Virus record (IMG/VR): IMGVR_UViG_3300042261_000976
Location: 4,627 to 68,626 of that record
Source of the DNA: a virus
DNA: 64,000 bases
Reading direction: 5' to 3' (one strand)
Shown here: piece after piece, positions 1-64,000 of the stretch
Numbering within the stretch: position 1 is the stretch's first letter
Layout: every line of letters begins with the position of its first letter
Made by a program: the position numbers and the translations under genes
Notes under the pieces: model-generated
Databases searched by the model: none
Told to the model about the DNA's origin: nothing
What the model saw: the letters and a program-made list of their open reading frames with translations, nothing else

Positions 1-1
1 A

Positions 2-183
2 ATAAATATCAGTCATCCAGTAACATCACACAAAAAGGATCTTTTGGAATTCATAGAAGATGAATTCGATTATATTGATAATATTAAATATCACCTTCCA
101 TACAGTAATGCACGTATAGATCAGAATAGAGAAAAATTCAAAAAAGATCTCTTAAAATTCAAGTCAGACTTGGTTTCTAAATA
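2..183 (+). CDS. 3'-partial CDS (C-terminal ~60 aa of upstream gene), hypothetical
   Basis: frame 2 open from window edge to TAA at 181-183; K/E/D-rich coding-like composition. Confidence 0.35.
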
Positions 184-247
184 ATTTTTAAATTTTTTTA
201 TAAGGTAAACTTTCGTTAATTTTGTATCTAAATTAAAAAGAAATCGT

Positions 248-682
248 ATGCCGAAAAACCTCTCTACAAAATATGAAGATTTCGTGAACGAAAACCTTCC
301 AATGAAGAAGAAACCTACCAAACAAGAAATTAAAAATCAAGTTTTTGAATGCTTAACAAAATCTGATAAGAAATTATCATTACATGAAATTAGCACTCAA
401 ACATGTCAAAAAACAGACAATGTTTACGTTGCAATAATAGGAATAAAAGAAGTAAAATCCAAAAAAATTGGAGATATAAACTATTGGTATATTAATGAAA
501 ATCAAAAAGATCCAATAGTAGTAAAAAAAGTTTCTGCACAAAAAACAGATCCTATGTTGGAGCGTTGGTTGAAGGAAGATGATCCTAATAATAGAAAGAT
601 ATTCAGGAATCACGAAGATTACATGCAATATGTTAATCCTGAAAGACCTTTGAAAAAGGTAAGAAAATCCAAAAAGAAATAA
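248..682 (+). CDS. hypothetical basic protein (144 aa)
   Basis: ATG ORF, Lys-rich; no recognisable domain. Confidence 0.5.
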   Translation: MPKNLSTKYEDFVNENLPMKKKPTKQEIKNQVFECLTKSDKKLSLHEISTQTCQKTDNVYVAIIGIKEVKSKKIGDINYWYINENQKDPIVVKKVSAQKTDPMLERWLKEDDPNNRKIFRNHEDYMQYVNPERPLKKVRKSKKK

Positions 683-683
683 T

Positions 684-1124
684 ATGACAACTGTACATGA
701 ATTAATACCAGTATTACAGACAGCTATCGGTCCTATGATTCTTATATCTGGGATTGGATTGTTAATGTTATCAATGTCAAATAGACTTGGGAGAATTATT
801 GATAGGTCTAGGGTTTTATCTAATGATTTACTTACAGATCAAGATAAGATTGAAAAGGAATTAGCCATTCTTTGGAAAAGAGCTAAGACTTTAAGAAAAT
901 CTATAGCTTTACTTTTATCCAGTGCCCTTTGTGCCGCTATTCTTATTATTATGATATTTTTTACGGCTTTGTTTCAGTTAGAAACTGCATGGTTATTAGT
1001 AACTCTTTTTACTATTGGTATGTGCTGTGTTATAACTTCTCTTTCTCTTTATATCTATGATATTAATATGTCTTTGGCAGCTATAAAATTAGAAATGCCT
1101 GCAAATATAATTAGAAAGAAGTAA
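684..1124 (+). CDS. small polytopic membrane protein (DUF2721-like)
   Basis: ATG 2 nt after previous stop; 3-4 hydrophobic helices. Confidence 0.5.
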   Translation: MTTVHELIPVLQTAIGPMILISGIGLLMLSMSNRLGRIIDRSRVLSNDLLTDQDKIEKELAILWKRAKTLRKSIALLLSSALCAAILIIMIFFTALFQLETAWLLVTLFTIGMCCVITSLSLYIYDINMSLAAIKLEMPANIIRKK

Positions 1125-1416
1125 TATACTTACTTTCATTGAGAAAACTCTCGAATTTTTTCATTATATTCTTTGTTCCACCTATAGCTATTTGATAAGC
1201 ATATTTTGTTGGAGGCCATTCTAGTTCTATGCCAATTTTTTTCATAGTTTCTGTAAGATTCACTCCCATTGCTTCCGGTCCTGTGGATACTACACATTCT
1301 GGATGATCTTTTTCAAATTTCAAGATCTCTTTCTTTAATTGTGACCTGGCTGTTCCCTGCCAATACAATACACATCTTTTTTGATAATCAGTCCAATCTG
1401 GGTGTTTTATTCCCAT
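1111..1416 (-). CDS. hypothetical protein; frame stays open upstream to ~1588 without ATG (possible frame break)
   Basis: track ORF; same frame open ~57 codons further up; ATG at 1600 is in another frame. Confidence 0.4.
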   Translation of the reverse strand: MGIKHPDWTDYQKRCVLYWQGTARSQLKKEILKFEKDHPECVVSTGPEAMGVNLTETMKKIGIELEWPPTKYAYQIAIGGTKNIMKKFESFLNESKYITSF

Positions 1417-1624
1417 TTTTTTTATATGTTCTCCTATATCAAACTTATTCCATATTATATAAAGAGGTTTATCAATTTTGAAATAATCTTCTAATTTAGG
1501 AAGACCTGGAGGACATTTATCTTTTCCCCAATTTGGACAACCTTTTGGAAGGTTTTCTACAAAGACCTCTAACTGAATAATCTATAACTGGATCAACTTT
1601 AGTGTACATATATTTTTATATATT

Positions 1625-1646
1625 AAAAATTAATATATAAAAATAT
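1625..1646 (+). promoter_or_regulatory. putative promoter TTAATATATAAAAATAT
   Basis: motif immediately upstream of ATG 1647. Confidence 0.3.
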
Positions 1647-2291
1647 ATGAAGACATTCTCTAATATAATTAAAGAAGCTAAATATTTTGAAGGAACACAA
1701 ATAGTTCAAATGACAAAAGAGCTATGTGCTAAATATTTGAACGATATTAAAGAACTTAATATAAGAGAAAGAGAATTAAACGAATATGAATGGCATTTAT
1801 GGTCAGATAAAGATATAATGATGGATCTTCCTATGAAATGGGAAATGAGTTATTTAATATTACTTGGGGATAAATTTATAGGATCACAAATCAATACTCA
1901 AAAAGAAACAAAAGATGGAGAAAAATTCATTCATACTAATAGAGTTATAATAGATAAAGATTATAGAAATTTTAAATTGTTATGGGAACTTTATCAGAAA
2001 TTATATGATAATTGTAAAAAACATGGTTTTAAATATTGCACTTGTTTCACACCATCCTTCAAAGTAAAAGAATTAAATACAAATATTCTTGGAATGGAAT
2101 TAATTAAAAACGGTGATATAGTAAGCCATTTCATAACATCTATAAAATGGCTATCAATGGATAATGATGGTAAACTTCATTACGAAGACGGTGATATGGG
2201 ATGGTATTTCATGATAAAAACCTTTCATGGAAATTTTCCAAAATTAGAAAAATCAAAAAAGACATTCATAGATAAGTCCCCATATTTATAA
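1647..2291 (+). CDS. hypothetical protein with CTS-like N-terminus MKTFSNIIKE
   Basis: ATG ORF preceded by TTAATATATAAAAATAT motif. Confidence 0.5.
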   Translation: MKTFSNIIKEAKYFEGTQIVQMTKELCAKYLNDIKELNIRERELNEYEWHLWSDKDIMMDLPMKWEMSYLILLGDKFIGSQINTQKETKDGEKFIHTNRVIIDKDYRNFKLLWELYQKLYDNCKKHGFKYCTCFTPSFKVKELNTNILGMELIKNGDIVSHFITSIKWLSMDNDGKLHYEDGDMGWYFMIKTFHGNFPKLEKSKKTFIDKSPYL

Positions 2292-3911
2292 TTACTTTAG
2301 ATATTTAATCGCATCTAAAAAATATTTAGGCATCATCTTCCTATTGTATCTTAATATATCATCAAAAGAACTATCTAATATAAAAGTGTGACTCCAGTCA
2401 GTATCACTTCTGGTAGATCTACCATACGCTTGAACTATATCTACAATAGTTCTCCAAGCATACCAATCCTTTTTTGATTTCTGTCTAGCTTTAACCTTAT
2501 TACTCGAAATGTTTGGATAAGGAACTTTCAACAATATCTGAAATCTACTTAAATCATCATCCATAGAAATTCCAGAAACCATTGATGGTGAAACTATTAC
2601 ACCATTCTTTTTCTTCTTCATTTTATCAAGTTGTTTCTCTCTATCTTCTGTTTCGTGGAATATAAGACGTTTATCGTCTATTGCATTTTCTAACCATTTA
2701 GCAATTTCATAATTGGTTGTATGTATGATTCCTCTATTATCTTTATATTTTGCTAATATTTTATTTATTACTTTTAATTGTTCTTTGAAGGTAGCTTCCT
2801 TTTTTTCATAAGTCATTTTCCCAGCTTGGTAATAATATAAAGGGCGATTTTTGACAGGAAATGTAGAATCTACTTCAAAATAGTCAGTTAAATCTTCATC
2901 AAATCCATTAAGATAAGAAAATATATTTTTGTCTAAAATAGAACCACTCATAAATATCACATGGTCATATTTGCTCCAAATAAAATCATCAAGATAAACA
3001 TGTCCCCATATTGGTTGTAAATTAAGTTCTATTTCATTCAGTTTGCTCTTTGTAATATCAAGAGTCCAATTATATTCATTCTTTTCAAAATCTTTTAATA
3101 ATCCTTCGAAATTCTTTTCTGCACTATCAATATTAACAATATAATTAGCGTGAGCGGCTTTTAATTTTTCATTTGGAACATCAGAAAGAGTATCTATGAA
3201 ATGTTGTTTTAATTCTGCCAGATACGGTATGAAATCTCTTTCTAAGAAACTTATAAATCCACCCGGAGTTTTTATTCCAGCAAACTTACGAATATACGAA
3301 TCAACCACTTGATCTTCAACTCCATATAGTTTTAGAGCTCTTGGGCTTAATTTTACTGAAATAAAATCGCAGAAAACAGATTCAAAGTCGTGAGCTTCAT
3401 CCACTATTAAAACGTTAGCAGATCTTTTTTGCATTGTTTCTGGAACGAAAAATGCAAAGCTATTGAATAGATGGAAATTTGTTAAAGACATTGTTCCTTC
3501 TGTCCAAGCTTCTTTTGCTGCGTCATATTGACAACTGGCGCATGGCATAAGTTTAGATGCTCTATTTAATTCTTTACCTGTATGACAATCCGTTTTGTGT
3601 CTAATACACTTATAATTAGATTGTCCTCTAAGGTCGTTTATGGAGTCGAATTCCTTTTTATATTGTTGTTGTAGTATTTTGCTATTAGTAATAATATCAA
3701 ATTTTGCTGATGTGTTTATGTAATTTTTATACCAATTCATAAACATCATAGCAAAATAGGATTTTCCAGAACCTGTTGGGGCATTCAATAAAATGAATTT
3801 CTTACCATTATTTATTGAATGTTTAGTGAGATTGAATATCTCAATTTGTTGTTCTCTTGGTTTATATTTTAATGGAAAATATATCTTTAATTCATCGTCT
3901 ATAGAAATCAT
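2292..3911 (-). CDS. DinG/XPD (Rad3)-family ATP-dependent DNA helicase with FeS cluster
   Basis: PREQQ, APTGSGKS Walker A, DEAH box, 4-Cys cluster CIRHKTDCH..CASC, C-terminal AYGRSTRSDTD motif. Confidence 0.8.
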   Translation of the reverse strand: MISIDDELKIYFPLKYKPREQQIEIFNLTKHSINNGKKFILLNAPTGSGKSYFAMMFMNWYKNYINTSAKFDIITNSKILQQQYKKEFDSINDLRGQSNYKCIRHKTDCHTGKELNRASKLMPCASCQYDAAKEAWTEGTMSLTNFHLFNSFAFFVPETMQKRSANVLIVDEAHDFESVFCDFISVKLSPRALKLYGVEDQVVDSYIRKFAGIKTPGGFISFLERDFIPYLAELKQHFIDTLSDVPNEKLKAAHANYIVNIDSAEKNFEGLLKDFEKNEYNWTLDITKSKLNEIELNLQPIWGHVYLDDFIWSKYDHVIFMSGSILDKNIFSYLNGFDEDLTDYFEVDSTFPVKNRPLYYYQAGKMTYEKKEATFKEQLKVINKILAKYKDNRGIIHTTNYEIAKWLENAIDDKRLIFHETEDREKQLDKMKKKKNGVIVSPSMVSGISMDDDLSRFQILLKVPYPNISSNKVKARQKSKKDWYAWRTIVDIVQAYGRSTRSDTDWSHTFILDSSFDDILRYNRKMMPKYFLDAIKYLK

Positions 3912-3961
3912 AAACCATATATTAAGAAAAAGAAATAATGTTTTAGTAAAAAATTTAAAAC

Positions 3962-3988
3962 AAAAAACCCAGTTTTCACTGGGTTTTA
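3962..3988 (-). terminator. intrinsic terminator hairpin (cccagt-tttc-actggg) flanked by A-run/T-run
   Basis: perfect 6-bp stem plus T-run on minus strand immediately 3' of gene 3994..4227. Confidence 0.5.
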
Positions 3989-3993
3989 GTTTC

Positions 3994-4227
3994 TTAAGAT
4001 TCTTTAATTTCCTTTTTCTTTACGACCATCACTATTAAAGCTATGATAGCAAGGATGTCAAAAATGAAAAGACCGCTACCATACACGTCAACAGTGCCAC
4101 CAGACATACCAACGCTATATCCTATGATCATACCAATAAGCACTGCTGCTCCAACAGGAATCAGGGAAAGCCATTTCCACCCGTTTCTCCAAGCGAAAAT
4201 TGTTAAAATAATTTCGATTAATAACAT
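3994..4227 (-). CDS. small membrane protein (2 TM)
   Basis: ORF with two hydrophobic helices, followed by terminator. Confidence 0.4.
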   Translation of the reverse strand: MLLIEIILTIFAWRNGWKWLSLIPVGAAVLIGMIIGYSVGMSGGTVDVYGSGLFIFDILAIIALIVMVVKKKEIKES

Positions 4228-4299
4228 AGTTTAAGTTTTAAATTGTTAATATTAAAAGTTATATTTTCAAAAATACTAAAAGTTTTTTGTTAAAAAAAA

Positions 4300-4334
4300 T
4301 TAATATATAAATATTATAAAATAAACTCAATATA
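4300..4334 (+). promoter_or_regulatory. putative promoter, TTAATATATAAATATTATAAAAT motif
   Basis: shared TTAATATATA core 25-35 nt upstream of many ATGs. Confidence 0.3.
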
Positions 4335-4499
4335 ATGATCAAGAAATATAATGATTTTATAAACGTTTCAATAAACGAACAATATTATGATTACAGTCAG
4401 GATAGAAAATTCAAAGTGCCCGTTAGATTAAATAATGATGATGAACCATATCGAATAGTAGCAAGACAATTAGACGATTTACAAAGAGCCGAAATATGA
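4335..4499 (+). CDS. small ORF (54 aa) MIKKYNDFINVS..., CTS-like leader
   Basis: ATG ORF below track cutoff; ATGA overlap with next gene; promoter motif upstream. Confidence 0.3.
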   Translation: MIKKYNDFINVSINEQYYDYSQDRKFKVPVRLNNDDEPYRIVARQLDDLQRAEI

Positions 4500-4780
4500 G
4501 TAAAAACGATAAAATAATAAAAAAATTTAGTATCTTTGAGAATAAAATCTTTGGATTTAAATCTTTAGATTATGTTGATAGTTTTGCAGAACTCTTTACC
4601 GTTATATCTGAAATGAAAAGAAAAAAGATAATAGACGGTGAAGGGAATTTATTAATTGATCCATATGAAATAGGGCATAAAGTTCCAGGGTTTGATGATT
4701 TATTCGAAGAGACAGAAGATTATTTTGCAACTTTAGCTATAGTTAAAGATATACTAGATAAGTATTATAAAGTTATATGA
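4496..4780 (+). CDS. hypothetical protein
   Basis: track ORF, ATGA-coupled to neighbours. Confidence 0.45.
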   Translation: MSKNDKIIKKFSIFENKIFGFKSLDYVDSFAELFTVISEMKRKKIIDGEGNLLIDPYEIGHKVPGFDDLFEETEDYFATLAIVKDILDKYYKVI

Positions 4781-5358
4781 TAAAGACATTTGAAGAATAT
4801 GATTACGTTCACGATAATAGTTTAGTTTGGGTAGTTGGAATCCCAAGCGGTGAGGCTTTACAAATACCACACGAGAACCTAAATCCTCTTTACGCTGAAA
4901 AATTAATATGGTACGATAATAAATATACTGGCGTTGGATTCTACGCCTTTAATGATGACGACATTTCCTTAGTTAAAAGATATATATCCCCTCCTAAAAA
5001 ATCTAAAGATTTAAAAGTTGTTCCACCAAAAATGAAAACAACTAATGGTCCTGATATAATGATATATAATCATCATTTTGATGATGCTTTGATAGATACA
5101 ATTGTTGGTATTATGCACGATTATCCAACAGAAATAGAACTTTATGTCCAAGACGAATGTATGGGCATAACATATGGTGATTATTATATCGAAATAGATT
5201 TAGAAGAAGGAAGAAGCCCTAGATATAGATTGGTAAAAAGACGTAATCTTTCATTCTCTTCTATAGGAATGGGAACAGGTTCCGATATTCTAGACAAATA
5301 CGGAGTATCTACTGATAGACAATTAATAGATAGAATAGAAACGGAATTATACACTTAA
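4777..5358 (+). CDS. hypothetical protein, N-term MIKTFEEYDY
   Basis: track ORF; CTS-like leader. Confidence 0.5.
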   Translation: MIKTFEEYDYVHDNSLVWVVGIPSGEALQIPHENLNPLYAEKLIWYDNKYTGVGFYAFNDDDISLVKRYISPPKKSKDLKVVPPKMKTTNGPDIMIYNHHFDDALIDTIVGIMHDYPTEIELYVQDECMGITYGDYYIEIDLEEGRSPRYRLVKRRNLSFSSIGMGTGSDILDKYGVSTDRQLIDRIETELYT

Positions 5359-6027
5359 CCCCTGTAACATCTCAATCATCTCCGGCATTGGAAACATATC
5401 AGACTTATCACTTCTGTAACTAACATGTGTCCATATTCCTGGTTGACCTCCAATAGCATTCTTACTAACATCCCACATATCTTCATTATAAGTTTTTGGA
5501 ATATTCCATTTATCACAAAGATAAGTTACTAAACTAGCTACTGAATTTATTTGTTGTGGAGTGTATTTTTCAAAATACAAATAATCTCTAAATGGTTCTT
5601 CAAACGTCAAAACATTATCATCAGGAATAGTTACTTTAGTTGTCCCTGCTGGATGGTACCCATTATCATCCACAGATAATCCTCCCCAATTACATATCTC
5701 AATAGCAATAGAAGACTTATTCAATAATAAGTTTCTAGACCCATAATCCGCAAATCCTAATTTTTGTAGAAATGTAGATTTTATTCCCAAATGATGGGCC
5801 CAAAACTTCGAAGAATATAATTGATATATTGTTCCGTCTCCTTGTACAACAAATTGTGTCGCAACCTTTTGTGGATCTTGATTCCACCAATCAATAACTC
5901 CTTGTGCTTTTGAACCGGATACTGTATGATGTAAAACTATTTGATTTTTAGGAGTTTCCTCTTTATAATATTGATTTTCAGAAAAATTTACTTGAACTAT
6001 TGTTGATAAATCTAGTGGTGTTGCCAT
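5347..6027 (-). CDS. N-acetylmuramoyl-L-alanine amidase (Amidase_2/PGRP/T7-lysozyme fold), endolysin-like
   Basis: IVLHHTVSGS, AHHLG, IAIEICNWGG, GIWTHVSYR, DKSDMFP zinc-amidase motifs. Confidence 0.75.
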   Translation of the reverse strand: MATPLDLSTIVQVNFSENQYYKEETPKNQIVLHHTVSGSKAQGVIDWWNQDPQKVATQFVVQGDGTIYQLYSSKFWAHHLGIKSTFLQKLGFADYGSRNLLLNKSSIAIEICNWGGLSVDDNGYHPAGTTKVTIPDDNVLTFEEPFRDYLYFEKYTPQQINSVASLVTYLCDKWNIPKTYNEDMWDVSKNAIGGQPGIWTHVSYRSDKSDMFPMPEMIEMLQGLSV

Positions 6028-6031
6028 GGTT

Positions 6032-6538
6032 TTAATATTTATTTTTGTAAGGGTTAATATCCATTTTTGCCATATTTTCCCTCATTTCTCTGTGTTTATC
6101 CACAAATTCTCTTTGTGGCAGATTCTTATCCATTCTAAATTCTATATCTTCTTCAAGATTTTGATCTAGATTTATTGGTTGAATTCTTTCTTCTAAAATA
6201 TCATCTAATATATTTGATAGAAATTGTCTGGTATCTCCAGTTGTTTTATAACAAAAGTCGTATTGTTTATCTTCGTCGTAAATAGAAAAGTTATCTATTG
6301 GAATAGAATTATCTAAATAAAAATTAAGAGTTCCTATATTTCCATCTTTTACTATATAATTTCCTTTTTCAAGGCTATATCTTTTAACGAAAGGATCTTT
6401 AATTTTAATAACTATTTGACCAGGACCTTTATTTCCTTCTTTTTGTGCTTCATTTGTTTTAGAAATACCAAAATCTTTCTTATATTCTTTGATAGTTCTA
6501 AACTTACGCATTGTTATACTAGACGCTACAACTTCCAT
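6032..6538 (-). CDS. hypothetical protein
   Basis: track ORF; internal Met MRKFRTIKEYKK has CTS-like pattern. Confidence 0.45.
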   Translation of the reverse strand: MEVVASSITMRKFRTIKEYKKDFGISKTNEAQKEGNKGPGQIVIKIKDPFVKRYSLEKGNYIVKDGNIGTLNFYLDNSIPIDNFSIYDEDKQYDFCYKTTGDTRQFLSNILDDILEERIQPINLDQNLEEDIEFRMDKNLPQREFVDKHREMRENMAKMDINPYKNKY

Positions 6539-6581
6539 TTAGAATGTTTTTATTGTATATATAAATTGATTGAAGGTCTAA

Positions 6582-7007
6582 CTAATATTTTTTAACATGG
6601 TGTGGATCAGCTGCTAATATTCCACCACCATCATCAAATCTTATTCTATATTTACCATCTTCTCTTATTGATAAAAATATTCCAGTTTCTCCGTCATGGT
6701 GATTACCTGGATTTTCATACATGATTTTATCTCCATTATTAAATTCAATTTCTGTTTGATGTCTTTGACGTAATCTACGTTGGAATTCATCATCCTCTTC
6801 TCTTCTCCTTTTTCTCCTATCTTCGTCATCTTGTTCCCTTCTTCTTCTTTGTTGTTCAAACCCGTTTGGATTTATTGGATTAAGAGGACTCATTGGATTT
6901 GACGGATTTATAGGATTTAGCGGGCTTATAGGATTCATTGGATTAAGAGGATTGGAAGGATCCATAAAATTCCATTCTTCAAATGTTCTTAAATTATTCA
7001 TGTTCAT
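6582..7007 (-). CDS. hypothetical protein with NPxSPLNP tandem repeats and R/E-rich segment
   Basis: N-term MNMNNLRTFEEWNFMDP; repeats at nt ~6860-6960. Confidence 0.5.
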   Translation of the reverse strand: MNMNNLRTFEEWNFMDPSNPLNPMNPISPLNPINPSNPMSPLNPINPNGFEQQRRRREQDDEDRRKRRREEDDEFQRRLRQRHQTEIEFNNGDKIMYENPGNHHDGETGIFLSIREDGKYRIRFDDGGGILAADPHHVKKY

Positions 7008-7015
7008 ATTTTTTT

Positions 7016-7630
7016 TTAAAATGCTGGGGCTGCTTGAGATCCTCCTGCTGGTTGTGGAAACGCTGGTGCTTGTTGTGCTGGTGGTATCGCTTGAGCGGGT
7101 GGTGGCATTCCTCCTTGTGCTGGTGGCATTCCTCCTTGTGCTGGTGGCATTCCACCGGGAGCGCCTGGTTGTTGTGGTTGTTGTGCTTCCTTTTCTTTAG
7201 GAGTTTCTATTTTATTTTCATCTGGATTTTCTTTTGTGTTATCGTCTGTTTCTGAAATCTTTTGAATAATAAAATCTTCTTTTATATCATCAATCTTAAC
7301 TTGTTTATCATTGGTTAATTGCAAAGTCCATACTGGTTGACCGCCGTTTGGTTCATCTATTTTAGAAGGATCGTATTTCTTTATAATGACATCACAGTTT
7401 TCTAAATCTTCTACTGAGAATCTAATTATCATTTGGAAATAAAATTCGGCGTCAGCAAAATTTGTTATAATAGATCTTTTAGAAGCTGGTGAACTTACGA
7501 CTTGATCAACTGGAGCAGAGCTCATTGAGAAAGAACCGTTTTGAAACCAGTATGTAATTCTTTCTTTCACTTTCTTGATTATTTGATCTAACTCATAATC
7601 TGCTTGCATGAACTCCTCGAACATTTTCAT
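7016..7630 (-). CDS. hypothetical protein with C-terminal (GGMPPAQ)x3 P/Q-rich tail
   Basis: N-term MKMFEEFMQ; 21-nt tandem repeats at ~7080-7150. Confidence 0.5.
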   Translation of the reverse strand: MKMFEEFMQADYELDQIIKKVKERITYWFQNGSFSMSSAPVDQVVSSPASKRSIITNFADAEFYFQMIIRFSVEDLENCDVIIKKYDPSKIDEPNGGQPVWTLQLTNDKQVKIDDIKEDFIIQKISETDDNTKENPDENKIETPKEKEAQQPQQPGAPGGMPPAQGGMPPAQGGMPPPAQAIPPAQQAPAFPQPAGGSQAAPAF

Positions 7631-7783
7631 ATTTGCGAATTTTTATTTTAATATATATATTAAAACTTAAAAACCGATTATGATTAAAAGATTTAATATT
7701 TTCGAACAACATGTTATAGACATGGAAAAATTAGAGAAGAAGATTGGGATGAAACAGATCTTAAAGTCGGCGATTATATAAAA

Positions 7784-7981
7784 TTGAAAGATAAACACAT
7801 GGCACAATATAAACAAGCTCCTCACTGGGGAAATTATCCTGAGGGATGGTTTAATGCTGACGATAGAATAGGAACAAATCTTGGTAGTATTATAAGATTT
7901 TCTCAATACGAAGGCATTGATAGTGTTGTAACATCAAATTTTAAAGCTTATAGAATTAGTTGTGTTAAAAAAATAAAATAA
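7784..7981 (+). CDS. hypothetical ORF (TTG start); may be 3' part of a gene starting at ATG 7680 broken at an A5 run
   Basis: 33-codon ATG ORF 7680-7781 (MIKRFNIFEQ) in another frame overlaps; this frame open from 7697. Confidence 0.3.
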   Translation: MKDKHMAQYKQAPHWGNYPEGWFNADDRIGTNLGSIIRFSQYEGIDSVVTSNFKAYRISCVKKIK

Positions 7982-7984
7982 AAT

Positions 7985-8296
7985 ATGAAAAAAGTAATAA
8001 CATTTAGTGAATATCTTATCTTAGAACAAGACGGTGGCGGAGGAGTTGGATTCGCTACACCAAATGCCGGTGGTATGGGAAATGTTGTTGCTCCTACAGT
8101 TGGGTCTGTACCAGGATCTACTTGGGGAAATGGTTCGGGAATGAAAGGAAGCGGTGATTCTTCTGCTTATGATACTGGTAAAAAATTTGGAATGAAAGTT
8201 CAGAAAGAAAAAAAACAAAAAAAAGTAAAAAAAACCAAAAAAAAAACTAAGGAGGAAGCTCCAAGATATTTTACGAAAGAATACATGCGTTTATGA
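7985..8296 (+). CDS. Gly-rich / Lys-rich small protein
   Basis: MKKVITFSEYLILEQDGGGG..; K-rich tail encoded by A-homopolymer runs. Confidence 0.45.
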   Translation: MKKVITFSEYLILEQDGGGGVGFATPNAGGMGNVVAPTVGSVPGSTWGNGSGMKGSGDSSAYDTGKKFGMKVQKEKKQKKVKKTKKKTKEEAPRYFTKEYMRL

Positions 8297-9066
8297 AGTT
8301 AAAAAGATTTAACGAAAACTGGGAAGGTGATCTTCAGGATAGGTTATCTAACCTTGAAAGTTATTATAAACAACAGGAAGAAGAAGAAAATCTTCCTGTT
8401 GAGAATTTTCAAATGTTTCCTAAAGAACCCCTCAGAGATGCTATAAAGAGAGCCAAGACATTGGCTATGAAAAAGGGTATAGTTGTAAAATTCAATTGTA
8501 ATGGAATTCCTATATCAGTAAATAAATCTTCCGATTCAAATAAAATAGAAGATGATTTCGTTGAAAAATATAATAATAAATATCCAAAATATAAAAAACC
8601 AAAAAAAGCACAAGAAAAAATATTCAAAGTTGAAAAAGACTCTGAATTTCGAAACGTAACACAAAAAGCTATAAATTATGCTAAAGAGAATGATATAGTG
8701 GTTTACGTTACATTTAACGGTATTAAAAAAGAAGTAAATAAAGATACAAACTTATTAGATTTGGAAAATGATTTTATTCTAGATATAGGAAGAAATCAAC
8801 TTTCACACATTCCAAATCCATTTAAGAGTAAAGTTGAATTTAATACAACACTACACGATGTTGTAGGTTTGCCTAGTGGTCAAATTTTATACATGACAAC
8901 AGAACAAATAACATGGATGAAAGCACGAAATTATGTTACTTTTAAAACTACCTGGAAGAGACCTATAAGCGGTGGCGGAATAAAGCCTGTAGAATTAAAT
9001 AAATACGTTTTTGAAGACGCTAAATATACAGAAATAATAGAAAAACTCGATATAATATGGCATTAA
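8293..9066 (+). CDS. hypothetical protein
   Basis: ATGA overlap with upstream gene. Confidence 0.5.
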   Translation: MKLKRFNENWEGDLQDRLSNLESYYKQQEEEENLPVENFQMFPKEPLRDAIKRAKTLAMKKGIVVKFNCNGIPISVNKSSDSNKIEDDFVEKYNNKYPKYKKPKKAQEKIFKVEKDSEFRNVTQKAINYAKENDIVVYVTFNGIKKEVNKDTNLLDLENDFILDIGRNQLSHIPNPFKSKVEFNTTLHDVVGLPSGQILYMTTEQITWMKARNYVTFKTTWKRPISGGGIKPVELNKYVFEDAKYTEIIEKLDIIWH

Positions 9067-10361
9067 TAACTAAATATAGATTATTCGAAAGAGGGGATGA
9101 AGATGAAATAGAACTCGGTCCAAAGATTAAAATGAAACTTGGTCCTGATGGAAAATATAGTATGATTTCACAAACACCTGATCCAACATTTGATTATGTT
9201 TTATCATTACCAAGCGGCGAAGTCTTATTAATAGACGATGTTGATGTATTTAAAAGAGTAACCGATAAAGGATTAGCATCTTACACATATTCATTTAAGG
9301 GTAAAGTTCTTAATTGTTATGTATGTAGAGATGATGAATTCGATAAAGTAAGAGAATACGTTGAGGAAATAACAAAGAATAGAAAAGTTGATGATAAAAC
9401 TATAGATGTATGTAAAGAATTCAGTAAAGAAATGAGTAAAATTCTTAAAAAGAAACATGTTATAGCATATATTGAGAATATTAATAACTTAAAGATGAAT
9501 TATTATTATCTTATAATTCCAGATTTAGAAATTAACAAATCTTATTATAAACAAAAAAACACAGATATGTTAACTGTTTTACAGAACATGAAAGCTAAAT
9601 ATCCAAATTCTGTTTTTGCTTACACTGAAAGATTGCATAGAAGTGATGTAAGATATTACGGACTTCCAGATAGATATGACCAAAAAGGAAATATTAAAAA
9701 AGAAGAACCAAAAAAAGAAACACTAAGACCAACTCTAAGGTCGTCATCTAAAAGAAAGAACCCTGCTGAGGTTTGTAATGAAATAAAAGATAAAGTTAGT
9801 AAAATAACTAAAAGAAATTACGATTTAGAACATTACTATAGAGAAGATGGAGATTTTAGTTATTTTAATATTCCACCAAAGGATATATCTTTCTTTGACA
9901 ATTTTGGAAAAACAAAAACAAATTTCCTTATTTATAAATTTAGTGAAGCTTATCCATACATGGAGATTGGATGGTTAAGTGATTCTAATTCCGCTAAAAA
10001 GTGGGAGAGTGGCATATTTGTAAGACCTAAAGAAATAAATATAGAAGAAAATAAACTAGAGATTTCAAGAGAAATCAAAGAAGAATTATCAAAATTAACC
10101 AAAAATCCTTATAAAGTTGGAGTAGGAACAAAAAGTAACACATATTATATAGTAGGCGATCGTACTTATTTACAAGGAGATGAACTAAATAAAATTTTAT
10201 CTGTCCTCAAACAAATGCAACAAAAATATCCAGACAAAAGATTTGAATGGATACATGGTCACTCAGGTCTTCAATTTATAAAAGACAGATGTGATGGTAA
10301 TGTTGATATTGTAGAAAAATTACCAGATGCATCAAGTGTGCTCCCTGGCGTCCCATTTTAA
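9057..10361 (+). CDS. hypothetical protein (434 aa)
   Basis: track ORF overlapping previous by 10 nt. Confidence 0.5.
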   Translation: MALITKYRLFERGDEDEIELGPKIKMKLGPDGKYSMISQTPDPTFDYVLSLPSGEVLLIDDVDVFKRVTDKGLASYTYSFKGKVLNCYVCRDDEFDKVREYVEEITKNRKVDDKTIDVCKEFSKEMSKILKKKHVIAYIENINNLKMNYYYLIIPDLEINKSYYKQKNTDMLTVLQNMKAKYPNSVFAYTERLHRSDVRYYGLPDRYDQKGNIKKEEPKKETLRPTLRSSSKRKNPAEVCNEIKDKVSKITKRNYDLEHYYREDGDFSYFNIPPKDISFFDNFGKTKTNFLIYKFSEAYPYMEIGWLSDSNSAKKWESGIFVRPKEINIEENKLEISREIKEELSKLTKNPYKVGVGTKSNTYYIVGDRTYLQGDELNKILSVLKQMQQKYPDKRFEWIHGHSGLQFIKDRCDGNVDIVEKLPDASSVLPGVPF

Positions 10362-11083
10362 GTCCCGGCTGTTCCGAAAGCTTTACCGTCAAGTAATGTT
10401 GGATCCTTCTTAAACTCATCAATTATCTTATTCCATTTTCTTTGATCAAAGATAACTAAATCATTTGGCTTAGCTTCTATTTGTTCTTGCGGATTTTTAG
10501 TGTCTTCTAATTTTTGTTGTTCGTTTATTTCTTTATGTTCGTACTCATCCCTCAATTCCTTATAGAAAGCTTTCATTTTACTTAAAAGTTCACTCATTTT
10601 CATTGAACTTTCTCTTATTTCTTTATTGTGTGTACTTACAGCAACATGCATATCAGGATCGTTCGCTCCAGCATCAATTTGTTTCATTGCGTTGATAAGA
10701 GCCATTTTAGCACAAGACAAGGAAAATTTAATATCACTAATTGTTTCAGCATCTAATTTTATTATACTTCTAACGCTTCTTCTACTCATTTCTTCGTCTT
10801 TTAAATATAAACTGGATATACATTCAAGAGTCTCCTTAGCGTCTTCCTTTATAGTCTCCATATCCCTCTCGTAATCGTGTTTGGTATATTCAAAATCGAG
10901 ACCAGGAAGTAAGTCTTTAGGCGGAACTAAATCTTGAGGCAAAGTATCTATCTCACTTAACATCGAATTTATCTCATCTTGGAGATTTGAAATACTTCCT
11001 AATTTTTTATTAATATAATCTTTATCTTTTGGTTCCTCATCTTTCTTTTTCTTTGAACCTTTTGGACGACCTCTTGTTGTCAT
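10358..11083 (-). CDS. hypothetical protein with N-terminal AT-hook (RGRPKGSKKKK)
   Basis: RGRP AT-hook DNA-binding motif; coiled-coil rest. Confidence 0.5.
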   Translation of the reverse strand: MTTRGRPKGSKKKKDEEPKDKDYINKKLGSISNLQDEINSMLSEIDTLPQDLVPPKDLLPGLDFEYTKHDYERDMETIKEDAKETLECISSLYLKDEEMSRRSVRSIIKLDAETISDIKFSLSCAKMALINAMKQIDAGANDPDMHVAVSTHNKEIRESSMKMSELLSKMKAFYKELRDEYEHKEINEQQKLEDTKNPQEQIEAKPNDLVIFDQRKWNKIIDEFKKDPTLLDGKAFGTAGT

Positions 11084-11169
11084 ATTCTTATTTTATTTTT
11101 TTGAATAAGTATATATCAAAAATTAAAAAGCATTTTTTAATATATAGCATATACGAAAGAAATCATAAT

Positions 11170-12918
11170 ATGTTTAATATTTTAACCTTTAATGAATTAT
11201 TAGAACAACAAAACATAGGTAGTTATAAAATACCAATGCCTGTAGTATATCCAAGTACAAATTATGCTGGAAAATGGACAGAACAGAATTATGATGATAT
11301 AGTTGGGCAATTAGTATCTTTTGACGGTCAAGAAAAAGAAATTCAAGATATTTATTCAGATAATGGAGAAATATTTTTTGTAGATAAAGACACTAATGTA
11401 TTTGACGTGAAAGGTAAATCAGTTGAAATAAAAAATAGAGTTCCTAGAGTTTATAATAAATTAGATCCTTACGGTGAAGAAGTATGGGAAGCATATCATA
11501 AATCACAAGGAAAATTAAACGGTAAATACATAAGATTTATTTTTGATATAGAAGACGAAAATAATAGGATAGCAGTTAGAAAAAATGTTCCTTATGAAAT
11601 ATCTTATTTCAATGGTGTTGATTATGTAATTAGAGCTGAACATGGAAATTTTGAAGTAGATCCTTTCTATGTTGAAGGTGAAGATTTTTTAGTAGTGACT
11701 CAAAAGGAACTTGATGAAAGAAGAAAATTGTGGGCGGAAAAACATCCATATGATCCTTATGGAGAAGAAATATGGGAAGGTATGAAAAATTATACAGAAT
11801 TTGTAAACGAAGCTAGAGCTTATCATATAAAGAAAGAAGATTACGTTCAATGTGGTGGAAATTTTGGATGTTATACAGTTGGTGGTAAAACTATAAAAGC
11901 AATGGTTCTTTGTAAAGGTAAATATGCCAAAGTATTAAATTCCAGATATAAAATGGATAATCACTATGAATTCGAGTTGGAATTCGAAGAACCTGTAGAT
12001 ACAAAGGACGAGAATAAACAAAAAATAAAAATTAAAACTTTTTATATAAATCAGAATCAGGTTGCAAATTTAAGAATTATAAAGAATAAAGATTTTTTAA
12101 GATGGAAAGCTGGATTCACTTTACCATATAAGGCGACATCAACATTTGATAAATGTATTAATAGATATGGTATGCAATTTCCTTATAAATATTATGATGT
12201 ATCTTATTTTGATGTGGACGCCGAAAAAAATGATATTGTATCTTTCTTACCAGCAAATAAGTCTAATCTAGTTGTAGATGAGAACGGCAACAATTTACCA
12301 GGAGAAAACGCTTATACTTCTAAATTTAGACAAAGTACTAAAGTTGGTAGAGTTATTAGAAAGTTGAATGATCAATTAACAGATCAACAAATTGAAGAGT
12401 TTACAACTAAATATAAAGCTAATTGGAATTATTGGAATAAAACTGGAGCAACATTTATTGATGTTGTTACAGGAGATAAAATAGCATATTGGTATGACTC
12501 AACAAGATATGCTCCTGGAAATGGAACATTAAATAATTCTTGTATGAGAGATCCAAGTAAATCTTATAGAATACAAGATTTCTATGGAAAATATCCAGAT
12601 AAGATTGCACTTTGTATTCTAGTGGATGTAGAATCTCAAATGCTTCTAGGTAGAGCATTAATATGGAAATTGGATAAACCTGAGGGTGTTATATTTATGG
12701 ATAGAATTTATTATATAAAACCAGAACACGAAAAATTAATTGAGGATTACGCTAAGAAACAAGGCATGCAAACAAAATTATCCAATTATCACTTAAACAA
12801 TAGAATTGAAGTGCATATTGATTATAAACCAGGTACACGTAATGGAAGCAGTATAAGTTTACCGTATTTGGATACTTTCCAATATGATAGTAATAAAAAG
12901 AAGTTTATAAATAAATGA
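11170..12918 (+). CDS. paralog family member 1 (C-terminal GGG[TS]LNNSCMR domain), carries 2x DPYGEE-W
   Basis: start moved to ATG 11170 (MFNILTFNELLEQ) after promoter motif; C-terminal ~230 aa shared with 14059..15219 and 15274..16455. Confidence 0.6.
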   Translation: MFNILTFNELLEQQNIGSYKIPMPVVYPSTNYAGKWTEQNYDDIVGQLVSFDGQEKEIQDIYSDNGEIFFVDKDTNVFDVKGKSVEIKNRVPRVYNKLDPYGEEVWEAYHKSQGKLNGKYIRFIFDIEDENNRIAVRKNVPYEISYFNGVDYVIRAEHGNFEVDPFYVEGEDFLVVTQKELDERRKLWAEKHPYDPYGEEIWEGMKNYTEFVNEARAYHIKKEDYVQCGGNFGCYTVGGKTIKAMVLCKGKYAKVLNSRYKMDNHYEFELEFEEPVDTKDENKQKIKIKTFYINQNQVANLRIIKNKDFLRWKAGFTLPYKATSTFDKCINRYGMQFPYKYYDVSYFDVDAEKNDIVSFLPANKSNLVVDENGNNLPGENAYTSKFRQSTKVGRVIRKLNDQLTDQQIEEFTTKYKANWNYWNKTGATFIDVVTGDKIAYWYDSTRYAPGNGTLNNSCMRDPSKSYRIQDFYGKYPDKIALCILVDVESQMLLGRALIWKLDKPEGVIFMDRIYYIKPEHEKLIEDYAKKQGMQTKLSNYHLNNRIEVHIDYKPGTRNGSSISLPYLDTFQYDSNKKKFINK

Positions 12919-13751
12919 TAACGACTTTTTTAAAATATAAACTGAATGAAGCATGGCAAGGAGATAAATCTATTTTATCACTTTTATTTTCAAGCTTTGG
13001 AAATCAATTTAAACCAGATTATATTGAAAACTATATAAATACATTAACTGTAGCCAATGATGAAATGATTGTTCAACAATCTGTTAATAATTTTAAGGAG
13101 TATGTTAAGACCGATCCTAAAATATTAAATAAACAGGAAGTTTATAATAAAATAGATAATACTCCTATCGTGTGGAGAAAGAATGATGCTCTATGTTATA
13201 AATTATATCAAGAAGTAAAAATGAAACATCCATGCACATCAAATCCATCTTGTTGGTGTTCAACTCTTTCTAATGGACAGAGTGTAATATTTTTAGCAAG
13301 AGATGCTTCACATAATTCTATATTACATGAATTATCCCATGCTATAGAACCTGTAGTTAAGATAGATCCTAAATTATTAGAAAACTTTAATTTTTCATAT
13401 AGTAAAAATCAAGTTGACTTTTTATTTAAGGCTATTACTGATTTCAGTTTGGAATTAAGAACAGATTTAACAAGAGAAAAAGAATATTTAAGTGATCCAA
13501 GTGAAGTTTGGGCAAGATTAAATAATTTAAAGATGTTTTTATATAAAAAGAATTTTTTAAGAATTCCAAATGCCGATGTTGATCAGTCTATAATTACTAA
13601 AATAATGACAGGTGAGGTATATAAATCATTGGATGATAAAGGTAAGAAAGAAATGTCTGACTCTGATTTTATGCAAATATTAGTTTTTCTAAATGTAAAT
13701 AAATTCCCACAAGTAAAACAATTTGTGGAGAATTCAACAAAAAATCAATAA
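12915..13751 (+). CDS. hypothetical protein with HExxH (ILHELSHAIE) motif, possible Zn-metallopeptidase
   Basis: single HExxH motif only. Confidence 0.45.
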   Translation: MITTFLKYKLNEAWQGDKSILSLLFSSFGNQFKPDYIENYINTLTVANDEMIVQQSVNNFKEYVKTDPKILNKQEVYNKIDNTPIVWRKNDALCYKLYQEVKMKHPCTSNPSCWCSTLSNGQSVIFLARDASHNSILHELSHAIEPVVKIDPKLLENFNFSYSKNQVDFLFKAITDFSLELRTDLTREKEYLSDPSEVWARLNNLKMFLYKKNFLRIPNADVDQSIITKIMTGEVYKSLDDKGKKEMSDSDFMQILVFLNVNKFPQVKQFVENSTKNQ

Positions 13752-13753
13752 AT

Positions 13754-14062
13754 ATGGACGGTTGTATGCAAGGCGGAATTAATGTAAGAATTATAGATAG
13801 TGATCCTTTATCTATAATAAATGATTTTGCCAGTAACGTAAATATTGTATATAATGGAGAAAAGAAGAATCAAAATCAACTCCTAAATGAATTATATTAT
13901 AAAGATTATAACAAATATAATAGAAATACAGGACCTTCAATGCCTCCACAAAATCCATTATTAAAAAAGCATGTCGATATTCCAGATGAGCCAAAACCAA
14001 TTGAACCAGGACAAGTTGATCCTGCCGCATTTTTTGGAAGTAGTTTGAAAGGGTTGTTTTAA
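13754..14062 (+). CDS. hypothetical small protein
   Basis: track ORF. Confidence 0.3.
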   Translation: MDGCMQGGINVRIIDSDPLSIINDFASNVNIVYNGEKKNQNQLLNELYYKDYNKYNRNTGPSMPPQNPLLKKHVDIPDEPKPIEPGQVDPAAFFGSSLKGLF

Positions 14063-15219
14063 TAATTACACACAAAAGGAGTACTATATAATCCAGTTTT
14101 TTTATCCTTTTTATAATTTTTGCTATAGTTGTAGTAATTAGGTATAACATGAAATGAATCTGTGTATGGCAAATTGAAATTTTTTGGATCGTTCGTTGGT
14201 GATACTAGAGTAACTATGAGTTTTTCGTGTGGATATTTTTTCCCAATATTTTTATACATCAACATATTATTTTTATTGGCATAATTTTCTAATTGGACTC
14301 TAGCAGCACCATCTGATGAATAAATCCTATCCATATAAACTCTACCATCGTCCAACCTCCATATTAATGCCCTTGCTAATAATTTATTTTTCTTAATATA
14401 TGTGGCCATTGCTATTTGATCTGGATATAGATCATAGAATTTTACTCTATATTGGGTGGAATCATATCTCATACAAGAATTATTGAGTGTTCCTCCTCCT
14501 TTTTTATATCTTTTTTCTTGATACCAATAGGATATATCATCTCCTGTAACAACTCTCAATTCTCCGCCTTTTTGATTGGCTTCATATTCAGCTTTATATT
14601 TATTTGAAAATTCTTCTATTTCAGGATCTTTAAGATCTGGATTTAATTTTCTAAGGAGTCTTCCAACTTTAGTTTGTTGACGAAATTTTTCAATATCTTC
14701 ATATGATTTATCAGCCAAAGCGACTTTTTTTGCTGGAACAAAAGATATATTATCTGCACTGTCTTTAACAATATCGAAATATGAAACGTCGAAGTATTCT
14801 CCCTTTTTTTTGAATTTTATCTCTTTTAGAATTTTTAAAAAATCTTTTGTAGCTTGAAATTTATATAGTTCACCAGCATTTAATTTTCTTTCAAGTTCAT
14901 CTTCTTTGGCTGCTTTTTCCGCGTTCTGTTTTTTCCATTCTTCTAATTTTTCGTCAGTAAATATTTCAACATTTTTTAATTGATATTTAGACAACTTTAC
15001 TTTCCCCTTTTTAATATAATATGATTTAGGAGCATCTTCAACTTCAAATACTATTACTTCTTTTTTTATGTCTATTACAGTGCCAATTTTACCGTCTAAC
15101 TTTACTTTATCTGCGCCATATCTAGAAAGGTCATATTTACCATTGAATAAGACTTTTGATCCTATTTCAAAATCTCCTATTTTTGCCTCATTTATAAAAT
15201 TTGAATAATCTAAAAACAT
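14059..15219 (-). CDS. paralog family member 2 (GGGTLNNSCMRY domain)
   Basis: FRQQTKVGRLLRKLNP..VTGDDISYWY..GGGTLNNSCMR..LLARALIWRLDDGRVYMDRIYS. Confidence 0.6.
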   Translation of the reverse strand: MFLDYSNFINEAKIGDFEIGSKVLFNGKYDLSRYGADKVKLDGKIGTVIDIKKEVIVFEVEDAPKSYYIKKGKVKLSKYQLKNVEIFTDEKLEEWKKQNAEKAAKEDELERKLNAGELYKFQATKDFLKILKEIKFKKKGEYFDVSYFDIVKDSADNISFVPAKKVALADKSYEDIEKFRQQTKVGRLLRKLNPDLKDPEIEEFSNKYKAEYEANQKGGELRVVTGDDISYWYQEKRYKKGGGTLNNSCMRYDSTQYRVKFYDLYPDQIAMATYIKKNKLLARALIWRLDDGRVYMDRIYSSDGAARVQLENYANKNNMLMYKNIGKKYPHEKLIVTLVSPTNDPKNFNLPYTDSFHVIPNYYNYSKNYKKDKKTGLYSTPFVCNY

Positions 15220-15273
15220 AAATTTAATTTATTTTAACCGTAAATTATTTTAAATTTATTTGATTTCAATTTA

Positions 15274-16455
15274 TCAATTTGATAATTGTAAACCTGGAAT
15301 CGCCTGATTTGAAAGAACTAAATCACCATCTTTTCTATAAACATGTATAAATGTATCAAAATACGGACGATAAGCATTATCTTTTGTTTTTAATGTAACT
15401 ACCATTTTGCCTTTACCTTGTTGTGTATCTCTTCTTGTTATCATATTAAATTTTTTAGCATAATTTTCCAATTGAACTGATGCTTCTGCTTTAACTGAAT
15501 ATATTCTATCCATATAAACTCTACCATCATCCAATCTCCAAATTAATGCCCTTCCCCACAATCTATCATTTTTAATATAAACTGCCAGTGCGACTTTATC
15601 TGGAAATTTATCGTAAAATTTAACTTGTGTTTGTGCAAATTCTCCTCTCATACAAGAATTATTAAGAGAACCACCACCTTTTTGATAATGTTTTTCATGA
15701 TACCAATAAGATATATCTTTTCCAGTTACAACTTGTATGTCTGGAACAGTGAATAAAGTTTCAACATACGCTCTAAAATTAGCAACATATTCTTCTATTT
15801 CTTGGTCATTTAATTTAGGATTTAATTTCCTAAGAATTCTACCAACTCTAGTTTCTTGTCTGAATTTTTCAGGATCTATTGGTTTTTCTGGTTTCTTTCC
15901 TTTTTCTGTATTTATTTTCTTAGATGGAATGAAACTTACCATATCTGTTTTTCCACTAACTACATCAAAGAAAGAAGAATCAAAATATTCACCAATTTTT
16001 TTGAATTTTATATCTTTCAAAACAAGATTAAAATCTCTTGTTGCTTTGAATTTATATACTTCACCGGCTTTAATTTTTCTTTGTAATTCTTCGTATTCTG
16101 GAGTAAGAACTATAAAATCTTTGAAATAATAATTTTCTACTTTTATTTCTGTAAGTTCATAATCTATTTGAATATCTACCTTAAAACCATTTCTTGTGAA
16201 TAAATCTATTTTATATTTTATTGGTTCATCTAAAGTGAAAGTTATAAAAGTAGATTTACCATAAGAACGTTGTGATTTCTCCTTAGTTATTTCTTTTACT
16301 GTTCCAGTTTTATCTAATAAATTTACTTGTTGTCCATACTTCGGTTCATTATAATAAGACATTCCTGGTCCTTTAAATACAACCTTTGAACCTACTTGAA
16401 AATCAAATATTTTAGAAGCAACTTCATTCAATAGGTCATTAAATCCATAAATCAT
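15274..16455 (-). CDS. paralog family member 3 (GGGSLNNSCMRG domain)
   Basis: same C-terminal domain and similar N-terminal half as 14059..15219. Confidence 0.6.
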   Translation of the reverse strand: MIYGFNDLLNEVASKIFDFQVGSKVVFKGPGMSYYNEPKYGQQVNLLDKTGTVKEITKEKSQRSYGKSTFITFTLDEPIKYKIDLFTRNGFKVDIQIDYELTEIKVENYYFKDFIVLTPEYEELQRKIKAGEVYKFKATRDFNLVLKDIKFKKIGEYFDSSFFDVVSGKTDMVSFIPSKKINTEKGKKPEKPIDPEKFRQETRVGRILRKLNPKLNDQEIEEYVANFRAYVETLFTVPDIQVVTGKDISYWYHEKHYQKGGGSLNNSCMRGEFAQTQVKFYDKFPDKVALAVYIKNDRLWGRALIWRLDDGRVYMDRIYSVKAEASVQLENYAKKFNMITRRDTQQGKGKMVVTLKTKDNAYRPYFDTFIHVYRKDGDLVLSNQAIPGLQLSN

Positions 16456-16488
16456 CAGATAGAGTTTTTTCTTCTATATATAATTATT

Positions 16489-16908
16489 TTATCGTGGAAA
16501 ATCTTTGCCTCTTTCAGCAAAATGAACCTCGTATGTTTTTGATTCAAATTGATTTATTAAATAATTTTTAATTTCTTCTGTTTCGAAATATTTGCAAGAA
16601 AATATATCTATAAAAACATAATTTTTCTTTGGAAATGTATGGATGGAACAATGCGACTCTGCAATTATAACAATCCCTGTTATGCCTTCATCTTCTGGCA
16701 CTAAACCGCTATACGGGAACACGTAGGGTTGTGTTATTTTAGTCATTCCTATCATATCTGGGATGTTGTATAGGAGTTCATAAATGAACTTGTAATCGTT
16801 TAGTTTTTCAACATTACACTCATTTAAATCAAACATTAAATGAGGACCAAAACTCGTGTTTTTCATCTCTTCATACTTATTATTTTTTAACTTAGTCCAT
16901 AAGAACAT
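16489..16908 (-). CDS. speH: S-adenosylmethionine decarboxylase proenzyme, prokaryotic SpeH/SpeD type
   Basis: GPHLMFDL..IIAESHCSIHTFPKKNYVFIDIFSC matches the pyruvoyl-AdoMetDC processing region. Confidence 0.7.
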   Translation of the reverse strand: MFLWTKLKNNKYEEMKNTSFGPHLMFDLNECNVEKLNDYKFIYELLYNIPDMIGMTKITQPYVFPYSGLVPEDEGITGIVIIAESHCSIHTFPKKNYVFIDIFSCKYFETEEIKNYLINQFESKTYEVHFAERGKDFPR

Positions 16909-17000
16909 CGGATTATTTTTTATTTGAAAATGATATATATTTTCGTTATTTTTTCATTTTTTTCTAAAAATGAAAATCCTCACTGGATATGATATTAAAC

Positions 17001-17035
17001 AAAAAAACCATCTGTTATTTCAGATGGTTTTTTTA
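17001..17035 (-). terminator. intrinsic terminator hairpin (accatctg / cagatggt) with flanking A/T runs
   Basis: 8-bp stem, 6-nt loop, T-run on minus strand 3' of gene 17042..19330. Confidence 0.45.
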
Positions 17036-17041
17036 ATATTA

Positions 17042-19330
17042 TTACCAACTTCCACCTGCTCCACCGCCTCCGCAAGATCCACCGCCGAATCCTCCGAAAC
17101 TTGATGAACTATCTCTCCTTCTCCTATCCTCTTCCTCTTCTTCCTCACGTTTACGTCTTCTTTCTTCTTCTCTTCTTCTTTCTTCTTCTCTTCTTTCTTC
17201 TTCTCTTCTTCTTTCTTCTTCTCTTCTTCTTTCTTCTTCTCTTCTTTCTTCTTCTCTTCTTCTTTCTTCTTCCTCCTCATTTCCTCTACCCACTCCAATT
17301 ATTTTATCAAGAGCGGCCAAAGTTGTACCAAGAAGAATAGAAACTCTCATAACATCTTTCATTGGAATATTATCATCCCATGCTTCTTCTCCATAAGGAT
17401 CTTCCTTGGCATGTCCGCCAGCTCCTTTATCCTTATTATATTGAGCTATAATAGCCTGGGCTTTTTGCGCAGAACCTCTATCAAGATAGCCGTTTTGAAT
17501 ATATGAATTTATATCTTCTAGTTTTTTATTCAATGTGGTAGGTCCAGCATCAACATATTTTTTAGCCTGCATTATATCATTGAATCTTTGAACAGGTTTT
17601 TCCATTTCAGTACCTAAGGCATGAGCTTTTCCAGCATATTGTGTTAATAACTGCATTCCCTTTGTTAAATCTGTCATGTAAATGGCACCTATTTGATCTA
17701 CAAAATTCTTCAAAGATTCTATATCGCCATCTTTCACATTAACTTGAGTGTCATATCCCATTTCTATTACTTTACCAGTATATTCTTTAGCTTTTGCTAA
17801 TTTAGCCATAAGAGCTCTTTTTACTGCATCGAATCCTTCAATATTGGATTTTATTCTTTGGAAATCTTGATCCATTTCTTTATACTGATTATAGTATGCG
17901 GTTACTCTTCCTAATAATTTTTGATATTTACCCAAAGATTCGTTAGAAACATCAATGTTTTCGAATTTCAATTCATTCATTATTCCTAAACATGTATTAG
18001 CAACATCTTTCATTTGAGTAGGAGCATCTTCATAACCTTTCAATTGATTAAATGTGTTAGTTACTGAATTTTTAGTTTTAATTATGCCTTGCTCAATTCT
18101 TTTTATATTTTCTAATGTTGCTATGTATCCATTAAGTAAAGTTGATACTTCCGTTAATCTTTGTTCATTGCTGATTTTTTTCTTTTGTAGTTCAGCGACA
18201 GCTTGTTTCATAGAATTAAGAACTTCATTGTCGTTAAAAATAGGATCTCCAGTGTCTATAAGATCTGCTATATTTAAGTCTAAAGCAGCCAAATCATCTT
18301 TTGTTCCTTTTATTTTTCTAGATAATTCTTTTCTTTTCTTATACGATGATGCTATTAGATAACCCACTAAACCTAATACTAAAGCTAATAAAAGGAATTC
18401 CCCAGCTCCAATAAAGAAACTTTTAACATTTTCTTTATGAATTTGTTCATATTTTTTATCTAGTTCTTTCTTTCTCTCTATTGGAATATTACCAAATTCT
18501 TGTTTCATTTTTCCTATTAATTCAGAAAATCCTTTTTCATAATTGCCTTCTTTAAAGTTTGATACAAGATAGTTTTCACCATATCTTTTACAAAGAGCGT
18601 CAGGCAATATATCTTCCATTCCATAACCTGTAGCAATCCACCATTTTCTATCGCCCATACTAGCCAATATAAGAATGCCATTATTGGCTCCTTTTTTACC
18701 TATTCCCCATCTATTGAAAGTTTTTGTTGCTAAATCTGAAGCATCTTGATCTTGTAACGAAGGTAAAGTGAGGACTGCTATTTCAACACCAGTAAGTTTC
18801 TCGTATTTGAACAATACCTGATTTAATGAGTCCTCGAATGTGGGTCTCATAAAATCCCCATAATCACTTATTAAAGCTATTCCATTACCATACTTGGCTG
18901 GTTGGACTTTTGTAACATCCATACTAACGGCAGAATTGGATGGTGGAGTAAAACTCCATTTATAATGAGTTGATTTATTGCTGGTATAACTGTCACATTT
19001 TAGATATGTTTTTACCATATTATAATTCAAATTAGTACCATTTAATTTGTTGAATTCCTGTAACTTTTTAATTATTTCTTCTTGATCATCATCACTAACA
19101 TCGGTATCTCTTGTTAAAGTCGCCGCGAATTTAGCCAAATCTATAGTTCCTTGTGGAACTTTTTGAGCCCATTCTATTTTAGTATTAAGATCAGCCGCTT
19201 GTACTTTAGGTGGTACTATACCTAAATTTAAGAGCATCATGAAGGTTGCCAACCAAGTTTTCCAACCTTCTTCTTCGTTTAACATGTCTGTAGTCAGATA
19301 TTTTTCGTATGATAATATAAATTCTGCCAT
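17042..19330 (-). CDS. TPM (TLP18.3/Psb32/MOLO-1) phosphatase-domain membrane protein with coiled coil, DPYGEEAW, (EEERR)n and Gly-rich C-tail
   Basis: GVEIAVLTLPSL..WGIGKKGANNGILILASMGDRKWWIATGYGMEDILPD; TM helix; C-term SFGGFGGGSCGGGGAGGSW like bacterial YgcG-type proteins. Confidence 0.7.
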   Translation of the reverse strand: MAEFILSYEKYLTTDMLNEEEGWKTWLATFMMLLNLGIVPPKVQAADLNTKIEWAQKVPQGTIDLAKFAATLTRDTDVSDDDQEEIIKKLQEFNKLNGTNLNYNMVKTYLKCDSYTSNKSTHYKWSFTPPSNSAVSMDVTKVQPAKYGNGIALISDYGDFMRPTFEDSLNQVLFKYEKLTGVEIAVLTLPSLQDQDASDLATKTFNRWGIGKKGANNGILILASMGDRKWWIATGYGMEDILPDALCKRYGENYLVSNFKEGNYEKGFSELIGKMKQEFGNIPIERKKELDKKYEQIHKENVKSFFIGAGEFLLLALVLGLVGYLIASSYKKRKELSRKIKGTKDDLAALDLNIADLIDTGDPIFNDNEVLNSMKQAVAELQKKKISNEQRLTEVSTLLNGYIATLENIKRIEQGIIKTKNSVTNTFNQLKGYEDAPTQMKDVANTCLGIMNELKFENIDVSNESLGKYQKLLGRVTAYYNQYKEMDQDFQRIKSNIEGFDAVKRALMAKLAKAKEYTGKVIEMGYDTQVNVKDGDIESLKNFVDQIGAIYMTDLTKGMQLLTQYAGKAHALGTEMEKPVQRFNDIMQAKKYVDAGPTTLNKKLEDINSYIQNGYLDRGSAQKAQAIIAQYNKDKGAGGHAKEDPYGEEAWDDNIPMKDVMRVSILLGTTLAALDKIIGVGRGNEEEEERRREEERREEERRREEERRREEERREEERRREEERRRKREEEEEEDRRRRDSSSSFGGFGGGSCGGGGAGGSW
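17110..17285. repeat. 15-nt tandem repeat (tcttcttctcttctt..) encoding (EEERR)n
   Basis: visible periodic repeat; generates spurious overlapping ORFs 17020..17298 and 17101..17340. Confidence 0.8.
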
Positions 19331-19337
19331 TTTATTT

Positions 19338-19679
19338 TTATTTTTTTTCTTTATTTTTCATAAATTCTACTGATTTGAGTAAAGATTCATATCTATATTT
19401 AGACAATTCATATTTTGATTTTTCCCTAGATACTGGGACATTTGACACTTTTTCATATTTATGTACTCTTGTAAATCTTTCTAATCCGTCTGGAACCATA
19501 TTTTCTTCTATAGCTTTATTTTTAGCCTCATCTTCTGATCTAGCACATAAATAACCAACAACATCAAAATCTCTTCCAATTCCTATTTGATATATAGAAT
19601 ATTCATCATTCCAATCTTCTTCACCATATGGATCTACAACTTTTTTTTGTTCAAATATTTTAAATTTCTGTATGTTCAT
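19338..19679 (-). CDS. hypothetical protein, N-term MNIQKFKIFEQKKVVDPYGEEDW
   Basis: ATG at 19679 overlaps the stop of the upstream gene (ATGA); track start 19694 is TTG. Confidence 0.5.
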   Translation of the reverse strand: MNIQKFKIFEQKKVVDPYGEEDWNDEYSIYQIGIGRDFDVVGYLCARSEDEAKNKAIEENMVPDGLERFTRVHKYEKVSNVPVSREKSKYELSKYRYESLLKSVEFMKNKEKK

Positions 19680-20251
19680 TTCTCCTCCTCCCAATCTTCT
19701 TCGCCATATGGATCTCTCTCTTTTAAGACTTTTTCTCTTTGTCTTAATATTTCTTTTTCTTCTTCTGTTGGTTTAAATGTATCTGGTAAAGATGATCTAT
19801 ATTTTAATTTATCAGCCAATACGTCCATTTTATTAACACAATTAGCTACAGATTTTCTATTTCCATCTTTTACAGCCTGATATATTGTAACTTTTATATC
19901 TTGTAATTGTTCTTCTATATCTGGGTTCTCTTCTAATAATTCTTTGGCTTTACGATATTTTCTATCAGTCTTAATTAGATGGGATCTATTACTTTTTATA
20001 TTTATATAAAGATCTCTGAATAAACCTCTATACCAAGCTATTCCTGTTGGTAATATAAAAAGAGATCCTAAAATATAAATTAATATATGCCATCACATAT
20101 CCATACTCATTAGATTAAATAATTGACCTAAAGCTCCAATAGAAAAGAAAAAAGCTATAGCTTGAGCATCATCATTTTTAAGTTTTCTCATCATAAAATC
20201 ATGATATACACTTTCATTTAGATATTCGTTATATGTTTGTATATTGTTCAT
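19676..20251 (-). pseudogene. tandem paralog of 20248..20853 interrupted by in-frame TGA (20093-20095); ends DPYGEEDWEEEK
   Basis: MNNIQTYNEYLNESVY.. then TGA then WHILIYILGSLF.. continues in the same frame for 139 codons; aligns to neighbour paralog. Confidence 0.5.
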
Positions 20252-20853
20252 CTTTTCTCCCACCAATTTTCATTTTTAGGTTCATCCTCCAATTTTTCTT
20301 CCCCGTATGGGTCGTAGGCTTTCTTGGCTTTAATTCTGGCTTTCTCTTCTTCAGTGTATGCAAATAATTCACCAAGAGATTGTTTTTTCTTCAATTGTTT
20401 TGATAATTTATAAATATCATGAACACAAAGAGATATATTTTCTTTGTTTTCATTTTCTATAGCATCTCTCATTCTATTTTTTATATCATTCAACCTATCC
20501 TCTATTTCTGGATATTCTTCAATCATATCCATCATTTTTTTGTATTTTTTATTTGTGCTTCTCAATAACGTTCTTACTCTCAAAGAATCGTATGGATTTC
20601 TAAAAATGGCTCTGAGAATTAAAACAAAAGCAGGAATCGATAAAAAACCACCAATTAAAATGACTATTAAATGTCTCAAAGGAGTAACTATATCATCAGT
20701 ATCAAAAGGTAAATGTGCTCCTTGACAAAGACCAGCTAAAACAACCATAATTAATGTTATCATTCCCTCTTTATTATCTATATCGAAACGTTTATTTATC
20801 CAATCATAGAAACCTTCATTTAAATAATCGTCATAATATTTTAGATTGTTCAT
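20248..20853 (-). CDS. membrane protein (2 TM) with C-terminal DPYGEEKL; paralog of 19676..20251
   Basis: likely start MNNLKYYDDYLNEG at 20853; ATGA-coupled to next gene. Confidence 0.55.
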   Translation of the reverse strand: MNNLKYYDDYLNEGFYDWINKRFDIDNKEGMITLIMVVLAGLCQGAHLPFDTDDIVTPLRHLIVILIGGFLSIPAFVLILRAIFRNPYDSLRVRTLLRSTNKKYKKMMDMIEEYPEIEDRLNDIKNRMRDAIENENKENISLCVHDIYKLSKQLKKKQSLGELFAYTEEEKARIKAKKAYDPYGEEKLEDEPKNENWWEKR

Positions 20854-21153
20854 AATTTTGCGTATTTTTTTTGCATTATTATTGCTATATATTAAATAAT
20901 AAAAACAAAAAATCAAAAGAGGTTAATCGGGATTTTTGGAAAAGGTGATTCGTTACAAACAGAATATTATTAACAATTTCTAATTAGATATAGACTTGTT
21001 ATAGTTGCCATAGTAAAACTAATATAAATAGAGAAAATTGGCAAACTTTTTTCGATAATATTATAAAAGAAAGATATGACAAATTGACATACGATATAAT
21101 TGGCATAGAAATTGATAAATAAAAATAAAATTAATGTAAAAGAAAGGAAAAAA

Positions 21154-21176
21154 TATGAAAGGAAAATGTATTGGGA
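21154..21176 (+). CDS. dnaK: DnaK (Hsp70) exon 1: MKGKCIGI(D)
   Basis: encodes the canonical DnaK N-terminus MGKIIGIDLGTT.. when joined to 21432. Confidence 0.65.
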
Positions 21177-21431
21177 TTAAATAGATCGGTCCCCTTATTC
21201 AGTAATGAATAATGATAAAGGCTTAAACTGCTGGAATCCCCTTAGAGCTTTTTTAACTACAACATAATTTGAAAAAATAAGTGTGAAAGTTTAAAAATAA
21301 AAAAGATTGGGCAATCAGCATCCAAACATCGTATAGATGGAGGTTCAGAGACTATAATAGCCAATCCTTAAAGGATTATTGTATAGTCCAGACTACAAAA
21401 GAAATTGCTTATGAAAGTAAGTGTAGTAAAG
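21177..21431 (+). other. group I self-splicing intron (255 nt, no ORF) interrupting dnaK
   Basis: exon ends in U pairing with G of internal guide GGTCCC (P1: gggaU/Gtccc); intron ends in G; P7-like GTTCAGAGACTATAA (21343-57) and GTATAGTCC (21381-89) resemble the Tetrahymena P7 strands. Confidence 0.65.
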
Positions 21432-23277
21432 TGATTTAGGGACTACGTTCTCGGCAGTTGCAGTTATGGAAAATGGAGTACCTACAATTATTGTAAATAG
21501 TGAAGGAGAAAGAACAACTCCTTCTGTTGTCGCTTTCCTTGATAAAGGAGAGCGAAAAATTGGTAATCCAGCTCGTAGACAGGCTGTTACAAATAGTAAT
21601 AAAACTGTTCATTCCATTAAGAGGTTTATGGGAGAACATTATGATAGACTAACAAATGAAATTGATCGTTATGCTTATAAGGTAGTTAAGAAACATGATA
21701 TGCCTTATATTGAAATTGATAAAAAGGAATACTCTCCACAGGAAATTAGTGCAGTTATTCTTCAAAAGATGAAAAAAACTGCCGAAGACTATCTTGGTCA
21801 AAAAGTTGAAAGTGCTGTTATTACTGTTCCAGCATGGTTTAATAACGATCAACGTCAAGCTACAAAGGAAGCAGGTGAAATTGCTGGATTTAAAGTAGAA
21901 CGTATTATTAATGAACCTACTGCTGCAGCTTTGGCTTATGGGCTTGATAAGTTGAAGAAAGATATGAAGATTGTGGTTTTCGACTTTGGAGGTGGAACAT
22001 TTGACGTTTCTGTTCTTGATTCGGGTGATGGTGTATTTGAGGTTAAATCTACATGTGGAGATGTCCACTTAGGAGGTAACGATGTTGACGACGTTATCGT
22101 TGACTGGTTAGTAGATGAATTCAAGAAAGACAACGGAATAGATTTGAGAAAAGATCCAATGGCTTATCAAAGATTGAAAGATGCAGCTGAAAAGGCAAAG
22201 ATTGAACTTTCTTCTAATACAGAAACAGAAATAAATCTTCCTTATATCACTGCCATAGATGGCATGCCAAAGCATATGGTATCTAAATTGAGTATAAGTA
22301 AATTCGAACAAATTGCTGACAGTGTATTTAAGAGACTTATTCCAATTAGTGAAAAAGCTCTTAGGGATTCAGGAATAGAAAGAGATAAAATTGATGAGGT
22401 TATTCTTGTTGGTGGTTCAACTCGTATTCCAGCAGTTCAGAAAATAGTAAAAAGTATTTTTGGAAAAGAACCTAATAGAAGTATTAATCCTGACGAAGCA
22501 GTTGCTTGTGGAGCAGCAATTCAAGGTGGAATTATTAGTGGTGAAGTAACAGATATTCTTCTTCTTGATGTTACTCCTCTTTCACTCGGTATTGAAACAA
22601 TGGGTGGAGTAATGACAAGATTAGTAGAAGCTAATACTACAATTCCAACAGAGAAATCACAAATATTCTCTACCGCTTCTGATAATCAGCCATCTGTAGA
22701 AATTCATGTTCTTCAGGGTGAAAGACCAATGGCGAGTCAGAATAAGACTTTAGGTAGGTTTCATTTGGATGGTATTCCACCAGCTATGAGAGGTATTCCA
22801 CAAATTGAAGTAAAATTTGACATCAACGCTAATGGTATTCTTGAAGTTATAGCTATTGATAAAGCAACAGGAAAGAAACAGAACATTAGAATTGAGAATT
22901 CTTCAACTCTTCCTAAAGAAGAAATCGAGAGAATGAAGAATGAGGCAAAAGAAAATGAGGAAAACGATAGAAAAGAAAAGGAAAAGATAGATAAGCTCAA
23001 CCAAGCAGATTCGATGATTTTCCAGACCGAAAAACAAATCAAAGATTTCGGAGACAAATTGACAAACGAAGATAAGAACAATTTGAACGAATCTCTTGAT
23101 AAATTGAGAACAGCACACAAGGGTCAAAATTTAACAGATATTGACAATTGTATGAAAGAATTAAATGAAAAATGGAATTTGATTTCAACTCGAATGTATC
23201 AACAAACATCTTCACAACAACAGGGACCAAAAGAAGAACAACCTGTAGAAGATGTAGAATTTCAAGAGGTTAAGTAA
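21432..23277 (+). CDS. dnaK: DnaK (Hsp70) exon 2, bacterial DnaK type
   Basis: [54 protein letters not shown]-terminal EDVEFQEVK; near-collinear with E. coli DnaK. Confidence 0.9.
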
Positions 23278-23310
23278 AAAAAAGAGGGACTTAAGTCCCT
23301 CTTTTTTTTA
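23278..23310 (+). terminator. intrinsic terminator hairpin agagggac-ttaa-gtccctct + T8
   Basis: perfect palindrome immediately after dnaK stop; also serves the convergent minus gene. Confidence 0.55.
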
Positions 23311-24999
23311 TGTCCCATATGATATATCTGATGCTCCTCCAATATTCCACGTTGGACCTTTATAATCTTCATCTACCATAATTTTTCCTTCTCCACTACA
23401 ATCGTCACATTCTCCTCCCGTGCTTTTTCTGCCCCAACCTTTACAAGAAGGACATTCTATTTGTTTATAATGTTTTATTTTAGCTTTAGATTTTGGTTTT
23501 ACAACATCGTCAAATTGTTTATAAAAATCGTTTTCAATATTTGATTTTGGTTTTGATTTTGTTTTACTGGCTAAAAATGTACTTATTTCTTGTTCCTTTG
23601 ATTTTGATGATTTTACATTTTTAGATAGTTTTTCATCACTTGCACTCAAAGTGCCTGGTTCTACATACAATCTTAAAGTTTTCTCATCTTCATAATCTCC
23701 TCCGTGAAAAACTATCATCCATTTACCGTCTGTTTTTCTAACACCATCAAACTGTCCGATTTTACCATTATACTTACTACCTGGAAGATTATATTTAACG
23801 CGTTGTCCTTGTCGAAATGGTGAAGTAACTTTTTTACCAACAGGTTCCCATTTTCCTCCGCTATAATCACCATAATCTGAAGCTTTCTTAAAATCCCACC
23901 AATTATCATCATATGATTTATCGGTATCTACATATGGAGATATTTTCTTCTTTGGTTTCTCTACAACACCTAAACCTTGACAATGCTTACACGGTACTGG
24001 TAAAAGTAAGTCGTTCACATGATGTTGTGATGTTAAAGTATAACCTCTACCGTTACAATATTCACATTCATCGTATTTCGACGGATCTGGATTTCTTTTT
24101 TTCTTATTGTCGCCGTATGGCGATTTTTTCTTTTTTAATTGTGTTTCATTTGGTATAACTCCTTCGCCTCCACATTCATCACAAGGATCATCGTAAGTCG
24201 ACATAACAACACCGCTTCCCCCACATTCTTCGCATTCTGATCCGTCATTTAATTCTCCTTCTCCATCACATTCATCACAAGGATCTTCAGTTTCGATTTC
24301 TAAGGTTCCTGCCCCGTGGCAAATTGGACATTCTATGTCATCTTTATCTTCGTCTTCGTTTTCTTCTTCTTTGTCTAGTTTAAGAGCACGTAACATTTCT
24401 TCCTTTGAAATTTGTGGTAAATCTCGTCTCGCTCCGAAATCTGATATTTTCACCTTAAACGGTTCCGTTTGTTTTGGTTTTTCTTTTGGTTTAGTTGTAC
24501 CAACAACATCAACTATGCCTACTTTTCTAGCTATACTCCTTTCTCTCTCATCTTCTTCCCATGATTCTTCACCATAAGGATCTAAATCCTTCATAGCTTT
24601 TTCTTTCATATTATGTAGAATATAAGCACATTTATCTATCATGAAATCAAGAGTTTCCTTATGTTGTTCTCTTTTTGTTACTTTTATTCTTCTTTCATAA
24701 GTTTCTTGATTAAGATTATCTTTCGCTGTAAGTATATAAGTTATAACATCATCTACATCTACAATCTTCTTTATTGTAAATGTAAAATATTTCTCTACAC
24801 ACTTAGCTTCTTTCTCGTTACTATCTACTTCAAAATCATCATGTTTTAACATTCTTATTTCCTCTTCAGAGAATAAGTCAGCTGGACGTTTTTCTATTCT
24901 TTCGCGCTCTTCATCGTCGCGATGGTATTTTAGTTTACCAGAACTAAGTTTTCTTTTCAATTCTTCGTTTATCTTATTATATCTTTGAATATAATCCAT
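23308..24999 (-). CDS. DnaJ-type zinc-finger (7x CxxCxGxG) protein, no J domain; contains DPYGEESW
   Basis: CPICHGAG, CDECDGEG, CEECGGSG, CDECGGEG, CEYCNGRG, CKHCQGLG, CPSCKGWG, CDDCSGEG. Confidence 0.6.
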   Translation of the reverse strand: MDYIQRYNKINEELKRKLSSGKLKYHRDDEERERIEKRPADLFSEEEIRMLKHDDFEVDSNEKEAKCVEKYFTFTIKKIVDVDDVITYILTAKDNLNQETYERRIKVTKREQHKETLDFMIDKCAYILHNMKEKAMKDLDPYGEESWEEDERERSIARKVGIVDVVGTTKPKEKPKQTEPFKVKISDFGARRDLPQISKEEMLRALKLDKEEENEDEDKDDIECPICHGAGTLEIETEDPCDECDGEGELNDGSECEECGGSGVVMSTYDDPCDECGGEGVIPNETQLKKKKSPYGDNKKKRNPDPSKYDECEYCNGRGYTLTSQHHVNDLLLPVPCKHCQGLGVVEKPKKKISPYVDTDKSYDDNWWDFKKASDYGDYSGGKWEPVGKKVTSPFRQGQRVKYNLPGSKYNGKIGQFDGVRKTDGKWMIVFHGGDYEDEKTLRLYVEPGTLSASDEKLSKNVKSSKSKEQEISTFLASKTKSKPKSNIENDFYKQFDDVVKPKSKAKIKHYKQIECPSCKGWGRKSTGGECDDCSGEGKIMVDEDYKGPTWNIGGASDISYGT

Positions 25000-25082
25000 G
25001 TTTTTTAAGTTTACGATTTAATGCTATATATTATTTTTTTTAGACAGTTCTTTTTAATATCTTTGTAAAAATAAAACTGTAA

Positions 25083-25277
25083 ATGTGCATATTTGATCAT
25101 CAACCGCATAGTGATAGATTCACTTTGATAGGAATACCAAGTGGAGAGGTTCTTGAAGTAAACGGAATACAATTTTATAATTTATATGAGAATGATTTAG
25201 TGAATTTTAATTGGGAAAAAGAATTTTGGTTCATTCTTGATGAAAATATGAATAAAATAAGATTGAAATTAAAGTGA
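25083..25277 (+). CDS. hypothetical small protein
   Basis: track ORF. Confidence 0.3.
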   Translation: MCIFDHQPHSDRFTLIGIPSGEVLEVNGIQFYNLYENDLVNFNWEKEFWFILDENMNKIRLKLK

Positions 25278-25483
25278 CGGATTTGTTTATGCCAATGACA
25301 ATCGAAGTAGAATTGACCGGATTTCCTAGTGGTCAAGTTATTAATGTGTATTCTGCCTTTATACAGACACTATACACATATGGTTATATTTTAAAACATC
25401 CCAAATATGGATGGACATTCACAGACGATAATTATCATAAAATTATAAAAATAATTAACAAAAGAGATTTAACTTTAATATAA
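25274..25483 (+). CDS. hypothetical small protein (GTG start)
   Basis: track ORF overlapping previous stop. Confidence 0.3.
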   Translation: MTDLFMPMTIEVELTGFPSGQVINVYSAFIQTLYTYGYILKHPKYGWTFTDDNYHKIIKIINKRDLTLI

Positions 25484-25490
25484 AAAGATT

Positions 25491-26045
25491 ATGGATATAT
25501 TTAGACCTAAAATAGAAGATGAGGGTAAATCATTTATAATTAGACCTTTACTAAATGCTAAAGGTTTGAAAAATAAAGAACCACATATAGTTCATTATGA
25601 TATAGGATTAAGAGGATTTATGAATGTGCCAATACAGGGGTATTTATGTTTTGCTCTTGTCGATGATGAATTAAAAATCATCAGATTTGGAAAAGTCATG
25701 TTAGATTTTATTAAAAGTAATAGTGAACATGGTGCAGACTTTCTTTTCATGAATAATGATAAGGCTATTAAAATGAATGTATCAGTAAAAAGAATTAATA
25801 ACGATCGTGAAAAAGCAGCTTTTTTTAACCCTTCTTATGAAATTGTTCAAGATAATAAATATAGGTTTGATGATACTCCTGAAAAAAGAAAATACATAAG
25901 CGATCTATTAATGAATACAGAACTCGACTTAAATGACGCCTTAAAAGAAGAAATAGAAAAAGTCGCAAAACTTAAAGAGAAAGAAGAACAAAGACTGAAA
26001 TTCGCCGACGTTGATCCTTACGGTGAAGAAGATTGGGGATTCTAA
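25491..26045 (+). CDS. hypothetical protein ending ..DVDPYGEEDWGF
   Basis: track ORF; C-terminal motif. Confidence 0.5.
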   Translation: MDIFRPKIEDEGKSFIIRPLLNAKGLKNKEPHIVHYDIGLRGFMNVPIQGYLCFALVDDELKIIRFGKVMLDFIKSNSEHGADFLFMNNDKAIKMNVSVKRINNDREKAAFFNPSYEIVQDNKYRFDDTPEKRKYISDLLMNTELDLNDALKEEIEKVAKLKEKEEQRLKFADVDPYGEEDWGF

Positions 26046-26058
26046 AAAAAATATAAAA

Positions 26059-26244
26059 ATGGAAAAATCAAAAGAATTACATCACGAAATAGAAGAGATG
26101 GAAAAGAAAATCATGGCTGATAGTAAAGCTATGGAGGAACATGTTAGAGAACATGAAGAAGAAATGATGAACGAAATAGAAGACGAAATTAAAGTATTAG
26201 AAAAAGCACACAAAGAAAGCAAACATCATTATTTAGGCTTGTGA
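26059..26244 (+). CDS. small acidic His-rich helical protein (61 aa)
   Basis: ATG at 26059 inside track ORF 26011..26244. Confidence 0.35.
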   Translation: MEKSKELHHEIEEMEKKIMADSKAMEEHVREHEEEMMNEIEDEIKVLEKAHKESKHHYLGL

Positions 26245-26604
26245 ATCGCCTTTGGATAATTCTAATAACTTATCATAAATTATTTCTCCATATTTACTAC
26301 CTACTTCTATGCTTTCTGTGGTAATATTACCCATTTTGCTTAAGTAGGCTTGCCCTATAGGAGTTTTATAAAATTCTATAATTCCAAGAATTTCTTCATT
26401 GGAGAAATACTTATCATATATTGGAATAATTTGCTTCTGTATTTCTTCTATTATATCTTTTATATTATCAGGGTTAACTTTTTCTTGTTTGAAATCAGGA
26501 ACTAAATGTGCCATAGCACTTATTATAGCTTTTGCACTATTTTCATTGGACTTTTCTCCACCATTTAATTTTAGTAAAGTTCTTATATTTTCTATTTTAT
26601 CCAT
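26233..26604 (-). CDS. DUF2059-like protein
   Basis: YDKYFSNEEILGIIEFYKTPIGQAYLSKMGNITTES resembles the DUF2059 core. Confidence 0.4.
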   Translation of the reverse strand: MDKIENIRTLLKLNGGEKSNENSAKAIISAMAHLVPDFKQEKVNPDNIKDIIEEIQKQIIPIYDKYFSNEEILGIIEFYKTPIGQAYLSKMGNITTESIEVGSKYGEIIYDKLLELSKGDSQA

Positions 26605-26614
26605 TCATATATTT

Positions 26615-26917
26615 TTATTTTTTTGGAATTCTTTCGCAGTCCTCTTTACCGCAACCTTCTATCTTTTCCCAACTTATAAGAAAATAAGGATAAGCATCGT
26701 CTATTTTGAAGCCTTCAGCAATCAAAATTTGTTTTACTTGTTCTTTATTCATAGCATCTCTATAATCCCATCTTACAGTATAATGCCCTTGTTTAGATGC
26801 GCTCTCTATTGAATCGCTCACACGATTCATGTCTTTTGTTAAATGTCTAGCTTTTTTAATCTCGAATTTCTCTTGATTTATAGTAGATATTCTGCTTGCT
26901 TCCTCTGCATTAATCAT
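26615..26917 (-). CDS. hypothetical protein
   Basis: track ORF. Confidence 0.4.
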   Translation of the reverse strand: MINAEEASRISTINQEKFEIKKARHLTKDMNRVSDSIESASKQGHYTVRWDYRDAMNKEQVKQILIAEGFKIDDAYPYFLISWEKIEGCGKEDCERIPKK

Positions 26918-26921
26918 ATTA

Positions 26922-27494
26922 TTACTTCTTATTTTTTAGTAAATCTTTTATTGCTTTAATTCCATTGTCATTTATTTCTCTGGTTCCTACTCCAGCAAAA
27001 TTTTCTGTTAATTTAGGTAGAAAGATAGAATCTTTATTTGTAAGAAATGTTCCCCTATCATTATTATCTTGATCTTTTATCAAAGAATATACAAACCAAT
27101 AACCTTTTTCTTGGTCGAAAACGTAAAGTGGTTTATTACTATCTATTGCCATCTGAACAGCCCATCCTGTTCCGCCATTTACAATATTCCAATTTTCTTT
27201 CTGTATAACTCCAATAGCAAAAACAGCATCTGAATTTTTCACTTGAAACCAATTTCTTGATAATAAATTCTTCACGTATGGACTTAAAAAATTAACATTT
27301 CTTTTAAGTGTCTGATTAGCTATTACGGCATGTTCCCATCCTTCTTTAAGTTCTTCTTGTGTTAATATCTTTCTAAATTTTGAATCTGTGTGATGATTAG
27401 CAAAACTCCATGCTATTATTTCTATTCCATTATCAACACACTCTTTTTCGAACACCATATCTGATCCTGGTGCTCCGCCACTATTACAAATCAT
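26922..27494 (-). CDS. SLOG/DprA-like Rossmann-fold protein (GGAPGSD motif)
   Basis: N-terminal SGGAPGSDM glycine-rich nucleotide-binding motif typical of the Smf/DprA-LOG (SLOG) superfamily. Confidence 0.4.
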   Translation of the reverse strand: MICNSGGAPGSDMVFEKECVDNGIEIIAWSFANHHTDSKFRKILTQEELKEGWEHAVIANQTLKRNVNFLSPYVKNLLSRNWFQVKNSDAVFAIGVIQKENWNIVNGGTGWAVQMAIDSNKPLYVFDQEKGYWFVYSLIKDQDNNDRGTFLTNKDSIFLPKLTENFAGVGTREINDNGIKAIKDLLKNKK

Positions 27495-27503
27495 ATTCTA
27501 ATT

Positions 27504-27749
27504 TTATTTTTCTGGTAACTCGTGTATTATTACTTTTCTTTCCGATGGTACTTCTACCACATCGTTACAATATCTTTTAGCTTCATCCAGTGTGCCAAAA
27601 ACACTTCCTATATTATACCAATCCGGATTTTTATCTTCCGGTCCCATACTGTGACTTAAAATATATCCTTCTCTTATAGTATCCTTTTTAACTTGAGGGA
27701 TAAACATATGCACACTTAAGAAAACTTCTTCTTTTATTCTCAATTTCAT
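27504..27749 (-). CDS. hypothetical small protein
   Basis: track ORF; 25-codon micro-ORF ATGA-coupled upstream. Confidence 0.4.
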   Translation of the reverse strand: MKLRIKEEVFLSVHMFIPQVKKDTIREGYILSHSMGPEDKNPDWYNIGSVFGTLDEAKRYCNDVVEVPSERKVIIHELPEK

Positions 27750-27906
27750 TTTGTTCTATCTTTATATTCTATTAGTTTTGGAATTATCTTATTTAATAAT
27801 TCTTTATATTCTATTTCATTCATCATTCCTTTGAATGAATTTATAGCAAAACAGGAAAGAACAACATTATTTTTAGTATCCTTTATTAAAAGGAAAATAA
27901 TGGTTT

Positions 27907-28344
27907 TTATATCTTTGTGCTGCCGAAACCACCTTCTCCTCTTACTGTATTAGATAATTCTTCTGTTAATTTAAAATTGACTTTATCATGATTAGTAATA
28001 ATCATTTGTGCTATTCTATCACCATTATAAATCTTAAAAGGTTCTTTACCTAGATTTATAAGAATTACACATACTTCACCTCTATAATCTGAATCTATAG
28101 TTCCTGGAGTATTTAATATAGTTATTCCATATTTTATAGCCAAACCGCTTCTCGGTCTAATTTGTGCTTCTAACCCTTTAGGTATTTCTAAAAATAATCC
28201 TGTTGGAATCAATGCTCTTTCCATTGGATCTAATGTAATAGCCCCTTCAATAATATGGGCTCTAAGATCTACACCAGCTGCTCCTTCAGTTGCATATTCT
28301 GGAGTATCATTATTTGATTTGTTTATTGTTTTTATATCTATCAT
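27907..28344 (-). CDS. dut: dUTP diphosphatase (dUTPase)
   Basis: GAAGVDLRA, IPTGL, PRSGLAIKYGI, GTIDSDYRGEV, RIAQMII motifs 1-5. Confidence 0.85.
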   Translation of the reverse strand: MIDIKTINKSNNDTPEYATEGAAGVDLRAHIIEGAITLDPMERALIPTGLFLEIPKGLEAQIRPRSGLAIKYGITILNTPGTIDSDYRGEVCVILINLGKEPFKIYNGDRIAQMIITNHDKVNFKLTEELSNTVRGEGGFGSTKI

Positions 28345-28649
28345 ATATTATGTATTTTTTCTTCAATAATACCACTTGGATTTTTATCTCTCATTTTTCT
28401 TTTTTCAACCGCAGATTGAGCTTCATCTATAGTATTAAAACCTTTATTAAACATTATTTGATGCGAACCAATTCCTTGCCACGTAATACCAAATTTTTCA
28501 TTCTCACTATATTTAACTTCAGCAAAATACTCTATTCTCCCGTCATCGAACTTCACTTCTCTTATTCTATATTCTGGAGGAAAATCCCCTACCGGATATA
28601 AATCTCCAGCAACTTTTTTTTCTTTTTTCTTTTTCCAAAAAATTCCCAT
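28341..28649 (-). CDS. hypothetical protein
   Basis: ATGA-coupled to dut. Confidence 0.4.
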   Translation of the reverse strand: MGIFWKKKKEKKVAGDLYPVGDFPPEYRIREVKFDDGRIEYFAEVKYSENEKFGITWQGIGSHQIMFNKGFNTIDEAQSAVEKRKMRDKNPSGIIEEKIHNI

Positions 28650-28713
28650 AATTATTCAATTTTTAATTAAATATCGTTACTTATTTTATCTTAAAAAGAA
28701 TTTTAAGTTTAAT

Positions 28714-28740
28714 AAAAAAAGGGAGCCAATTTTGGCTCCC
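28714..28740 (-). terminator. intrinsic terminator hairpin gggagcca-attt-tggctccc
   Basis: A7 run on plus = T-run on minus, 3' of minus gene 28767..29657. Confidence 0.45.
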
Positions 28741-28766
28741 TTACAGGTTTCCCGATAAGGAGTGGT

Positions 28767-38687: not shown

Positions 38688-39326
38688 ATGGTAAACTCTT
38701 ATTCCCGTATAATTATAATTATGATTAAACTGCACTCCAGTCAATTTACAACTATCTTTATATGCTTGTCTTAACATCTTTACTGGATAATTTCCATTAA
38801 GTACAAAAGATTCTGATTTCCCGTGGCCATCTGAAGACCAGTCACCAATTAAAATAATAAATTTATGATCCTTTATAACGGGTTCATCGTCTACTTCCTC
38901 TTCATCTCCGAACTCGCCTTTATCATGCCATTTAATAATAGATTCATTGAATTTATAAAAACTTTTCAAATGTTTCATTGATTCATCAGTGCTCCAATCT
39001 TCTTCACCGTAAGGATCTTCGGGTGATACTATTTTTTTCCTTTCTTTATAATATACTATCATGTTAGTTGTTTCATCTACAATACTACTTGATGTTCCAA
39101 CTTGCATAACAGCCCCATGTCTAACTGGTTCGGAATTTCCCTCATAAATAAATTCCAATCCGCCATTATAGGAATATCTGGGCCAATATTTTACTCCTAA
39201 TATTCTAACTTCTTTTTTACCAAGATGTGTCCACAAAACATTATTCTCTATAAGTTCATTCAAATAATTTGAAGATTCTTCAAATCCCATAGATGATATT
39301 AAATCTTTGATGATTATTTTATCCAT
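38625..39326 (-). CDS. hypothetical protein with internal DPYGEEDW; candidate tail-assembly-chaperone-like (G) ORF directly upstream of the giant repeat protein
   Basis: position and overlapping -1 ORF mirror the lambda G/GT arrangement. Confidence 0.5.
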   Translation of the reverse strand: MDKIIIKDLISSMGFEESSNYLNELIENNVLWTHLGKKEVRILGVKYWPRYSYNGGLEFIYEGNSEPVRHGAVMQVGTSSSIVDETTNMIVYYKERKKIVSPEDPYGEEDWSTDESMKHLKSFYKFNESIIKWHDKGEFGDEEEVDDEPVIKDHKFIILIGDWSSDGHGKSESFVLNGNYPVKMLRQAYKDSCKLTGVQFNHNYNYTGIRVYHLKKDMKKLKKDKFVLNMTMV

Positions 39327-39339
39327 TATTGATATTTAT

Positions 39340-39786
39340 TTACCATATCTCCTCGCCATAAGGATCGTTTTTTAAGTATAAAAGGTCATTTTCACGAGCA
39401 TCATCTATTATATCTTCTATGTTTGATAACACTTCTATGGTTTTTTGGATTATAGATTCTATTTTATCTGGACTAATTTTAGCCATCCTTATAGAATTTC
39501 TAGCAAACTCTTCAATTTTATCAGTAACAGATATAGTCGATGGCCATATAGGATCTGGAATCTTTTTAAAATCTGATTTTTCTATATCTTCTATCCCTGT
39601 TTTTATCGACCCGTCTGAATTTTTATATATTCCACCACCAGCTGCATTAAAGACTGTTCCTTTTTTTATATTTATTTTTCTTCTATTAAAAACATCACTA
39701 ACATCTGTATCTTTTGTGGCTACATAATAAGAGTGATAATCTGACCAATCTTGATCTTCTTTTATGTAATTATAAAAACTTATCAT
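39340..39786 (-). CDS. hypothetical protein ending ..NDPYGEEIW
   Basis: C-terminal motif immediately before stop. Confidence 0.5.
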   Translation of the reverse strand: MISFYNYIKEDQDWSDYHSYYVATKDTDVSDVFNRRKINIKKGTVFNAAGGGIYKNSDGSIKTGIEDIEKSDFKKIPDPIWPSTISVTDKIEEFARNSIRMAKISPDKIESIIQKTIEVLSNIEDIIDDARENDLLYLKNDPYGEEIW

Positions 39787-40205
39787 TGATATTTATTCTT
39801 GTTTCTAGTGATCTCACCCTGAAGATTCAATATCTCTTTATTCAAAACATCTAGTTTTTGTTTTTGAATATTTATCTTTTCTTGTTGTTGTTTTGTAAAA
39901 TCTTGTTGATTTTTAGCATTATTTGGATCTCCAGGATTATTTGGCATTAAATCTCTTAAAGAATTTTGTAAATTTACAATCTCCTGACTACATAGTTGTT
40001 TTTGTTTACCCAATTCTGTTATTCTACCTTGAATATCTGTAACTTTTAAATTTAGAGATTTTTGTAAACCTTTATCTTGTTGTTGATTTTGTTGTGATTT
40101 TGCTGGATTTTGAGCATCTCCTTTTTCTATATTTAGATTAAGGTTATTCTGCATATCTGTAGATGTAACCAATTCATTAATAAATTCATTAAATTTTTTT
40201 ATCAT
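39783..40205 (-). CDS. Q/N-rich coiled-coil protein, N-term MIKKFNEFINE
   Basis: ATGA-coupled; CTS-like leader. Confidence 0.45.
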   Translation of the reverse strand: MIKKFNEFINELVTSTDMQNNLNLNIEKGDAQNPAKSQQNQQQDKGLQKSLNLKVTDIQGRITELGKQKQLCSQEIVNLQNSLRDLMPNNPGDPNNAKNQQDFTKQQQEKINIQKQKLDVLNKEILNLQGEITRNKNKYQ

Positions 40206-41110
40206 TAGAATGTGGTTTCATTTTTGATAGATAATTCTTTAACAGCAATAGAATTTTTAGAAATAAGCCATTTATTTCCATTTGAATCGAAATGTGCTAC
40301 TTTTATAGTATCACCAACTTTAACTTGTTCATCAAATTTATAGTTACCACCATTGGGTTTTCTGATCATCCATTTATTATTGTCTTCAGATTTAACTTTA
40401 TTCAATAATTGTTTAATATTTGAATATGGGGTATTATTTTGGATTAATCCCCATTTTAAAAAATTTCCTATAGCTACCCAAACATCTTTAGCAACTCCTC
40501 CCAATTTAAGATTATTTTGACCTATCGGAGTTTCATCTCTTTCCATATTTGTTAAAGCCGCTTTTATTGAACTAGCAATAGTTTCATCTTTTATTTGATT
40601 TGGTTTAGATTGTGCAATCATAGCCAATTTATCTAGTGTTGGTTTTATAGTATTAAATTGTTCTTTAGGTACATAAATAAATTGATCCTTAAATCCTGCT
40701 TTAGAAAAAGAATAATAAGGAACTCTAGCTCCCTCATCTGCTCCAATATAATTAAAATTATATGTATAAGCATTGTCTTTTATTGTAAAATCAACATCTT
40801 TTACTAATTTAACGGAAGCCACATTACCTGGATGTTGTTGCTGTTGTTTATTTGGATCCGTTGTTGTTCCTCTTTTACCAGCAATTTTCTTTTGAAGAGC
40901 GAGAATATTGTTTTCCAACTCTCTTAAGTGTGGCAATTTTTCTGAAACAGGAGGATCATTTTTTCTTTCTGTATTAGTCAGTTGAACATTTCTTTGTTCT
41001 TGATTCGGTACTTCTCTAGCAACTCTTTTTTGTGGTGTTACAACAGGCGTTGCAGTGGCAGCTCCTTGTTCGTATATTTTATTATTAGTAAATTCTGAAA
41101 ATCTTAACAT
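40205..41110 (-). CDS. hypothetical protein (301 aa), N-term MLRFSEFTNN
   Basis: track ORF. Confidence 0.5.
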   Translation of the reverse strand: MLRFSEFTNNKIYEQGAATATPVVTPQKRVAREVPNQEQRNVQLTNTERKNDPPVSEKLPHLRELENNILALQKKIAGKRGTTTDPNKQQQQHPGNVASVKLVKDVDFTIKDNAYTYNFNYIGADEGARVPYYSFSKAGFKDQFIYVPKEQFNTIKPTLDKLAMIAQSKPNQIKDETIASSIKAALTNMERDETPIGQNNLKLGGVAKDVWVAIGNFLKWGLIQNNTPYSNIKQLLNKVKSEDNNKWMIRKPNGGNYKFDEQVKVGDTIKVAHFDSNGNKWLISKNSIAVKELSIKNETTF

Positions 41111-41123
41111 AATACTATATATA

Positions 41124-43313
41124 TTATTTTAAACTCAATATTCCATTCAATCTTTTACCTGTTCCGCAGTCTATTGGTGTTTGTGCCTTATTAGCACTTG
41201 CGAATATTTGATTACGCATTCCAGGGAAATAATTATCAATCCAATCTGTAGATTCGAATGTATAAAAACATCCTACAGCTGAAGGAATTTTTGGAGGAAG
41301 AACTAACAATTGATTTAAACTTTGTTTCTTCAAAGCTCCTTTATCATAAGCTAACAATCTAAAATCAGCAGCAGCAACTTGTGCGTTGGCTTGTAATTCA
41401 TCAAAAGGCGAAGAGTTCTTTAATTTGTTATTTCTAACATACATATAAAACATTCTTGTATTCTTAGTAGTTAAGACACCAGATTGAGATGGGTTTATTC
41501 TATTAAAATTAGTAGATGCTATATAAACGCCATTTAATAAATAACTTTGTTCACCAGGCACATATCTTATATCACCTTTGAAAAATTCATCATTAAATTT
41601 CTTATCTCCTTTTTGTTTGAAAGCCAAATTATTTATATCGAATATACAACTGGAATAATTTCTAGCCTCTTTTGGGAAATTTGGATCTTTTTGTTTATCA
41701 TCCTTTTTAATTCTCTCTATATCTATGTTACCTACATATTTATAAATAGATTCACCGCCAGAATTATGTAATTGTAAAACTGGATAATAAATCTGGCCTC
41801 CAATACTATATTGCATTACAAATAATCCTCTTTCTTGTTTCCATTCCTTTTCTTTGAAGAGTTTTAATCCAAAACCACCTTCTTCTATTTTTTGAGTAGT
41901 ATCTATAGGAATAGTATTGTTATTCATTCTTTTATAATAATCTTCTAACATAGGATCTCTTTTTCTATAAGCGTCTTGTAAATTCATAACTCTAAAAGGA
42001 TCAATAATATCTACATTTAGAAAATATGTCCATTGTCCTTTGACAGCATCAACTTTTCTTTCCCATACACTTCTTAAAGCTGAATCCTCATTAAAATCAA
42101 CTGCACCACCGACAGGAGGAGTCATTCCTTTGTAAGTTGGAGTTTGTTTAGTATGAAATATCATTCTTGCAGCAGCGTATTGTATTTTTCGAACACCTTC
42201 TACTGTTACCATTTTTGTTGCTCCTTCTTTGAATTCGGGATGTTTGCTCCACAATTCAGCACATCTTCCAAAGTCAATTTCGTCAACACTATTTATTCCT
42301 ATTGATTTAAGATATTCATAAGGTTTAACTTTTCCTGTGGTTGAACCACTAGTGCCACCAGGAACAGTATTTAATGTGTCACCAAGAACTTGCATTATTG
42401 GAACTTTAGGATTTAATTTACTTGTTATTTCTTCTAATAAAAATCCTTCAAATTCGCCTTGATAATCTTCTTGTGTTGGTTGTTCAGGTTCTGGTTGTGC
42501 TGGTGCTGGAGGATTTTCAGAGATTAAATTATTAATTTCTTGACATTTAGTTTTAATGGGTTCATTTTTACTAGTTATTAAAACATTAATAATTTTTTTC
42601 TCATTTTCTGTTAAATGATAATCTTTACAAGCTTTAGCGTCGCCATTTAAAAACGCTATTACTTGATCCAGTAAATCTATAATTATCTTTTCTTTTTCAG
42701 GATCGAATTGTTGCTCACTGTGGGTACAATATGGTTGTAATACAGCGAAAACATCTTTATTAATTTTCAATTTTATCTCTCCATATTTAACAGCCAATTC
42801 AGCTTGCTCTAACATTTCTTTCAATTCCTTCATGTCTTCTTCTTCTATATCGCCTTCATTCATTTGATTTCTTATAGTAGCTACAAATTCTTTGAATTTA
42901 CTTATAGTTTGTGCTAGAACATTCAAATTATCTTCAGAATAATCCATGTGCATAACTTCACAAATAAATGGATATTCCACATCATCATTTTGTTGTTGTG
43001 CAGGAGTTACATCAGCGTTAGCTTCTCCTTCTTTTTGAACCGCTTTTTCAACCATAGTACCATCTTTAATATTGATTTGTTTAATAGCACAAAATCTTAG
43101 CCAACCAGCAAAATATTCATTTTCTAGTTTTCTTTTAAGGTATTCTAATCTACCGATATCTATTCCTTGTTTGAAATATCTTAATATGCTAAATAAACCT
43201 CTACCAACCAAAGATTGAGAGAATTTTGTAGCATTTGAGAATTCATCCGGAATAGATGCCTCTTCTAATAATTTTTTAAATTTTTCAAAAGGTACTATAT
43301 TATCAAGTTCCAT
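41124..43313 (-). CDS. hypothetical large protein (729 aa), possible structural protein
   Basis: track ORF; no recognisable motifs. Confidence 0.55.
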   Translation of the reverse strand: MELDNIVPFEKFKKLLEEASIPDEFSNATKFSQSLVGRGLFSILRYFKQGIDIGRLEYLKRKLENEYFAGWLRFCAIKQINIKDGTMVEKAVQKEGEANADVTPAQQQNDDVEYPFICEVMHMDYSEDNLNVLAQTISKFKEFVATIRNQMNEGDIEEEDMKELKEMLEQAELAVKYGEIKLKINKDVFAVLQPYCTHSEQQFDPEKEKIIIDLLDQVIAFLNGDAKACKDYHLTENEKKIINVLITSKNEPIKTKCQEINNLISENPPAPAQPEPEQPTQEDYQGEFEGFLLEEITSKLNPKVPIMQVLGDTLNTVPGGTSGSTTGKVKPYEYLKSIGINSVDEIDFGRCAELWSKHPEFKEGATKMVTVEGVRKIQYAAARMIFHTKQTPTYKGMTPPVGGAVDFNEDSALRSVWERKVDAVKGQWTYFLNVDIIDPFRVMNLQDAYRKRDPMLEDYYKRMNNNTIPIDTTQKIEEGGFGLKLFKEKEWKQERGLFVMQYSIGGQIYYPVLQLHNSGGESIYKYVGNIDIERIKKDDKQKDPNFPKEARNYSSCIFDINNLAFKQKGDKKFNDEFFKGDIRYVPGEQSYLLNGVYIASTNFNRINPSQSGVLTTKNTRMFYMYVRNNKLKNSSPFDELQANAQVAAADFRLLAYDKGALKKQSLNQLLVLPPKIPSAVGCFYTFESTDWIDNYFPGMRNQIFASANKAQTPIDCGTGKRLNGILSLK

Positions 43314-43411
43314 ATATTTCTTTTATTTTTAACGCTGAATTTCTTTAATATATATTAAAAAATAAAATCCGTTTTTCAGTTTTAATATATACTGAAAAAT
43401 ATTGAAATTGC

Positions 43412-44218
43412 GTGATAACCAAATTTGAACAATATACTTCAGAATCCAGATTAGTTGAATATATCAAAAAGTCTGAGCATGACCAAATGATCAGAGAATC
43501 TTCAGAATTCAACCAATACCAACTTGGCATTGATAATGCTGTTAGTTCTTTTGGTCCTGGTTATGGTTTCGCAACTGACCCAGGTTTATCAATATATTCA
43601 CCAGATTCAAATCCTTACGTTGATATGTACGCACGTACAGCAGGCACAACTAGCAAATTAATGCAAATTATCAAACAAGTTTCCAAAGAGATGATGGATG
43701 ACCATATATTTGCTAGAAAATCAGATAGATTCTTGGAAGATATAGATGAATATAAAAACCTAAAGATATTAAGAATATTCAATAATGAGAACTTAAAATT
43801 AAACATTTATATATCTTTCGATTTTATGGATCAAGAGTTTTTTGGAGTATTTAGGAATTTTAATGCAAATAATACAAAACCAACTTTTGATACCGAATTA
43901 TTAAGTGACCCTAAATTTAATTATATAGACAAAGAGTATTATCTTAAATTAAACCAATATATTTATAAGCTTGTTTATAATTGGTTCATTCCAAAAGCAG
44001 GAATGTATAAAAATTTGAAAGAAGATTGTCCAATAAAAGATGAAATGGGACAATTGAAATATCTTAAAGAAGGTAAAATTGTAGAAGTAATGGGATATAA
44101 TACAGATGAAAACAATGATCCCTTTGTTGTTTTAGAAATAGAAGGAAGAAAATTCAGTATAACAGGAAATAATTATTTCTGGTTTAACTATTGGTTTGAA
44201 CCAGTAACAATAAAATAA
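43412..44218 (+). CDS. hypothetical protein (GTG start) MITKFEQYTSE
   Basis: two TTAATATATA motifs upstream. Confidence 0.5.
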   Translation: MITKFEQYTSESRLVEYIKKSEHDQMIRESSEFNQYQLGIDNAVSSFGPGYGFATDPGLSIYSPDSNPYVDMYARTAGTTSKLMQIIKQVSKEMMDDHIFARKSDRFLEDIDEYKNLKILRIFNNENLKLNIYISFDFMDQEFFGVFRNFNANNTKPTFDTELLSDPKFNYIDKEYYLKLNQYIYKLVYNWFIPKAGMYKNLKEDCPIKDEMGQLKYLKEGKIVEVMGYNTDENNDPFVVLEIEGRKFSITGNNYFWFNYWFEPVTIK

Positions 44219-44225
44219 AATTATA

Positions 44226-44498
44226 ATGAACAATTTAAGAGCTTTTGAAGAATTTAATAATGTGGATCCATACGGTGAAGAAAAATGGAACGATGTGAAA
44301 GAAGAGACTTTAGATGGAGTTTTTTCTGTTATAAGTCAACATTATGAAGGGTATGCACCAACACTAGTAATTGCGGATTCCAAAGAAGAAGCTTTTCAAA
44401 AATATAACGATTGGGTTGATACTGAGCCACATGGAATCTATACTCCCAGACAATGTGAAGATATCGATCACGTTTTCGAAGCAAAAGCATTAAAATAA
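44226..44498 (+). CDS. small protein MNNLRAFEEFNNVDPYGEEKW..
   Basis: CTS-like leader directly followed by DPYGEE-W. Confidence 0.5.
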   Translation: MNNLRAFEEFNNVDPYGEEKWNDVKEETLDGVFSVISQHYEGYAPTLVIADSKEEAFQKYNDWVDTEPHGIYTPRQCEDIDHVFEAKALK

Positions 44499-44508
44499 AG
44501 ATTATTAA

Positions 44509-45051
44509 ATGGTAAGAACTTTTGAAGAATATAGATATATTAATTTCGGAATGTTTGATGGTGCTGGTAGTAAAAAAGATCCCAACGAACCATTTTTTCT
44601 TGCAAAAAAACATAAATATTTTCAAGATCAAAGAGATGAAGCAAGAAGACAAGAAAGAGAAGCAAGAAGACAACGAGATGATATTAACTATATCAATGGT
44701 CTGGAAGCGTCTAGAAACCAACTACCTTTAATAAATAGGTGTATAGATATAATAGAAAAAGATCCAGATTCTATTGTTAGAACTAAATATGAAGAATCAG
44801 ATTATGGTAGTGGAATATATGGAATTCTTTTAAAAAATAAAACAGTAATAGTAACTAGAATAGACGGGAGCGATAGAGTCTCTTACTTGAAAATAAATAA
44901 AGTACTAATGTCAAGCACTAAAGAAAAGAAAATAAATAAAGACGTTGATGTGTATGGTGAAGAAAATTGGGAAGACGATAATATAACACCGTATGAAAAA
45001 TTATCACGTTTAGTTAAAGATTACGTCGAACAAAATGAAATTATATTCTAA
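44509..45051 (+). CDS. hypothetical protein with DVYGEENW variant motif
   Basis: MVRTFEEYRY leader; ATGA-coupled to next gene. Confidence 0.5.
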   Translation: MVRTFEEYRYINFGMFDGAGSKKDPNEPFFLAKKHKYFQDQRDEARRQEREARRQRDDINYINGLEASRNQLPLINRCIDIIEKDPDSIVRTKYEESDYGSGIYGILLKNKTVIVTRIDGSDRVSYLKINKVLMSSTKEKKINKDVDVYGEENWEDDNITPYEKLSRLVKDYVEQNEIIF

Positions 45052-45968
45052 TGACAACTAAAGAATTACAAGATAGAATAGCACAATCATTCGAAATATT
45101 TGGGGATACTCCATTCGATGAAAGAATGGACGATATTCAAAAAGAATATTTTCACTTTATTAGATATAGAGACCCTAAAAATCTTAAAGAAGAAGTTGGA
45201 GATTTAGTTTCTAGTTTAATACAATTATGTAACGAAAAAGGTTGGGAATTAGATGATGTTATTGGTAATACTCTAAATAAAATAGATAGAAGAAAGGATC
45301 AATACGGATCTCTTGGTAGAAGAGTTCAAGTCGCAATATTAGGAGGAGCTTTCGATCCTATTCATAACGGACATATACAATTAGCACAACACGTATTAAA
45401 TTTAAGTGGCGTAATAGATGAAGTATGGCTAATGCCACCAGCATCACACATGTATGGTAAAAAAATGGAATCTGCTCAAGACAGATTAAATATGTGTAGA
45501 TTGGCAGCTGAAAGAGATAGAAGAATCAGAGTATTTAATTATGAAGTAGAACATAAATTAGCTGGAGAAACATATTTCTTTTTCAAGAAATTACTTGGAG
45601 AAAAGGAACTTAATGAAAAATATGAATTTTCAATGATAATTGGATTGGATAATGCTAATTTTTTTGATAAATGGGTTAATTATAAATATCTTGAAAGAAT
45701 GGTTAGATTTATCGTAGTTCCAAGAAAAGGAGTAACAAGAGATCCAAAAGTCGATTGGTACTTAAGACCGCCTCATGTTTTTATGAATGAAGAAACAGAG
45801 ATCATGGAAATATCATCAACTCAGGTGAGAAAGATGTTACAAGAAAATGATCCAAATATAACTAAATATTTAGATCCAAAAGTAGTTGATTATATAAAAG
45901 AAAATCATCTTTATGGTGTTGGCGGAGTTGTTGAAAAATATAATAATTTCGTAAAAAAATTAAAATAA
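45051..45968 (+). CDS. MazG-like NTP pyrophosphohydrolase fused to nicotinate/nicotinamide mononucleotide adenylyltransferase (NadD-like)
   Basis: N-term EEVGDLVSSLIQL MazG helix; then ILGGAFDPIHNGH (HxGH nucleotidyltransferase motif) and SxxxxR-like C-terminal region. Confidence 0.7.
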   Translation: MTTKELQDRIAQSFEIFGDTPFDERMDDIQKEYFHFIRYRDPKNLKEEVGDLVSSLIQLCNEKGWELDDVIGNTLNKIDRRKDQYGSLGRRVQVAILGGAFDPIHNGHIQLAQHVLNLSGVIDEVWLMPPASHMYGKKMESAQDRLNMCRLAAERDRRIRVFNYEVEHKLAGETYFFFKKLLGEKELNEKYEFSMIIGLDNANFFDKWVNYKYLERMVRFIVVPRKGVTRDPKVDWYLRPPHVFMNEETEIMEISSTQVRKMLQENDPNITKYLDPKVVDYIKENHLYGVGGVVEKYNNFVKKLK

Positions 45969-46298
45969 TTAATATTTAACTACTATTTCAATATTGTCTG
46001 TTCCATCAAAATATTCTCTAAAATGATCACTTTTTATTTCAAAATGAAATGGTGACACTTTTTTAATTTTATAATTAAAATCAAATTTATTTAATCTTAT
46101 ACTTTTAATTTCATTTATAGATTTAAACCACGCTCTATCATTTGAATATCTTCTGAATCCATATGTTGATAAAGGTTCCCATGTGTTCAAATCTAAATTT
46201 TGTTCCCAATGTGTCTTTAAAGTTCTAAAAATATTATCTTCTGTATCAAATTCTACTAAATCTATATTTAGATAACTATAACTTAAAAATGTGCTCAT
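45969..46298 (-). CDS. hypothetical protein
   Basis: track ORF. Confidence 0.4.
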   Translation of the reverse strand: MSTFLSYSYLNIDLVEFDTEDNIFRTLKTHWEQNLDLNTWEPLSTYGFRRYSNDRAWFKSINEIKSIRLNKFDFNYKIKKVSPFHFEIKSDHFREYFDGTDNIEIVVKY

Positions 46299-46300
46299 AT

Positions 46301-46714
46301 TTATGAATTTATTTTTTCAGAATCTTCATATCCTGTTTTTCTTAAACTTTTTAATGTATGATCTTGCCCATCTACTTTTACAACTAATCTATCTTCTAAA
46401 GTATTATTAAAAAACTCTTTAGGATTTACTTGAGCGACTTCTCTATACATTTGCATAAATAATATAATTGGTATTTTACTACCATCATTTAAATAATAAA
46501 AAGTATCATCTTGTCTTTTAATTTTGACACTATATGTAGGATCTGTTTTTAGTTCATAAACTTTATCAACAAATCCCATTCTATTATCATCAAGATATTT
46601 ATTTATACATCCTTCAATAAAAGAACTTTTATTTATATTTTTTTCATCAGCCATTTGTTCAAAAGCTTCATAAACTTTCTGGTCAACTGAATAGGTTTTC
46701 GTTATCTTTGCCAT
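46301..46714 (-). CDS. ribbon-helix-helix (CopG/Arc-like) domain protein
   Basis: start moved to MAKITKTYSVDQKVYEAFEQMADEKNINKSSFIEGCINKYL (RHH pattern). Confidence 0.4.
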   Translation of the reverse strand: MAKITKTYSVDQKVYEAFEQMADEKNINKSSFIEGCINKYLDDNRMGFVDKVYELKTDPTYSVKIKRQDDTFYYLNDGSKIPIILFMQMYREVAQVNPKEFFNNTLEDRLVVKVDGQDHTLKSLRKTGYEDSEKINS

Positions 46715-46733
46715 TTCTTCTATTATTATTTTT

Positions 46734-47057
46734 TTACATATAAGCACCTGGAGGACAATTCACTGGTTTGCTTCTTAAAAGAACACAATCGTGTCCATAA
46801 TCAATACCTTCTAATGTGAAAGGCAGTTTTTCACCACCATTTTTTAAGATTATATCATATGGTTTTTGAAATTCATAAGTTTCTATTTCAAGATATTTAT
46901 TATTTGAATCGTAATAATGTGGAATATCATTAGCTAATAAATCTATTGTCATGTTAATTAAATCTTGTTCATTGGCTCTGTAATATCCACACATTTTCAT
47001 ATCATACGGATTAATATCCTCATTTAATCTTTTAAAATCATCCCATTTGCTTATCAT
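46734..47057 (-). CDS. hypothetical protein MISKWDDFKRLNEDINPYD
   Basis: track ORF. Confidence 0.4.
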   Translation of the reverse strand: MISKWDDFKRLNEDINPYDMKMCGYYRANEQDLINMTIDLLANDIPHYYDSNNKYLEIETYEFQKPYDIILKNGGEKLPFTLEGIDYGHDCVLLRSKPVNCPPGAYM

Positions 47058-47058
47058 A

Positions 47059-47328
47059 TTAACTATTTACTTTTTCAGAATTACTCTTATCCCACATAGC
47101 TCCACTATTTTCAATCTTCGGTCCCTCCATATCCTTTCTCTTTTCAAATTCTCTTACAGTATCATATTCTTTCCACCCATTACTTGTTGTTATTGTTAAA
47201 CCTCTTGGTATCTCTTCTAACATTTTTATTTCAACACTAATATATTTATAATGATCTCCATACATTTCAACAAGTTTATCATAAAACTCATTTCTTAATT
47301 TATCTATATCATTTGCGTATTTTTCCAT
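47059..47328 (-). CDS. hypothetical small protein
   Basis: promoter motif TTTAATATATACGAATAAAAAT upstream. Confidence 0.4.
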   Translation of the reverse strand: MEKYANDIDKLRNEFYDKLVEMYGDHYKYISVEIKMLEEIPRGLTITTSNGWKEYDTVREFEKRKDMEGPKIENSGAMWDKSNSEKVNS

Positions 47329-47343
47329 AACATATTTTTATTC

Positions 47344-47366
47344 GTATATATTAAATAAAAAATGTC
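47344..47366 (-). promoter_or_regulatory. putative promoter (TTTAATATATACGAAT on minus strand)
   Basis: same TTAATATATA core ~20 nt upstream of ATG 47328. Confidence 0.3.
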
Positions 47367-47396
47367 AAAAATGTCATTTTTGATAAAATTTTTAAA

Positions 47397-48281
47397 TTAT
47401 TTCATTAATTTGCTAAAGAGGAATAATTTAAAATTGGTTTGTCCAAGTACTATTTTTGTATTCAAAAGTTCTTTACCAATTAAAGTTTTGATAACTTTAT
47501 ATGTTCCTATTAATCTTTGTCCTTCGTAAACTTTAGCGACTCTTCCTTCAGTGCCAGCCGCCCCTAGAACAGCCAACCAATCTTGACCTATAACTGTTCT
47601 CATTATTGTTATTCTTGTATCGTCTATTCTATTTCTATCTAATAATTTATTTGAGAATGGATCTCTTAAATTGAGTTCTGATCCTGCTGATCGAATATCT
47701 ATTCTAACGACTCTATTTATATCTGAAGTAACTTTTTGTTCTTCTTCCATTTCAATCTTTCCTTCATTTAAAAGATTTTGTTGATTCTTTCTAATAAGAT
47801 TAAAATCTGCTTGAGCTACAATTCTTTCTGTCATAGCCCTATCATTAAGTCTATATCCTTTAGGTGGTAGGCGATAAAAATCTCCTGTAAACATCATTGA
47901 TACAATATTAACTGTTTTAAATAAACGCCAGACTTTTTCTACATTTCTTTTTTCTTTAACACTCCATCCATTAAGATGCCAACCTCTAAGTAACATATTT
48001 CCTGTGTTTCTATTAACACCAAGGGTCATTGGATATATAACACGTTCACGACCTCCTCTATATTCATCTTGATCTCCACGATAATTTATAAGAATAATCA
48101 TACCATACTGTATAGCTTTAACTAGTAATCCTTCATTAAAATGCAATGGTTTATTAACAGGGAATCCAGGTACTAGATCGTTATCCCCAGCGGCTTCTCT
48201 AATAAGTCTTCCATTCTTTGTGTTATATCTGACTTTAGGAATAAAATATAAATCTTCTGTATTGTTGTACTTATCTGTCAT
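47397..48281 (-). CDS. hypothetical protein (294 aa)
   Basis: track ORF. Confidence 0.5.
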   Translation of the reverse strand: MTDKYNNTEDLYFIPKVRYNTKNGRLIREAAGDNDLVPGFPVNKPLHFNEGLLVKAIQYGMIILINYRGDQDEYRGGRERVIYPMTLGVNRNTGNMLLRGWHLNGWSVKEKRNVEKVWRLFKTVNIVSMMFTGDFYRLPPKGYRLNDRAMTERIVAQADFNLIRKNQQNLLNEGKIEMEEEQKVTSDINRVVRIDIRSAGSELNLRDPFSNKLLDRNRIDDTRITIMRTVIGQDWLAVLGAAGTEGRVAKVYEGQRLIGTYKVIKTLIGKELLNTKIVLGQTNFKLFLFSKLMK

Positions 48282-48590
48282 TTAATCTTCTAATTTTCCA
48301 TCTTCAAACCATCTAACATCATCTTCTGGAGCTTTTTCATAGGCAACATTGAGTCTACTGGTACGTATCCTAATATATTCATTTTCATCGTCGAATAAAA
48401 AAGCATTATTTCCTTCTAATTCAATTATTTCGTATTGAACACTTGGATTTAAGTTATATTGTCTTCCACAAACATATGGGTCAACATATACCATATCTCC
48501 AATTTTAAATGATTCTCCTTCGTCGAACTCTGGTTTAGATCTTATTTTACCGTCACCAAATTGTTCAAATAAAATTAAATGGTTTAACAT
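48282..48590 (-). CDS. hypothetical small protein MLNHLILFEQF..VDPYVCG
   Basis: track ORF; promoter motif upstream. Confidence 0.4.
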   Translation of the reverse strand: MLNHLILFEQFGDGKIRSKPEFDEGESFKIGDMVYVDPYVCGRQYNLNPSVQYEIIELEGNNAFLFDDENEYIRIRTSRLNVAYEKAPEDDVRWFEDGKLED

Positions 48591-48632
48591 TTTTAATTTT
48601 TTTCTTTATATATTAATTTTATGAAATGATTT

Positions 48633-49319
48633 TTACATCATAAGCGTCTTCATTATAAAAAAACTATCTATGATGTCATCCCATGGCTTAGGAACATTTT
48701 TCAATTTTAAGAGATCACATTTATATTTTTCTAAAACTTTGGATAATTTATCTTCACCATTTAATTCTATTAGAGCTTTCATCATATCCTTTTTGTCAAA
48801 ATCTCCGCCAGCGACTCCTTCTTTATTTTTATTTATTTTTTTGTTTTTGGCTTTTGGACTCAATTCGAATCCATAAACCAATTCTGCTGTTTTAGATTTA
48901 ACAGTCATAGGAGATATGATTATTAATTTATCCAATCTAGGGAGTTGTAAAATCTTCAATCTTAATAGAGTACTGAAGGTAACAATATCAATTATAGAAT
49001 TTGTATTTTTTAATCTATAATTATAACCTTCTATCGCTATGATAGTTTTCTCCTTTTTGTTAATATTTCCCTTTATTTTTTCATAAATTAAGTCTGTCAC
49101 ATGATCAAACTCTCTTAGTTTCATTATCTCACTTTCAGTATAATTGTCAATATCTTTATATGTATAATTTATAAATTCATAATCAATAGCCTCCATTGTC
49201 TTTTTAATCCAACCGGCATTTCTCTTTTGAACTGTAAAATTTAAAAATATAACTTCATCATCTCTGAAAATAGACATACCAGTCGAATCTATTGAAATAT
49301 CTATACCTATTAAGTTCAT
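48633..49319 (-). CDS. RuvC-like (poxvirus A22/phage type) Holliday junction resolvase
   Basis: MNLIGIDISIDSTGMS N-terminal RNase H-fold motif; acidic residues IAIEGY and ..D.. Confidence 0.5.
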   Translation of the reverse strand: MNLIGIDISIDSTGMSIFRDDEVIFLNFTVQKRNAGWIKKTMEAIDYEFINYTYKDIDNYTESEIMKLREFDHVTDLIYEKIKGNINKKEKTIIAIEGYNYRLKNTNSIIDIVTFSTLLRLKILQLPRLDKLIIISPMTVKSKTAELVYGFELSPKAKNKKINKNKEGVAGGDFDKKDMMKALIELNGEDKLSKVLEKYKCDLLKLKNVPKPWDDIIDSFFIMKTLMM

Positions 49320-49378
49320 TAACTTTAATTATTTTTTATCTTACTTTTTTTATATATAGATAAAAAGTGGATCGAATT

Positions 49379-52312
49379 ATGATTAAATTGTTAGTTATTG
49401 AAGATCACCCAAGTATGATTTCCGGTTTAGAATGTTTATTAAAAGGAGATGTGGAAGTGACATTTTCATCTAATGATATGGATAATGCCTTGAATTTCGA
49501 TCATACTAAATTCGATATAATATTATTAGATTTATTATTACCAGAGACAAACCCTATAAATAATGTTAAGAGATTAAAAGAAATTTATCCAAACCCCATT
49601 GTTATATTTACTTGTGAAGATTCTAATTTATGGAAGAAAAAGATGTTTGATATTGGTGTCATGGGTTATTTAATCAAAACATCTAATAAGGAAAAAATAG
49701 TAACTACTTTACATCAAGTTTTAAAAGAGTTTAAAAGAGATAAAGAATTGCAATATCCAAACTTGAAAATATGTAATCTAGATTTTTTTAATTTTTTAGA
49801 TGATATGTTTTTTGTTTTAGACTTAAAGGGAAACATTATAGAGTATAATACAAGTGTAACAAGAAAACTTAGATATTTAAAAGAAGATTTGATTGGTAAA
49901 AATATACAAAAATTTTTCAATAGTGATGTATCTTCTATTTTTACTGGTGAATATTCTAATAAAAGAATTCCAATTTTAAATTCAGATGGAAATAGTTTAT
50001 TCGTAGAAATACGAAGTTTAAAAATACACGCTAGATGTAGCTTAGAAGATTATTTATTAATAGTAGCGAAAGATATAGAAGCAGAGGAGAAATATAAAAA
50101 TATTTTTGATAATTCTACTCAAGGAATTTTTCAATCTACAATGGATGGGAAGTATATTACAGTAAATCCGGCTTTTGCTCAATTATGTGGATATGAAAGT
50201 CCTGAAGAATTATCTACTAGTGTTAAAAATATTTCAGATCAAATATACGCAAATAAAAGCGATAGAGATCAATTTCTAGATACATTATTAAAATATGGTA
50301 AAGTAAAAAATGCCGAAGGACAAATCAAAAGAAAAGACGGCGATAAAATATGGGTTTCTTGTAGTGCTAAATTAATAAAAAATAAAGACGGAACACCATT
50401 ATACATAGATGGTATAATAGATAATATCACAGATAAAAAAGATACAATAGAAAATTATATTTCTTTATTGAAAGCTATTCCGGATATGATGGTCAGAGTG
50501 AGAAAAGACGGTCTTATTATGGATATAAAACCAGGTGAAGGAACATATTCTGAATTAGGACAATCTACTCATTACATAGGTGGAAATATAGGGAATTTAC
50601 CGTTTGGTGATGTAATAACGACTAAATTTAAAAATATTATAAAAGAGGTTATTGAAAAAGAAGAACCTATTGAATTTTGTTATGCTATTTTTATTAAAGG
50701 AATTGAAAGGAATTATTATTCAAGAACTGTAAAGAATGGTGAAAGTGAAGTTATAGTAATAGTCAGAGAAATAACAGAAGAAATAAATATAAGAAATGAT
50801 TTAACATATTCCAGAGATTATTCTGAAAATATAATCAATACAGCAAATGCCATGATTATAGAATTAGATAATAGTGGCAATATAATCACTTTCAATAAGG
50901 CAGCTGAAGAGGTTACTGGATATAAAAAAGAAGAACTTTTTGGTAAAAATTGGTTCGAAACATTATGTCCCAAAGATAGATTCCCTCATGTGTGGGAAGA
51001 ATTCAATGGATTGATGAAACAAAAAATAGAGGCTAAAGACTTTGAAAATCCAATTCTTACAAAGAGCGGGGAAGAGAGATATATTGTTTGGAAAAACAAT
51101 GAAGTAAAATCTAATAATAAAGTCGTGGGTGTAATATCTTTCGGTCTTGATATAACAGAAATGAAAAAGACATCGGAGGAATTAAAAATAGCCAAGGAAA
51201 AAGCAGAGCAATCAGATAAAATGAAATTAGAATATCTTTCTAACATGAGTCACGATCTTCGTACCCCAATGAATGCTATTATAGGATTTACAGATTTATT
51301 AAGAGCTAATAATCTAACCAAAAACGAAAAACACGATTATATTAATACTATTATAAATAACGGTAAATATTTGATGGCTCTTATAGACGATATTATTGAC
51401 ATTTCTAAAATTGACGCTGGAAGTCTTAAAGTAGAAAATAGAGATTTTGAAATAAATAAACTCATGGAAGAACTTCGTCTTTCATATATAAAACAAATTA
51501 AAGATAAAAATATAGAAATTATAATAGATATAGATGTTAATAAAAATATTATAATACAATCTGATAAATATAGACTAAGACAAATTATGGCAAATCTTAT
51601 AGGAAACGCTATAAAATTTACAAACGATGGTTATGTCAAATTCGGATATAAAATACTGAATAATAGAATGTTAGAAATATATGTTGAAGATACAGGTCCA
51701 GGTATAGAGAAACAAAATCAGAAAATAATTTTTGAAAGATTTAAGCAATTAAATGATACCAATAAATATAAAGGAGCTGGACTTGGTTTGTCTATAAGTA
51801 AATCTTTGGTTGAACTATTAGGATTTAAAGAAATAAAATTAGTATCTGAATTTGGTAATGGTAGTAGATTTTATTTTAATGTGCCTTACGATGTGAAAAA
51901 TTTTACTTATATGTCTGATATTAAAGAAAGAAAACATAAGAAAATAAATTTTGCTGGAAAAAATATTCTTTTAGTAGAAGATAATAGAGATAGTAGAACA
52001 ATTATGAAATCTTATCTACAAGATACAAAAGCCAATGTTATAGAAATGAAAGATGGTATTGGTATATTAGATGTTATAAAAGAAAAAGAAATAGATTTAG
52101 TTTTATTGGATATTGGTCTTCCTGGAGGTAAAAATGGTTATGTAATATTAGAAGAAATAAAAAATTATGATAACAGATTACCAGTTATTATAGAATCAGC
52201 TTTAGCTATGCCGGATCAAAAAAATAAGGCATATGATTTAGGATGTGATGATTTTATATCCAAACCTTTCAATAGGGAAGATTTTCTAAACAAAATAGAT
52301 AACTTACTATAA
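49379..52312 (+). CDS. hybrid sensor histidine kinase: REC - 3x PAS - HisKA - HATPase_c - REC
   Basis: start at ATG 49379 (MIKLLVIEDH); ILLDLLLP Asp pocket; MSHDLRTPMNAI H-box; NLIGNAIKFT / DTGPGI / GAGLGLSISK N,G boxes; C-terminal ILLVEDN..LVLLDIGLPG receiver. Confidence 0.8.
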   Translation: MIKLLVIEDHPSMISGLECLLKGDVEVTFSSNDMDNALNFDHTKFDIILLDLLLPETNPINNVKRLKEIYPNPIVIFTCEDSNLWKKKMFDIGVMGYLIKTSNKEKIVTTLHQVLKEFKRDKELQYPNLKICNLDFFNFLDDMFFVLDLKGNIIEYNTSVTRKLRYLKEDLIGKNIQKFFNSDVSSIFTGEYSNKRIPILNSDGNSLFVEIRSLKIHARCSLEDYLLIVAKDIEAEEKYKNIFDNSTQGIFQSTMDGKYITVNPAFAQLCGYESPEELSTSVKNISDQIYANKSDRDQFLDTLLKYGKVKNAEGQIKRKDGDKIWVSCSAKLIKNKDGTPLYIDGIIDNITDKKDTIENYISLLKAIPDMMVRVRKDGLIMDIKPGEGTYSELGQSTHYIGGNIGNLPFGDVITTKFKNIIKEVIEKEEPIEFCYAIFIKGIERNYYSRTVKNGESEVIVIVREITEEINIRNDLTYSRDYSENIINTANAMIIELDNSGNIITFNKAAEEVTGYKKEELFGKNWFETLCPKDRFPHVWEEFNGLMKQKIEAKDFENPILTKSGEERYIVWKNNEVKSNNKVVGVISFGLDITEMKKTSEELKIAKEKAEQSDKMKLEYLSNMSHDLRTPMNAIIGFTDLLRANNLTKNEKHDYINTIINNGKYLMALIDDIIDISKIDAGSLKVENRDFEINKLMEELRLSYIKQIKDKNIEIIIDIDVNKNIIIQSDKYRLRQIMANLIGNAIKFTNDGYVKFGYKILNNRMLEIYVEDTGPGIEKQNQKIIFERFKQLNDTNKYKGAGLGLSISKSLVELLGFKEIKLVSEFGNGSRFYFNVPYDVKNFTYMSDIKERKHKKINFAGKNILLVEDNRDSRTIMKSYLQDTKANVIEMKDGIGILDVIKEKEIDLVLLDIGLPGGKNGYVILEEIKNYDNRLPVIIESALAMPDQKNKAYDLGCDDFISKPFNREDFLNKIDNLL

Positions 52313-52329
52313 ATATAAAAAATAAATAC

Positions 52330-52617
52330 TTGATTATGAATTATGCAGTAATGGAATTAAGAAGAAAGCAGATTAATGATTATATGTCTTCAATAGAATT
52401 GAACGAGAGTTCTATAAGTGTTAGTCAAATTAAAAGTGATTTGCAAAATATTCTAGGTGAAAAACCAGGAATAGAACTAAAATACAAATCCGACGCAGTA
52501 ATGATGGAAGGCAAAGAAAAGAAAAGAAAAAAAGGAATACTAGAATCTATTACTATTTTCTATACATACGAAGAATCTGATGGTCCTCATTTTGATAGGG
52601 TTTCTTATTTTATCTAA
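52330..52617 (+). CDS. hypothetical small protein
   Basis: track ORF; followed in the same frame by TAA, 4 codons, TAA, then 82 stop-free codons. Confidence 0.35.
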   Translation: MIMNYAVMELRRKQINDYMSSIELNESSISVSQIKSDLQNILGEKPGIELKYKSDAVMMEGKEKKRKKGILESITIFYTYEESDGPHFDRVSYFI

Positions 52618-53107
52618 AAAATAATAATTTAAATTGATACTAATAAAGATCATCAAGGACTTAAGAAAATAGAAAATCTGATTAAAAAATCACCAGTTGG
52701 TAATATAGAAGGAAGAGACGAATTTAAGGCAGAAAGACAAATTCTTGATGCTTTGAAACCTTATAGATATAAGGAAATAGGAGACAAACTTCTCAATAAA
52801 ATAAAAAATCATTTTTTAGAAAATGATAAATATACTGAATCAAATTACGAATTCCATCCTGATGATAATTCCAAATGAATCTTTTATAGAAGGAATTGGA
52901 AGTTTTAAAGAAACTAAAAAAATAGTAAGATTAAAAAAAGGTGGTCCCGCCGTCGTAAAAGAACTTAAAAAATTTTCTTTTCCGTTTCCTTTATTTTATT
53001 TTCTGTATTCTCTATACATCTTTAGAGATATCAAAATCTTCCTTCATCGTTAAATTGTCTAAATAATCGTAATCTTAGGTATTATCACTAAAAAATAATT
53101 TTTTAAT

Positions 53108-53166
53108 TTTAATATATAAAAATATAAATTTAATATATAAAAATATATAAAAATAAATTTAATCTT
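53108..53166 (+). promoter_or_regulatory. putative promoter region with 3 tandem copies of TTAATATATAAAAATAT
   Basis: direct repeats immediately upstream of ATG 53167. Confidence 0.3.
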
Positions 53167-53625
53167 ATGAATAACTTAATAAACTTTGAACAATATAACG
53201 AAGGTATAGTATCGTCATTAAATAAGAGATTTAATAAAAATCAAAATGACGAAACCATAGAATCTTATCTAAAAGATATTAAAAGAAATTTTTATGATCA
53301 TAAATTGTTCTATGGTAATCAATGGAACAGCGATAAGTTAATTATAACACCTGGAAACGAACAGATTCTATGGTTTTCTTATATTCTTGATACAAATATG
53401 ATAAACTTTGGAAAGTTACATCAAAAGAAAAAAATCGATATTTCATTCGATAGAAGATTAAATAAGTATATGATATTCTTAGACGGTAGCGATATAACAA
53501 AAGGTACAAATCAATATGTAATTAAAGATGTTTTTGATTTCTTTTGGTCAAGATATTTTCCAAAAGAAAAATTACCAAAAGTATCCAGTAATCCTGCGAT
53601 TGAATGGAATACCCCACCTAGATAA
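53167..53625 (+). CDS. hypothetical protein MNNLINFEQYNEG
   Basis: track ORF. Confidence 0.45.
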   Translation: MNNLINFEQYNEGIVSSLNKRFNKNQNDETIESYLKDIKRNFYDHKLFYGNQWNSDKLIITPGNEQILWFSYILDTNMINFGKLHQKKKIDISFDRRLNKYMIFLDGSDITKGTNQYVIKDVFDFFWSRYFPKEKLPKVSSNPAIEWNTPPR

Positions 53626-53740
53626 GATTATACGATATAGAAGTTTCGCATTATCATTATATAGATATGAAATTTTTTGTAACATAGTGTTCATATTTTC
53701 TTCTCGACAAATTTCCAGATTTCGTAAACATTTTGTTCAT

Positions 53741-54112
53741 TCATTTTCTTATTTCTTTATGAAAAGGATCGTGATATTTTTCTATCATTAATTTTCTTGT
53801 TTTCATTGAGGGATCTTTTTCGTAAATTGGAATATCTTCGTATTTTAATGGAACGCTTTCTTCAATTTGATCAGGATGACGATTCACATTAACATAAACA
53901 TTACTTATTGGATTTACAATCTGTTTATTGTTCATAATATATCTAAAGTCATAAAGACTATTGGTATGCCAATCAATGCATTCATCCGCTAATTTGTTTT
54001 GATATTTTGAAAGATCTTCAATTGGAATTTCTTCAGGACATATAGTACCACTGTGAGGTATGATCACAAGAACATCACTTAGTAATTCATATTTTTTAAA
54101 GTCCTTTATCAC
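53741..54112 (-). CDS. hypothetical protein MIKDFKKYELL
   Basis: track ORF. Confidence 0.4.
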   Translation of the reverse strand: MIKDFKKYELLSDVLVIIPHSGTICPEEIPIEDLSKYQNKLADECIDWHTNSLYDFRYIMNNKQIVNPISNVYVNVNRHPDQIEESVPLKYEDIPIYEKDPSMKTRKLMIEKYHDPFHKEIRK

Positions 54113-54356
54113 CTTTCTTTAGTTTTTTATTAATTTTATGTCTAACATAATGTTTTACATATTTGTATATTTCTCTTAGATGTGTGAGATCAACTCCGTA
54201 GTTGGTGAATAAATAACCAATCATGAAATCTACTATATGCTCTTCGTTAGCGTGTTTATGTATAGCATTTAAGTATTTTTTAGCTTCTTCAAAGGCTATA
54301 TCCATTTTAGATTTATTCAAGAGTCTCTCGTTTACAAATTGATCATATTTTTTCAT
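54096..54356 (-). CDS. hypothetical small protein MKKYDQFVNE
   Basis: track ORF. Confidence 0.4.
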   Translation of the reverse strand: MKKYDQFVNERLLNKSKMDIAFEEAKKYLNAIHKHANEEHIVDFMIGYLFTNYGVDLTHLREIYKYVKHYVRHKINKKLKKGDKGL

Positions 54357-54700
54357 AATTTTATAGTTATTTCATTATCTCCTATTATAATTGGGTATCT
54401 AGTATCCAGTGTATAATAATCATCTCTATCATTACCCATAACAATATATCCATCTTCATCTAAATATATATTATTTACAGTTTCACCAATTACTTTTTTA
54501 TATTTATAAGAAACATACATTGAACTTGAAATAAATAAAATGAAATTAAATTTTATGACTTTATTTAAAATCAACTCTTTTAATTTTTCTATTTTTTCAT
54601 CAATTTCCATTTCAGACAAATCATATTCAGTATTCCAATTCTCTTCACCGTATGGATCTATATCTATTGATTCTAATATGTATTCTTTGAATCTTTTCAT
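54353..54700 (-). CDS. hypothetical protein MKRFKEYILESIDIDPYGEENW..
   Basis: leader + motif at N-terminus. Confidence 0.45.
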   Translation of the reverse strand: MKRFKEYILESIDIDPYGEENWNTEYDLSEMEIDEKIEKLKELILNKVIKFNFILFISSSMYVSYKYKKVIGETVNNIYLDEDGYIVMGNDRDDYYTLDTRYPIIIGDNEITIKL

Positions 54701-55029
54701 AATGAATGTGTTAATTCCGGTCTATCATCTGTCCAACCGTTTTCCGTGCTAAATCCATTATTTTTTAATGTCAAATAACCACTAATCAATATATTATTCC
54801 TATCCGTTTCGTTTTGATCATATTGTAATACAATATTTTTAAGCATATTATTTTTCGTAAATGGTTTTTGAAATTCTGTACAACCAGATATTCTGATGTC
54901 TTTACTTTCATAGAGATCATAAGTTAATGCACAATAAGCATTTTCTTCATAAAAAATTGTACTTGTTTGTGAATAAAATTGCACTGTTGTAATTTTCAAA
55001 TAATTTCCTTGTTCGTTTACTAATGCCAT
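54697..55029 (-). CDS. hypothetical protein
   Basis: ATGA-coupled. Confidence 0.4.
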   Translation of the reverse strand: MALVNEQGNYLKITTVQFYSQTSTIFYEENAYCALTYDLYESKDIRISGCTEFQKPFTKNNMLKNIVLQYDQNETDRNNILISGYLTLKNNGFSTENGWTDDRPELTHSL

Positions 55030-55031
55030 TT

Positions 55032-55847
55032 TTATATTTTTATTTTTTTCTTAGTTTTTCTAGACGTATCGAAAACATAATATTCTATTGGTTCGTCTAA
55101 AGATTTTTCTCCGCTTAAAAATTCTATTACATCATCTACTGTTCTTTTTCTATCATCTGAGAATCCAACTTTCGCTGGAAGACCTAATTTTTTGCTTGAT
55201 TTTCTTATTTTATTTATGAATCTTTTTATCACCAAAGATTTTCCATATCCTACTAATTGACTTATTTTCATTTCTGGAACTTCAAAAGTTTTTTTGAAAT
55301 AACTACTCATAACTCCAACATAATCACATCTATCCAAATAATGTTCTATTATATTTTCTGGCTCCTCATCGAACAATTTATGAAAACGTTTGAGATTTTT
55401 TTGCATTTCTATTTTTTGTTCCTTTGAAAGATAATTCTCTATTATCCACTCCACGGCTTTTCTTATAGATTCTGGTTCGTGTCCTCTTGCAGTTATAATT
55501 AAAAATATTCTTCCATCAATCAATGAATAAATAAAGTCATCCCAAGATGGACCAAAGTCACCTAATCTTATAGCTTTTTTAGTATCTAATAGAAAAGCTT
55601 TTGGTCCTCTCGGTCCAAGATCCATTTGCTCTTCAAAAGTTTCATTGTAATTATTATTTCTCATTCTAGTCTTATTGGTAGCTATAACTTCATGAAATTC
55701 TGAAGCTGGAACATCAATAGGCACCCATTCGTCTCTTACTAATTTATCTAGATGAACTATTGAAGGCATATAGAGTAAATTGTCGTCCCAGTCGAAAATA
55801 CTATAAGATAATGTTTTAGGATTATATTCATTATATTTCTTTATCAT
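55032..55847 (-). CDS. HAD-superfamily phosphatase-like protein
   Basis: IFDWDDNLL (DxDx motif I), ITARG (motif II), later K and DD motifs. Confidence 0.4.
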   Translation of the reverse strand: MIKKYNEYNPKTLSYSIFDWDDNLLYMPSIVHLDKLVRDEWVPIDVPASEFHEVIATNKTRMRNNNYNETFEEQMDLGPRGPKAFLLDTKKAIRLGDFGPSWDDFIYSLIDGRIFLIITARGHEPESIRKAVEWIIENYLSKEQKIEMQKNLKRFHKLFDEEPENIIEHYLDRCDYVGVMSSYFKKTFEVPEMKISQLVGYGKSLVIKRFINKIRKSSKKLGLPAKVGFSDDRKRTVDDVIEFLSGEKSLDEPIEYYVFDTSRKTKKKIKI

Positions 55848-55949
55848 ATCACTATATATATTATTTTTTTAATCAAAAATAAAATAAGATATATTTTATT
55901 TGAATGGGACTTATCGTATTTTATATATAAATAAAAAAAAGATCATCAA

Positions 55950-56846
55950 ATGATACTTGATAAATTTGTAAAAATAAAGATTCATTCTACGAACTATAAG
56001 TGGTACATGGAAAAGGGATATGGCCCTTTTCATAAAAAGGACATTATAGATGTTGATATAAAAGATTTGATTAAAAGTAGTACTGTAAAGATAAATTCAA
56101 AATGTGATATTTGTGGAGAAAAAAAATACTTAAAATATTATATTTATGTTAAGAGTATTAAAAACAAGGGAATTTATACATGTTCTAAATGTAAGACATA
56201 TAAATCTGAAATAACAAACATGGAAAAATATGGATGTAAGTATGTATTACAATCTAAAGAAATTAAAGATAAATCTAAAAACACGTGTATAAAAAAATAT
56301 GGAGTGGATAATATATCTAAAGTATCTTTTATTAGAGATGACAGAAGAAATAATTTTAAAAATGATAATTTTAAAAATAAAAGTAAAGAAACTTGGATAA
56401 ATAAATATGGGTTTGATAATCCATCGAAATCTAATATTATTAAAAATAAAAAGATAGAGACCACATTAAAACATTATGGTGTCGAAAATCCTACACAATC
56501 GTATGAATTATTTGAAAAATCCCAAATAACAGGCAAAAGAATAAGAGTCCACGAACAAACTGGATTAAAATATAGAGGAACTTATGAAAAAGATTTCCTC
56601 GATTATTGTTTTAAAAACAATATAGAAGTGGAAAAGGGCCCAACTATAGTTTATTATTATAAAAATAAAAAAAGATATTACCATTCTGATTTTTTCATAT
56701 CAAATAAGAATTTAATATGTGAAATTAAATCTGATTATTATCTAAATAAATATAAAGATATTAATGAATCCAAAAAAGAATATACTATTAAGAATGGTTA
56801 TGATTTTATCTTCGTGATTAATAAAGATTATTCGAAAATCCTTTAA
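55950..56846 (+). CDS. putative nuclease: N-terminal zinc ribbon, KYG[VF]xN repeats, C-terminal PD-(D/E)xK-like motif (homing-endonuclease-like)
   Basis: CDICGEKK..CSKC; 4x K[YH]G[VFC].N repeats; HSDFFIS..LICEIKSDYY. Confidence 0.45.
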   Translation: MILDKFVKIKIHSTNYKWYMEKGYGPFHKKDIIDVDIKDLIKSSTVKINSKCDICGEKKYLKYYIYVKSIKNKGIYTCSKCKTYKSEITNMEKYGCKYVLQSKEIKDKSKNTCIKKYGVDNISKVSFIRDDRRNNFKNDNFKNKSKETWINKYGFDNPSKSNIIKNKKIETTLKHYGVENPTQSYELFEKSQITGKRIRVHEQTGLKYRGTYEKDFLDYCFKNNIEVEKGPTIVYYYKNKKRYYHSDFFISNKNLICEIKSDYYLNKYKDINESKKEYTIKNGYDFIFVINKDYSKIL

Positions 56847-57208
56847 TCATACCATCTAACTCCTTCATTTAATGCTACTCTAAATAAATCAGCAATTAAA
56901 CATTCTAGATGACAATTATATCTTGTTTTTGTTCCTCCTTCTGGTGTATTATAAAAATAATATCTTGCTTGATCTTCAAGTAAATCGAATATTTTTTTAT
57001 AAACTTCTCTGAACGTTTTTGTATATTCATCATTAGTATATTCATTCAATTTTTTGAATTTATATTCATTAAAAACTTTCAGAATAACTTGTTTTTCTTT
57101 TTCTTCATCTTCTGGACGTAGTTCTAAACCAAACTCATTTTTACTTCTTTCAATATTAGAGTTTATTATATCAAGCAAACTATTATATTTTTTATATTCC
57201 TTAATCAT
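56843..57208 (-). CDS. hypothetical protein MIKEYKKYNS
   Basis: track ORF. Confidence 0.4.
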   Translation of the reverse strand: MIKEYKKYNSLLDIINSNIERSKNEFGLELRPEDEEKEKQVILKVFNEYKFKKLNEYTNDEYTKTFREVYKKIFDLLEDQARYYFYNTPEGGTKTRYNCHLECLIADLFRVALNEGVRWYD

Positions 57209-57518
57209 AACTTATTTCAGTCCATTCTTCTTCGCCATATGGATCTATATCCATATGTTCTATATAATCTTTTTCTCTTATTTTCTCCATTTTTTTTAAG
57301 AAATCTGGGTCTGCTGGAATGAATCTACTCAAGAACCATCCTTCATCACCATCTACTGCACACATCGTATCAGTGCCATCGAACCAAACTCCAGTCAATG
57401 TATAGACTTTATCTTTGACCAGAGCTCCATTAGGTTTAACACAAATAACTTTATCCCCGGCACGAAGATTTAGAAGATTTCTATTTTCATTTATATATGT
57501 TAAATAATTTTTAATCAT
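57201..57518 (-). CDS. hypothetical protein MIKNYLTYINENR.. ending MDIDPYGEEEWTEISYD
   Basis: start moved to internal ATG 57518 (CTS-like leader, removes overlap); track start 57554. Confidence 0.4.
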   Translation of the reverse strand: MIKNYLTYINENRNLLNLRAGDKVICVKPNGALVKDKVYTLTGVWFDGTDTMCAVDGDEGWFLSRFIPADPDFLKKMEKIREKDYIEHMDIDPYGEEEWTEISYD

Positions 57519-57900
57519 TATTCCAGTCCTCCTCACCGTATGGATCAGCTTCAAGATTGACTATTGGATTTCTCTCTTGTAATATTACAATTTTATCTTC
57601 TGGTCCTGGTGCTATTTTATATGAATTTATATTATTAGGATCTTCGGCAAAATACAAATACCAAGTATTATTATTTCTTATATCACTTGTTGTCAAAACA
57701 ACATCTATTCTTCTAACATTAATTGTATATACACGTTTATTATCATAATATAAATATATTCTTATTCTTTTCCCCATGTATTTTTCACGAAGAAAAACTA
57801 AAATTAATTTGGCATCTATTTTCTCAAATCCTCCATTTTTTTCTATTATCTCAGCAACTGTTGTTGGATCTATTTCTTCATATTTTTCCTTAAATTTCAT
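57511..57900 (-). CDS. hypothetical protein ending ..EADPYGEEDWNND
   Basis: C-terminal motif. Confidence 0.45.
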   Translation of the reverse strand: MKFKEKYEEIDPTTVAEIIEKNGGFEKIDAKLILVFLREKYMGKRIRIYLYYDNKRVYTINVRRIDVVLTTSDIRNNNTWYLYFAEDPNNINSYKIAPGPEDKIVILQERNPIVNLEADPYGEEDWNND

Positions 57901-57996
57901 GATTAATTTTAGATTTACTCTATATATAAAAAAACGAATATAAACTTTTCGACCCTTTGTCTATATAAAAAAGAACTAAAAAATAATTACATATGA

Positions 57997-58962
57997 ATGA
58001 TTAAATTTGATTTACTAATTGATGGAAATTATCTTCTACAAAAATCAGTACATATACTTCACAAAAATAAAATACTAGCTTCTGAATTATACAACGTAAT
58101 AGAAAGAGACTACATTACACTTACAAAATTATATCCCTTCGACAAAATATACTTTATATCTGATAGTTTTAAAAACTGGAGAAAAGAATTTTTCAATGAT
58201 TATAAAGGAACAAGAAAACGCGATGATAAAATAGATTGGGAATTTGTATATAGTGAATTCTCCAAACTAAAAGAATATCTCAAATCGAAAAGGAATTGCA
58301 TTCAATATCAAATTGAAAGTCTTGAAGGCGATGATATAATAGCGTATTTAACTAATACATTGAACAATAAAGGACATTCTGTTTTCATTATGTCTAATGA
58401 TAGTGACTTATTTCAACTAATACACTATGACACAGATAAGAGATATATTAATATGATGTATAACTCTAAAATGACAGATGATAAAATATACATACCACAA
58501 CACTACACTATATTTACGAAATATATTAAAGACACATATGTTGATGATATGTTTGAAGATAACAACGAAATAGAATTCTTAGAATTTCTTAATAATTTTA
58601 CGAGAACAAGAAAAATATCTTATATTGACTCTGAAATGGAACTTTTCCAAAAAATAATGGGACATAATAAAGATAACATAAAGTCTGTTTATATGAGAGG
58701 AGATCGTGGTATTGGAAAGAATGGTATAGATAAGATATATAAAATGTATAAAGATACTTATCCAGAACCAATTGATTTTAATTCTGAAATTTTCAAACAA
58801 AGAATAATAGATCATATAAAACTATATAAAAGATTAAAAGATAGCTCTATGGATGATTCTATGAATGAGAGATTGAAAAGGAATATGAAACTTGTCAAAT
58901 TGGATAAAGATTCTATGCCTGAATATCTTTATAAAAATATGGTAAAGGAGATTAAACTATGA
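57997..58962 (+). CDS. rnh: T4-type RNase H / 5'-3' flap exonuclease (FEN family)
   Basis: LLIDGNYLLQKS; ISDS..WRKEFFNDYKGTRK; GDDIIAYL; SNDSDLFQL collinear with T4 rnh motifs. Confidence 0.75.
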   Translation: MIKFDLLIDGNYLLQKSVHILHKNKILASELYNVIERDYITLTKLYPFDKIYFISDSFKNWRKEFFNDYKGTRKRDDKIDWEFVYSEFSKLKEYLKSKRNCIQYQIESLEGDDIIAYLTNTLNNKGHSVFIMSNDSDLFQLIHYDTDKRYINMMYNSKMTDDKIYIPQHYTIFTKYIKDTYVDDMFEDNNEIEFLEFLNNFTRTRKISYIDSEMELFQKIMGHNKDNIKSVYMRGDRGIGKNGIDKIYKMYKDTYPEPIDFNSEIFKQRIIDHIKLYKRLKDSSMDDSMNERLKRNMKLVKLDKDSMPEYLYKNMVKEIKL

Positions 58963-59378
58963 CTCTTAAAGAATGGATAAAAAAAGTAGTATATGGTATA
59001 GAGCCTGTGGTTGACATACCAAACATCGAACCTATTGTTCAAGGAAATGTTAGAAGATATGTGATTCCAGTTGGCGGAATGACAAGAAAGGAAGCAGAAC
59101 GCCAAATAGTGGAGTTGATGAACACATACAACGATGATGTTAAATGGGACGAAAACAACGGAGAATTAAATATAAATGGAAATACACAAATTCCATTTCA
59201 AAAGGATTATTGGTTTCCTCAAGAAAATTGGTCAAAAACATATAAGAAATTTGTGAAATCTTTTACACCAGAACAGCAAAAGATGATGGAAGAATCTAGA
59301 TTAATTTATAATAGGTGTGGACCACATCACCCAAGAAGAGTATTTACTATACCAATAGGCAAGAAAAAAGAGGACTAA
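58959..59378 (+). CDS. hypothetical protein
   Basis: ATGA-coupled to rnh. Confidence 0.4.
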   Translation: MTLKEWIKKVVYGIEPVVDIPNIEPIVQGNVRRYVIPVGGMTRKEAERQIVELMNTYNDDVKWDENNGELNINGNTQIPFQKDYWFPQENWSKTYKKFVKSFTPEQQKMMEESRLIYNRCGPHHPRRVFTIPIGKKKED

Positions 59379-59392
59379 GTCCTCTTTTTTAT
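59366..59392 (+). terminator. hairpin gaggac-taa-gtcctc + T6
   Basis: right after stop of 58959..59378. Confidence 0.45.
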
Positions 59393-59724
59393 ATCTGTAT
59401 TTTTTTAATACAAGTTCTTTTATCGTCTGTTATTCTCATCAAATACAATCCCTTAGATAGTTTTTTATTAATAATATCTTCTTTATTTATTTGCTCGTCT
59501 ATGACTTTCATTCCCAATATATCATATATTGTATATTGAATTGGTTCGTCAGTCTTTATAAAAAAATCAACACTATCATTGTTTGATTTTATATATACTT
59601 CAACTTTATAACTTTCAGTCGTAACACTTGTCCATTTTTCATTAGAATTTAATGAAAAAGATCTTTGTATTCCACCCAAAAACATTAAGATAGAAAATAC
59701 AAATAATAATAAAATTCTTTTCAT
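59389..59724 (-). CDS. secreted protein with signal peptide and Por/T9SS C-terminal sorting domain
   Basis: start at MKRILLLFVFSILMFLGG (59724); C-term YTIYDILGMKVIDEQ..KLSKGLYLMRITDDKRTCIKKIQI matches T9SS CTD pattern. Confidence 0.55.
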   Translation of the reverse strand: MKRILLLFVFSILMFLGGIQRSFSLNSNEKWTSVTTESYKVEVYIKSNNDSVDFFIKTDEPIQYTIYDILGMKVIDEQINKEDIINKKLSKGLYLMRITDDKRTCIKKIQI

Positions 59725-59760
59725 AAGCAATTTATTTTTTTTTAATCCATATATATAAAA

Positions 59761-59792
59761 AACAAAATCCGTCTTTTCAGACGGATTTTGTA
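59761..59792 (-). terminator. hairpin aaatccgtct-tttc-agacggattt
   Basis: 10-bp stem 3' of gene 59798..60316. Confidence 0.45.
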
Positions 59793-59797
59793 ATTTA

Positions 59798-60316
59798 TTA
59801 ATTATCATACTCTTTTGTTCCTTCAAGTCGGCTTTTGAATTCTTCCAGAACTATTTGCAAGCTAGATGTTATATTGCCTAAAATTTCTTTTTCCATTTTA
59901 TCTCTATCTTCTTTAACTTTATCATCAAACATTCTGCTCATTTTTGATGATGTTTTTTCTGGTAGATCAATATCATATCTATATTGGTGATTTACTATAG
60001 TTAATTTACCGCTTTCGAGAATAAGAAATGTGTTTATTTCGTTATTTATAACATATTGTTTGCTAACGATATATTTCTTATATGACATTCCAACATTCAA
60101 ATATCTTATATTATTTTCGTCATTCAAAGATATTTTGAATATGTCAAAAGCTAATTTTTGAACTGGGTTCAAAACATCGTCTTTATCTATTTTTTTCCAG
60201 ATGTTTTGAAATGTTCTGGATAATAGATTTTTTCTTTTTATAGAGGACGTATCGTCCTCCATTCTTACTGGTTTTTCCATCTTAATTTTGTTTAACAGGA
60301 TAAATTCTAACATCAC
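59798..60316 (-). CDS. hypothetical protein
   Basis: track ORF. Confidence 0.45.
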   Translation of the reverse strand: MMLEFILLNKIKMEKPVRMEDDTSSIKRKNLLSRTFQNIWKKIDKDDVLNPVQKLAFDIFKISLNDENNIRYLNVGMSYKKYIVSKQYVINNEINTFLILESGKLTIVNHQYRYDIDLPEKTSSKMSRMFDDKVKEDRDKMEKEILGNITSSLQIVLEEFKSRLEGTKEYDN

Positions 60317-60509
60317 ATCCCATATCAGGATACTTCAATTTAAGAACCTCATGGGCTGTTCTGTAGGCCAATCTCATAGAGAAATCTTTGATTTCAAAGG
60401 CGTCGACTATTTTATCTCCGCCTTTGTTATCGTCTATGTAAGCCATACATTTATAATTCTTCCTGTAGCGGATAATTTTGTTAAAAATTTCAGATACAAA
60501 ATTTTCCAT
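60282..60509 (-). CDS. hypothetical small protein
   Basis: track ORF overlapping previous. Confidence 0.3.
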   Translation of the reverse strand: MENFVSEIFNKIIRYRKNYKCMAYIDDNKGGDKIVDAFEIKDFSMRLAYRTAHEVLKLKYPDMGCDVRIYPVKQN

Positions 60510-60555
60510 ATATCTTTATTATTTTTCTTATTATATTATAATAAGATTCAAAAGT

Positions 60556-61074
60556 TTACTTTTTTGGATTTATCATAACCCAAAGTCTTTTCCCGTCCAT
60601 CTTCGGTAAAGATTCAGCCTTACCATATTCCGATAATGCATCAATGAACTTAAGCAATAAGATATTACCAATATCCGTATAGTTATTCTCTCTTCCAGAG
60701 AAGAAAACTGAAGCCTTTACTTTATCTCCTTCCTGGAGAAAACTAATAGCATGTCTCAACTTAAAGTTGAAGTCGTGATCTCCGGTGTTATAAGTAAATC
60801 TTAATTCTTTAACTTTAACTTTTTTATTATTTTGTTTTTGAAGCTTGTCTTTTTGTTTCCTTTCATATAAAAGTTTACCATAATCAACTATCTTACATAT
60901 AGGAGGTTTTGCATTCGGTGAAATTTCTACTAAATCTAACCCCATTTCATCGGCAACCTTTAATGCCTCTTGGATGCTAACTACTTTAGTTTCAATTCCT
61001 TCACCGACGATTCTTACTTCGTCTACTCCTCTAATCTGTTTGTTGATTCTTTCTGTTGCTTCTTTTTTGTTCAT
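60556..61074 (-). CDS. infC: translation initiation factor IF-3
   Basis: VVSIQEALKVADEMGLDLVEISPNAKPPICKIVDYGKLLYE..VKELRF..GDHDF..KLRHAISFL collinear with bacterial IF-3; no rpmI/rplT downstream. Confidence 0.8.
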   Translation of the reverse strand: MNKKEATERINKQIRGVDEVRIVGEGIETKVVSIQEALKVADEMGLDLVEISPNAKPPICKIVDYGKLLYERKQKDKLQKQNNKKVKVKELRFTYNTGDHDFNFKLRHAISFLQEGDKVKASVFFSGRENNYTDIGNILLLKFIDALSEYGKAESLPKMDGKRLWVMINPKK

Positions 61075-61100
61075 TTTTTCCTTTTTTTTTTGTTTTTTTT

Positions 61101-61385
61101 TTAATAAAGTCCGTCAACTCTAAAAATTATATCGTCTTCTATATCTTGACGATTAAGACCTTTCCTTGTAGAAACCATTACTCTATAAGGATCGTATTCT
61201 GGATTCTCCCACTCGGGAAGAGGCCATTCTTTTCCATCCATCTCTTTTACTACTATTCTAAATCTCATATCCAAACCAGACATTAACATTATATCTACAA
61301 CTTCTCCTAGAGAATTTGTGATTAAAAAATCAAAACTTGGCGGATCTGTACTAACTGGATATTTGTAAGGATATACATATTTCAT
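61101..61385 (-). CDS. hypothetical protein
   Basis: track ORF. Confidence 0.4.
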   Translation of the reverse strand: MKYVYPYKYPVSTDPPSFDFLITNSLGEVVDIMLMSGLDMRFRIVVKEMDGKEWPLPEWENPEYDPYRVMVSTRKGLNRQDIEDDIIFRVDGLY

Positions 61386-61789
61386 ACTAATTCCGGATTA
61401 TGTTTTAAGAAATTACGTACATAACTTCTAATATTAGCAGCCCCAATATTGTTGAAGGAATGAACCATTATAGTTGGAAATTTTTCATTATTATCCAAAC
61501 AATAATCACACAACCACTTGGCACACTCATACCCTGTTTTTTCTTTATAAGAGAAGTAATCAATAACTCCATCTACAGACCAAAGCATATCATCTCTACC
61601 ATAATGTTCATCAGCTAAATCATGATCGAAAGAAACAAGACTGGGGACTCCTTCATTCTGAATAATCTTGACGAAATTTTCATAATTTCTAACTATGATC
61701 CATTCTAGCTTAGAATATCTTGTGTCTCTCATATAATTGAAGGCATCAAGCGGGACACGTATATCATCAAGAAATAAATTGTAATTCAT
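61382..61789 (-). CDS. hypothetical protein
   Basis: ATGA-coupled. Confidence 0.45.
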   Translation of the reverse strand: MNYNLFLDDIRVPLDAFNYMRDTRYSKLEWIIVRNYENFVKIIQNEGVPSLVSFDHDLADEHYGRDDMLWSVDGVIDYFSYKEKTGYECAKWLCDYCLDNNEKFPTIMVHSFNNIGAANIRSYVRNFLKHNPELV

Positions 61790-61851
61790 TTAATAATTTT
61801 CTATTAATAATGTTACAAAATTACACATTTGTTCTGAAATAAAAAAATATT

Positions 61852-62007
61852 AAGCAACTTCTTTTTGATTATACAATTTAGTTGTATCCTCTTGGGCTAG
61901 AGTCTCTAATACTTCTCTTTCATCTTTTGTTAACTCATATCCCTTTGATAATTCCTCAATAAAGTTTTGTAATACAACAGTAATTTTGTTTTCTTTATTA
62001 TCCATTA
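61852..62007 (-). CDS. small ORF (51 aa) MDNKENKITVVLQNFIEELSKGYELTKDE..
   Basis: ATG ORF below track cutoff in otherwise empty gap. Confidence 0.25.
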
Positions 62008-62149
62008 TTATTTTAACTTATTTTTTGTTCTTTGTTTGAAAAATAATTGAATGATTAAATGCCTAAATATAAATAAGTTAAATGAAAGCTTACAATTTTA
62101 TAATTTTCGTTATATATCGATATTTTATATCAGATATTTTCTATTTTGC

Positions 62150-63259
62150 TTAAAATTCCTTTTTATCAATGCTTTTATAGAAGTTTTCTGAATTATAATA
62201 TTTTTTATATACTTCGATAACCTTGTCTAATGTTATATCGTTAATGTTCTTTTCAATTGACCAACTTTCTGGTTTTATATAAGTTTCCACATTACTATGT
62301 CTATTTATCTCTACTGTATCTATTTTATTCAATATGGAGTTTTTTACTTGATTGAATTTATCTTCTGTTAAAAAAGAAGTATAATCATCTAGAGTTTCGT
62401 CTAATTTGTCCATTAGATTATATACCTTATAATCATCAGTTTCAGTAGATATTATATTAACTCCGGAATAATCACTCAATCTATCTAGAGTACATCTTAT
62501 GTAATAAGACATGCCTGATTTTTTTCTTATATTCTTATATAATGGAGAGTTCAATCCATTTGATAATAGATAATTTATAAAAAACGCTGCCGCCCAGTCG
62601 CTTTCAACTATAGTTGAAAAATATATTATTGAAGACTTATTAAGAAGAGTTTTATATTTCTCTATATATATATTTCCTGTAATGTTGTATTGAACATGGT
62701 AATCGTTCTTAAAATCATTGAATTTTATTTCGTCTTCAAAATCATTATTCTTAGAAACATTTATTATTTTTGAAGGTGTTTTATAGTATTTATTGAAATA
62801 CTCTATACAATCTGATATTTTTATATTTTCCAGATCTTTTTTGTTTCCAATGGAGTTATAGGTATTAAACAATTTTCTATATAGATTCAATAGATGTGAA
62901 GAACTTTGAATATTAAAAATACCAGTGTATTCTTCCAAAAGAGAATCCTTTACTATTTGAAAATCTTTATCTGAAATGTTTATATAAGACAATCTATGTA
63001 AGAATTGTTTTTTGTATTTTGATACATATTTATCAAGTCCATTTAAATAGAATACTATATTTGTTGGAGATGTATAAGCATTCCAAGATAAACCGTTGTT
63101 TTGAAATTCTTCTACGATGTTATCTTCGAAGTTATGACTTATTATGTGTTCTATTAGGTGAGATATTCCATGAGTTCCTTCTACTTCATTTATGGCGGTC
63201 CTATTATATACGACGTAGAATCCTGACAATTCTGTTTGACTCTTTATGTTTAGAATCAT
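62150..63259 (-). CDS. M16 (pitrilysin/insulinase) family peptidase-like protein
   Basis: inverted zinc motif HxxEH (GISHLIEHII) near N-terminus. Confidence 0.55.
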   Translation of the reverse strand: MILNIKSQTELSGFYVVYNRTAINEVEGTHGISHLIEHIISHNFEDNIVEEFQNNGLSWNAYTSPTNIVFYLNGLDKYVSKYKKQFLHRLSYINISDKDFQIVKDSLLEEYTGIFNIQSSSHLLNLYRKLFNTYNSIGNKKDLENIKISDCIEYFNKYYKTPSKIINVSKNNDFEDEIKFNDFKNDYHVQYNITGNIYIEKYKTLLNKSSIIYFSTIVESDWAAAFFINYLLSNGLNSPLYKNIRKKSGMSYYIRCTLDRLSDYSGVNIISTETDDYKVYNLMDKLDETLDDYTSFLTEDKFNQVKNSILNKIDTVEINRHSNVETYIKPESWSIEKNINDITLDKVIEVYKKYYNSENFYKSIDKKEF

Positions 63260-63353
63260 TACACAAGGTTTTTATTTTTATATATTTATTTTTGTTACTG
63301 ACTTTTTGATAAAAGTTTTTTTATATATAGAACAAAAAGTTTTTATTAATAAT

Positions 63354-64000
63354 GTGGGTTAAAGATTCAAACACTTGGGTACTAAAGGATAGGAAATTAT
63401 ATTTGTCATCAGATAATAGTACAGTAACCACCGGTATAACAATCGGAGTTGAATCCGAAACTGGAATTACATTCAATCCGTGTGTTGATAATAGATGTGT
63501 GGCTTGGTATGATTTTTCTAATCCATTGAACTTAAGTGTAGATAATAATTTCAAAGTAAGTAAGGTTTCAGATAAAGTAAATAATTATGATTTGACTCAA
63601 TCGAATGCTCTTTATAGACCATTATATACCACAGATGGAGTTAAATTTGATGGTATTGAGACATATATGACAAATAGAGATATAGATAAACCCCAACCAA
63701 CAACATATTATATTGTTGCAAGATATATGGGTTCTTCTGACGGTATGATATTCGATGCCATGGATTATGTTAGAAACGCTTTCTATGTCGATGATGGAAA
63801 TTATTCTATGTATGCCACTGGATGGGGAACCACATCAATACCGGTTAATAATGACTTATCCATATATGTAGTGATTTTCAATTTTGAAAGTTCTACGACT
63901 ACTGTCGGTGATACGACCGCAGGTGTAAATTTGACTTCATCACAAGCCAATTTAAGTGGAATAACAATTGGAACAAATTATTTAGACAATGATTATTTTG
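63354..64000 (+). CDS. 5'-partial CDS, hypothetical S/T/N-rich (possibly structural/fibre) protein
   Basis: ATG 63354, frame open 215 codons to window end. Confidence 0.45.

Follow-up and report, generated by a model that had tools for sequence, protein, structure and literature searches.

The stretch analyzed here (the window, 64 kb) is part of the genome of a megaphage of the Mahaphage clade. Its closest complete relative, with which it shares synteny, is LR756501, a 735-kb phage from Lac Pavin with a predicted host among the Bacteroidetes. An AT-rich signal, TTTWATATATA, heads about twenty operons in this fragment, including those of genes encoding a helicase, a RuvC-like protein, a 5'-3' exonuclease, a DnaJ-like protein, an amidase, and a histidine kinase.

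Motif sites in the window

Sites were scored with a position weight matrix (PWM) trained on LR756501 alone, i.e., on another genome than the window, and gene starts were the output of a simple longest-ORF caller. Distances in the list run from the motif core to the start codon, and scores are PWM bits.

1616..1627, minus strand: motif TTTAATATATAA (16.9 bits), divergent partner of 1629-1640; a 30-aa ORF begins 7 nt past the core, and the annotated gene that follows starts 200 nt away, at 1416
1629..1640, plus strand: motif 7 nt from ATG 1647, leaderless-type spacing (15.7 bits)
3915..3926, minus strand: variant TTAATATATGG 4 nt from the helicase ATG 3911, leaderless type, identified by sequence (low PWM score); TATATG-N4-ATG is identical in LR756501
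4299..4310, plus strand: motif 25 nt from ATG 4335 (10.4 bits)
6555..6566, minus strand: motif 17 nt from ATG 6538 of an Amidase_2-containing operon (14.4 bits; conserved in LR756501)
7647..7664, both strands: palindromic TTTTAATATATATATTAAAA (minus 13.6, plus 14.8 bits; conserved); minus copy 23 nt from ATG 7630, plus copy 22 nt from a small ORF at 7680
11109..11120, minus strand: weak variant TTTGATATATAC 26 nt from ATG 11083 (7.6 bits; variant kept in LR756501)
11136..11147, plus strand: motif 23 nt from ATG 11170 (12.2 bits)
16474..16485, minus strand: motif 19 nt from ATG 16455 (16.5 bits; conserved)
20885..20896, minus strand: motif 32 nt from ATG 20853 (15.0 bits; motif at the syntenic place in L001)
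25024..25035, minus strand: motif 25 nt from ATG 24999 of a DnaJ-zinc-finger protein (14.4 bits; syntenic copy in L001 at 9596)
34293..34304, minus strand: motif 18 nt from ATG 34275 (16.6 bits; conserved with identical spacing)
38359..38370, minus strand: motif 23 nt from ATG 38336 of a 1335-aa protein (16.4 bits; conserved)
41115..41126, minus strand: AATATATATAG 5 nt from ATG 41110, leaderless type (no orthologue for comparison)
43344..43359, both strands: palindromic TTTAATATATATTAAA (13.8 and 13.9 bits; conserved); minus copy 35 nt from ATG 43313
43381..43392, plus strand: motif 20 nt from the GTG start 43412 (16.9 bits); the L001 counterpart lies 21 nt before a TTG start
47344..47355, minus strand: motif 16 nt from ATG 47328 (17.4 bits; conserved)
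48606..48617, minus strand: motif 16 nt from ATG 48590 (18.0 bits; syntenic copy in L001)
49348..49361, both strands: overlapping divergent pair (plus 18.0, minus 10.2 bits; both conserved); plus copy 20 nt from ATG 49379 (hybrid histidine kinase), minus copy 31 nt from ATG 49319 (RuvC-like)
53108..53150, plus strand: three tandem copies with cores at 53113, 53134, and 53144 (17.0, 16.6, and 12.5 bits), 48, 27, and 17 nt from ATG 53167
55852..55863, minus strand: AATATATATAG 5 nt from ATG 55847, leaderless type (10.5 bits; TTTAATATATAG-N4-ATG in LR756501)
55919..55930, plus strand: motif 20 nt from ATG 55950 (15.9 bits)
57918..57931, both strands: overlapping pair (minus 15.5, plus 10.3 bits); minus copy 20 nt from ATG 57900, weak plus copy 68 nt from ATG 57997
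63278..63289, minus strand: motif 19 nt from ATG 63259 of an M16 peptidase (14.1 bits; conserved)
63319..63330, plus strand: motif 22 nt from ATG 63352, an ORF that leaves the window (17.0 bits)

The first-pass annotation had placed a shared promoter-like motif at 1621-53166. That observation is confirmed, but the motif extends past the given end, its sites running from 1616 to 63330. Most of the instances it listed were recovered, namely, 1629-1646, 4300-4322, 11141-11160, 43345-43360, 43383-43398, 49340-49358, 53108-53160 (all three copies), and 55925-55945, as well as those on the minus strand upstream of 6538, 7630, 16455, 38336, 47328, and 48590. The instance upstream of 3911 holds as a variant, with the core TATATG 4 nt from the ATG and the variant shared with the relative. 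The instance at 57915-57960 is confirmed in part: the first copy scores 10.3 bits on the plus strand and overlaps a 15.5-bit minus-strand site, and the second is weak (6.8 bits). The instance before 29657 is not confirmed, its highest score being 5.1 bits. Sites that had been overlooked lie upstream of 11083, 20853, 24999, 34275, 41110, 43313, 49319, 55847, 57900, and 63259, and before the plus-strand ORFs starting at 7680 and 63352.

Enrichment, orientation, and conservation

At a threshold of at least 13.5 bits, the PWM gave 21 intergenic matches in the window, against 0.23 ± 0.49 expected from dinucleotide shuffles of the same segments (maximum of 3 in 300) and 0.70 expected under an order-3 Markov background. 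The string TTAATATATAM was counted 10 times (1.09 ± 1.05 expected), and 37 of the 65 strand-collapsed occurrences of ATATATA fell in noncoding DNA, which makes up 7.6% of the window. De novo expectation maximization on 48 upstream regions returned TTTTAATATATAAAAA, with a log-likelihood of 73.1 compared with 50.2 ± 4.1 in dinucleotide shuffles. The first-pass annotation had stated that its claim of enrichment would fall if the signal disappeared against a background of matched dinucleotide composition. The enrichment persists against such backgrounds, and this attempt at refutation therefore fails.

The placement of the motif is strict. None of the 22 matches in the window lies in coding sequence or in a convergent gap, while 12 are in divergent gaps; in codirectional gaps, 8 are in sense orientation, toward the downstream gene, and none is antisense. 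Of the 167 matches in LR756501, 15 are coding, 72 lie between divergent genes, and 3 lie between convergent ones; all 77 of those in codirectional gaps point toward the downstream gene (77 sense, 0 antisense). The motif was 30 times sense and 2 times antisense in 34 metagenome relatives. It marks operon heads: among window genes, it precedes 20 of 47 (about 43%) where the upstream gap is 25 nt or more, compared with 1 of 44 where the gap is smaller, and in LR756501 it precedes 3% of the genes with gaps below 10 nt. All orthologous upstream regions retain it (11/11), with 94% identity across orthologues versus about 61 to 62% in the flanks, and a second conserved patch in these regions coincides with the putative start site. 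Orientation, position at operon heads, absence from coding sequence and convergent gaps in the window, and retention while flanks diverge thus bear out the promoter-like behavior first ascribed to the motif, which is very probably a promoter.

The least credible alternative is that the motif is an artefact of the composition of AT-rich intergenic DNA, or else a host sigma-A promoter. The window is indeed AT-rich (29% G+C, about 22% in intergenic DNA). However, the enrichment outlasts both the dinucleotide shuffles and the order-3 Markov control of intergenic DNA, the orientation bias in LR756501 (77 to 0) is not that of an artefact, and the motif also occurs in a relative of 47% G+C. As for the host, the Bacteroidetes sigma-A factor (sigma-ABfr) recognizes TTTG at -33 and TAnnTTTG at -7. 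The phage motif resembles this promoter in host phylum, in a downstream element beginning with TA, whose TATATA agrees with positions one to five of the -7 box (TAnnT), and in a distance of 4 to 5 nt to the start site. Nevertheless, it lacks TTTG, reading TATATAV where the host box has the nearly invariant T-8 T-7 T-6 G-5. The lineage also has true TAnnTTTG elements with a T-tract upstream, a class found de novo in the motif-free intergenic regions of LR756501 and matching the Flavobacterium consensus. The motif is thus distinct from the Bacteroidota sigma-A pattern, as had been claimed; the relative has that pattern as a second motif of its own. Matches to Escherichia coli-type -35/-10 promoters were not enriched (134 versus 145 ± 15).

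Spacing and the putative start site

The gap between core and start codon is bimodal, with one mode at 4 to 7 nt (leaderless type) and the other at about 16 to 25 nt. Over 41 loci, 89 sites had a spacing of 4 to 7 nt, 139 one of 17 to 23 nt, and 21 were in between; LR756501 showed a sharp peak at 5 nt (36 sites). Counting from the core end, positions +6 to +8 are AAA in leadered sites (91, 90, and 85%) and ATG in leaderless sites. With an ATG or the conserved AAA 6 nt past the core, WATATATA would be placed at -13 to -6 of the start site, a register that follows from the leaderless ATG together with the conserved A. Relative to this putative start, the box reads T-16 T-15 T-14 W-13 A-12 T-11 A-10 T-9 A-8 T-7 A-6 V-5. 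No -35 element was found, the logo of 217 sites having less than 0.3 bit at each position from -61 to -27. About 10% of the sites are an exception to this bare box, as they carry an additional upstream GGAAAA..ATGAC box.

This spacing also bears on the improbable reading that the motif is not a core promoter but the operator of a phage transcription factor, or else a translation or processing signal that acts on RNA immediately 5' of start codons. Its TATATA core is palindromic, with extended palindromes at 7647-7664 and 43344-43359, one motif subclass has additional repeated TGAC half-sites, and a gap of 5 nt to the ATG is akin to Shine-Dalgarno spacing. A translation signal would, however, be needed within operons too, where genes are nearly devoid of the motif (1/44 in the window; 3% in LR756501 at gaps below 10 nt), and the 16- to 25-nt mode does not suit a ribosome-binding element. 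Moreover, the flanks are asymmetric (TTTWA on the 5' side, a non-T followed by AAA on the 3' side) and keep their position relative to the core rather than the ATG.

Likeness to T4 late promoters and the candidate reader

The late promoters of T4 consist of a box, TATAAATA, at -13 to -6 with no -35 element; they occur in both polarities, with A or T common at -13, and depend on the sigma factor gp55, the co-activator gp33, and the sliding clamp gp45. Within the T4-like family the box varies, e.g., CTAAATA in Aeh1. The megaphage motif is likewise a lone 8-bp AT-rich box one helical turn 5' of the (here predicted) start site, without a -35 element, with A/T-rich DNA downstream and with sites on both strands. 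WATATATA agrees with (T/A)ATAAATA at 7 of 8 positions, counting the common A(-13) variant, and LR756501 carries a gp55-like protein with region 2 only, together with T4-like gp20, gp4, protease, and capsid genes behind the motif. The likeness to T4 late promoters put forward by the first-pass annotation is thus supported by the single AT-rich box, missing -35 element, and probable -13 to -6 position, and the motif is probably a conserved promoter of the T4 late-gene kind, standing before about twenty operons.

There are also differences. The megaphage consensus has T at -9 where T4 has A, and it adds a T-tract at -16 to -14 and the conserved AAA at +1 to +3; the exact T4 consensus is not concentrated between genes in LR756501 (42 of 253 occurrences intergenic). 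A sizeable leaderless class, the upstream GGAAAA..ATGAC box at about 10% of sites, and the many nonstructural genes behind the motif also set the megaphage apart from T4, as does the number of sites, well over 150 in the 735-kb genome compared with about 50 in T4.

A search for a gp55-like sigma factor, proposed in the first-pass annotation as a check, was positive in the closest complete genome; the gene is absent within the 64-kb window, to which this relative has about 70 to 80% nucleotide identity. In profile as well as fold comparison, the protein (124 aa; LR756501 69,450-69,824) matches T4 gp55 best. Its family aligns with the gp55 family with a probability of 92.6% (hhalign; E = 4.7e-7), and searching all PDB sequences with the family profile gave gp55 (7d7c_F) as the top match (E = 0.018). 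For the AlphaFold model (pLDDT 82.8), Foldseek likewise ranks 7d7c_F first among PDB structures (TM 0.71/0.65; rmsd 2.3 A), ahead of sigma region 2 domains. A direct search with the gp55 profile gave nothing significant (best E = 0.063), so the link to gp55 needs profile-profile and fold comparison. The protein is shorter than T4 gp55 (124 versus 185 aa) and, in the alignment, without the C-terminal clamp-binding segment. A single-sequence phmmer search with T4 gp33 gave no match below E = 2.5; T4-like "group 2" jumbo phages, including the Prevotella megaphage Lak-B8, are described as having no RNA polymerase but sigma factors and a gp33 orthologue (PMC7824862). Conservation of the gp55-like gene extends to Lak and other megaphages and to two cultured phages, pT24 and PAU. 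In 40-kb samples from two genomes that carry the gene, the strict motif was scarce (LR756502) or showed no enrichment (Tenacibaculum phage pT24). On homology and modeled fold, the gp55-like factor is a good candidate for the protein that reads the motif.

We therefore favor, with a probability of roughly 0.7, a phage promoter of the T4 late type opened by the host core enzyme with a gp55-like sigma factor and starting 6 nt downstream. The host RNA polymerase core, joined by the phage sigma (a sigma region 2 domain only), would open the AT-rich box, and transcription would begin at the A six nt past the core. Where this A is that of the ATG, the transcript would be leaderless; otherwise, it would have a short A-rich leader of about 10 to 20 nt, which suits a host without Shine-Dalgarno sequences. 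The mRNAs of Bacteroidetes hosts are reported to be mostly leadered. We infer each of the start-site position, the motif-reading protein, and the timing of expression.

The box might instead be read by a different phage protein, an ECF-like factor of the sigma-70 family with regions 2 and 4 (LR756501 491,201-492,070), in the manner of phiEco32 gp36, which we consider unlikely. This protein matches Pfam Sigma70_r2 (2e-10) and Sigma70_r4_2 (7e-7) and PHROG 1740, and the five phage records longer than 630 kb all retain it. The gp36-dependent middle/late promoter of phiEco32, tAATGTAtA, is also a single-element promoter without a -35 element, served by a phage sigma on the host core polymerase, with a start site 6 to 8 bp downstream, and it agrees with TAATATATA at 8 of 9 positions. 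However, region 4 is normally a reader of the -35 element, which the bulk of the sites lack, and gp36, a sigma-70-family protein, has no region 4, unlike the ECF-like factor; a promoter with just a -10 element is better suited to the gp55-like protein, which has region 2 only, although this protein is of a different family from gp36. The 40-kb LR756502 sample carries the ECF-like gene yet has almost no motif. Furthermore, gp36 comes from a small E. coli podovirus with no homology evidence tying it to the megaphage lineage, and phiEco32 has six known promoters compared with hundreds of megaphage sites.

Even less probable is a highly divergent, unrecognized phage RNA polymerase, as at the early promoters of phiKZ and AR9 or with the virion polymerases of crAss-like phages. 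The virion polymerases of jumbo phages rely on conserved, AT-rich motifs some 10 nt long and centered at -10, detectable computationally before many operons like the motif described here, and the lineage is rich in very large ORFan proteins, such as the 1335-aa protein of the window, without Pfam or PHROG match. Nevertheless, the readers of the phiKZ/AR9 promoters are multisubunit phage polymerases packaged in the virion, and such genes went undetected: six-frame translations of LR756501 and the window gave neither DFDGD/NADFDGD nor any phmmer match to beta, beta', or T7 RNA polymerase, searches that very divergent enzymes could escape. Head genes of T4 type and a gp55-like factor are present in the lineage, and a published comparison assigns Lak megaphages to those jumbo phages with sigma factors but no polymerase (PMC7824862).

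Genes behind the motif

The head genes of LR756501 encode a T4-like portal (Portal_T4, 1e-69), a gp4-like head completion protein, a prohead protease, and the major head protein, and the motif lies before the portal gene and before the protease/capsid operon. In T4-like phages, late promoters stand 5' of late genes only. Here, the motif is also found before replication, repair, chaperone, and signaling genes, so it may not be late specific. The idea that it defines a single temporal regulon is not supported, as genes for helicase, nuclease, chaperone, and lysis functions also stand behind the motif and a subclass of about 10% of sites has an extra upstream box. A more speculative and rather doubtful reading is that the T4 mechanism has grown into the main signal of a ~0.7-Mb genome, with a GGAAAA..ATGAC layer marking virion genes and many mRNAs leaderless. 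A mechanism of a few dozen virion-gene promoters would then have expanded in the largest known phages, in two layers, the bare core and the core with the GGAAAA..ATGAC activator box, and the phage would direct the initiation of transcription and translation alike.

Some sites of the window have further local features. A tandem TGACA-N4-TGACA box (47360-47373) lies upstream of the motif at 47344..47355 (minus strand), and a TGAC-N5-TGAT box lies upstream of that at 63319..63330 (plus strand). The motif at 38359..38370 (minus strand) has an inverted repeat on either side, and that at 41115..41126 (minus strand) sits at the stop codon of the upstream gene.

Enrichment, orientation and conservation of the TATATA box

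The TATATA box (TTTWATATATA, with TATATA as its core) is very probably a real promoter class of the megaphage lineage (probability of about 0.9). The string TTAATATATAM was observed 10 times in the window, with 1.09 occurrences expected, and ATATATA was concentrated 17-fold in non-coding DNA (7.6% of the window). When 48 upstream regions were searched by ZOOPS-EM, every seed converged on TTTTAATATATAAAAA, with a likelihood 5.6 standard deviations over that of dinucleotide shuffles. To avoid circularity, we trained a 22-nt matrix on LR756501 alone and then ran it on the window. LR756501, from Lac Pavin, is a Mahaphage-clade phage of 735,411 bp for which a Bacteroidetes host is predicted (PMC7162821); the entire window is syntenic with it at 65 to 80% nucleotide identity. 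The matrix gave 21 intergenic matches of at least 13.5 bits, compared with 0.23 ± 0.49 in the same segments after dinucleotide shuffling and 0.70 when an order-3 Markov model was used, and no strong match fell inside true coding sequence of the window. The motif thus survives the comparison with a matched dinucleotide background that the first-pass annotation had proposed. Most of the sites listed there were recovered; the one upstream of 29657 was unsupported, and about a dozen more sites were found.

The sites are oriented. In co-directional gaps, all of them faced the downstream gene (8/8 in the window and 77/77 in LR756501). Divergent gaps held 12 sites in the window and 72 in LR756501, often as back-to-back pairs, and convergent gaps held 0 and 3, respectively. 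Metagenomic relatives (n = 34) showed 30 sense and 2 antisense sites. The motif marks operon heads: it precedes 20 of the 47 genes in the window whose upstream gap measures 25 nt or more, and 1 of the 44 whose gap is smaller. Among LR756501 genes with gaps of 25 to 150 nt, 42 to 64% were preceded by the motif, and this held for each 25-kb bin along the genome. Comparison of orthologous upstream regions revealed that the motif was kept in 11 of 11, with nearly unchanged spacing and 94% identity across the motif versus 61 to 62% on either side. The motif is also prominent in a relative of 47% G+C.

Predicted register, leader classes and relation to T4 late promoters

Aligned, 217 sites give the logo TTT-W-A-TATATA-V, with no -35 element, and matches to E. 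coli-type bipartite promoters were not enriched. The distance from the end of the core to the start codon was bimodal across 41 loci (89 sites at 4 to 7 nt, 139 at 17 to 23 nt, and 21 between), and in LR756501 it peaked sharply at exactly 5 nt. Leadered sites carried AAA at 6 to 8 nt past the core (91, 90, and 85%), a triplet present at 14 of 22 window sites, and leaderless-type sites carried ATG at the same positions. The simplest reading of these sequences is that initiation would occur at the A six nt past the core. This would place WATATATA at -13 to -6 and produce two kinds of mRNA, one leaderless and the other with an A-rich leader of about 10 to 20 nt.

Leaderless-type genes of the window, assigned by spacing
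Start at 1647: leaderless-type gene
Start at 3911: leaderless-type gene
Start at 41110: leaderless-type gene
Start at 55847: leaderless-type gene

The gene calls used throughout were crude. A 30-aa ORF (MYTKVDPVIDYSVRGLCRKPSKRLSKLGKR; window 1520-1609, minus strand) starts 7 nt past a strong motif copy and may be a small leaderless gene overlooked by length cut-offs.

An archaeal/eukaryotic-type TATA box (TFIIB), placed some 25 nt ahead of leaderless genes, was considered and rejected, since the motif also lies 5 nt from ATGs, the mode at 16 to 25 nt is broad, and no matching polymerase was found. Initiation six nt past the core would give the box the same register as T4 late promoters, in which the 8-bp TATAAATA occupies -13 to -6, commonly with A or T at -13, and which occur in both polarities without a -35 element. 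Seven of the 8 positions are shared. Unlike that of T4, the megaphage box has T at -9, a T-tract at -16 to -14, and AAA at the start site, and it shows a leaderless class and far wider use. In the inferred register, the motif represents a variant form of the T4 late-type promoter, seen here in a megaphage lineage; in mechanism, the phiEco32 gp36 promoters (tAATGTAtA, start site 6 to 8 bp downstream) are close to it as well. Our incomplete coverage of the literature on huge phages, megaphages and promoters yielded no earlier description of the motif, which is weak evidence of novelty. The first-pass reading of a T4-late-like promoter was largely right; its single temporal regulon was not supported.

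A further difference from T4 is an extra GGAAAA..ATGAC box, often with a tandem TGAC-N5-TGAC, lying 14 to 18 nt upstream of the core at about 10% of the sites. This subclass includes both LR756501 head-gene promoters (portal; protease/capsid) and window sites 47344-47355 and 63319-63330. The box may be an activator site of a distinct temporal subclass.

Upstream boxes (GGAAAA..ATGAC/TGAC repeat)
Window 47360-47373, minus strand: upstream box
Window 63303-63315, plus strand: upstream box
LR756501 71,915-71,945: upstream box
LR756501 73,850-73,885: upstream box

The promoter model, comprising motif, register, predicted start site and leader classes, can be applied to uncultured megaphages, whose genes are nearly all ORFans, and allows operon maps to be drawn and gene starts to be corrected (e.g., the GTG at 43412). 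Specific, testable predictions of the model are the leaderless class and the subclass with the upstream box.

An inverted repeat (GGCAGCG ... TGTAGCC) surrounds the promoter of the gene for a 1335-aa protein (window 38345-38380, minus strand), and its LR756501 counterpart is GGCTGCG ... CGTAGCC, a 7-bp stem including one G-T wobble pair. Because the arms lie upstream of the box and in the leader, the repeat resembles an operator more than an RNA hairpin. No relatives of the 1335-aa protein were found among viral contigs.

Sigma factors and distribution of the box

Neither a DFDGD motif nor any phmmer match to beta, beta' or T7 RNA polymerase turned up in six-frame searches of LR756501 and the window. 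LR756501 carries a single sigma-70-family gene, which is ECF-like and has regions 2 and 4, and encodes a 124-aa protein of unusually high conservation (69,450-69,824), a candidate reader of the box. The alignment of this protein's family with the T4 gp55 family by hhalign had a probability of 92.6% (E = 4.7e-7), and gp55 was the top match of its profile among 177,635 PDB sequences (E = 0.018). Its AlphaFold model (pLDDT 82.8) best matched 7d7c_F (TM 0.71, rmsd 2.3 Å), the gp55 chain in the open complex of gp55-dependent RNA polymerase and promoter, followed by sigma region 2 domains. The gp55 link was obtained only by such profile-profile and fold comparison: direct searches with an approximate gp55 sequence and with a real T4-family profile gave sub-threshold matches only, and a collection search with a gp55 alignment returned only close T4-like proteins among the matches listed. 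The gp55-like sigma factor for which a search had been proposed was thus found in LR756501; no such gene was found inside the 64-kb window.

All Lak megaphages carry the gp55-like gene, as do the other phages of >460 kb, Tenacibaculum phage pT24, and Sphingomonas phage PAU. The gene adjoins genes for endonuclease-VII-like, gp4-like, T4-like portal (Portal_T4, 1e-69), prohead protease, and major head proteins, and in LR756501 a TATATA box lies upstream of both the portal gene and the protease/capsid operon. The LR756501 findings on polymerase, sigma factors and head genes agree with those of Iyer et al., who described Lak-B8 as a T4-like jumbo phage lacking a polymerase and encoding sigma factors and a gp33 orthologue (PMC7824862). 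The DNA signal and the gp55-like protein together tie the Mahaphage/Lak clade to T4 late transcription.

Directly after the gp55-like gene, a small ORF (LR756501 69,840-70,040; MDKDKKILFNFRIHKELYNYLSRKSKDNYTTMTQYIIDLIKKD...) is the first gene behind an upstream-box promoter and, judged by eye, looks like a ribbon-helix-helix DNA-binding protein. The 311-337 kb region of LR756501, guessed from gene numbers to be the capsid region, is in fact a sugar-enzyme operon without virion genes. This long, tight operon encodes glycosyltransferases, a nucleotide-sugar epimerase, a radical-SAM enzyme, and methyltransferases, with one TATATA promoter at its head.

The strict box sequence seems specific to one lineage. 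A 40-kb sample of LR756502 (343.7-384.2 kb) contained almost no copies of it, and the top de novo motif there was host-like, T-rich and with a TTTG end; 40 kb of phage pT24 showed no enrichment, and Lak-B8 showed a modest one (51 vs 31 ± 7). Since all three have a gp55-like protein, box and sigma factor may vary together. The apparent lineage restriction makes the strict motif an aid in sorting metagenomic contigs.

Host-type promoters and other features of the window

A de novo search of 228 motif-less LR756501 upstream regions gave TTATaTTTGTA, i.e., TAnnTTTG, which follows a T-tract (near -33) at a distance of about 20 nt and shows a 51:19 sense bias. The Bacteroidetes sigma-A promoter reads T-12 A-11 H H T-8 T-7 T-6 G-5, with 4 to 5 nt to the start site (PMC6847099). 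By sequence, the TAnnTTTG class matches this promoter, which supports the Bacteroidetes host assignment and shows that the separate TATATA box is a different, phage-specific class. Host-type and phage-type promoters within one genome imply a transcription cascade. None can be read from the sigma genes themselves, since the ECF-like sigma gene and the gp55-like gene have neither promoter class upstream.

Candidate host-type TAnnTTTG boxes of the window (intergenic, correctly oriented, 17 to 40 nt before start codons)
217-224, plus strand: TAnnTTTG box
25058-25065, plus strand: TAnnTTTG box
1440-1447, minus strand: TAnnTTTG box
4268-4275, minus strand: TAnnTTTG box
61816-61823, minus strand: TAnnTTTG box

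Neither class occurs within 75 nt upstream of the start codon of the Hsp70 gene, which is preceded by a non-coding stretch of 612 nt (window 20854-21465) with no Rfam match.

At 29% G+C, the window is 92% coding when read with the standard code; no Rfam or tRNA match was found in it. The genes recognised encode a helicase, an Amidase_2 lysin, a TPM-domain protein, Hsp70, a DnaJ-zinc-finger protein, a major-vault-protein-like protein, an NMNAT/MazG protein, a RuvC-like protein, a hybrid histidine kinase, a 5'-3' exonuclease, and an M16 peptidase. The remaining genes are mostly ORFans, ten of which had no match in PHROGs. The 805-aa vault-like protein (30785-33202, minus strand), unusual for a phage, carries major-vault-protein shoulder and repeat domains (Pfam MVP_shoulder, 1.6e-27), and its gene is the best conserved between the window and LR756501 (78% nucleotide identity). 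The hybrid histidine kinase (49379-52312, plus strand), with three PAS domains, HisKA, HATPase_c, and a receiver domain, is encoded downstream of one of the strongest motif copies. Two tandem paralogues of 386 and 393 aa (14059-15219 and 15274-16455, minus strand) match one common LR756501 gene region, which is duplicated there too. A perfect hairpin with a 13-bp stem and T-runs on both strands (59762-59791) lies between convergent genes and has the look of an intrinsic terminator acting in both directions, and a similar terminator is found upstream of several promoters in LR756501.

What the first reader, a model, noticed from the sequence alone, without database searches (positions are those of the whole stretch)
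1647..57900. About 30 genes begin with a T4 capsid-targeting-sequence-like leader M-x-K-x-[FY]-x-E-[FY]..(I/L)xE
**Leaders seen (coordinate is the start codon; minus-strand genes are given by their high coordinate).**

- MIKKFNEFINE (40205)
- MIKTFEEYDY (4777)
- MVRTFEEYRY (44509)
- MNNLRAFEEF (44226)
- MKRFKEYILES (54700)
- MIKKYNEYNP (55847)
- MIKEYKKYNS (57208)
- MIKNYLTYINE (57518)
- MIKDFKKYELL (54112)
- MKKYDQFVNE (54356)
- MKMFEEFMQ (7630)
- MKTFSNIIKEA (1647)
- MIKKYNDFINV (4335)
- MLRFSEFTNN (41110)
- MITKFEQYTSE (43412)
- MFNILTFNELLE (11170)
- MFLDYSNFINEA (15219)
- MIYGFNDLLNEV (16455)
- MNNLINFEQY (53167)
- MNIQKFKIFEQ (19679)
- MNNLKYYDDYLNE (20853)
- MKLKRFNENWE (8293)
- MNMNNLRTFEEW (7007)

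**T4 parallel.** This closely resembles the phage T4 internal-protein capsid-targeting sequence (MKTYQEFIAE), which directs the internal proteins IPI-III and Alt into the prohead. It is removed by the prohead protease at (I/L)-x-E. Many of the leaders here end with I/L-x-E (FINE, ILES, LLNE, IIKE).

**Interpretation.** Together with the T4-type RNase H and other T4-like genes, this suggests a very large repertoire of capsid-packaged, host-ejected proteins. These would be candidate anti-defence or host-takeover effectors, far more than the handful in T4.

**Caveat.** K, N, I, F, Y and E are all AT-rich codons, so part of the pattern could be compositional.
Basis: partly seen in the sequence, partly recalled or inferred. 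Interest (0 to 1): 0.85.

Follow-up and report, generated by a model that had tools for sequence, protein, structure and literature searches.

The report
T4-like capsid-targeting leaders, massively expanded
In this piece of a huge uncultivated phage, a fifth to a third of the genes start with a short tag that closely matches the signal phage T4 uses to load proteins into its head, so the phage may inject a very large protein cargo along with its DNA.

Summary
All 23 quoted leaders are at the stated start codons, and I found about 12 more.

**Statistics**
- An aromatic-x-x-aromatic motif lies in the first 15 residues of 36 of 88 genes.
- Shuffles of the same N-termini give 13.
- A matrix built from the leaders scores ≥6 in 19/89 N-termini, against 0.25% of internal windows.
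- Two AT-rich control phages give 0/65 and 0/43.
- The carrier proteins are otherwise unrelated to each other.

**Source.** The window comes from a relative of the 735-kb 'Mahaphage' LR756501.

**T4 parallel**
- The matrix ranks T4's three internal proteins in the top 5 of 222 T4 N-termini.
- The conserved positions match the T4 residues that experiments tie to targeting (Y4, F7) and to processing (I8, E10).

**Head genes in relatives**
- Relatives carry T4-type portal, gp21-like protease and gp23-like capsid genes in T4 order.
- The protease is fused to a scaffold holding about 14 tandem YSEYIAE repeats. The T4 signal core is YQEFIAE.

**Limits**
- Packaging and cleavage are inferred, not shown.
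- The protease gene of the window's own genome was not found.
- Some carriers in the relative are housekeeping-type enzymes.

**Side finding.** An invariant DPYGEExW peptide co-occurs with the leaders.

The parts
40161..40205 (-). leader MIKKFNEFINE (140-aa protein); INE at residues 9-11
   Evidence: leave-one-out matrix score 12.5; ortholog in LR756501 keeps ..KFDQF-NE
   Evidence: score 11.1
4335..4379 (+). leader MIKKYNDFINVSINE (54 aa)
   Evidence: score 10.3
54312..54356 (-). leader MKKYDQFVNE (86 aa); closest to the T4 signal MKTYQEFIAE
   Evidence: score 10.1
43412..43456 (+). leader (GTG start) MITKFEQYTSE (268 aa)
   Evidence: score 9.8; ortholog ITKFNNYLKE
4777..4821 (+). leader MIKTFEEYDY (193 aa; also has the GIPSGE domain)
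   Evidence: score 9.5; ortholog MIKTFEAFE
54656..54700 (-). leader MKRFKEYILES followed by DPYGEENW (115 aa)
   Evidence: score 9.3
   Evidence: score 8.6
44226..44270 (+). leader MNNLRAFEEF followed by DPYGEEKW (90 aa)
   Evidence: score 7.6
55803..55847 (-). leader MIKKYNEYNP (271 aa)
   Evidence: score 7.5; ortholog MIKKYEDYS
57474..57518 (-). leader MIKNYLTYINE (105 aa; DPYGEEEW near the C-terminus)
   Evidence: score 7.3
53167..53211 (+). leader MNNLINFEQY (152 aa)
   Evidence: score 7.2
   Evidence: score 7.0
54068..54112 (-). leader (GTG start) MIKDFKKYELL ahead of an N-formylglutamate amidohydrolase-like domain that starts at residue 13
   Evidence: score 6.9; Pfam FGase residues 13-122 match profile positions 2-119
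   Evidence: score 6.9; ortholog ..LNEFVNE
41066..41110 (-). leader MLRFSEFTNN (301 aa)
   Evidence: score 6.8
20809..20853 (-). leader MNNLKYYDDYLNE (201 aa; DPYGEE near the C-terminus)
   Evidence: score 6.6
1647..1691 (+). leader MKTFSNIIKE (214 aa); second aromatic replaced by I
   Evidence: score 6.6
   Evidence: score 6.0; identical in the ortholog
7586..7630 (-). leader MKMFEEFMQ (204 aa)
   Evidence: score 5.8; identical in the ortholog
19635..19679 (-). leader MNIQKFKIFEQ followed by DPYGEEDW (113 aa)
   Evidence: score 5.7; ortholog IKKYKIFET..DPYGEEIW
   Evidence: score 5.4; ortholog ..ITFTEYLNE
57164..57208 (-). leader MIKEYKKYNS (121 aa)
   Evidence: score 5.1
15175..15219 (-). 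leader MFLDYSNFINEA (386 aa)
   Evidence: score 4.8; tblastn match in LR756501 reads MKYLEFINEAK
   Evidence: score 4.6; Pfam; ortholog keeps YIRKYSQINEE
44509..44553 (+). leader MVRTFEEYRY (180 aa)
   Evidence: score 4.5
   Evidence: score 4.2
   Evidence: score 4.1; ortholog VIKSFKLFE
16411..16455 (-). weak leader MIYGFNDLLNE (393 aa; similar to the product of 14059-15219, both matching one LR756501 region)
   Evidence: score 3.8
   Evidence: score 3.5; ortholog ..ITPFEEFKKILE
11170..11214 (+). weak leader MFNILTFNELLE (582 aa; two internal DPYGEE motifs)
   Evidence: score 3.1
8293..8337 (+). weak leader MKLKRFNENWE (257 aa)
   Evidence: score 2.7
   Evidence: score 2.6
   Evidence: score 1.7, but conserved in the ortholog as MAEYILSYEKFM..ELNE; Pfam
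6963..7007 (-). leader MNMNNLRTFEEW (141 aa)
   Evidence: verified; matrix score is low (1.1) because W is rare at the second aromatic position in the training set

Best explanation
**What it is.** The leaders are T4-type capsid-targeting and propeptide tags, greatly expanded in number. The window belongs to a huge Bacteroidota-type phage of the Mahaphage clade. The head genes of its relatives are T4-like.

**Proposed mechanism.**
1. Each leader is a 10-15-residue N-terminal add-on with consensus [I/L/M]-K-[K/T]-[F/Y]-x-[E/D/Q]-[F/Y]-[I/L/V]-N-E. It probably forms a short amphipathic helix with the hydrophobic and aromatic residues on one face.
2. The two aromatic residues dock the protein onto the scaffold core of the assembling prohead.
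3. In relatives that core is made by a gp21-like protease fused to a coiled-coil scaffold. The scaffold carries about 14 tandem 14-residue repeats, each holding the heptad Y-S-E-Y-I-A-E.
4. A leader would therefore behave like one scaffold repeat unit and co-assemble with the repeat array.
5. After the shell closes, the protease would cut after [I/L/V]-x-E, both in the scaffold repeats and, where the site exists, in the leaders. The mature proteins would stay in the head and be delivered with the DNA.

**Shown.**
- The motif is real, N-terminal, selected at the protein level and specific to this lineage.
- It sits on unrelated proteins, as an extension in front of complete domains.
- It matches the T4 signal at the functionally mapped positions.
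- The T4-type protease-scaffold, portal and capsid genes exist in relatives.

**Inferred.**
- Docking to the scaffold, cleavage, packaging and ejection.
- That the window's own genome has the same head module.
For: 1. **Statistics and controls:**
2. **Not paralogy:** with the first 22 residues removed, the 36 window carriers form 36 BLAST clusters, and the 124 carriers in LR756501 form 106.
3. **The leader is an add-on.** Pfam domains begin after it:
   - the FGase-like domain at residue 13;
   - the CoaE domain at residue 14 and the GluRS catalytic domain at residue 27.
4. **Protein-level selection:**
   - orthologs keep the aromatic positions in 24 of 30 cases, with F/Y swaps;
   - synonymous codon use is ordinary;
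   - there is no leader-specific upstream DNA motif.
5. **T4 ranking:** the matrix trained only on this window ranks ipI 2nd and ipIII and ipII 4th and 5th of 222 T4 N-termini.
6. **Functional positions:** in T4 IPIII, targeting depends on residues 4 and 7 (Y, F) and processing on residues 8 and 10 (I, E) (PMC9026906). These are the positions conserved here.
7. **Cleavage-type site:** [ILVM]xE in the T4 register follows 22% of N-terminal aromatic pairs, against 3-4% of internal ones. The residue after E is A, S or G in 32 of 57 cases.
8. **Head module in relatives:**
   - Portal_T4, E = 1e-69, and Gp23, E = 2e-25.
   - The protein between them aligns to T4 gp21 and keeps GE(F/L)DHP and SSR(A/G) at His85 and Ser140.
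   - A profile of its N-terminal domain has PDB 5JBL (T4 prohead protease) as its only significant match, E = 1.8e-4.
   - Many of its more than 5000 homologs carry precomputed PF03420 hits.
9. **Scaffold repeats:**
   - 14 strict [FYW]xx[FYW][ILVM]xE heptads at exact 14-residue spacing in LR756501.
   - Median 14 per protein in 120 homologs. The commonest heptads are YSEYIAE and YSEYLAE.
10. **Clade-wide occurrence:** leader rates are 12.5% in LR756501, 9% in LR756502, 10% in LR756500 and 19% in 615 kb of IMG/VR fragments.
11. **Clustering and turnover:** leader genes are adjacent more often than expected (43 pairs against 15.5). Many are absent from the nearest relative, as with T-even internal-protein loci.
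Against: - There is no proteomic or experimental evidence. The phage is uncultivated.
- The window contains no protease, scaffold or capsid gene. The protease-scaffold genes I traced come from other samples.
- About half of the leaders have no [ILVM]xE nearby.
- The scale is unprecedented: at least 124 proteins, 12% of the relative's proteome.
- In the relative, carriers include a tRNA synthetase, CoaE, a dCMP deaminase and a CCA/poly(A) polymerase. Their packaging would be surprising.
- T4 gp61.1 and 57B score like the internal proteins but, to my knowledge, are not known head proteins. The motif alone may therefore not be sufficient.
- T4's own scaffold gp22 has only one comparable heptad. 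The idea that the leader mimics a scaffold repeat is therefore not established, even for T4.
- Leaders are no more conserved overall than the protein bodies (61% against 58% identity).
Confidence: 0.6

Rival explanations
1. The leader is a real sorting or docking tag, but for a destination other than the capsid interior. Candidates are another phage-built assembly or a hub protein. The window itself encodes a major-vault-protein-like shell protein, an Hsp70 with a DnaJ-like partner, and an M16 processing-type peptidase. The resemblance to the T4 signal would then be convergence on a short amphipathic aromatic helix.
For: - Carriers include cytoplasmic-type enzymes: GluRS, CoaE and a dCMP deaminase.
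- About half of the leaders lack a cleavage-type site.
- A second invariant motif, DPYGEExW, co-occurs with the leaders (odds ratio 5.1). It has no T4 counterpart and is absent from the stretches of LR756502 and LR756500 examined (100 kb and 50 kb), which still have leaders.
- The window encodes MVP-like, Hsp70 and DnaJ-like proteins and an M16 peptidase.
Against: - The only protein in the relative's proteome that is a strong outlier for the same heptad is the prohead protease-scaffold. It holds 14 of the 64 internal matches.
- The match to the T4 signal extends to the processing positions, not only to the amphipathic pattern.
- No evidence links the MVP-like protein or Hsp70 to the motif.
Confidence: 0.2
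2. The leader is a propeptide recognised and removed by the gp21-like protease. Its purpose would be timed activation or destruction of the carrier late in infection, without stable packaging or ejection.
For: - Cleavage-type [ILV]xE sites are enriched right after the aromatic pair.
- The protease is present in relatives.
- Many carriers are enzymes or unknown proteins with no obvious role inside a virion.
Against: - In T4, gp21 acts inside the prohead on core-associated proteins (PMC5694885). Substrate capture and packaging are therefore coupled there.
- The most conserved residues are the two aromatics. These are the targeting determinants in T4, not the cleavage residues.
Confidence: 0.1
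3. The pattern is a by-product of AT-rich composition, or of selection for unstructured A/T-rich 5' coding ends. The latter could be needed for translation initiation in a host that lacks Shine-Dalgarno sites.
For: - Codons 2-12 are more AT-rich than gene bodies (21-27% against 29.5% GC).
- Shine-Dalgarno motifs are nearly absent, and an A-rich tract lies at -20 to -10 of all genes.
- K, N, I, F and Y are encoded by all-A/T codons.
Against: - Shuffling the same N-terminal residues destroys the pattern.
- Spurious ATG-ORFs from the same DNA score 3/135.
- Bacillus phage G (same GC) scores 0/65 and Bacteroides phage crAss001 (same host phylum) scores 0/43.
- W (TGG) and E are favoured at fixed positions, and F/Y swap between orthologs.
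- The motif's distance from the start codon varies between 2 and 11 residues.
Confidence: 0.04
4. The shared N-termini reflect common descent of one large gene family, or a mobile 5' cassette (promoter plus first codons) spread by recombination. Such cassettes have been proposed for hyperplastic regions of T4-like phages.
For: - Leader genes cluster (43 adjacent pairs against 15.5 expected).
- Many are missing from the closest relative.
- Two sharp sub-classes exist, MIK[KT][FY].. and MNN[LI]xx[FY]...
Against: - The bodies are unrelated: 36 clusters from 36 proteins, and 106 from 124.
- There is no leader-specific upstream nucleotide conservation, and intergenic distances equal those of other genes.
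- Synonymous sites vary.
- Leaders sit in front of domains of clearly different origin: GluRS, CoaE and FGase.
Confidence: 0.03

Closest known systems
Phage T4 capsid-targeting sequence (CTS) of internal proteins IPI, IPII and IPIII (MKTFKEF.. and MKTYQEFIAE), removed by the prohead protease gp21
   Same: - N-terminal, about 10 residues long, and placed on otherwise unrelated proteins.
- Two aromatic residues three positions apart, followed by I/L/V-x-E.
- These are the positions shown by genetics to carry targeting (4, 7) and processing (8, 10) (PMC9026906).
- The window's matrix picks the T4 internal proteins out of 222 T4 N-termini.
- Relatives carry gp20-, gp21- and gp23-type genes in T4 order.
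   Different: - The number of carriers. At the same threshold there are 19-36 in 64 kb here and at least 124 in the 735-kb relative, against 6 of 222 in T4 (its three known internal proteins plus three other hits).
- The residue before E is usually N rather than A.
- The distance from Met varies, and an MNN[LI]xx[FY] sub-class exists.
- Many leaders lack the cleavage site.
- Carriers include enzyme families never reported as T4 head contents.
- Packaging is untested.
Hypervariable internal-protein loci of T-even phages (diverse anti-restriction proteins sharing only the CTS)
   Same: - Leader-bearing genes cluster.
- They are mostly small proteins with no recognisable domain.
- They turn over between close relatives: many window carriers have no counterpart in LR756501. 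Compare PMC3012670.
   Different: - Here the carriers are spread over the whole genome of the relative, at 10-36% of genes per 50-kb bin, not confined to one or two loci.
- No anti-defence activity is known for any of them.
Propeptides of inner-body and ejection proteins of phiKZ-like giant phages (phiKZ, 201phi2-1, SPN3US), cut by a diverged gp21 homolog
   Same: - Many different head-internal proteins: about 50 head proteins and more than 40 MDa of ejection proteins in SPN3US (PMC7411985 abstract).
- Cleavage after Glu by a gp21-family protease.
- Propeptides are inferred to target proteins into the prohead (PMC5694885).
   Different: - Most of those propeptides are long (79 to more than 100 residues in SPN3US) and lack a shared short consensus.
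- As I recall, their cleavage logo is S/A/G-x-E, not I/L/V-x-E.
- Here the tag is short, stereotyped and T4-like.
Protease-scaffold fusion proteins of other capsids (herpesvirus assemblin-scaffold, phage lambda C/Nu3); cited from general knowledge
   Same: A head maturation protease and a scaffold encoded in one polypeptide between the portal and capsid genes.
   Different: The scaffold part here is a regular array of about 14 fourteen-residue repeats. Each holds a CTS-like heptad that ends in a cleavage-type I-A-E. I know of no described counterpart.
Cargo-loading peptides of encapsulins and encapsulation peptides of bacterial microcompartments; cited from general knowledge
   Same: Short terminal peptides that recruit unrelated cargo enzymes into a protein shell. 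This is an analogy of logic only.
   Different: The shells, motifs and typical placement differ, and there is no homology. This comparison is relevant mainly to the rival reading and to the DPYGEExW motif.

Membership tests
T4-type capsid-targeting sequence (CTS) | A short (10-19 residue) peptide at the extreme N-terminus, directly after Met | tested here: met
   The first aromatic lies at residues 4-9 in 32 of the 36 carriers. Matrix hits occur in 21% of N-termini against 0.25% of internal windows.
T4-type capsid-targeting sequence (CTS) | Aromatic or hydrophobic residues at the positions equivalent to IPIII Tyr4 and Phe7 (the targeting determinants) | tested here: met
   [FYW]xx[FYW] occurs in 36/88 genes against 13.4 in shuffles. 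Orthologs keep these positions aromatic in 24 of 30 cases. The functional mapping in T4 is from PMC9026906.
T4-type capsid-targeting sequence (CTS) | A processing site with I/L at P3 and Glu at P1, at the positions equivalent to IPIII Ile8 and Glu10 | tested here: inconclusive
   The site is in the exact register in 22% of N-terminal aromatic pairs (3-4% at internal pairs). One lies within 11 residues in 43-58% (11-14% internal). About half of the leaders have none.
T4-type capsid-targeting sequence (CTS) | The tag is shared by proteins that are otherwise unrelated, and is dispensable for their folds | tested here: met
   Body-only BLAST gives 36 clusters from 36 proteins and 106 from 124. Pfam domains start after the leader, at residue 13 (FGase), 14 (CoaE) and 27 (GluRS).
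T4-type capsid-targeting sequence (CTS) | The same genome encodes a gp21-family prohead protease and a scaffold core | tested here: inconclusive
   Met in the relatives LR756501 and LR756500, and in more than 5000 metagenomic homologs. Not found in the window, and the window's own genome could not be traced beyond a 25-kb contig.
T4-type capsid-targeting sequence (CTS) | The tagged protein is incorporated into proheads, processed, and delivered on infection | not testable with these tools
   This needs virion proteomics or a packaging assay. The phage is uncultivated.
gp21 / Peptidase S77 prohead protease (for the relatives' 800-aa protein) | Sequence membership, conserved catalytic His and Ser, and position between the portal and the major capsid gene | tested here: met
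   - Pfam PF03420, E = 6.7e-5. This is 22.9 bits, below the curated 27-bit cut-off.
- A profile of 12 N-terminal domains has PDB 5JBL, 'Prohead core protein protease', as its only significant match, E = 1.8e-4.
- GEFDHP is present in 116/120 homologs and VSSRAAG in 119/120. They align to T4 His85 and Ser140.
- The gene order portal-protease-Gp23 is seen, and protease-Gp23.
phiKZ-type inner-body propeptides | Mostly long propeptides (79 to over 100 residues in SPN3US; one of 20) with an S/A/G-x-E cleavage logo and no shared short consensus | tested here: not met
   The leaders are 10-15 residues long, stereotyped, and end in I/L/V-x-E. The description of the phiKZ and SPN3US propeptides is from PMC5694885, and the cleavage logo is from memory.
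Sec / lipoprotein signal peptides | A positively charged N-region followed by an uninterrupted hydrophobic core of about 10-15 residues | tested here: not met
   The sequences show this directly. Acidic and polar residues interrupt the leader (..F-N-E-F-I-N-E..) and no hydrophobic stretch follows. No signal-peptide predictor was run.

The most novel reading that the evidence does not exclude
A whole clade of huge, uncultivated, Bacteroidota-infecting phages uses a T4-like capsid-targeting tag on more than 100 unrelated proteins. That is 12-20% of the proteome, and it includes a tRNA synthetase and nucleotide and cofactor enzymes. The virion would then deliver a pre-made takeover proteome together with the DNA. 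The tag would work by mimicking one unit of a 14-fold YSEYIAE repeat array in a protease-scaffold fusion protein, which would also explain where the T4 signal came from. A second, invariant peptide, DPYGEExW, would be a further sorting or processing signal of the same system.
Probability: 0.35. Interest if true: 0.9.

Novelty: new variant of a known kind. Interest (0 to 1): 0.8.

Why it matters
**If the tags work as in T4.** These phages, the largest known, would package an order of magnitude more kinds of protein than any characterised phage. That would change how the first minutes of infection by huge phages are understood. It would also give a simple sequence rule for predicting virion-delivered effectors, such as anti-defence and host-takeover proteins, directly from metagenomes. 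More than 5000 homologs of the protease-scaffold exist in public data.

**The scaffold link.** The similarity between the tag and the tandem YSEYIAE repeats of the scaffold suggests a concrete, testable mechanism and origin for the T4 capsid-targeting sequence. How that sequence binds the core has not been explained.

**Practical use.** A family of natural tag variants could extend protein-packaging tools based on T4.

**If packaging is wrong.** A stereotyped N-terminal tag on 12-20% of a proteome, together with an invariant DPYGEExW peptide on about 10% of it, would still point to an unknown intracellular sorting or processing system in phage-infected cells.

Tried and rejected
**Explanations tested and rejected**
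- Composition. Rejected by shuffles of the N-termini, internal windows, spurious ATG-ORFs, internal Met contexts and two AT-rich control phages.
- A nucleotide-level signal. Synonymous codon use is ordinary, and there is no leader-specific upstream motif or spacing.
- Paralogy. Body-only BLAST clustering shows unrelated proteins.
- Stronger conservation of the leader than of the body. Not found: 61% against 58-63% identity. Only the aromatic positions stand out.

**Searches that gave little or nothing**
- Pfam on 20 leader-bearing window proteins gave only one secure domain, FGase.
- A single-sequence search of the protease-scaffold against PDB sequences found only a designed helical bundle. 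A profile of the N-terminal domain was needed to reach T4 gp21.
- T4 gp22, gp67 and gp68 were checked for the aromatic heptad. Only one was found, YINYVQRE in gp22, so the scaffold-mimic idea cannot be read off T4 itself.
- No paper was found on CTS-like tags in Mahaphages or other metagenomic huge phages, or on DPYGEE in phages.

**Attempts that failed**
- Tracing the window's own protease gene through five close homologs. All come from other samples.
- Fetching the prototype crAssphage by two accession numbers. Phage crAss001 was used instead.

Full report
**1. What the window is**

The 64-kb window has 29% GC and no tRNA genes. It almost entirely lacks Shine-Dalgarno motifs in front of its genes. 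All genes instead have an A-rich tract at -20 to -10.

Its closest public relative is LR756501, an uncultured phage of 735,411 bp.
- DNA identity is 78% over the conserved parts.
- Protein identity is 83% for a major-vault-protein-like gene, 84% for Hsp70 and 76% for the RNase H-like gene.
- More distant relatives are LR756502, LR756504 and LR745206 (634-642 kb) and LR756500 (462 kb).
- A 735-kb genome and genomes of 634, 636 and 642 kb are the four largest complete genomes of Al-Shayeb et al. 2020. That paper states that all of its largest genomes fall in the 'Mahaphage' clade and are predicted to replicate in Bacteroidetes (PMC7162821). The sizes match these records.
- A T9SS-type Por_Secre_tail domain in the window agrees with that host prediction.

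The window corresponds roughly to LR756501 positions -13 kb to +50 kb. I could trace it only to a 25-kb Logan contig from run SRR35144456.

**2.

All 23 quoted N-termini are present as written. All belong to ORFs selected by a codon-usage gene caller that ignores the motif.

Counts in the first 15 residues of 88 genes:
- [FYW]xx[FYW] occurs in 36. Shuffles of those same N-terminal residues give 13.4±2.9, and internal windows predict 10.
- With [EDQN] before the second aromatic the count is 23, against 4.6.
- With [ILVM]xE appended it is 8, against 0.1.

Anchoring on the first aromatic gives this consensus:

| Position | -3 | -2 | -1 | 0 | +1 | +2 | +3 | +4 | +5 | +6 |
|---|---|---|---|---|---|---|---|---|---|---|
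| Residue | I/L (or the initiator Met) | K | K/T | F/Y | E/N | E/D/Q | Y/F | I/L/N | N | E |

There are two sharp sub-classes, MIK[KT][FY].. and MNN[LI]xx[FY]...

A 10-position matrix, scored leave-one-out, gives ≥6 in:
- 19/89 N-termini;
- 0.25% of internal windows;
- 3/135 spurious ATG-ORFs of the same DNA, and 3/370 internal Met contexts.

The statement 'about 30 genes' is fair.

**3. It is not composition, not a DNA signal, and not paralogy**

- The shuffles keep the N-terminal composition, so residue order matters.
- Bacillus phage G (29.8% GC) gives 0/65. Bacteroides phage crAss001 gives 0/43. At the LR756501 rate these would have given about 8 and 5 hits.
- Synonymous codon choice in leaders matches gene bodies.
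- Upstream DNA and intergenic spacing do not differ from other genes.
- Orthologs swap F and Y but keep the aromatic positions in 24 of 30 cases.
- With the first 22 residues removed, the 36 window carriers form 36 BLAST clusters. The 124 carriers in LR756501 form 106.
- The leader sits in front of complete, unrelated domains:
  - an FGase-like domain starting at residue 13;
  - a dephospho-CoA kinase domain starting at residue 14;
  - a GluRS catalytic domain starting at residue 27.

The leader is therefore a modular, protein-level tag.

**4. It is a property of the clade**

With the same gene caller and matrix:

| Sequence | N-termini scoring ≥6 |
|---|---|
| LR756501, whole genome | 124/994 |
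| LR756502, 100 kb | 13/140 |
| LR756500, 50 kb | 4/40 |
| 615 kb of IMG/VR fragments (selected by the DPYGEExW motif, section 8) | 173/895 |

- In LR756501 the leader genes cluster, with 43 adjacent pairs against 15.5 expected.
- They are present in every 50-kb bin, at 10-36% of genes.
- Most have no Pfam domain.

**5. The T4 parallel is quantitative**

The matrix was trained only on this window. It ranks 222 T4 N-termini as follows (coordinates checked against the T4 annotation):
1. gp61.1 (MKTFKEFIKED)
2. ipI (MKTFKEFTST)
3. soc
4. ipIII (MKTYQEFIAEA)
5. ipII (MKTYQEFIAEA)
6. 57B

The leaders of Alt, gp24, gp22, gp67 and gp68 score low.

A review of the Mullaney and Black experiments states three things (PMC9026906):
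- Targeting by the IPIII signal depends mainly on residues 4 and 7.
- Processing depends on residues 8 and 10.
- Asp at position 10 blocks processing but not targeting.

In MKTYQEFIAE these residues are Y4, F7, I8 and E10. They correspond to positions 0, +3, +4 and +6 of the consensus found here.

On the cleavage-type site:
- [ILVM]xE in that exact register follows 22% of the N-terminal aromatic pairs, against 3-4% of internal ones.
- One lies within 11 residues in 43-58%, against 11-14%.
- The residue after the Glu is A, S or G in 32 of 57 cases.

T-even internal proteins are described as diverse defence proteins that share only this signal (PMC3012670).

**6. A T4-type head module with an unusual scaffold exists in the relatives**

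In LR756501 three consecutive genes, at 71,969, 73,913 and 76,415, are the following:
- a Portal_T4 protein (E = 1e-69);
- an 807-residue protein whose N-terminal 180 residues resemble gp21;
- a Gp23-type capsid protein (E = 2e-25).

Evidence that the 807-residue protein is a gp21-family protease:
- Pfam Peptidase_S77 scores 22.9 bits, below the curated cut-off of 27.
- The alignment keeps GE(L/F)(N/D)HP and (V/I)SSR(G/A) at T4 His85 and Ser140. It also keeps cleavage-type sites at LLIE / LIVE and ITES / INES.
- A profile of 12 N-terminal domains has PDB 5JBL, 'Prohead core protein protease', as its only significant match, E = 1.8e-4.
- Many of its more than 5000 homologs carry precomputed PF03420 hits. 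Their contigs reach 736 kb.
- The same gene order is seen in LR756500 and in contigs from several other samples.

The C-terminal 600 residues are scaffold-like:
- They contain 14 matches to [FYW]xx[FYW][ILVM]xE, most at exact 14-residue spacing. That is 14 of the 64 internal matches in a 994-gene proteome.
- In the best 120 homologs the median is 14 heptads per protein, and a spacing of 14 residues occurs 1259 times.
- The commonest heptads are YSEYIAE (361 times) and YSEYLAE (208 times).
- The T4 signal core is YQEFIAE.
- Each repeat ends in a gp21-type I-A-E site.

Four tandem paralogs of about 350 residues lie just upstream of the portal. Three of them have N-termini reading ..YKNFVNEA..FNGYVYES and ..YNGFLFEA. 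They are candidates for abundant internal proteins.

**7. Mechanism proposed, and its limits**

The best-supported reading is that the leader docks its protein onto the repeat array of the protease-scaffold inside the assembling prohead. It would behave like one scaffold repeat. It would then be cut after [I/L/V]-x-E where that site exists, leaving the protein in the head for delivery with the DNA.

Mass is not an obstacle:
- The 124 carriers of LR756501 total 30,132 residues.
- That is about 3.3 MDa per single copy of each (my arithmetic).
- The 240-kb phage SPN3US carries more than 40 MDa of ejection proteins (PMC7411985 abstract).

What weakens the reading:
- There are no experimental data.
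- The window's own head genes have not been seen.
- About half of the leaders have no cleavage-type site.
- The carriers include GluRS, CoaE, a dCMP deaminase and a CCA/poly(A) polymerase.
- T4 gp61.1 and 57B have look-alike N-termini, but I do not know of a head role for either.
- T4 gp22 carries only one comparable heptad.

I put 0.6 on capsid targeting for a substantial share of the leaders.
- 0.2 goes to a tag for another destination or hub.
- 0.1 goes to protease-controlled activation or turnover without packaging.
- A few per cent each go to composition and to paralogy or a mobile cassette.

**8. A second motif**

The peptide D-P-Y-G-E-E-x-W occurs as follows:
- 14 times in 13 window proteins, and 109 times in 94 LR756501 proteins.
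- W follows at +7 in 116.
- All synonymous Pro and Gly codons are used, so selection acts on the peptide.
- Position varies. In LR756501, 20 lie right after the leader, 42 within 15 residues of the C-terminus, and the rest are internal.
- It is strongly associated with leader-bearing proteins (odds ratio 5.1, p = 3e-10).
- It is absent from the LR756502 and LR756500 stretches examined, and from T4, phage G and crAss001.

It is present on many large IMG/VR contigs from about a dozen metagenomes. I found no mention of it in phage literature. Its role is unknown.

**9. Comparison and novelty**

In sequence logic the leaders match the T4 capsid-targeting sequence.
- The defining sequence features were tested and met. 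The exception is the processing site, which only a subset carries.
- The genome-context feature is met in relatives only.
- The functional feature cannot be tested here.

They differ from the phiKZ-type propeptides, most of which are long and non-stereotyped (PMC5694885).

I found no report of such tags in Mahaphages or other metagenomic huge phages.

I classify this as a new variant of a known kind. It is a known targeting signal, expanded from a handful of carriers to 12-20% of a proteome, and tied to a previously undescribed repeat scaffold.

Noticed in passing
window proteins starting at 11170 (two copies), 25491, 44226, 54700, 19828, 19330, 57900, 39786, 24999, 20853, 57518, 39326 and 19679; also 94 proteins of LR756501: An invariant peptide, D-P-Y-G-E-E-x-W, recurs in about 10-15% of the proteins. 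It lies right after the N-terminal leader, internally, or at the extreme C-terminus. Synonymous codons vary, so selection is on the peptide. It is associated with leader-bearing proteins (odds ratio 5.1). It is absent from the LR756502 and LR756500 stretches examined, and it occurs on many large IMG/VR contigs. Its function is unknown.
   Followed up: partly
LR756501 73913-76336 (L004:23913-26336, + strand) and more than 5000 homologs (P0001-P0120 examined): A gp21-like prohead protease is fused to a scaffold holding about 14 tandem 14-residue repeats. The repeat consensus is D-x-S-I-x-Y-S-E-Y-I-A-E-N-L, and each repeat ends in a cleavage-type I-A-E. The feature is conserved across the family.
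   Followed up: yes
window 30785-33202 (-): An 805-aa protein has major-vault-protein domains: MVP_shoulder (E = 1.6e-27) and Vault_3 (E = 2.4e-12). It is 83% identical in LR756501. A vault-shell-like protein in a phage is unusual.
   Followed up: no
window 49379-52312 (+): A 977-aa hybrid histidine kinase with PAS domains, HisKA, HATPase and receiver domains is encoded by the phage.
   Followed up: no
window 21466-23277 (+) and 23308-24999 (-): A full-length Hsp70/DnaK (E = 1.6e-235) lies next to a 563-aa protein with DnaJ-type zinc-finger repeats. The second protein has a leader-like N-terminus and an internal DPYGEESW.
   Followed up: no
window 60556-61074 (-), 62150-63259 (-), 59389-59808 (-) and 58959-59378 (+): Precomputed Pfam hits on the matching Logan contig show four things: a translation initiation factor IF3, a Peptidase_M16 (processing-peptidase family), a T9SS Por_Secre_tail domain (consistent with a Bacteroidota host), and a 139-aa protein with a Portal_T4 fragment hit next to the RNase H-like gene.
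   Followed up: no
window 4777-5358, 8293-9066, 25083-25277 and 25289-25483: A recurring G-[I/L/F]-P-S-G-[E/Q] segment is shared by several otherwise different small proteins. It also occurs in LR756501 proteins.
   Followed up: no
T4 NC_000866 18966-19130 (gene 61.1) and 73952-74410 (gene 57B): T4 gp61.1 (MKTFKEFIKED, 54 aa) scores higher than the known internal proteins with the window's leader matrix. 57B (MMEFKDFSTG), which lies next to ipI, scores like them. They may be unrecognised carriers of the capsid-targeting signal.
   Followed up: no
LR756501 133267-134895 (L005:33267-34895) and 603708-604325 (L015:3708-4325): A glutamyl/glutaminyl-tRNA synthetase and a dephospho-CoA kinase each carry a leader as an N-terminal extension, of 26 and 13 residues, before the conserved domain.
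   Followed up: partly
LR756501 701026 (-), 611493 (-) and 624410 (-): Similarity to the T4 large terminase gp17 is spread over three separate ORFs far apart in the genome. They could be a split gene, paralogs, or interrupted by mobile elements.
   Followed up: no
LR756501 61904-66166 (four genes starting at 61904, 62965, 64066 and 65144): Four tandem paralogs of about 350 aa lie just upstream of the portal gene. Three of their N-termini read ..YKNFVNEA..FNGYVYES and ..YNGFLFEA, and two score ≥6 with the leader matrix. They are candidates for abundant internal head proteins.
   Followed up: no

Follow-up and report, generated by a model that had tools for sequence, protein, structure and literature searches.

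A 64-kb stretch of viral DNA, here called the window, carries three related genes, which raises the question of what the domain they share could do. All three open reading frames were found at the coordinates below, and products of 582, 386 and 393 aa are also obtained from independent gene calls on other assemblies.

11170..12918, plus strand: long paralog, 582 aa (alignment, tblastn, gene calls)
14059..15219, minus strand: short paralog 1 (P0001), 386 aa, the protein used for the structure model
15274..16455, minus strand: short paralog 2 (P0010), 393 aa, with the architecture of short paralog 1
16489..16908, minus strand: S-adenosylmethionine decarboxylase gene, directly upstream of both short paralogs on the same strand

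The three genes are paralogs, and the three-member family described in the first-pass annotation was borne out by tblastn (E 1e-89 to 3e-47). In pairwise tblastn inside the window the two short copies share 46.8% identity (E 1e-89), while the long copy is 32.7% identical to short paralog 1 (E 3e-48) and 40% identical to short paralog 2 (E 4e-47); a fourth copy was not found by tblastn within the 64 kb. Each of the collinear blocks listed earlier was reproduced in a MAFFT alignment (DVSYFD, KFRQ.TKVGR..RKLN..L.D.EIEE, VVTG.DI.YWY, G.G(T/S)LNNSCMR, FY..YPD, RALIW.LD and MDRIY), with GNGTLNNSCMR, RKLND and FMDRIY as variants in the long copy. The conserved region covers about residues 140-360 of the 386-aa copy, or some 220-250 aa, in agreement with the proposed domain of about 230 aa.

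The idea of a diversifying effector family with divergent N-termini was only partly right. Its effector part gains support from a leader resembling the T4 capsid targeting sequence in most members, which is discussed below. The N-termini do not diverge throughout, since the two short copies are collinear along their entire length and share the whole architecture, and the long copy is a fusion. For rapid diversification no sign of positive selection was obtained: the paralogs are 38-50% identical at the amino acid level, dS among paralogs and orthologs is 0.96-1.8, and because dS of at least 0.96 is saturated the dN/dS ratio is uninterpretable. The paralogs are old.

A standard family member has 360-410 aa and consists of a leader of about 10 residues, a small beta-barrel with a long helix, a basic alpha/beta subdomain and a divergent GNAT-fold domain. 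In the short paralogs these parts are found at the following positions, the first five lines referring to short paralog 1.

15187..15219, minus strand: N-terminal leader MFLDYSNFINE (aa 1-11), pattern Y-x-x-F-I-x-E, in a region of low pLDDT in the AF2 model
14959..15162, minus strand: small beta-barrel (aa 20-87) from model secondary structure, followed by a long helix (aa 89-115)
14572..14862, minus strand: family-specific basic alpha/beta subdomain (aa 120-216) with DVSYFD...SF.P..K and KFRQ.TKVGR..RKLN...EIEEF
14062..14562, minus strand: GNAT-like core (aa 220-386) from the AF2 model and fold searches
14467..14499, minus strand: GGGTLNNSCMR loop (aa 241-251) between alpha1 and alpha2, with invariant Ser248-Cys249
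15646..15678, minus strand: GGGSLNNSCMR loop (aa 260-270) of short paralog 2

The barrel gave a weak YdhK-like match (E 0.07) in a profile search of PDB sequences. It is present in the long copy as well, behind an extension of 204 aa. The order of parts in the long paralog is a leader-like N-terminus, two small modules each ending in DPYGEE.W, and then a full standard family protein with an internal leader, barrel, basic subdomain and GNAT-like core. Both DPYGEE-W motifs that had been noticed in the largest member are present.

11464..11487, plus strand: first motif, DPYGEEVW (aa 99-106)
11752..11775, plus strand: second motif, DPYGEEIW (aa 195-202), with the internal leader directly after it
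11782..11811, plus strand: internal leader-like peptide MKNYTEFVNE (aa 205-214), matching the N-terminal leader of the short paralogs
12517..12549, plus strand: GNGTLNNSCMR loop (aa 450-460)
12915..13751, plus strand: 278-aa protein with HELSH...EYLSD motifs, its start overlapping the long-paralog stop by 4 nt
13754..14062, plus strand: 102-aa ORF

The peptide MKNYTEFVNE marks the fusion joint, and a 373-aa ortholog on the sister contig L012 is without everything upstream of this internal leader. Neither a homolog search with the 205-aa N-terminal extension nor a literature search for phage-related papers on DPYGEE or LNNSCM retrieved anything. The long paralog and the 278-aa HExxH protein are translationally coupled both here and in L012, where the 102-aa ORF is kept alongside the pair. 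The HExxH protein is possibly a gluzincin-type metallopeptidase; this assignment is made from the HELSH...EYLSD motifs, since there were no Pfam matches even at E≤10 and a single-sequence structure model was unusable (pLDDT 37.5).

Structure prediction gave a confident model for short paralog 1 (AF2, pLDDT 90.5, pTM 0.78), and on this model the shared domain is confidently predicted to have a GNAT-superfamily fold. It mapped to no structural phage domain. A Foldseek search against the PDB returned FemX and GNATs at the top (E 5e-4), with similarity at the level of fold only (TM 0.2-0.44 over about 100 aligned residues), and in a BFVD fold search viral N-acyltransferases come directly below the family's own members. 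The model shows the core topology beta1-alpha1-alpha2-beta2-beta3-beta4-alpha3-beta5-(alpha4)-beta6 and the splayed beta4/beta5 cleft, a topology common to the family model and GNATs such as RimI (7n1l), AAC(3), SSAT and Gcn5/PCAF. In short paralog 1 the elements are beta1 (220-224), alpha1 (227-233), alpha2 (253-263), beta2-4 (269-300, carrying R283, W287 and M-D-R-I-Y 296-300), alpha3 (304-316), beta5 (335-340) and PY.D (351-354). GNATs hold their catalytic residues and acceptor site on beta4, after beta5 and in the alpha1-alpha2 loop, and the most conserved residues of the family are located in these same places: S248 and C249 in the alpha1-alpha2 loop, R283 and W287 on beta3, D297, R298 and Y300 on beta4, and P351 and D354 after beta5. 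The cysteine of the SCM motif is present in 307 of 308 sampled members; the alpha1-alpha2 loop in which it sits is normally the acceptor-binding element of GNATs, which makes it no more than a candidate nucleophile for the cysteine dependence suggested earlier. The earlier suggestion of an enzymatic domain, possibly a transferase, is thus supported at fold level, with the invariant residues predicted to lie on elements of the GNAT active-site cleft.

The family has no detectable sequence similarity to GNATs and adds the Gly-rich SCM loop, the basic subdomain and the N-terminal barrel, while alpha4 is reduced. The CoA pyrophosphate motif A ([QR]xxGx[GA], within 16 residues after the beta4 DRIY) was found in none of 296 members, and the acidic consensus T-x-x-D-S-D-x-x-L-F stands where the Q/R-x-x-G-x-G/A motif is expected. 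Pfam clan CL0257 (Acetyltransf_1 and related) had no match among 180 family sequences at E≤0.01 or E≤0.001, no NCBIfam match was found for the family, and PDB sequence searches with two profiles gave nothing relevant, so that a sequence-level link to any GNAT family was not found. Because motif A is absent and replaced by an acidic loop, activity is not guaranteed; the absence also means that a donor would be bound unusually or would be something other than acyl-CoA. A GNAT-like catalytic domain without the CoA loop is likewise seen in FemX/FemA, the L/F-transferase Aat and ATE1/Bpt. In contrast to the Fem proteins, the family model has one GNAT-like lobe and no second, residues 120-216 forming a short alpha/beta subdomain, and the FemAB, Leu_Phe_trans and ATE_N/ATE_C Pfam signatures had no match in family sequences.

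Two other relationships were considered and rejected. An 'SCM' motif pointed to a PcfJ-like family, but PF14284 was unmatched by 180 members, plasmid homologs were not found and the literature gave nothing useful. A relation to defence systems gave no PADLOC match.

The family is large, phage-borne and without previous annotation. At E≤1e-3 it comprises 5,952 representatives, corresponding to about 5,950 clusters at 50% identity and almost all of them viral, and the stricter cut-off of E≤1e-30 leaves 2,886. Among 50,697 phage records it occurs in only five huge-phage assemblies and seven Cellulophaga phages; each huge phage, of 0.63-0.74 Mb, has copies in 6-15 places, and the Cellulophaga podophages have one. 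Among 185,579 species genomes there were only five motif matches. Arrays of 3-15 DnaJ-type CxxCxGxG repeats are fused to the C-terminus of 43 of 308 members. A divergent M20/M28/M42-like Zn peptidase adjoins the family gene in seven loci belonging to three backgrounds (Cellulophaga phages, Chitinophagaceae chromosomes and other viral contigs), and Hsp70 is encoded within 5 kb in 15 loci, a linkage that may simply reflect the gene order shared by related huge phages. Neither the peptidase nor the Hsp70 linkage extends beyond a subset of members. Taken with the coupled HExxH protein, the DnaJ-type fusions, Zn peptidases and Hsp70 hint at a substrate that is a protein or a peptide. The sole contextual link to aminoacyl-tRNA is a tRNA-rich neighbourhood in one lineage.

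The T4 capsid targeting sequence is MKTYQEFIAE (PMC8442874; PMC5694885), and the family leader follows the same pattern, Y-x-[DE]-F-[IL]-x-E, in 223 of 303 sampled members (74%). Its aromatic residue lies at aa 4-7 and the pattern closes with a predicted I/L-x-Glu protease site; P3 and P5 were left unconstrained in the regular expression, yet P3 is I or L in 204 of the 223 and P5 is D or E in 149. Within the window 15-18 of 89 ORFs start with such a leader compared to 2-4 expected, the observed count being reached in none of 2000 shuffles, and in L026 the leader is retained through synonymous GC-rich codons. A leader on one sixth to one third of ORFs is many for head cargo. By analogy with T4, most members would enter the prohead, be trimmed there by its protease and reach the host together with the injected DNA. 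Against such packaging, the peptidase-linked members (Cellulophaga, L032, L035) are without a clean leader, and the leader-poor homolog gp037 of Cellulophaga phage phi38:1 is outside the proteins annotated as structural in that phage record. No phmmer homolog of the T4 head proteins gp20-24, gp67 and gp68 was found in the 64-kb window, which is a small part of a genome probably larger than 500 kb. Three candidates for a T4-like head module were discarded: a 'Portal_T4' Pfam match belongs to a 139-aa ORF (58959..59378), the ORF run 43313..30785 on the minus strand has no Pfam head-protein matches, and ORFs 62150..63259 and 45051..45968 are M16-like and NadD-like.

In view of the above, we tentatively favour a head-packaged, injected transferase that acts on proteins or peptides, with the GNAT-like domain as an active group-transfer enzyme; we hold this at somewhat less than even odds. 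By means of this domain an acyl or aminoacyl group would be transferred to an amine of the substrate in the beta4-beta5 cleft, where the catalytic site would consist of the invariant Asp-Arg-x-Tyr of beta4, the Arg/Trp of beta3 and the Pro-Tyr-x-Asp after beta5. The substrate would be covered by the Gly-rich GGG(T/S)LNNSCM loop that joins alpha1 to alpha2. The Ser-Cys pair of this loop could either help to bind the acceptor or relay the group covalently. A candidate donor is aminoacyl-tRNA, as with the Fem, L/F-transferase and ATE1 enzymes. The leader would direct prohead loading, trimming and injection in the manner of T4 Alt and the internal proteins, and the several paralogs per genome could cover different targets.

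Motif A is missing from several GNAT-fold enzymes (Fem, L/F-transferase and ATE1), and this counts against the first alternative, in which the module is catalytically dead and serves for binding or scaffolding, for example as an internal protein abundant in the head or as a sensor of ligands, its conserved loop binding a partner. The lack of motif A in every one of the members checked and of sequence similarity to active GNATs would fit such a role, and T4 internal proteins with this type of leader are mostly non-enzymatic (PMC3012670). However, near-invariant polar residues (S, C, D, R, R, D and several Y and W) persist across some 6,000 clusters at below 30% identity, and they occupy GNAT catalytic positions, a pattern of an active site and not of a scaffold. 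We consider a dead module doubtful.

A dependence on aminoacyl-tRNA, as in FemX, L/F-transferase or ATE1, would be a donor-specific version of the favoured transferase. An amino acid would be added to the N-terminus or a side chain of a peptide, with the acceptor end of the tRNA held by the basic subdomain and the substrate prepared or trimmed by the peptidase encoded nearby. In this specific form the proposal is rather unlikely. A nucleic-acid-modifying enzyme like Mom of phage Mu, in which the basic subdomain binds DNA or RNA and the core modifies a base, so protecting phage DNA or disabling host RNA, would agree with the conserved basic subdomain ahead of the core, with the occurrence of Mom-type GNATs in jumbo phages (PMC7824862) and with leader-bearing cargo, which suits injected or early anti-restriction roles. 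Yet neither Mom nor any DNA-modification family is matched in sequence, up to 15 divergent paralogs per genome are unexpected for a single DNA modification, and the fusions to DnaJ zinc fingers and the vicinity of peptidases suggest polypeptides, which makes this option quite improbable.

The two remaining options are very unlikely. One is a cysteine hydrolase or protease on a GNAT-like scaffold with the invariant cysteine as nucleophile; in its favour, the Ser-Cys pair does not vary and Asp and Arg residues, likewise invariant, could make up a catalytic set. An N-acyltransferase for spermidine-type amines tied to the S-adenosylmethionine decarboxylase gene, which lies downstream of a strong terminator hairpin (17000-17035), is disfavoured by the lack of this adjacency in L012 and all other loci, by multi-domain architectures with zinc-finger and peptidase contexts not expected of a small-molecule enzyme, and by matches to polyamine acetyltransferases that are no better than those to other GNATs.

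The transferase that we favour can be compared with known phage cargo and effectors. T4 Alt enters the host by injection and there modifies host proteins enzymatically (PMC8442874, PMC5694885, PMC3012670). Alt and the T4 internal proteins carry the same leader pattern, which is common to otherwise unrelated proteins of one genome. Beyond the leader they have no sequence relation to the family, far more ORFs bear the leader here than in T4, and packaging is for the present phages inferred. The phiKMV protein Rac, the GNAT domains of injected polyvalent proteins and Mu Mom bring about early modification of host RNA polymerase, other proteins or DNA (PMC7824862). These have recognisable GNAT or Mom sequences, whereas the present family matches no profile library and reaches 6-15 copies per genome. 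A wider and more speculative proposal, which we regard as improbable in its full form, is that Bacteroidota huge phages carry a cohort of injected, leader-marked head cargo in which a second, lineage-specific motif, DPYGEE.W, would be where modules are joined or the protein is processed. The cargo that has expanded furthest would be a new class of GNAT-fold enzyme without the CoA loop, using the Gly-rich Ser-Cys loop for non-canonical transfer (e.g. aminoacyl-tRNA-dependent or by cysteine relay) to host proteins, with each of the 6-15 paralogs tuned to its own target.

About 6,000 unannotated phage sequence clusters are now placed in the GNAT fold, and the invariant residues defined for mutation provide an experimental handle. 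If the domain is active without the CoA loop, the known chemistry of the GNAT fold would be extended. The T4-like leader offers a simple predictor of injected protein cargo in uncultured huge phages, and its occurrence suggests that the packaging signal known from T4 long predates the T-even phages and reaches far beyond them.

The window encodes three members of one protein family, and gene prediction on two independent assemblies of this locus yields the same three products:

11170..12918, plus strand, long copy, 582 aa
14059..15219, minus strand, short copy 1, 386 aa
15274..16455, minus strand, short copy 2, 393 aa

The first-pass annotation had described these ORFs as paralogs sharing several collinear blocks. 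This observation is correct overall, while its interpretation was only partly right. Searches with tblastn within the window gave E values of 1e-89 for the two short copies (46.8% identity), 3e-48 for the long copy versus short copy 1 and 4e-47 for the long copy versus short copy 2. All quoted blocks are found in the alignment of the three copies, and tblastn detected no further family copy in the 64 kb. The divergence claimed for the N-termini applies to the long copy, which consists of a 204-aa extension followed by the equivalent of a short copy, but the short copies are collinear end to end. The two DPYGEE.W motifs attributed to the long copy are both real.

The proposal of a diversifying family, for which a dN/dS analysis had been suggested, was not supported. 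Synonymous divergence is saturated in all paralog and ortholog pairs (dS 0.96-1.8), amino-acid identities are 36-57%, and there is no evidence of rapid diversification among these pairs. These are old copies with a constrained core. Variation in the family consists mostly of added modules: an N-terminal extension, an inserted barrel, and C-terminal zinc fingers or acidic tails. The sister contig L012 carries a long-copy ortholog (51.5% identical) of only 373 aa that lacks the extension, and an ortholog of short copy 1 (56.8% identity), with neither a third copy nor an S-adenosylmethionine decarboxylase gene at the corresponding site. In the window this decarboxylase gene lies directly upstream of both short copies, an arrangement not conserved elsewhere.

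The shared region has no covering match in Pfam, PHROG, NCBIfam, PADLOC or PDB sequences. When 1.84 billion cluster representatives were searched exhaustively with a profile, 5,952 proteins passed E<=1e-3, of which 2,886 also passed E<=1e-30. The approximately 300 members retrieved are all without a name and without a precomputed Pfam domain. Among GenBank phages the family occurs only in five huge-phage assemblies, at 6-15 places each, and in seven Cellulophaga Callevirus genomes with one copy each. Several viral contigs hold 2-4 tandem copies, and BFVD lists at least 10 uncharacterised paralogs from 'uncultured marine phage'. Of 185,579 species genomes, only 5 contain the exact core motif; four matches are from Bacteroidota (Puia, Chitinophagaceae, Sphingobacteriales) in mobile-element-like contexts, and the remaining one comes from a small MAG contig of Pacearchaeota. 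On the Puia sp. P3 chromosome (locus L007, 877..7518) a family member lies in an island, probably a mobile element, with a PLD-like nuclease, a PP-loop (PAPS-reductase-like) protein, an M20/M28/M42-like peptidase and primase-polymerase-like ORFs.

The AlphaFold model of short copy 1, obtained with a 100-sequence alignment (pLDDT 90.5, pTM 0.78), is predicted to contain:

aa 1-10, disordered leader
aa 20-87, small beta-barrel
aa 89-115, long helix
aa 120-216, alpha/beta subdomain with the basic K.RQ..K.GR..RKLN helix
aa 220-386, domain with the GNAT order of elements

Comparison of 100-180 diverse members identified the following invariant or nearly invariant residues (numbering of short copy 1):

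R180, G186, E202, basic subdomain
W232, Y233, Y238, alpha1
GGG(T/S)LNNSCM including S248 and C249, alpha1-alpha2 loop
R283, A284, W287, beta3
M296, D297, R298, I299, Y300, beta4
P351, Y352, D354, after beta5

The SCM triplet is present in 307 of 308 members. In GNAT enzymes the catalytic residues are located on beta4, beta5 and the start of alpha4, and the acceptor site is shaped by the alpha1-alpha2 loop. Since the conserved positions of the family coincide with these elements, they mark the canonical active-site cleft. However, the hallmark of GNAT enzymes, the pyrophosphate-binding motif A between beta4 and alpha3, was found in none of 296 sequences, and an acidic T-x-x-D-S-D turn occupies its place. 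The domain looks like an enzyme that lacks the usual CoA binding mode. CoA could be held differently, perhaps via the Gly-rich loop. The donor could also be other than CoA, as for Fem, L/F-transferase and ATE1 enzymes, which depend on aminoacyl-tRNA and likewise lack motif A. Of the cysteine-dependent transferase or hydrolase considered earlier, an enzyme-like domain of a transferase superfamily survives, while a dependence on cysteine is no more than a possibility. We regard the statements on fold and family as very likely correct.

Of 303 sampled members, 223 carry an N-terminal leader of the form M-x(2-5)-Y-x-[DE]-F-[IL]-x-E-[SA]-K, as in MFLDYSNFINEA, and in 204 of these 223 an Ile or Leu stands two residues before the leader Glu, a position absent from the search pattern. 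The same pattern is seen in the T4 capsid targeting sequence MKTYQEFIAE, which is cut off by the prohead protease and suffices to load foreign proteins into T4 heads (PMC8442874; PMC5694885; PMC3012670). Unrelated ORFs of the window are headed by the same leader, for example MIKKFNEFINE, MNNIQTYNEYLNE, MKKYDQFVNE and MITTFLKYKLNE, and on L003, a locus of another contig, the gene next to the family member begins with MKIKKTYQEFIKES. Simple leader patterns match 15-18 of the 89 window ORFs, compared with 2-4 expected from internal sequence or shuffled N-termini. The window form M-x-(K/N)-x-[FY]-x-[DE]-[FY]-[IL]-N-E is common to about 15-30 of the 89; examples are the ORFs at 4335, 12915, 20093(-), 20248(-), 39783(-), 54096(-), 54353(-) and 57201(-). 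Because a relative with 47% G+C (L026) retains the leader through synonymous changes, it is selected at the protein level. None of the inspected N-termini of the recognisable cytoplasmic enzymes (Hsp70, dUTPase, helicase, exonuclease, NadD, kinase) carries it. In the long copy an internal leader, MKNYTEFVNE, coincides exactly with the fusion joint and comes after the second DPYGEEIWEG; protease cleavage there would release a family protein of standard size. Caveats for a role as head cargo are the high share of leader-bearing ORFs in the window and the peptidase-linked members without a clean leader. Homologs of the T4 head proteins gp20-24, gp67 and gp68 were not detectable in the 64-kb window, and the Cellulophaga homolog does not carry an annotation as a structural protein.

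At least 12 different window ORFs contain the peptide motif DPYGEE.W, with 14 occurrences in all:

11464, 11752, 26013, 44265, plus strand, motif match
17384, 19617, 19697, 20296, 24565, 39000, 39349, 54641, 57228, 57529, minus strand, motif match

It is often placed at the extreme C-terminus, directly after the leader or between modules. Four further occurrences are in L012 and eight in the opening 50 kb of phage LR756501 (735 kb), where one 843-aa ORF has four of them; none was found at the other loci, nor any match in the literature. One possibility is a lineage-specific motif for docking, linking or processing.

Fusions and neighbours bear on the substrate. C-terminal arrays of 3-15 DnaJ-type CxxCxGxG repeats are present in 43 of 308 members. 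A divergent M20/M28/M42-like zinc peptidase gene adjoins, and sometimes overlaps, the family gene in seven loci from three backgrounds: Cellulophaga phages, chromosomes of Puia and other Chitinophagaceae, and two other viral contigs. An ATGA overlap couples the long copy, in the window as in L012, to a 278-aa protein (12915..13751, plus strand) whose HELSH and EYLSD(P)SE motifs are kept in L012; it has no profile match, and these motifs are reminiscent of gluzincins. Hsp70 lies within 5 kb of a family gene in 15 loci including the window, a proximity that may reflect nothing more than shared gene order in related huge phages. Taken with the barrel domains, these features make a polypeptide a likelier substrate than a small molecule or DNA, although none of them is decisive.

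In the window the full-length Hsp70 gene (21466..23277, plus strand, E 1.6e-235) adjoins 23308..24999 (minus strand). The 563-aa product of the latter starts with a leader-like segment and combines a DPYGEE.W motif with several DnaJ-type CxxCxGxG zinc-finger stretches; no J domain was detected in it. Loci L002-L005 and L022-L033, which carry a 413-aa subfamily, share a conserved block of PrkA, DUF444, SpoVR, a PG_binding_1/Amidase_2 lysin, the family member and Hsp70; in GenBank the subfamily is closest to phages LR745206 (634 kb) and LR756502 (642 kb). Parts of this block are found in the window (amidase 5347..6027, ORFs 6032..6538 and 7016..7630).

With a G+C content of about 29%, the window has genes typical of very large phages: Hsp70, a DnaJ-zinc-finger protein, AdoMet decarboxylase, a TPM-domain protein, IF3, dUTPase, a PAS/histidine-kinase/receiver protein, a vault-shoulder/SPFH protein and NadD. 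Among public records it is closest to the assemblies LR756501-4 and LR745206 (0.63-0.74 Mb), labelled 'uncultured phage'. The first 50 kb of LR756501 begins with two family members in tandem and is partly syntenic with the window, from which we conclude that the window is a piece of a huge phage of this group. Other features observed are:

17000-17035, strong bidirectional terminator hairpin after the TPM-domain gene
17042..19330, minus strand, 762-aa TPM-domain protein with transmembrane-like segment, DPYGEEAW, C-terminal (EERR)n repeat and Gly-rich tail
30785..33202, minus strand, 805-aa vault-like protein, major-vault-protein shoulder and Vault_3 repeat domains (E 1.6e-27, 2.4e-12), weak SPFH/Band 7 match
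33255..33722, minus strand, PhageMetallopep family protein (E 8e-7)
45051..45968, plus strand, NadD-like nicotinate-nucleotide adenylyltransferase (PDB E 5e-20)
49379..52312, plus strand, 977 aa, two-component hybrid sensor kinase (receiver, multiple PAS, HisKA, HATPase_c)
58959..59378, plus strand, 139 aa, downstream of the 5'-3' exonuclease, phmmer match to T4 gp20 (E 8e-4) and likely source of a Pfam Portal_T4 match (E 2e-11); far too short for a portal
60556..61074, minus strand, 172 aa, candidate by N-terminal sequence for the one ORF matching Pfam IF3_N and IF3_C
62150..63259, minus strand, M16-like processing peptidase (PDB E 1.5e-4)

In the best model the family forms a new and very divergent branch of the GNAT fold. 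Its members probably transfer acyl or aminoacyl groups to proteins or peptides, with a donor site that is non-canonical, and most of them would be delivered as head cargo. Taken as a whole, this functional model is tentative.

What the first reader, a model, noticed from the sequence alone, without database searches (positions are those of the whole stretch)
19676..20853. Tandem paralogs, one interrupted by a single in-frame TGA
**The pair.** Genes 20248..20853 and 19676..20251 (minus strand) are clear paralogs. Both start MNNLKYYDDYLNEG / MNNIQTYNEYLNES, have two TM helices, and have a helical tail ending in DPYGEE-W.

**The interruption.** In the downstream copy the frame is interrupted by one TGA at 20093-20095. 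This falls exactly at the start of the second TM segment (..SMDM * WHILIYILGSLF..), and the frame continues cleanly to the DPYGEEDWEEEK end.

**Consequence.** Because the only downstream ATG leaves fewer than 60 codons, the ORF track shows nothing here.

**Options.** This could be a recent pseudogene, a sequencing error, a selenocysteine, or programmed read-through. Long ORFs elsewhere in the window argue against genome-wide TGA recoding.
Basis: seen in the sequence. Interest (0 to 1): 0.55.

Follow-up and report, generated by a model that had tools for sequence, protein, structure and literature searches.

The report
Recent opal nonsense mutation in duplicated phage gene
One of two neighbouring copies of a small membrane-protein gene in a huge bacteriophage has had a conserved tryptophan codon (TGG) turned into a stop codon (TGA) by a single base change, which looks like an ordinary, very recent gene knock-out and not a special decoding trick.

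Summary
On the minus strand, 20248-20853 (201 aa, intact) and 19676-20251 (191 codons) are true paralogs (31% identity, E=1e-29). The second has one in-frame TGA, at 20093-20095.

The window comes from a Mahaphage-like huge phage. Its closest record is the 735-kb LR756501.

All four orthologs of the interrupted copy read TGG TGG CAT where the window reads TGA TGG CAT. The stop is therefore a one-base G>A change of a conserved Trp codon. It is present in the JGI contig and in two Logan assemblies, so it is not an assembly slip.

- **No recoding signal.** It is the only TGA in 64 kb with coding sequence on both sides. TGA ends 14 of 72 confident ORFs, including both paralogs.
- **No suppressor.** The window has no tRNA. 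LR756501 has tRNA(CUA) and tRNA-Trp(CCA) but no tRNA(UCA), and no convincing in-frame TGA.
- **No SECIS-like hairpin.**
- **No downstream decay.** The 138 codons after the stop have not evolved faster than the intact orthologs.

Best reading: a very recent nonsense allele (nascent pseudogene, perhaps leaky through tRNA-Trp) of a dispensable orphan gene.

Of more interest in passing: a DPYGEExW motif in about 92 ORFs of LR756501, and a disrupted dnaK 5' end next door.

The parts
20248..20853 (-). Copy A: intact 201-aa member of an orphan family. Layout: N-terminal MNNLKxYDEYLNEG motif, two TM helices, a cytoplasmic helical bundle, and a DPYGEE tail. It ends in TGA inside an ATGA overlap with copy B.
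   Evidence: Exact protein P0001 is in the JGI and Logan assemblies. AlphaFold model has mean pLDDT 78.7 and is all-helical.
19676..20251 (-). Copy B: 191 sense-codon frame plus terminal TGA, interrupted once at codon 53. It is orthologous to intact genes P0003, P0004 and the L003/L004 genes (57-65% identity).
20093..20095 (-). In-frame TGA (opal) at codon 53, in the context ATG TGA TGG CAT. Orthologs have TGG TGG CAT, so this is a single G>A transition of a conserved Trp codon at the start of TM2.
   Evidence: codon-level comparison in L003, L004, L005, L006. (identical in the independent Logan contig L002).
20096..20251 (-). The 52-codon N-terminal fragment that is actually translatable under the standard code (N-terminal motif plus TM1 only).
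   Evidence: Called as a separate 52/56-aa protein in Logan and JGI (P0034, P0045).
19676..20092 (-). 138 codons plus stop downstream of the TGA (TM2, helical domain, DPYGEEDW tail). The frame is open and conserved, but it has no canonical start until 19828.
   Evidence: coding score 0.39; no rate acceleration.
19676..19828 (-). 50-aa ATG ORF that gene callers report (P0028). It is simply the tail of copy B.
19338..19679 (-). Next gene in the operon (113 aa from the ATG at 19679). It carries DPYGEEDW near its N-terminus, and its start overlaps copy B's stop (ATGA).
   Evidence: The syntenic 117-aa gene is in LR756501.
17042..19330 (-). TPM-domain membrane protein (762 aa), the last gene of this minus-strand string. 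It is a conserved neighbour in the relatives.
   Evidence: Pfam PF04536, E=1.9e-36. Orthologs in L001 and L011.
21466..23277 (+). Divergently transcribed phage dnaK. It is the conserved anchor of the locus, and its 5' end is itself disrupted (see Noticed in passing).

Best explanation
**What it is**
- Copy B carries a genuine and evolutionarily very recent nonsense (opal) mutation.
- A single G>A transition changed the first Trp codon of a conserved WWH motif, at the start of TM2, from TGG to TGA.

**What follows under the standard code, which this phage uses in this window**
- Ribosomes terminate after 52 residues. The product is only the N-terminal motif plus TM1.
- TM2, the cytoplasmic three-helix domain and the DPYGEEDW tail are not made, because there is no in-frame start for 88 codons.
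- Copy B is therefore a nascent pseudogene or a strong hypomorph.

**Why the loss is tolerated (inferred)**
- Copy A sits immediately upstream and is intact.
- The family is accessory. There are 0, 1 or 2 copies at this locus in relatives, and none in any of 50,697 deposited phage records.

**Residual expression (inferred)**
- The only plausible route is ordinary low-level near-cognate reading of UGA by tRNA-Trp. By coincidence this would restore the ancestral residue.

**Shown versus inferred**
- Shown: the lesion, its ancestral state, its presence in three assemblies, the absence of other in-frame TGAs, and the absence of downstream decay.
- Inferred: termination at this codon in vivo, tolerance through redundancy, and leakiness.
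For: 1. **Ancestral state.** Orthologs in four contigs from other samples read TGG TGG CAT where the window reads TGA TGG CAT.
2. **Real in the reads.** The 1.3 kb of L002 (Logan SRR35144456) that I aligned to the window is 100% identical to it, including the TGA. The truncated 52/56-aa product is called in the JGI 114-kb contig and in two Logan contigs.
3. **TGA is a working stop here.** 14 of 72 confident ORFs end in TGA, including copies A and B. A codon-usage scan finds 20093 as the only TGA in 64 kb with coding sequence on both sides.
4. **No suppressor.** There is no tRNA in the window.
5. **Closest complete relative, LR756501.** It is syntenic with most of the window. It encodes 59 tRNAs, with two tRNA(CUA), two tRNA-Trp(CCA) and no tRNA(UCA). 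It ends 135 of 725 ORFs in TGA. It has no convincing in-frame TGA. Most apparent junctions were antisense frames of collagen-like repeat genes, and two weak ones were not pursued.
6. **Recent.** Tajima relative-rate counts give 18 vs 24 and 20 vs 18 unique changes for window copy B against intact P0003 (p=0.36 and 0.75). There is no excess downstream of the stop. Since 7.6% of possible substitutions downstream create a stop, a second stop would be expected (95%) within about 9% neutral divergence.
7. **Dispensable.** The dnaK-TPM interval holds no family member in LR756501, one in L011 and two here and in L003/L004. tblastn of both copies finds nothing in 50,697 phage records.
Against: - No read-level data could be inspected. 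Fixation versus polymorphism is unknown, and the JGI and Logan assemblies may share reads.
- The position matches Trp, which is exactly what TGA>Trp recoding would also predict.
- Huge phages of this clade are known to recode stops, and only 64 kb of a genome that is probably several hundred kb (by analogy with relatives) was available.
- The complete lack of downstream decay fits continued function as well as it fits recency.
- Five of ten TGA stops are followed at once by a second stop, against 6 of 55 for TAA. This hints that TGA may be a weak terminator here. It is confounded by the common ATGATA gene start (4/11 vs 3/28, not formally tested).
Confidence: 0.78

Rival explanations
1. **TGA is decoded as tryptophan.** The phage encodes, elsewhere in its unsampled genome, an opal-suppressor tRNA. 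This would be code-4-type recoding as in Agate, Jade and Sapphire phages. Copy B is then a full-length protein made only once the suppressor is expressed. That could be an incipient step of codon capture, or a timing device for a membrane protein.
For: - The TGA sits exactly where four orthologs have Trp.
- The downstream frame is perfectly preserved, with no rate acceleration.
- The clade is known for stop-codon recoding, and TGA>W recoding can arise among close relatives (Borges et al. preprint 10.1101/2021.08.26.457843; Al-Shayeb et al. PMC7162821).
- Another member of the same protein family, in a different phage, carries an in-frame TAG in three samples.
- There are possible tandem back-up stops after TGA.
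Against: - There is only one such TGA in 64 kb, that is in roughly 70 confident ORFs.
- TGA terminates 14 of 72 ORFs, including this very gene.
- The orthologs and the paralog have no in-frame stop.
- The window has no tRNA.
- The closest complete genome has amber-type tRNA(CUA) but no tRNA(UCA), and no convincing in-frame TGA.
- The window lineage avoids TAG (0 of 72 stops), not TGA. Any recoding tendency in this lineage therefore points to TAG.
Confidence: 0.08
2. **Sequencing or assembly artefact, or a minority variant captured in the consensus.** On this view the real phage has TGG.
For: - A single-base difference from the ancestral codon is what an error would look like.
- The Logan contigs for this phage are short (3.6-3.7 kb), which suggests modest coverage.
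- The assemblies may derive from overlapping read sets.
Against: - Three assemblies give the same base: the JGI 114-kb contig and two Logan contigs.
- The site is not in a homopolymer.
- A 114-kb contig implies adequate coverage.
Confidence: 0.05
3. **Programmed, gene-specific read-through or selenocysteine insertion at this UGA.**
For: - UGA is the codon used for Sec, and it is the leakiest stop.
- The frame continues cleanly after it.
Against: - The stop is not conserved. All orthologs have TGG, not TGA or TGY.
- The 101 nt around and after the UGA fold no better than shuffles (z=-1.1, 28 of 200 shuffles as good).
- There is no Rfam hit in the window and no tRNA-Sec.
- The position is the first residue of a TM helix.
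- Hopping or +1 shifts at AUG-UGA-UGG lead into a dead frame, as read directly.
Confidence: 0.01

Closest known systems
Nonsense-mutation pseudogenes, or opal alleles, in duplicated accessory genes of phages and bacteria
   Same: - There is a single premature stop one mutation away from the ancestral sense codon.
- An intact paralog lies next door.
- There is no restart codon.
- The lesion is lineage-specific.
   Different: No downstream decay is visible at all yet. The event is therefore very young, or the allele is still partly functional.
TGA>Trp (code 4) recoded phages: the Agate, Jade and Sapphire clades of Borges et al.
   Same: The in-frame TGA aligns with Trp in homologs. The genome is a low-GC large phage.
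   Different: - Those phages carry many in-frame TGAs concentrated in late and lysis genes.
- They largely abandon TGA as a terminator.
- They often encode tRNA(UCA), RF1 and TrpRS.
- Here there is one TGA, TGA is a regular terminator, and neither the window nor the nearest complete genome has a tRNA(UCA).
Lak / Mahaphage TAG recoding
   Same: - It is the same broad clade (best DNA matches LR756501/LR756503; Lak phages match through dnaK).
- LR756501 carries two tRNA(CUA).
- The window and L011 never use TAG as a stop.
- A family member in L007-L009 has an in-frame TAG.
   Different: The codon in question is TGA, which TAG-recoded Lak phages keep as a stop. Some even encode RF2.
Leaky UGA read by tRNA-Trp, for example the Qbeta coat/A1 read-through (from general knowledge, not tested here)
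   Same: Near-cognate tRNA-Trp inserts Trp at UGA at a few percent. Here that would regenerate the ancestral protein.
   Different: In Qbeta the stop is conserved and the extension is functional. Here the stop is a novelty of one lineage, in the middle of a membrane protein.
Bacterial selenoprotein genes
   Same: There is an in-frame UGA inside an otherwise intact ORF.
   Different: Homologs have Trp, not Cys or Sec. There is no SECIS-like hairpin and no Sec machinery in view.

Membership tests
Nonsense-mutation pseudogene / null allele | Premature stop relative to intact orthologs and paralog | tested here: met
   The stop is at codon 53 of 191. Orthologs P0003, P0004, L003 and L004, and paralog A, are uninterrupted.
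Nonsense-mutation pseudogene / null allele | Stop derivable from the ancestral codon by one substitution | tested here: met
   TGG in all four orthologs against TGA here.
Nonsense-mutation pseudogene / null allele | No alternative start that would rescue the downstream part | tested here: met
   The first ATG/GTG/TTG is 88 codons downstream.
Nonsense-mutation pseudogene / null allele | Relaxed constraint or further lesions downstream | tested here: not met
   There is no second stop or frameshift. Relative-rate tests give p=0.36 and 0.75. This is expected only if the lesion is very recent (bound).
Code-4 (TGA>Trp) recoded phage gene | In-frame TGA aligns with Trp in homologs | tested here: met
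Code-4 (TGA>Trp) recoded phage gene | Many genes carry in-frame TGA | tested here: not met
   There is one junction in 64 kb. There is none in the 20.6 kb of L011 or the other relatives, and none convincing in the 735-kb LR756501.
Code-4 (TGA>Trp) recoded phage gene | TGA abandoned as a terminator | tested here: not met
   14 of 72 confident ORFs end in TGA, 10 of them in ATGA overlaps.
Code-4 (TGA>Trp) recoded phage gene | Phage-encoded tRNA(UCA) suppressor | tested here: inconclusive
   None in the window, in the related loci or in LR756501. The rest of this phage's genome was not available.
Selenoprotein gene | UGA aligns with Cys or Sec in homologs | tested here: not met
   Homologs have Trp.
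Selenoprotein gene | SECIS hairpin immediately 3' of the UGA | tested here: not met
   MFE -19.4 kcal/mol, z=-1.1 against shuffles. No Rfam family hit.
Programmed read-through gene | Stop codon conserved among relatives | tested here: not met
   The stop is absent in all four orthologs.
Any described protein family for the encoded protein | Significant match to Pfam, PHROG, PDB or BFVD | tested here: not met
   No Pfam or PHROG hit above noise. Foldseek against PDB and BFVD gives all E>1. The profile search finds only about 27 unannotated metagenomic relatives.

The most novel reading that the evidence does not exclude
The TGA is read as Trp in infected cells. On this reading the site is a first captured opal codon in a Mahaphage lineage that otherwise leans towards TAG reassignment. 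It would be a snapshot of the very first step of stop-codon reassignment, possibly delaying synthesis of a two-TM membrane protein until late infection.
Probability: 0.08. Interest if true: 0.6.

Novelty: new member of a known kind. Interest (0 to 1): 0.17.

Why it matters
For the finding itself, little. It is one more young nonsense allele in a redundant accessory gene.

Its practical value is for annotation:
- The 52-aa and 50-aa 'hypothetical proteins' in public catalogues (P0034/P0045 and P0028) are fragments of one gene.
- The site should not be taken as evidence of code 4 or of selenocysteine.

It would matter only if the rest of this genome shows opal suppression. In that case the site would document the earliest stage of TGA>Trp capture in the largest known phages.

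The surroundings are more promising than the finding. A DPYGEExW peptide motif, not found in a phage context by the one full-text search I ran, is shared by about 92 ORFs (≥50 aa) of these huge phages.

Tried and rejected
- **Window-wide recoding.** Stop-to-stop ORF coverage is 89.7% under code 11, 92.5% under code 4 and 90.3% under code 15. The codon-usage junction scan finds no other in-frame TGA or TAG.
- **Sec.** Rejected on the fold result, the homolog residue and the absence of tRNAs.
- **Reinitiation, hopping or frameshifting at AUG-UGA-UGG.** The only nearby AUG (inside UGAUGG) opens a 21-codon dead frame, as read directly.
- **Apparent in-frame TGAs in LR756501.** Most of the 10 turned out to be antisense or off frames of collagen-like and PDVP repeat genes that have long uninterrupted ORFs on the other strand. 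Two weak ones (675675 and 340202) were set aside without a full check.
- **Tandem back-up stops after TGA as a sign of leaky termination.** 5/10 against 6/55 looked striking, but ATGATA is a common gene start whether or not there is an overlap (4/11 vs 3/28, not formally tested). It remains only suggestive.
- **Recovering the rest of the 114-kb source contig.**
  - It is not in IMG/VR.
  - The single metagenome scan returned only a different relative, L011.
  - The gene-position index holds only short Logan contigs.
- **Function of the family.** There are no Pfam or PHROG hits and no structural neighbour. The search for related loci in viral contigs found nothing.
- **Systematic pseudogene scan of the window against LR756501 ORFs.** Apart from copy B (no homolog there), it flagged only the dnaK 5' end and a TAA-shortened C-terminal tail at 10358.

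Full report
**Where the window comes from**

- The window is 25-36% G+C across 2-kb windows, mostly 25-31%.
- Its best DNA matches are the 735-kb 'uncultured phage' genomes LR756501/LR756503, followed by the other >630-kb genomes of Al-Shayeb et al. Lak phages match through dnaK.
- tblastn of LR756501 ORFs against the window shows near-complete synteny across that genome's start point, with orthologs mostly 40-85% identical.
- The window therefore belongs to a Mahaphage-like huge phage. That clade is predicted to infect Bacteroidetes (PMC7162821).
- Recognisable genes include a helicase, a TPM-domain protein, DnaK, a DnaJ-zinc-finger-like protein, a major-vault-protein-like protein, a hybrid histidine kinase, an M16 peptidase and a 5'-3' exonuclease.
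- There are no tRNAs and no Rfam families in the window.

**The observation**

- Reading the minus strand confirms two consecutive genes joined by ATGA overlaps.
- Copy A is 20248-20853 (201 aa). Copy B is 19676-20251.
- Copy B's 192-codon frame has one internal stop, TGA at codon 53 (20093-20095), and a terminal TGA.
- A and B are 31% identical over their full length (E=1e-29). The similarity continues far beyond the stop.
- Both have two hydrophobic segments. In B the stop is the first residue of the second one.
- No ATG, GTG or TTG follows for 88 codons, so gene callers report only a 52/56-aa head and a 50-aa tail.

**What the stop replaced**

- Homolog searches found few relatives. One 44%-identical ortholog of A (P0002) and two orthologs of B (P0003 at 65%, P0004 at 59%) turned up, all on short metagenomic contigs.
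- Contigs L003 and L004 carry the same A-B tandem.
- In L003, L004, L005 and L006 the codons at the site are TGG TGG CAT (W-W-H). The window has TGA TGG CAT.
- The stop is thus one G>A transition away from a Trp codon conserved in every ortholog.

**Is it real?**

- The 1.3 kb of Logan contig L002 (SRR35144456, 3.7 kb) that I aligned to the window is 100% identical to it, including the TGA.
- The truncated product is on record from the JGI 114,058-bp contig and from two Logan contigs.
- An assembly slip is therefore unlikely.
- I could not inspect reads, so fixation versus polymorphism remains open.

**Is TGA a sense codon in this phage?**

- In the window, 58 confident ORFs end in TAA, 14 in TGA and none in TAG. 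Ten of the TGA stops are ATGA start/stop overlaps, and both paralogs end in TGA.
- I trained a codon-usage log-odds model on the long ORFs and scanned every stop for coding potential on both flanks. The only TGA junction it returns is 20093. The TAA hits are adjacent genes or antisense frames.
- ORF coverage barely changes under code 4 or code 15.
- The closest complete genome, LR756501, was fetched whole.
  - It has 59 tRNAs: two with anticodon CUA, two tRNA-Trp(CCA), and none with UCA.
  - It ends 135 of 725 ORFs in TGA.
  - Most of its apparent in-frame TGAs are antisense frames of collagen-like or PDVP repeat genes. Two weak ones were not pursued.
- L011, another relative (20.6 kb), shows no in-frame stop either.
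- According to Borges et al., recoded phages carry many in-frame recoded stops in late genes. They also report that TAG-recoded Lak phages keep TGA as a stop.
- None of this fits code 4 here. The one feature that does fit, alignment of the TGA with Trp, is equally what a TGG>TGA mutation produces.

**Other decoding mechanisms**

- The 101 nt around and after the UGA fold no better than shuffled sequence (z=-1.1).
- Orthologs have Trp rather than Cys, and the stop is not conserved. Selenocysteine and programmed read-through are therefore rejected.
- The only nearby AUG (within UGAUGG) opens a 21-codon dead frame. This excludes coupling or hopping into the downstream part.

**How old is the lesion?**

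- Tajima relative-rate counts use P0004 or the L003 gene as outgroup. They give 18 vs 24 and 20 vs 18 lineage-specific amino-acid changes for the window copy against intact P0003 (p=0.36 and 0.75).
- There is no excess after the stop: 7 vs 17 and 12 vs 12.
- In the 138 downstream codons, 7.6% of all possible substitutions create a stop. A second stop would be expected with 50% probability after about 9 neutral substitutions, and with 95% probability after about 38, which is about 9% divergence.
- The lesion is therefore very young, or the gene is still under selection.

**What the gene family is**

- A profile search of 1.8 billion representatives found 41 hits. About 27 are full-length proteins of roughly 190 aa with the same layout:
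  - an N-terminal MNNLKxYDEYLNEGFYDW motif;
  - two TM helices;
  - a helical domain with KYPDIE and CIHDIY motifs;
  - an EEEK stretch;
  - a C-terminal DPYGEExW.
- None has a Pfam or PHROG assignment.
- An AlphaFold model of copy A (pLDDT 78.7) shows a TM hairpin continuing into a confident three-helix cytoplasmic bundle. It has no structural neighbour in PDB or BFVD, with all E>1.
- The family is absent from 50,697 deposited phage records, including LR756501 and Lak.
- The dnaK-TPM interval holds zero copies in LR756501, one in L011, and two in the window and in L003/L004.
- It is thus an accessory, copy-number-variable gene. Loss of one of two copies is plausible without cost.

**Conclusion**

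- The finding is a true in-frame opal codon produced by a recent TGG>TGA transition in the second of two old tandem paralogs.
- The most likely consequence is a truncated 52-residue product and loss (or strong reduction) of copy B. Its function is plausibly buffered by copy A.
- At most, low-level near-cognate reading by tRNA-Trp would restore some full-length protein.

| Reading | Probability |
|---|---|
| Recent nonsense allele | about 0.78 |
| Genuine TGA>Trp decoding by an unseen suppressor | about 0.08 |
| Artefact or minority variant | about 0.05 |
| Sec or programmed read-through | about 0.01 |

**Things seen on the way that deserve more attention than the finding**

- **DPYGEExW motif.**
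  - The octapeptide occurs 14 times in 13 ORFs of the window.
  - In LR756501 it occurs 107 times in 92 ORFs, with W at +7 in 101 of 107. It is enriched at protein termini.
  - One full-text search of the paper library found no phage paper that mentions it.
- **dnaK 5' end.**
  - The adjacent dnaK has lost its canonical start. The ATG at 21412 is out of frame and hits TGA after 7 codons.
  - The conserved DLGTT codons are in the main frame, but TAG TAA lies directly upstream of them.
  - The 141 nt aligned around this start are identical in the Logan contig.
- **In-frame TAG in a relative.** A family member in another phage (L007-L009, three samples) has an in-frame TAG.
- **TAG avoidance.** The window lineage never uses TAG as a stop.

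Noticed in passing
window minus strand: 17387-17401, 19620-19634, 19700-19714, 20299-20313, 24568-24582, 39003-39017, 39352-39366, 54644-54658, 57231-57245, 57532-57546. Plus strand: 11464-11478, 11752-11766, 26013-26027, 44265-44279. Also the whole of LR756501 (L012-L026).: - A short peptide motif, DPYGEExW, recurs in unrelated proteins: the TPM protein, the DnaJ-zinc-finger-like protein, the two-TM family, and many small ORFs.
- There are 14 copies in 13 ORFs of the window.
- In the 735-kb relative there are 107 copies in 92 ORFs, with W at +7 in 101 of 107.
- Copies are enriched in the C-terminal fifth (47) and N-terminal fifth (21) of the proteins.
- The profile search also hit proteins up to 1846 aa long with 9-12 repeats of it.
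- One full-text search found no paper mentioning it for phages.
- It looks like a proteome-wide docking, sorting, packaging or processing signal of these huge phages.
   Followed up: partly
window 21412-21468 (+), the 5' end of dnaK (ORF 21466-23277): - The canonical Hsp70 N-terminus (MKxKVIGIDLGTT in LR756501 and L011) is disrupted.
- The ATG at 21412 is in another frame and runs into TGA after 7 codons (MKVSVVK*).
- The conserved [11 protein letters not shown] codons are in the main dnaK frame but are preceded directly by TAG TAA, with no start codon.
- The first in-frame ATG (21466) would give a DnaK lacking the phosphate-1 loop.
- A +1 shift at AAG-UGA-U would join the two frames.
- The 141 nt aligned around this start are identical in the independent Logan contig L002.
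- It is either a second recent lesion next to the finding, or a frameshift site.
   Followed up: partly
L007 2283-2855, L008 2752-3324, L009 147-719: - A member of the same two-TM family in a different phage, seen in three samples, is split by a single in-frame TAG just after TM2 (…LVYLM*KSYMKKIY…).
- It is annotated as 79-aa and 107-aa genes.
- This is probably TAG>Gln recoding as in Lak phages, but only about 4-9 kb of that genome was seen.
   Followed up: partly
whole window; L011; LR756501 690585-690738: - TAG is never used as a stop by 72 confident ORFs in the window, nor by 23 in L011.
- LR756501 uses TAG for 34 of 725 ORFs.
- LR756501 carries two adjacent tRNA(CUA) genes (called 'tRNA-Pyl' by ARAGORN), yet it shows no convincing in-frame TAG.
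- The lineage may be at a pre-recoding stage for TAG, or recoded only in parts of the genome that were not seen.
   Followed up: partly
window: TGA stops at 4777, 8293, 12915, 19679, 20251, 28344, 39786, 54356, 54700, 58959: - Ten of the 14 TGA-terminated ORFs end inside ATGA start/stop overlaps.
- Half of the TGA stops are followed at once by TAA or TAG (TGATAA/TGATAG).
- This enrichment is suggestive but confounded by the common ATGATA gene start.
   Followed up: yes
L003 837-1778 and L006 166-1110: In two related phages the ortholog of copy B has no stop after DPYGEEEW. It continues into about 120 further residues (at least 314 aa), and the extensions differ between the two contigs. The C-terminal end of this gene is evolutionarily fluid.
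   Followed up: no
window 30785-33202 (-): An 805-aa protein with major-vault-protein shoulder and repeat domains (PF11978, E=1.6e-27; PF17795). It is 83% identical to an LR756501 ortholog. This is an unusual eukaryote-type domain in a phage.
   Followed up: no
window 49367-52312 (+): A phage-encoded hybrid sensor kinase of 981 aa, with three PAS domains, HisKA, HATPase and a receiver domain. It is conserved in LR756501 (70% identity).
   Followed up: no
window 10337-10360 (-): The 241-aa ORF at 10358-11083 ends at a TAA where the LR756501 ortholog continues. Similarity runs about 7 codons past the stop (…GTAGT*NGTPGS vs …GTGGINGSVGS). This is a second, harmless-looking premature stop in a low-complexity tail.
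   Followed up: partly
LR756501 112.7-114.5 kb, 122-124.5 kb, 391-396.5 kb, 422-423 kb: Long collagen-like (GPx) and related repeat genes on the minus strand. Their antisense frames mimic coding sequence with many 'in-frame TGAs'. This is a trap for automated recoding detectors.
   Followed up: yes
window 17042-17300 (-) and antisense: The TPM protein ends in an (EEERRR)n low-complexity run followed by a Gly-rich GGGSCGGGGAGGSW tail. The tail is conserved in LR756501 and L011. The repeat creates spurious overlapping and antisense ORFs (17020-17298 on the minus strand, 17101-17340 on the plus strand).
   Followed up: no
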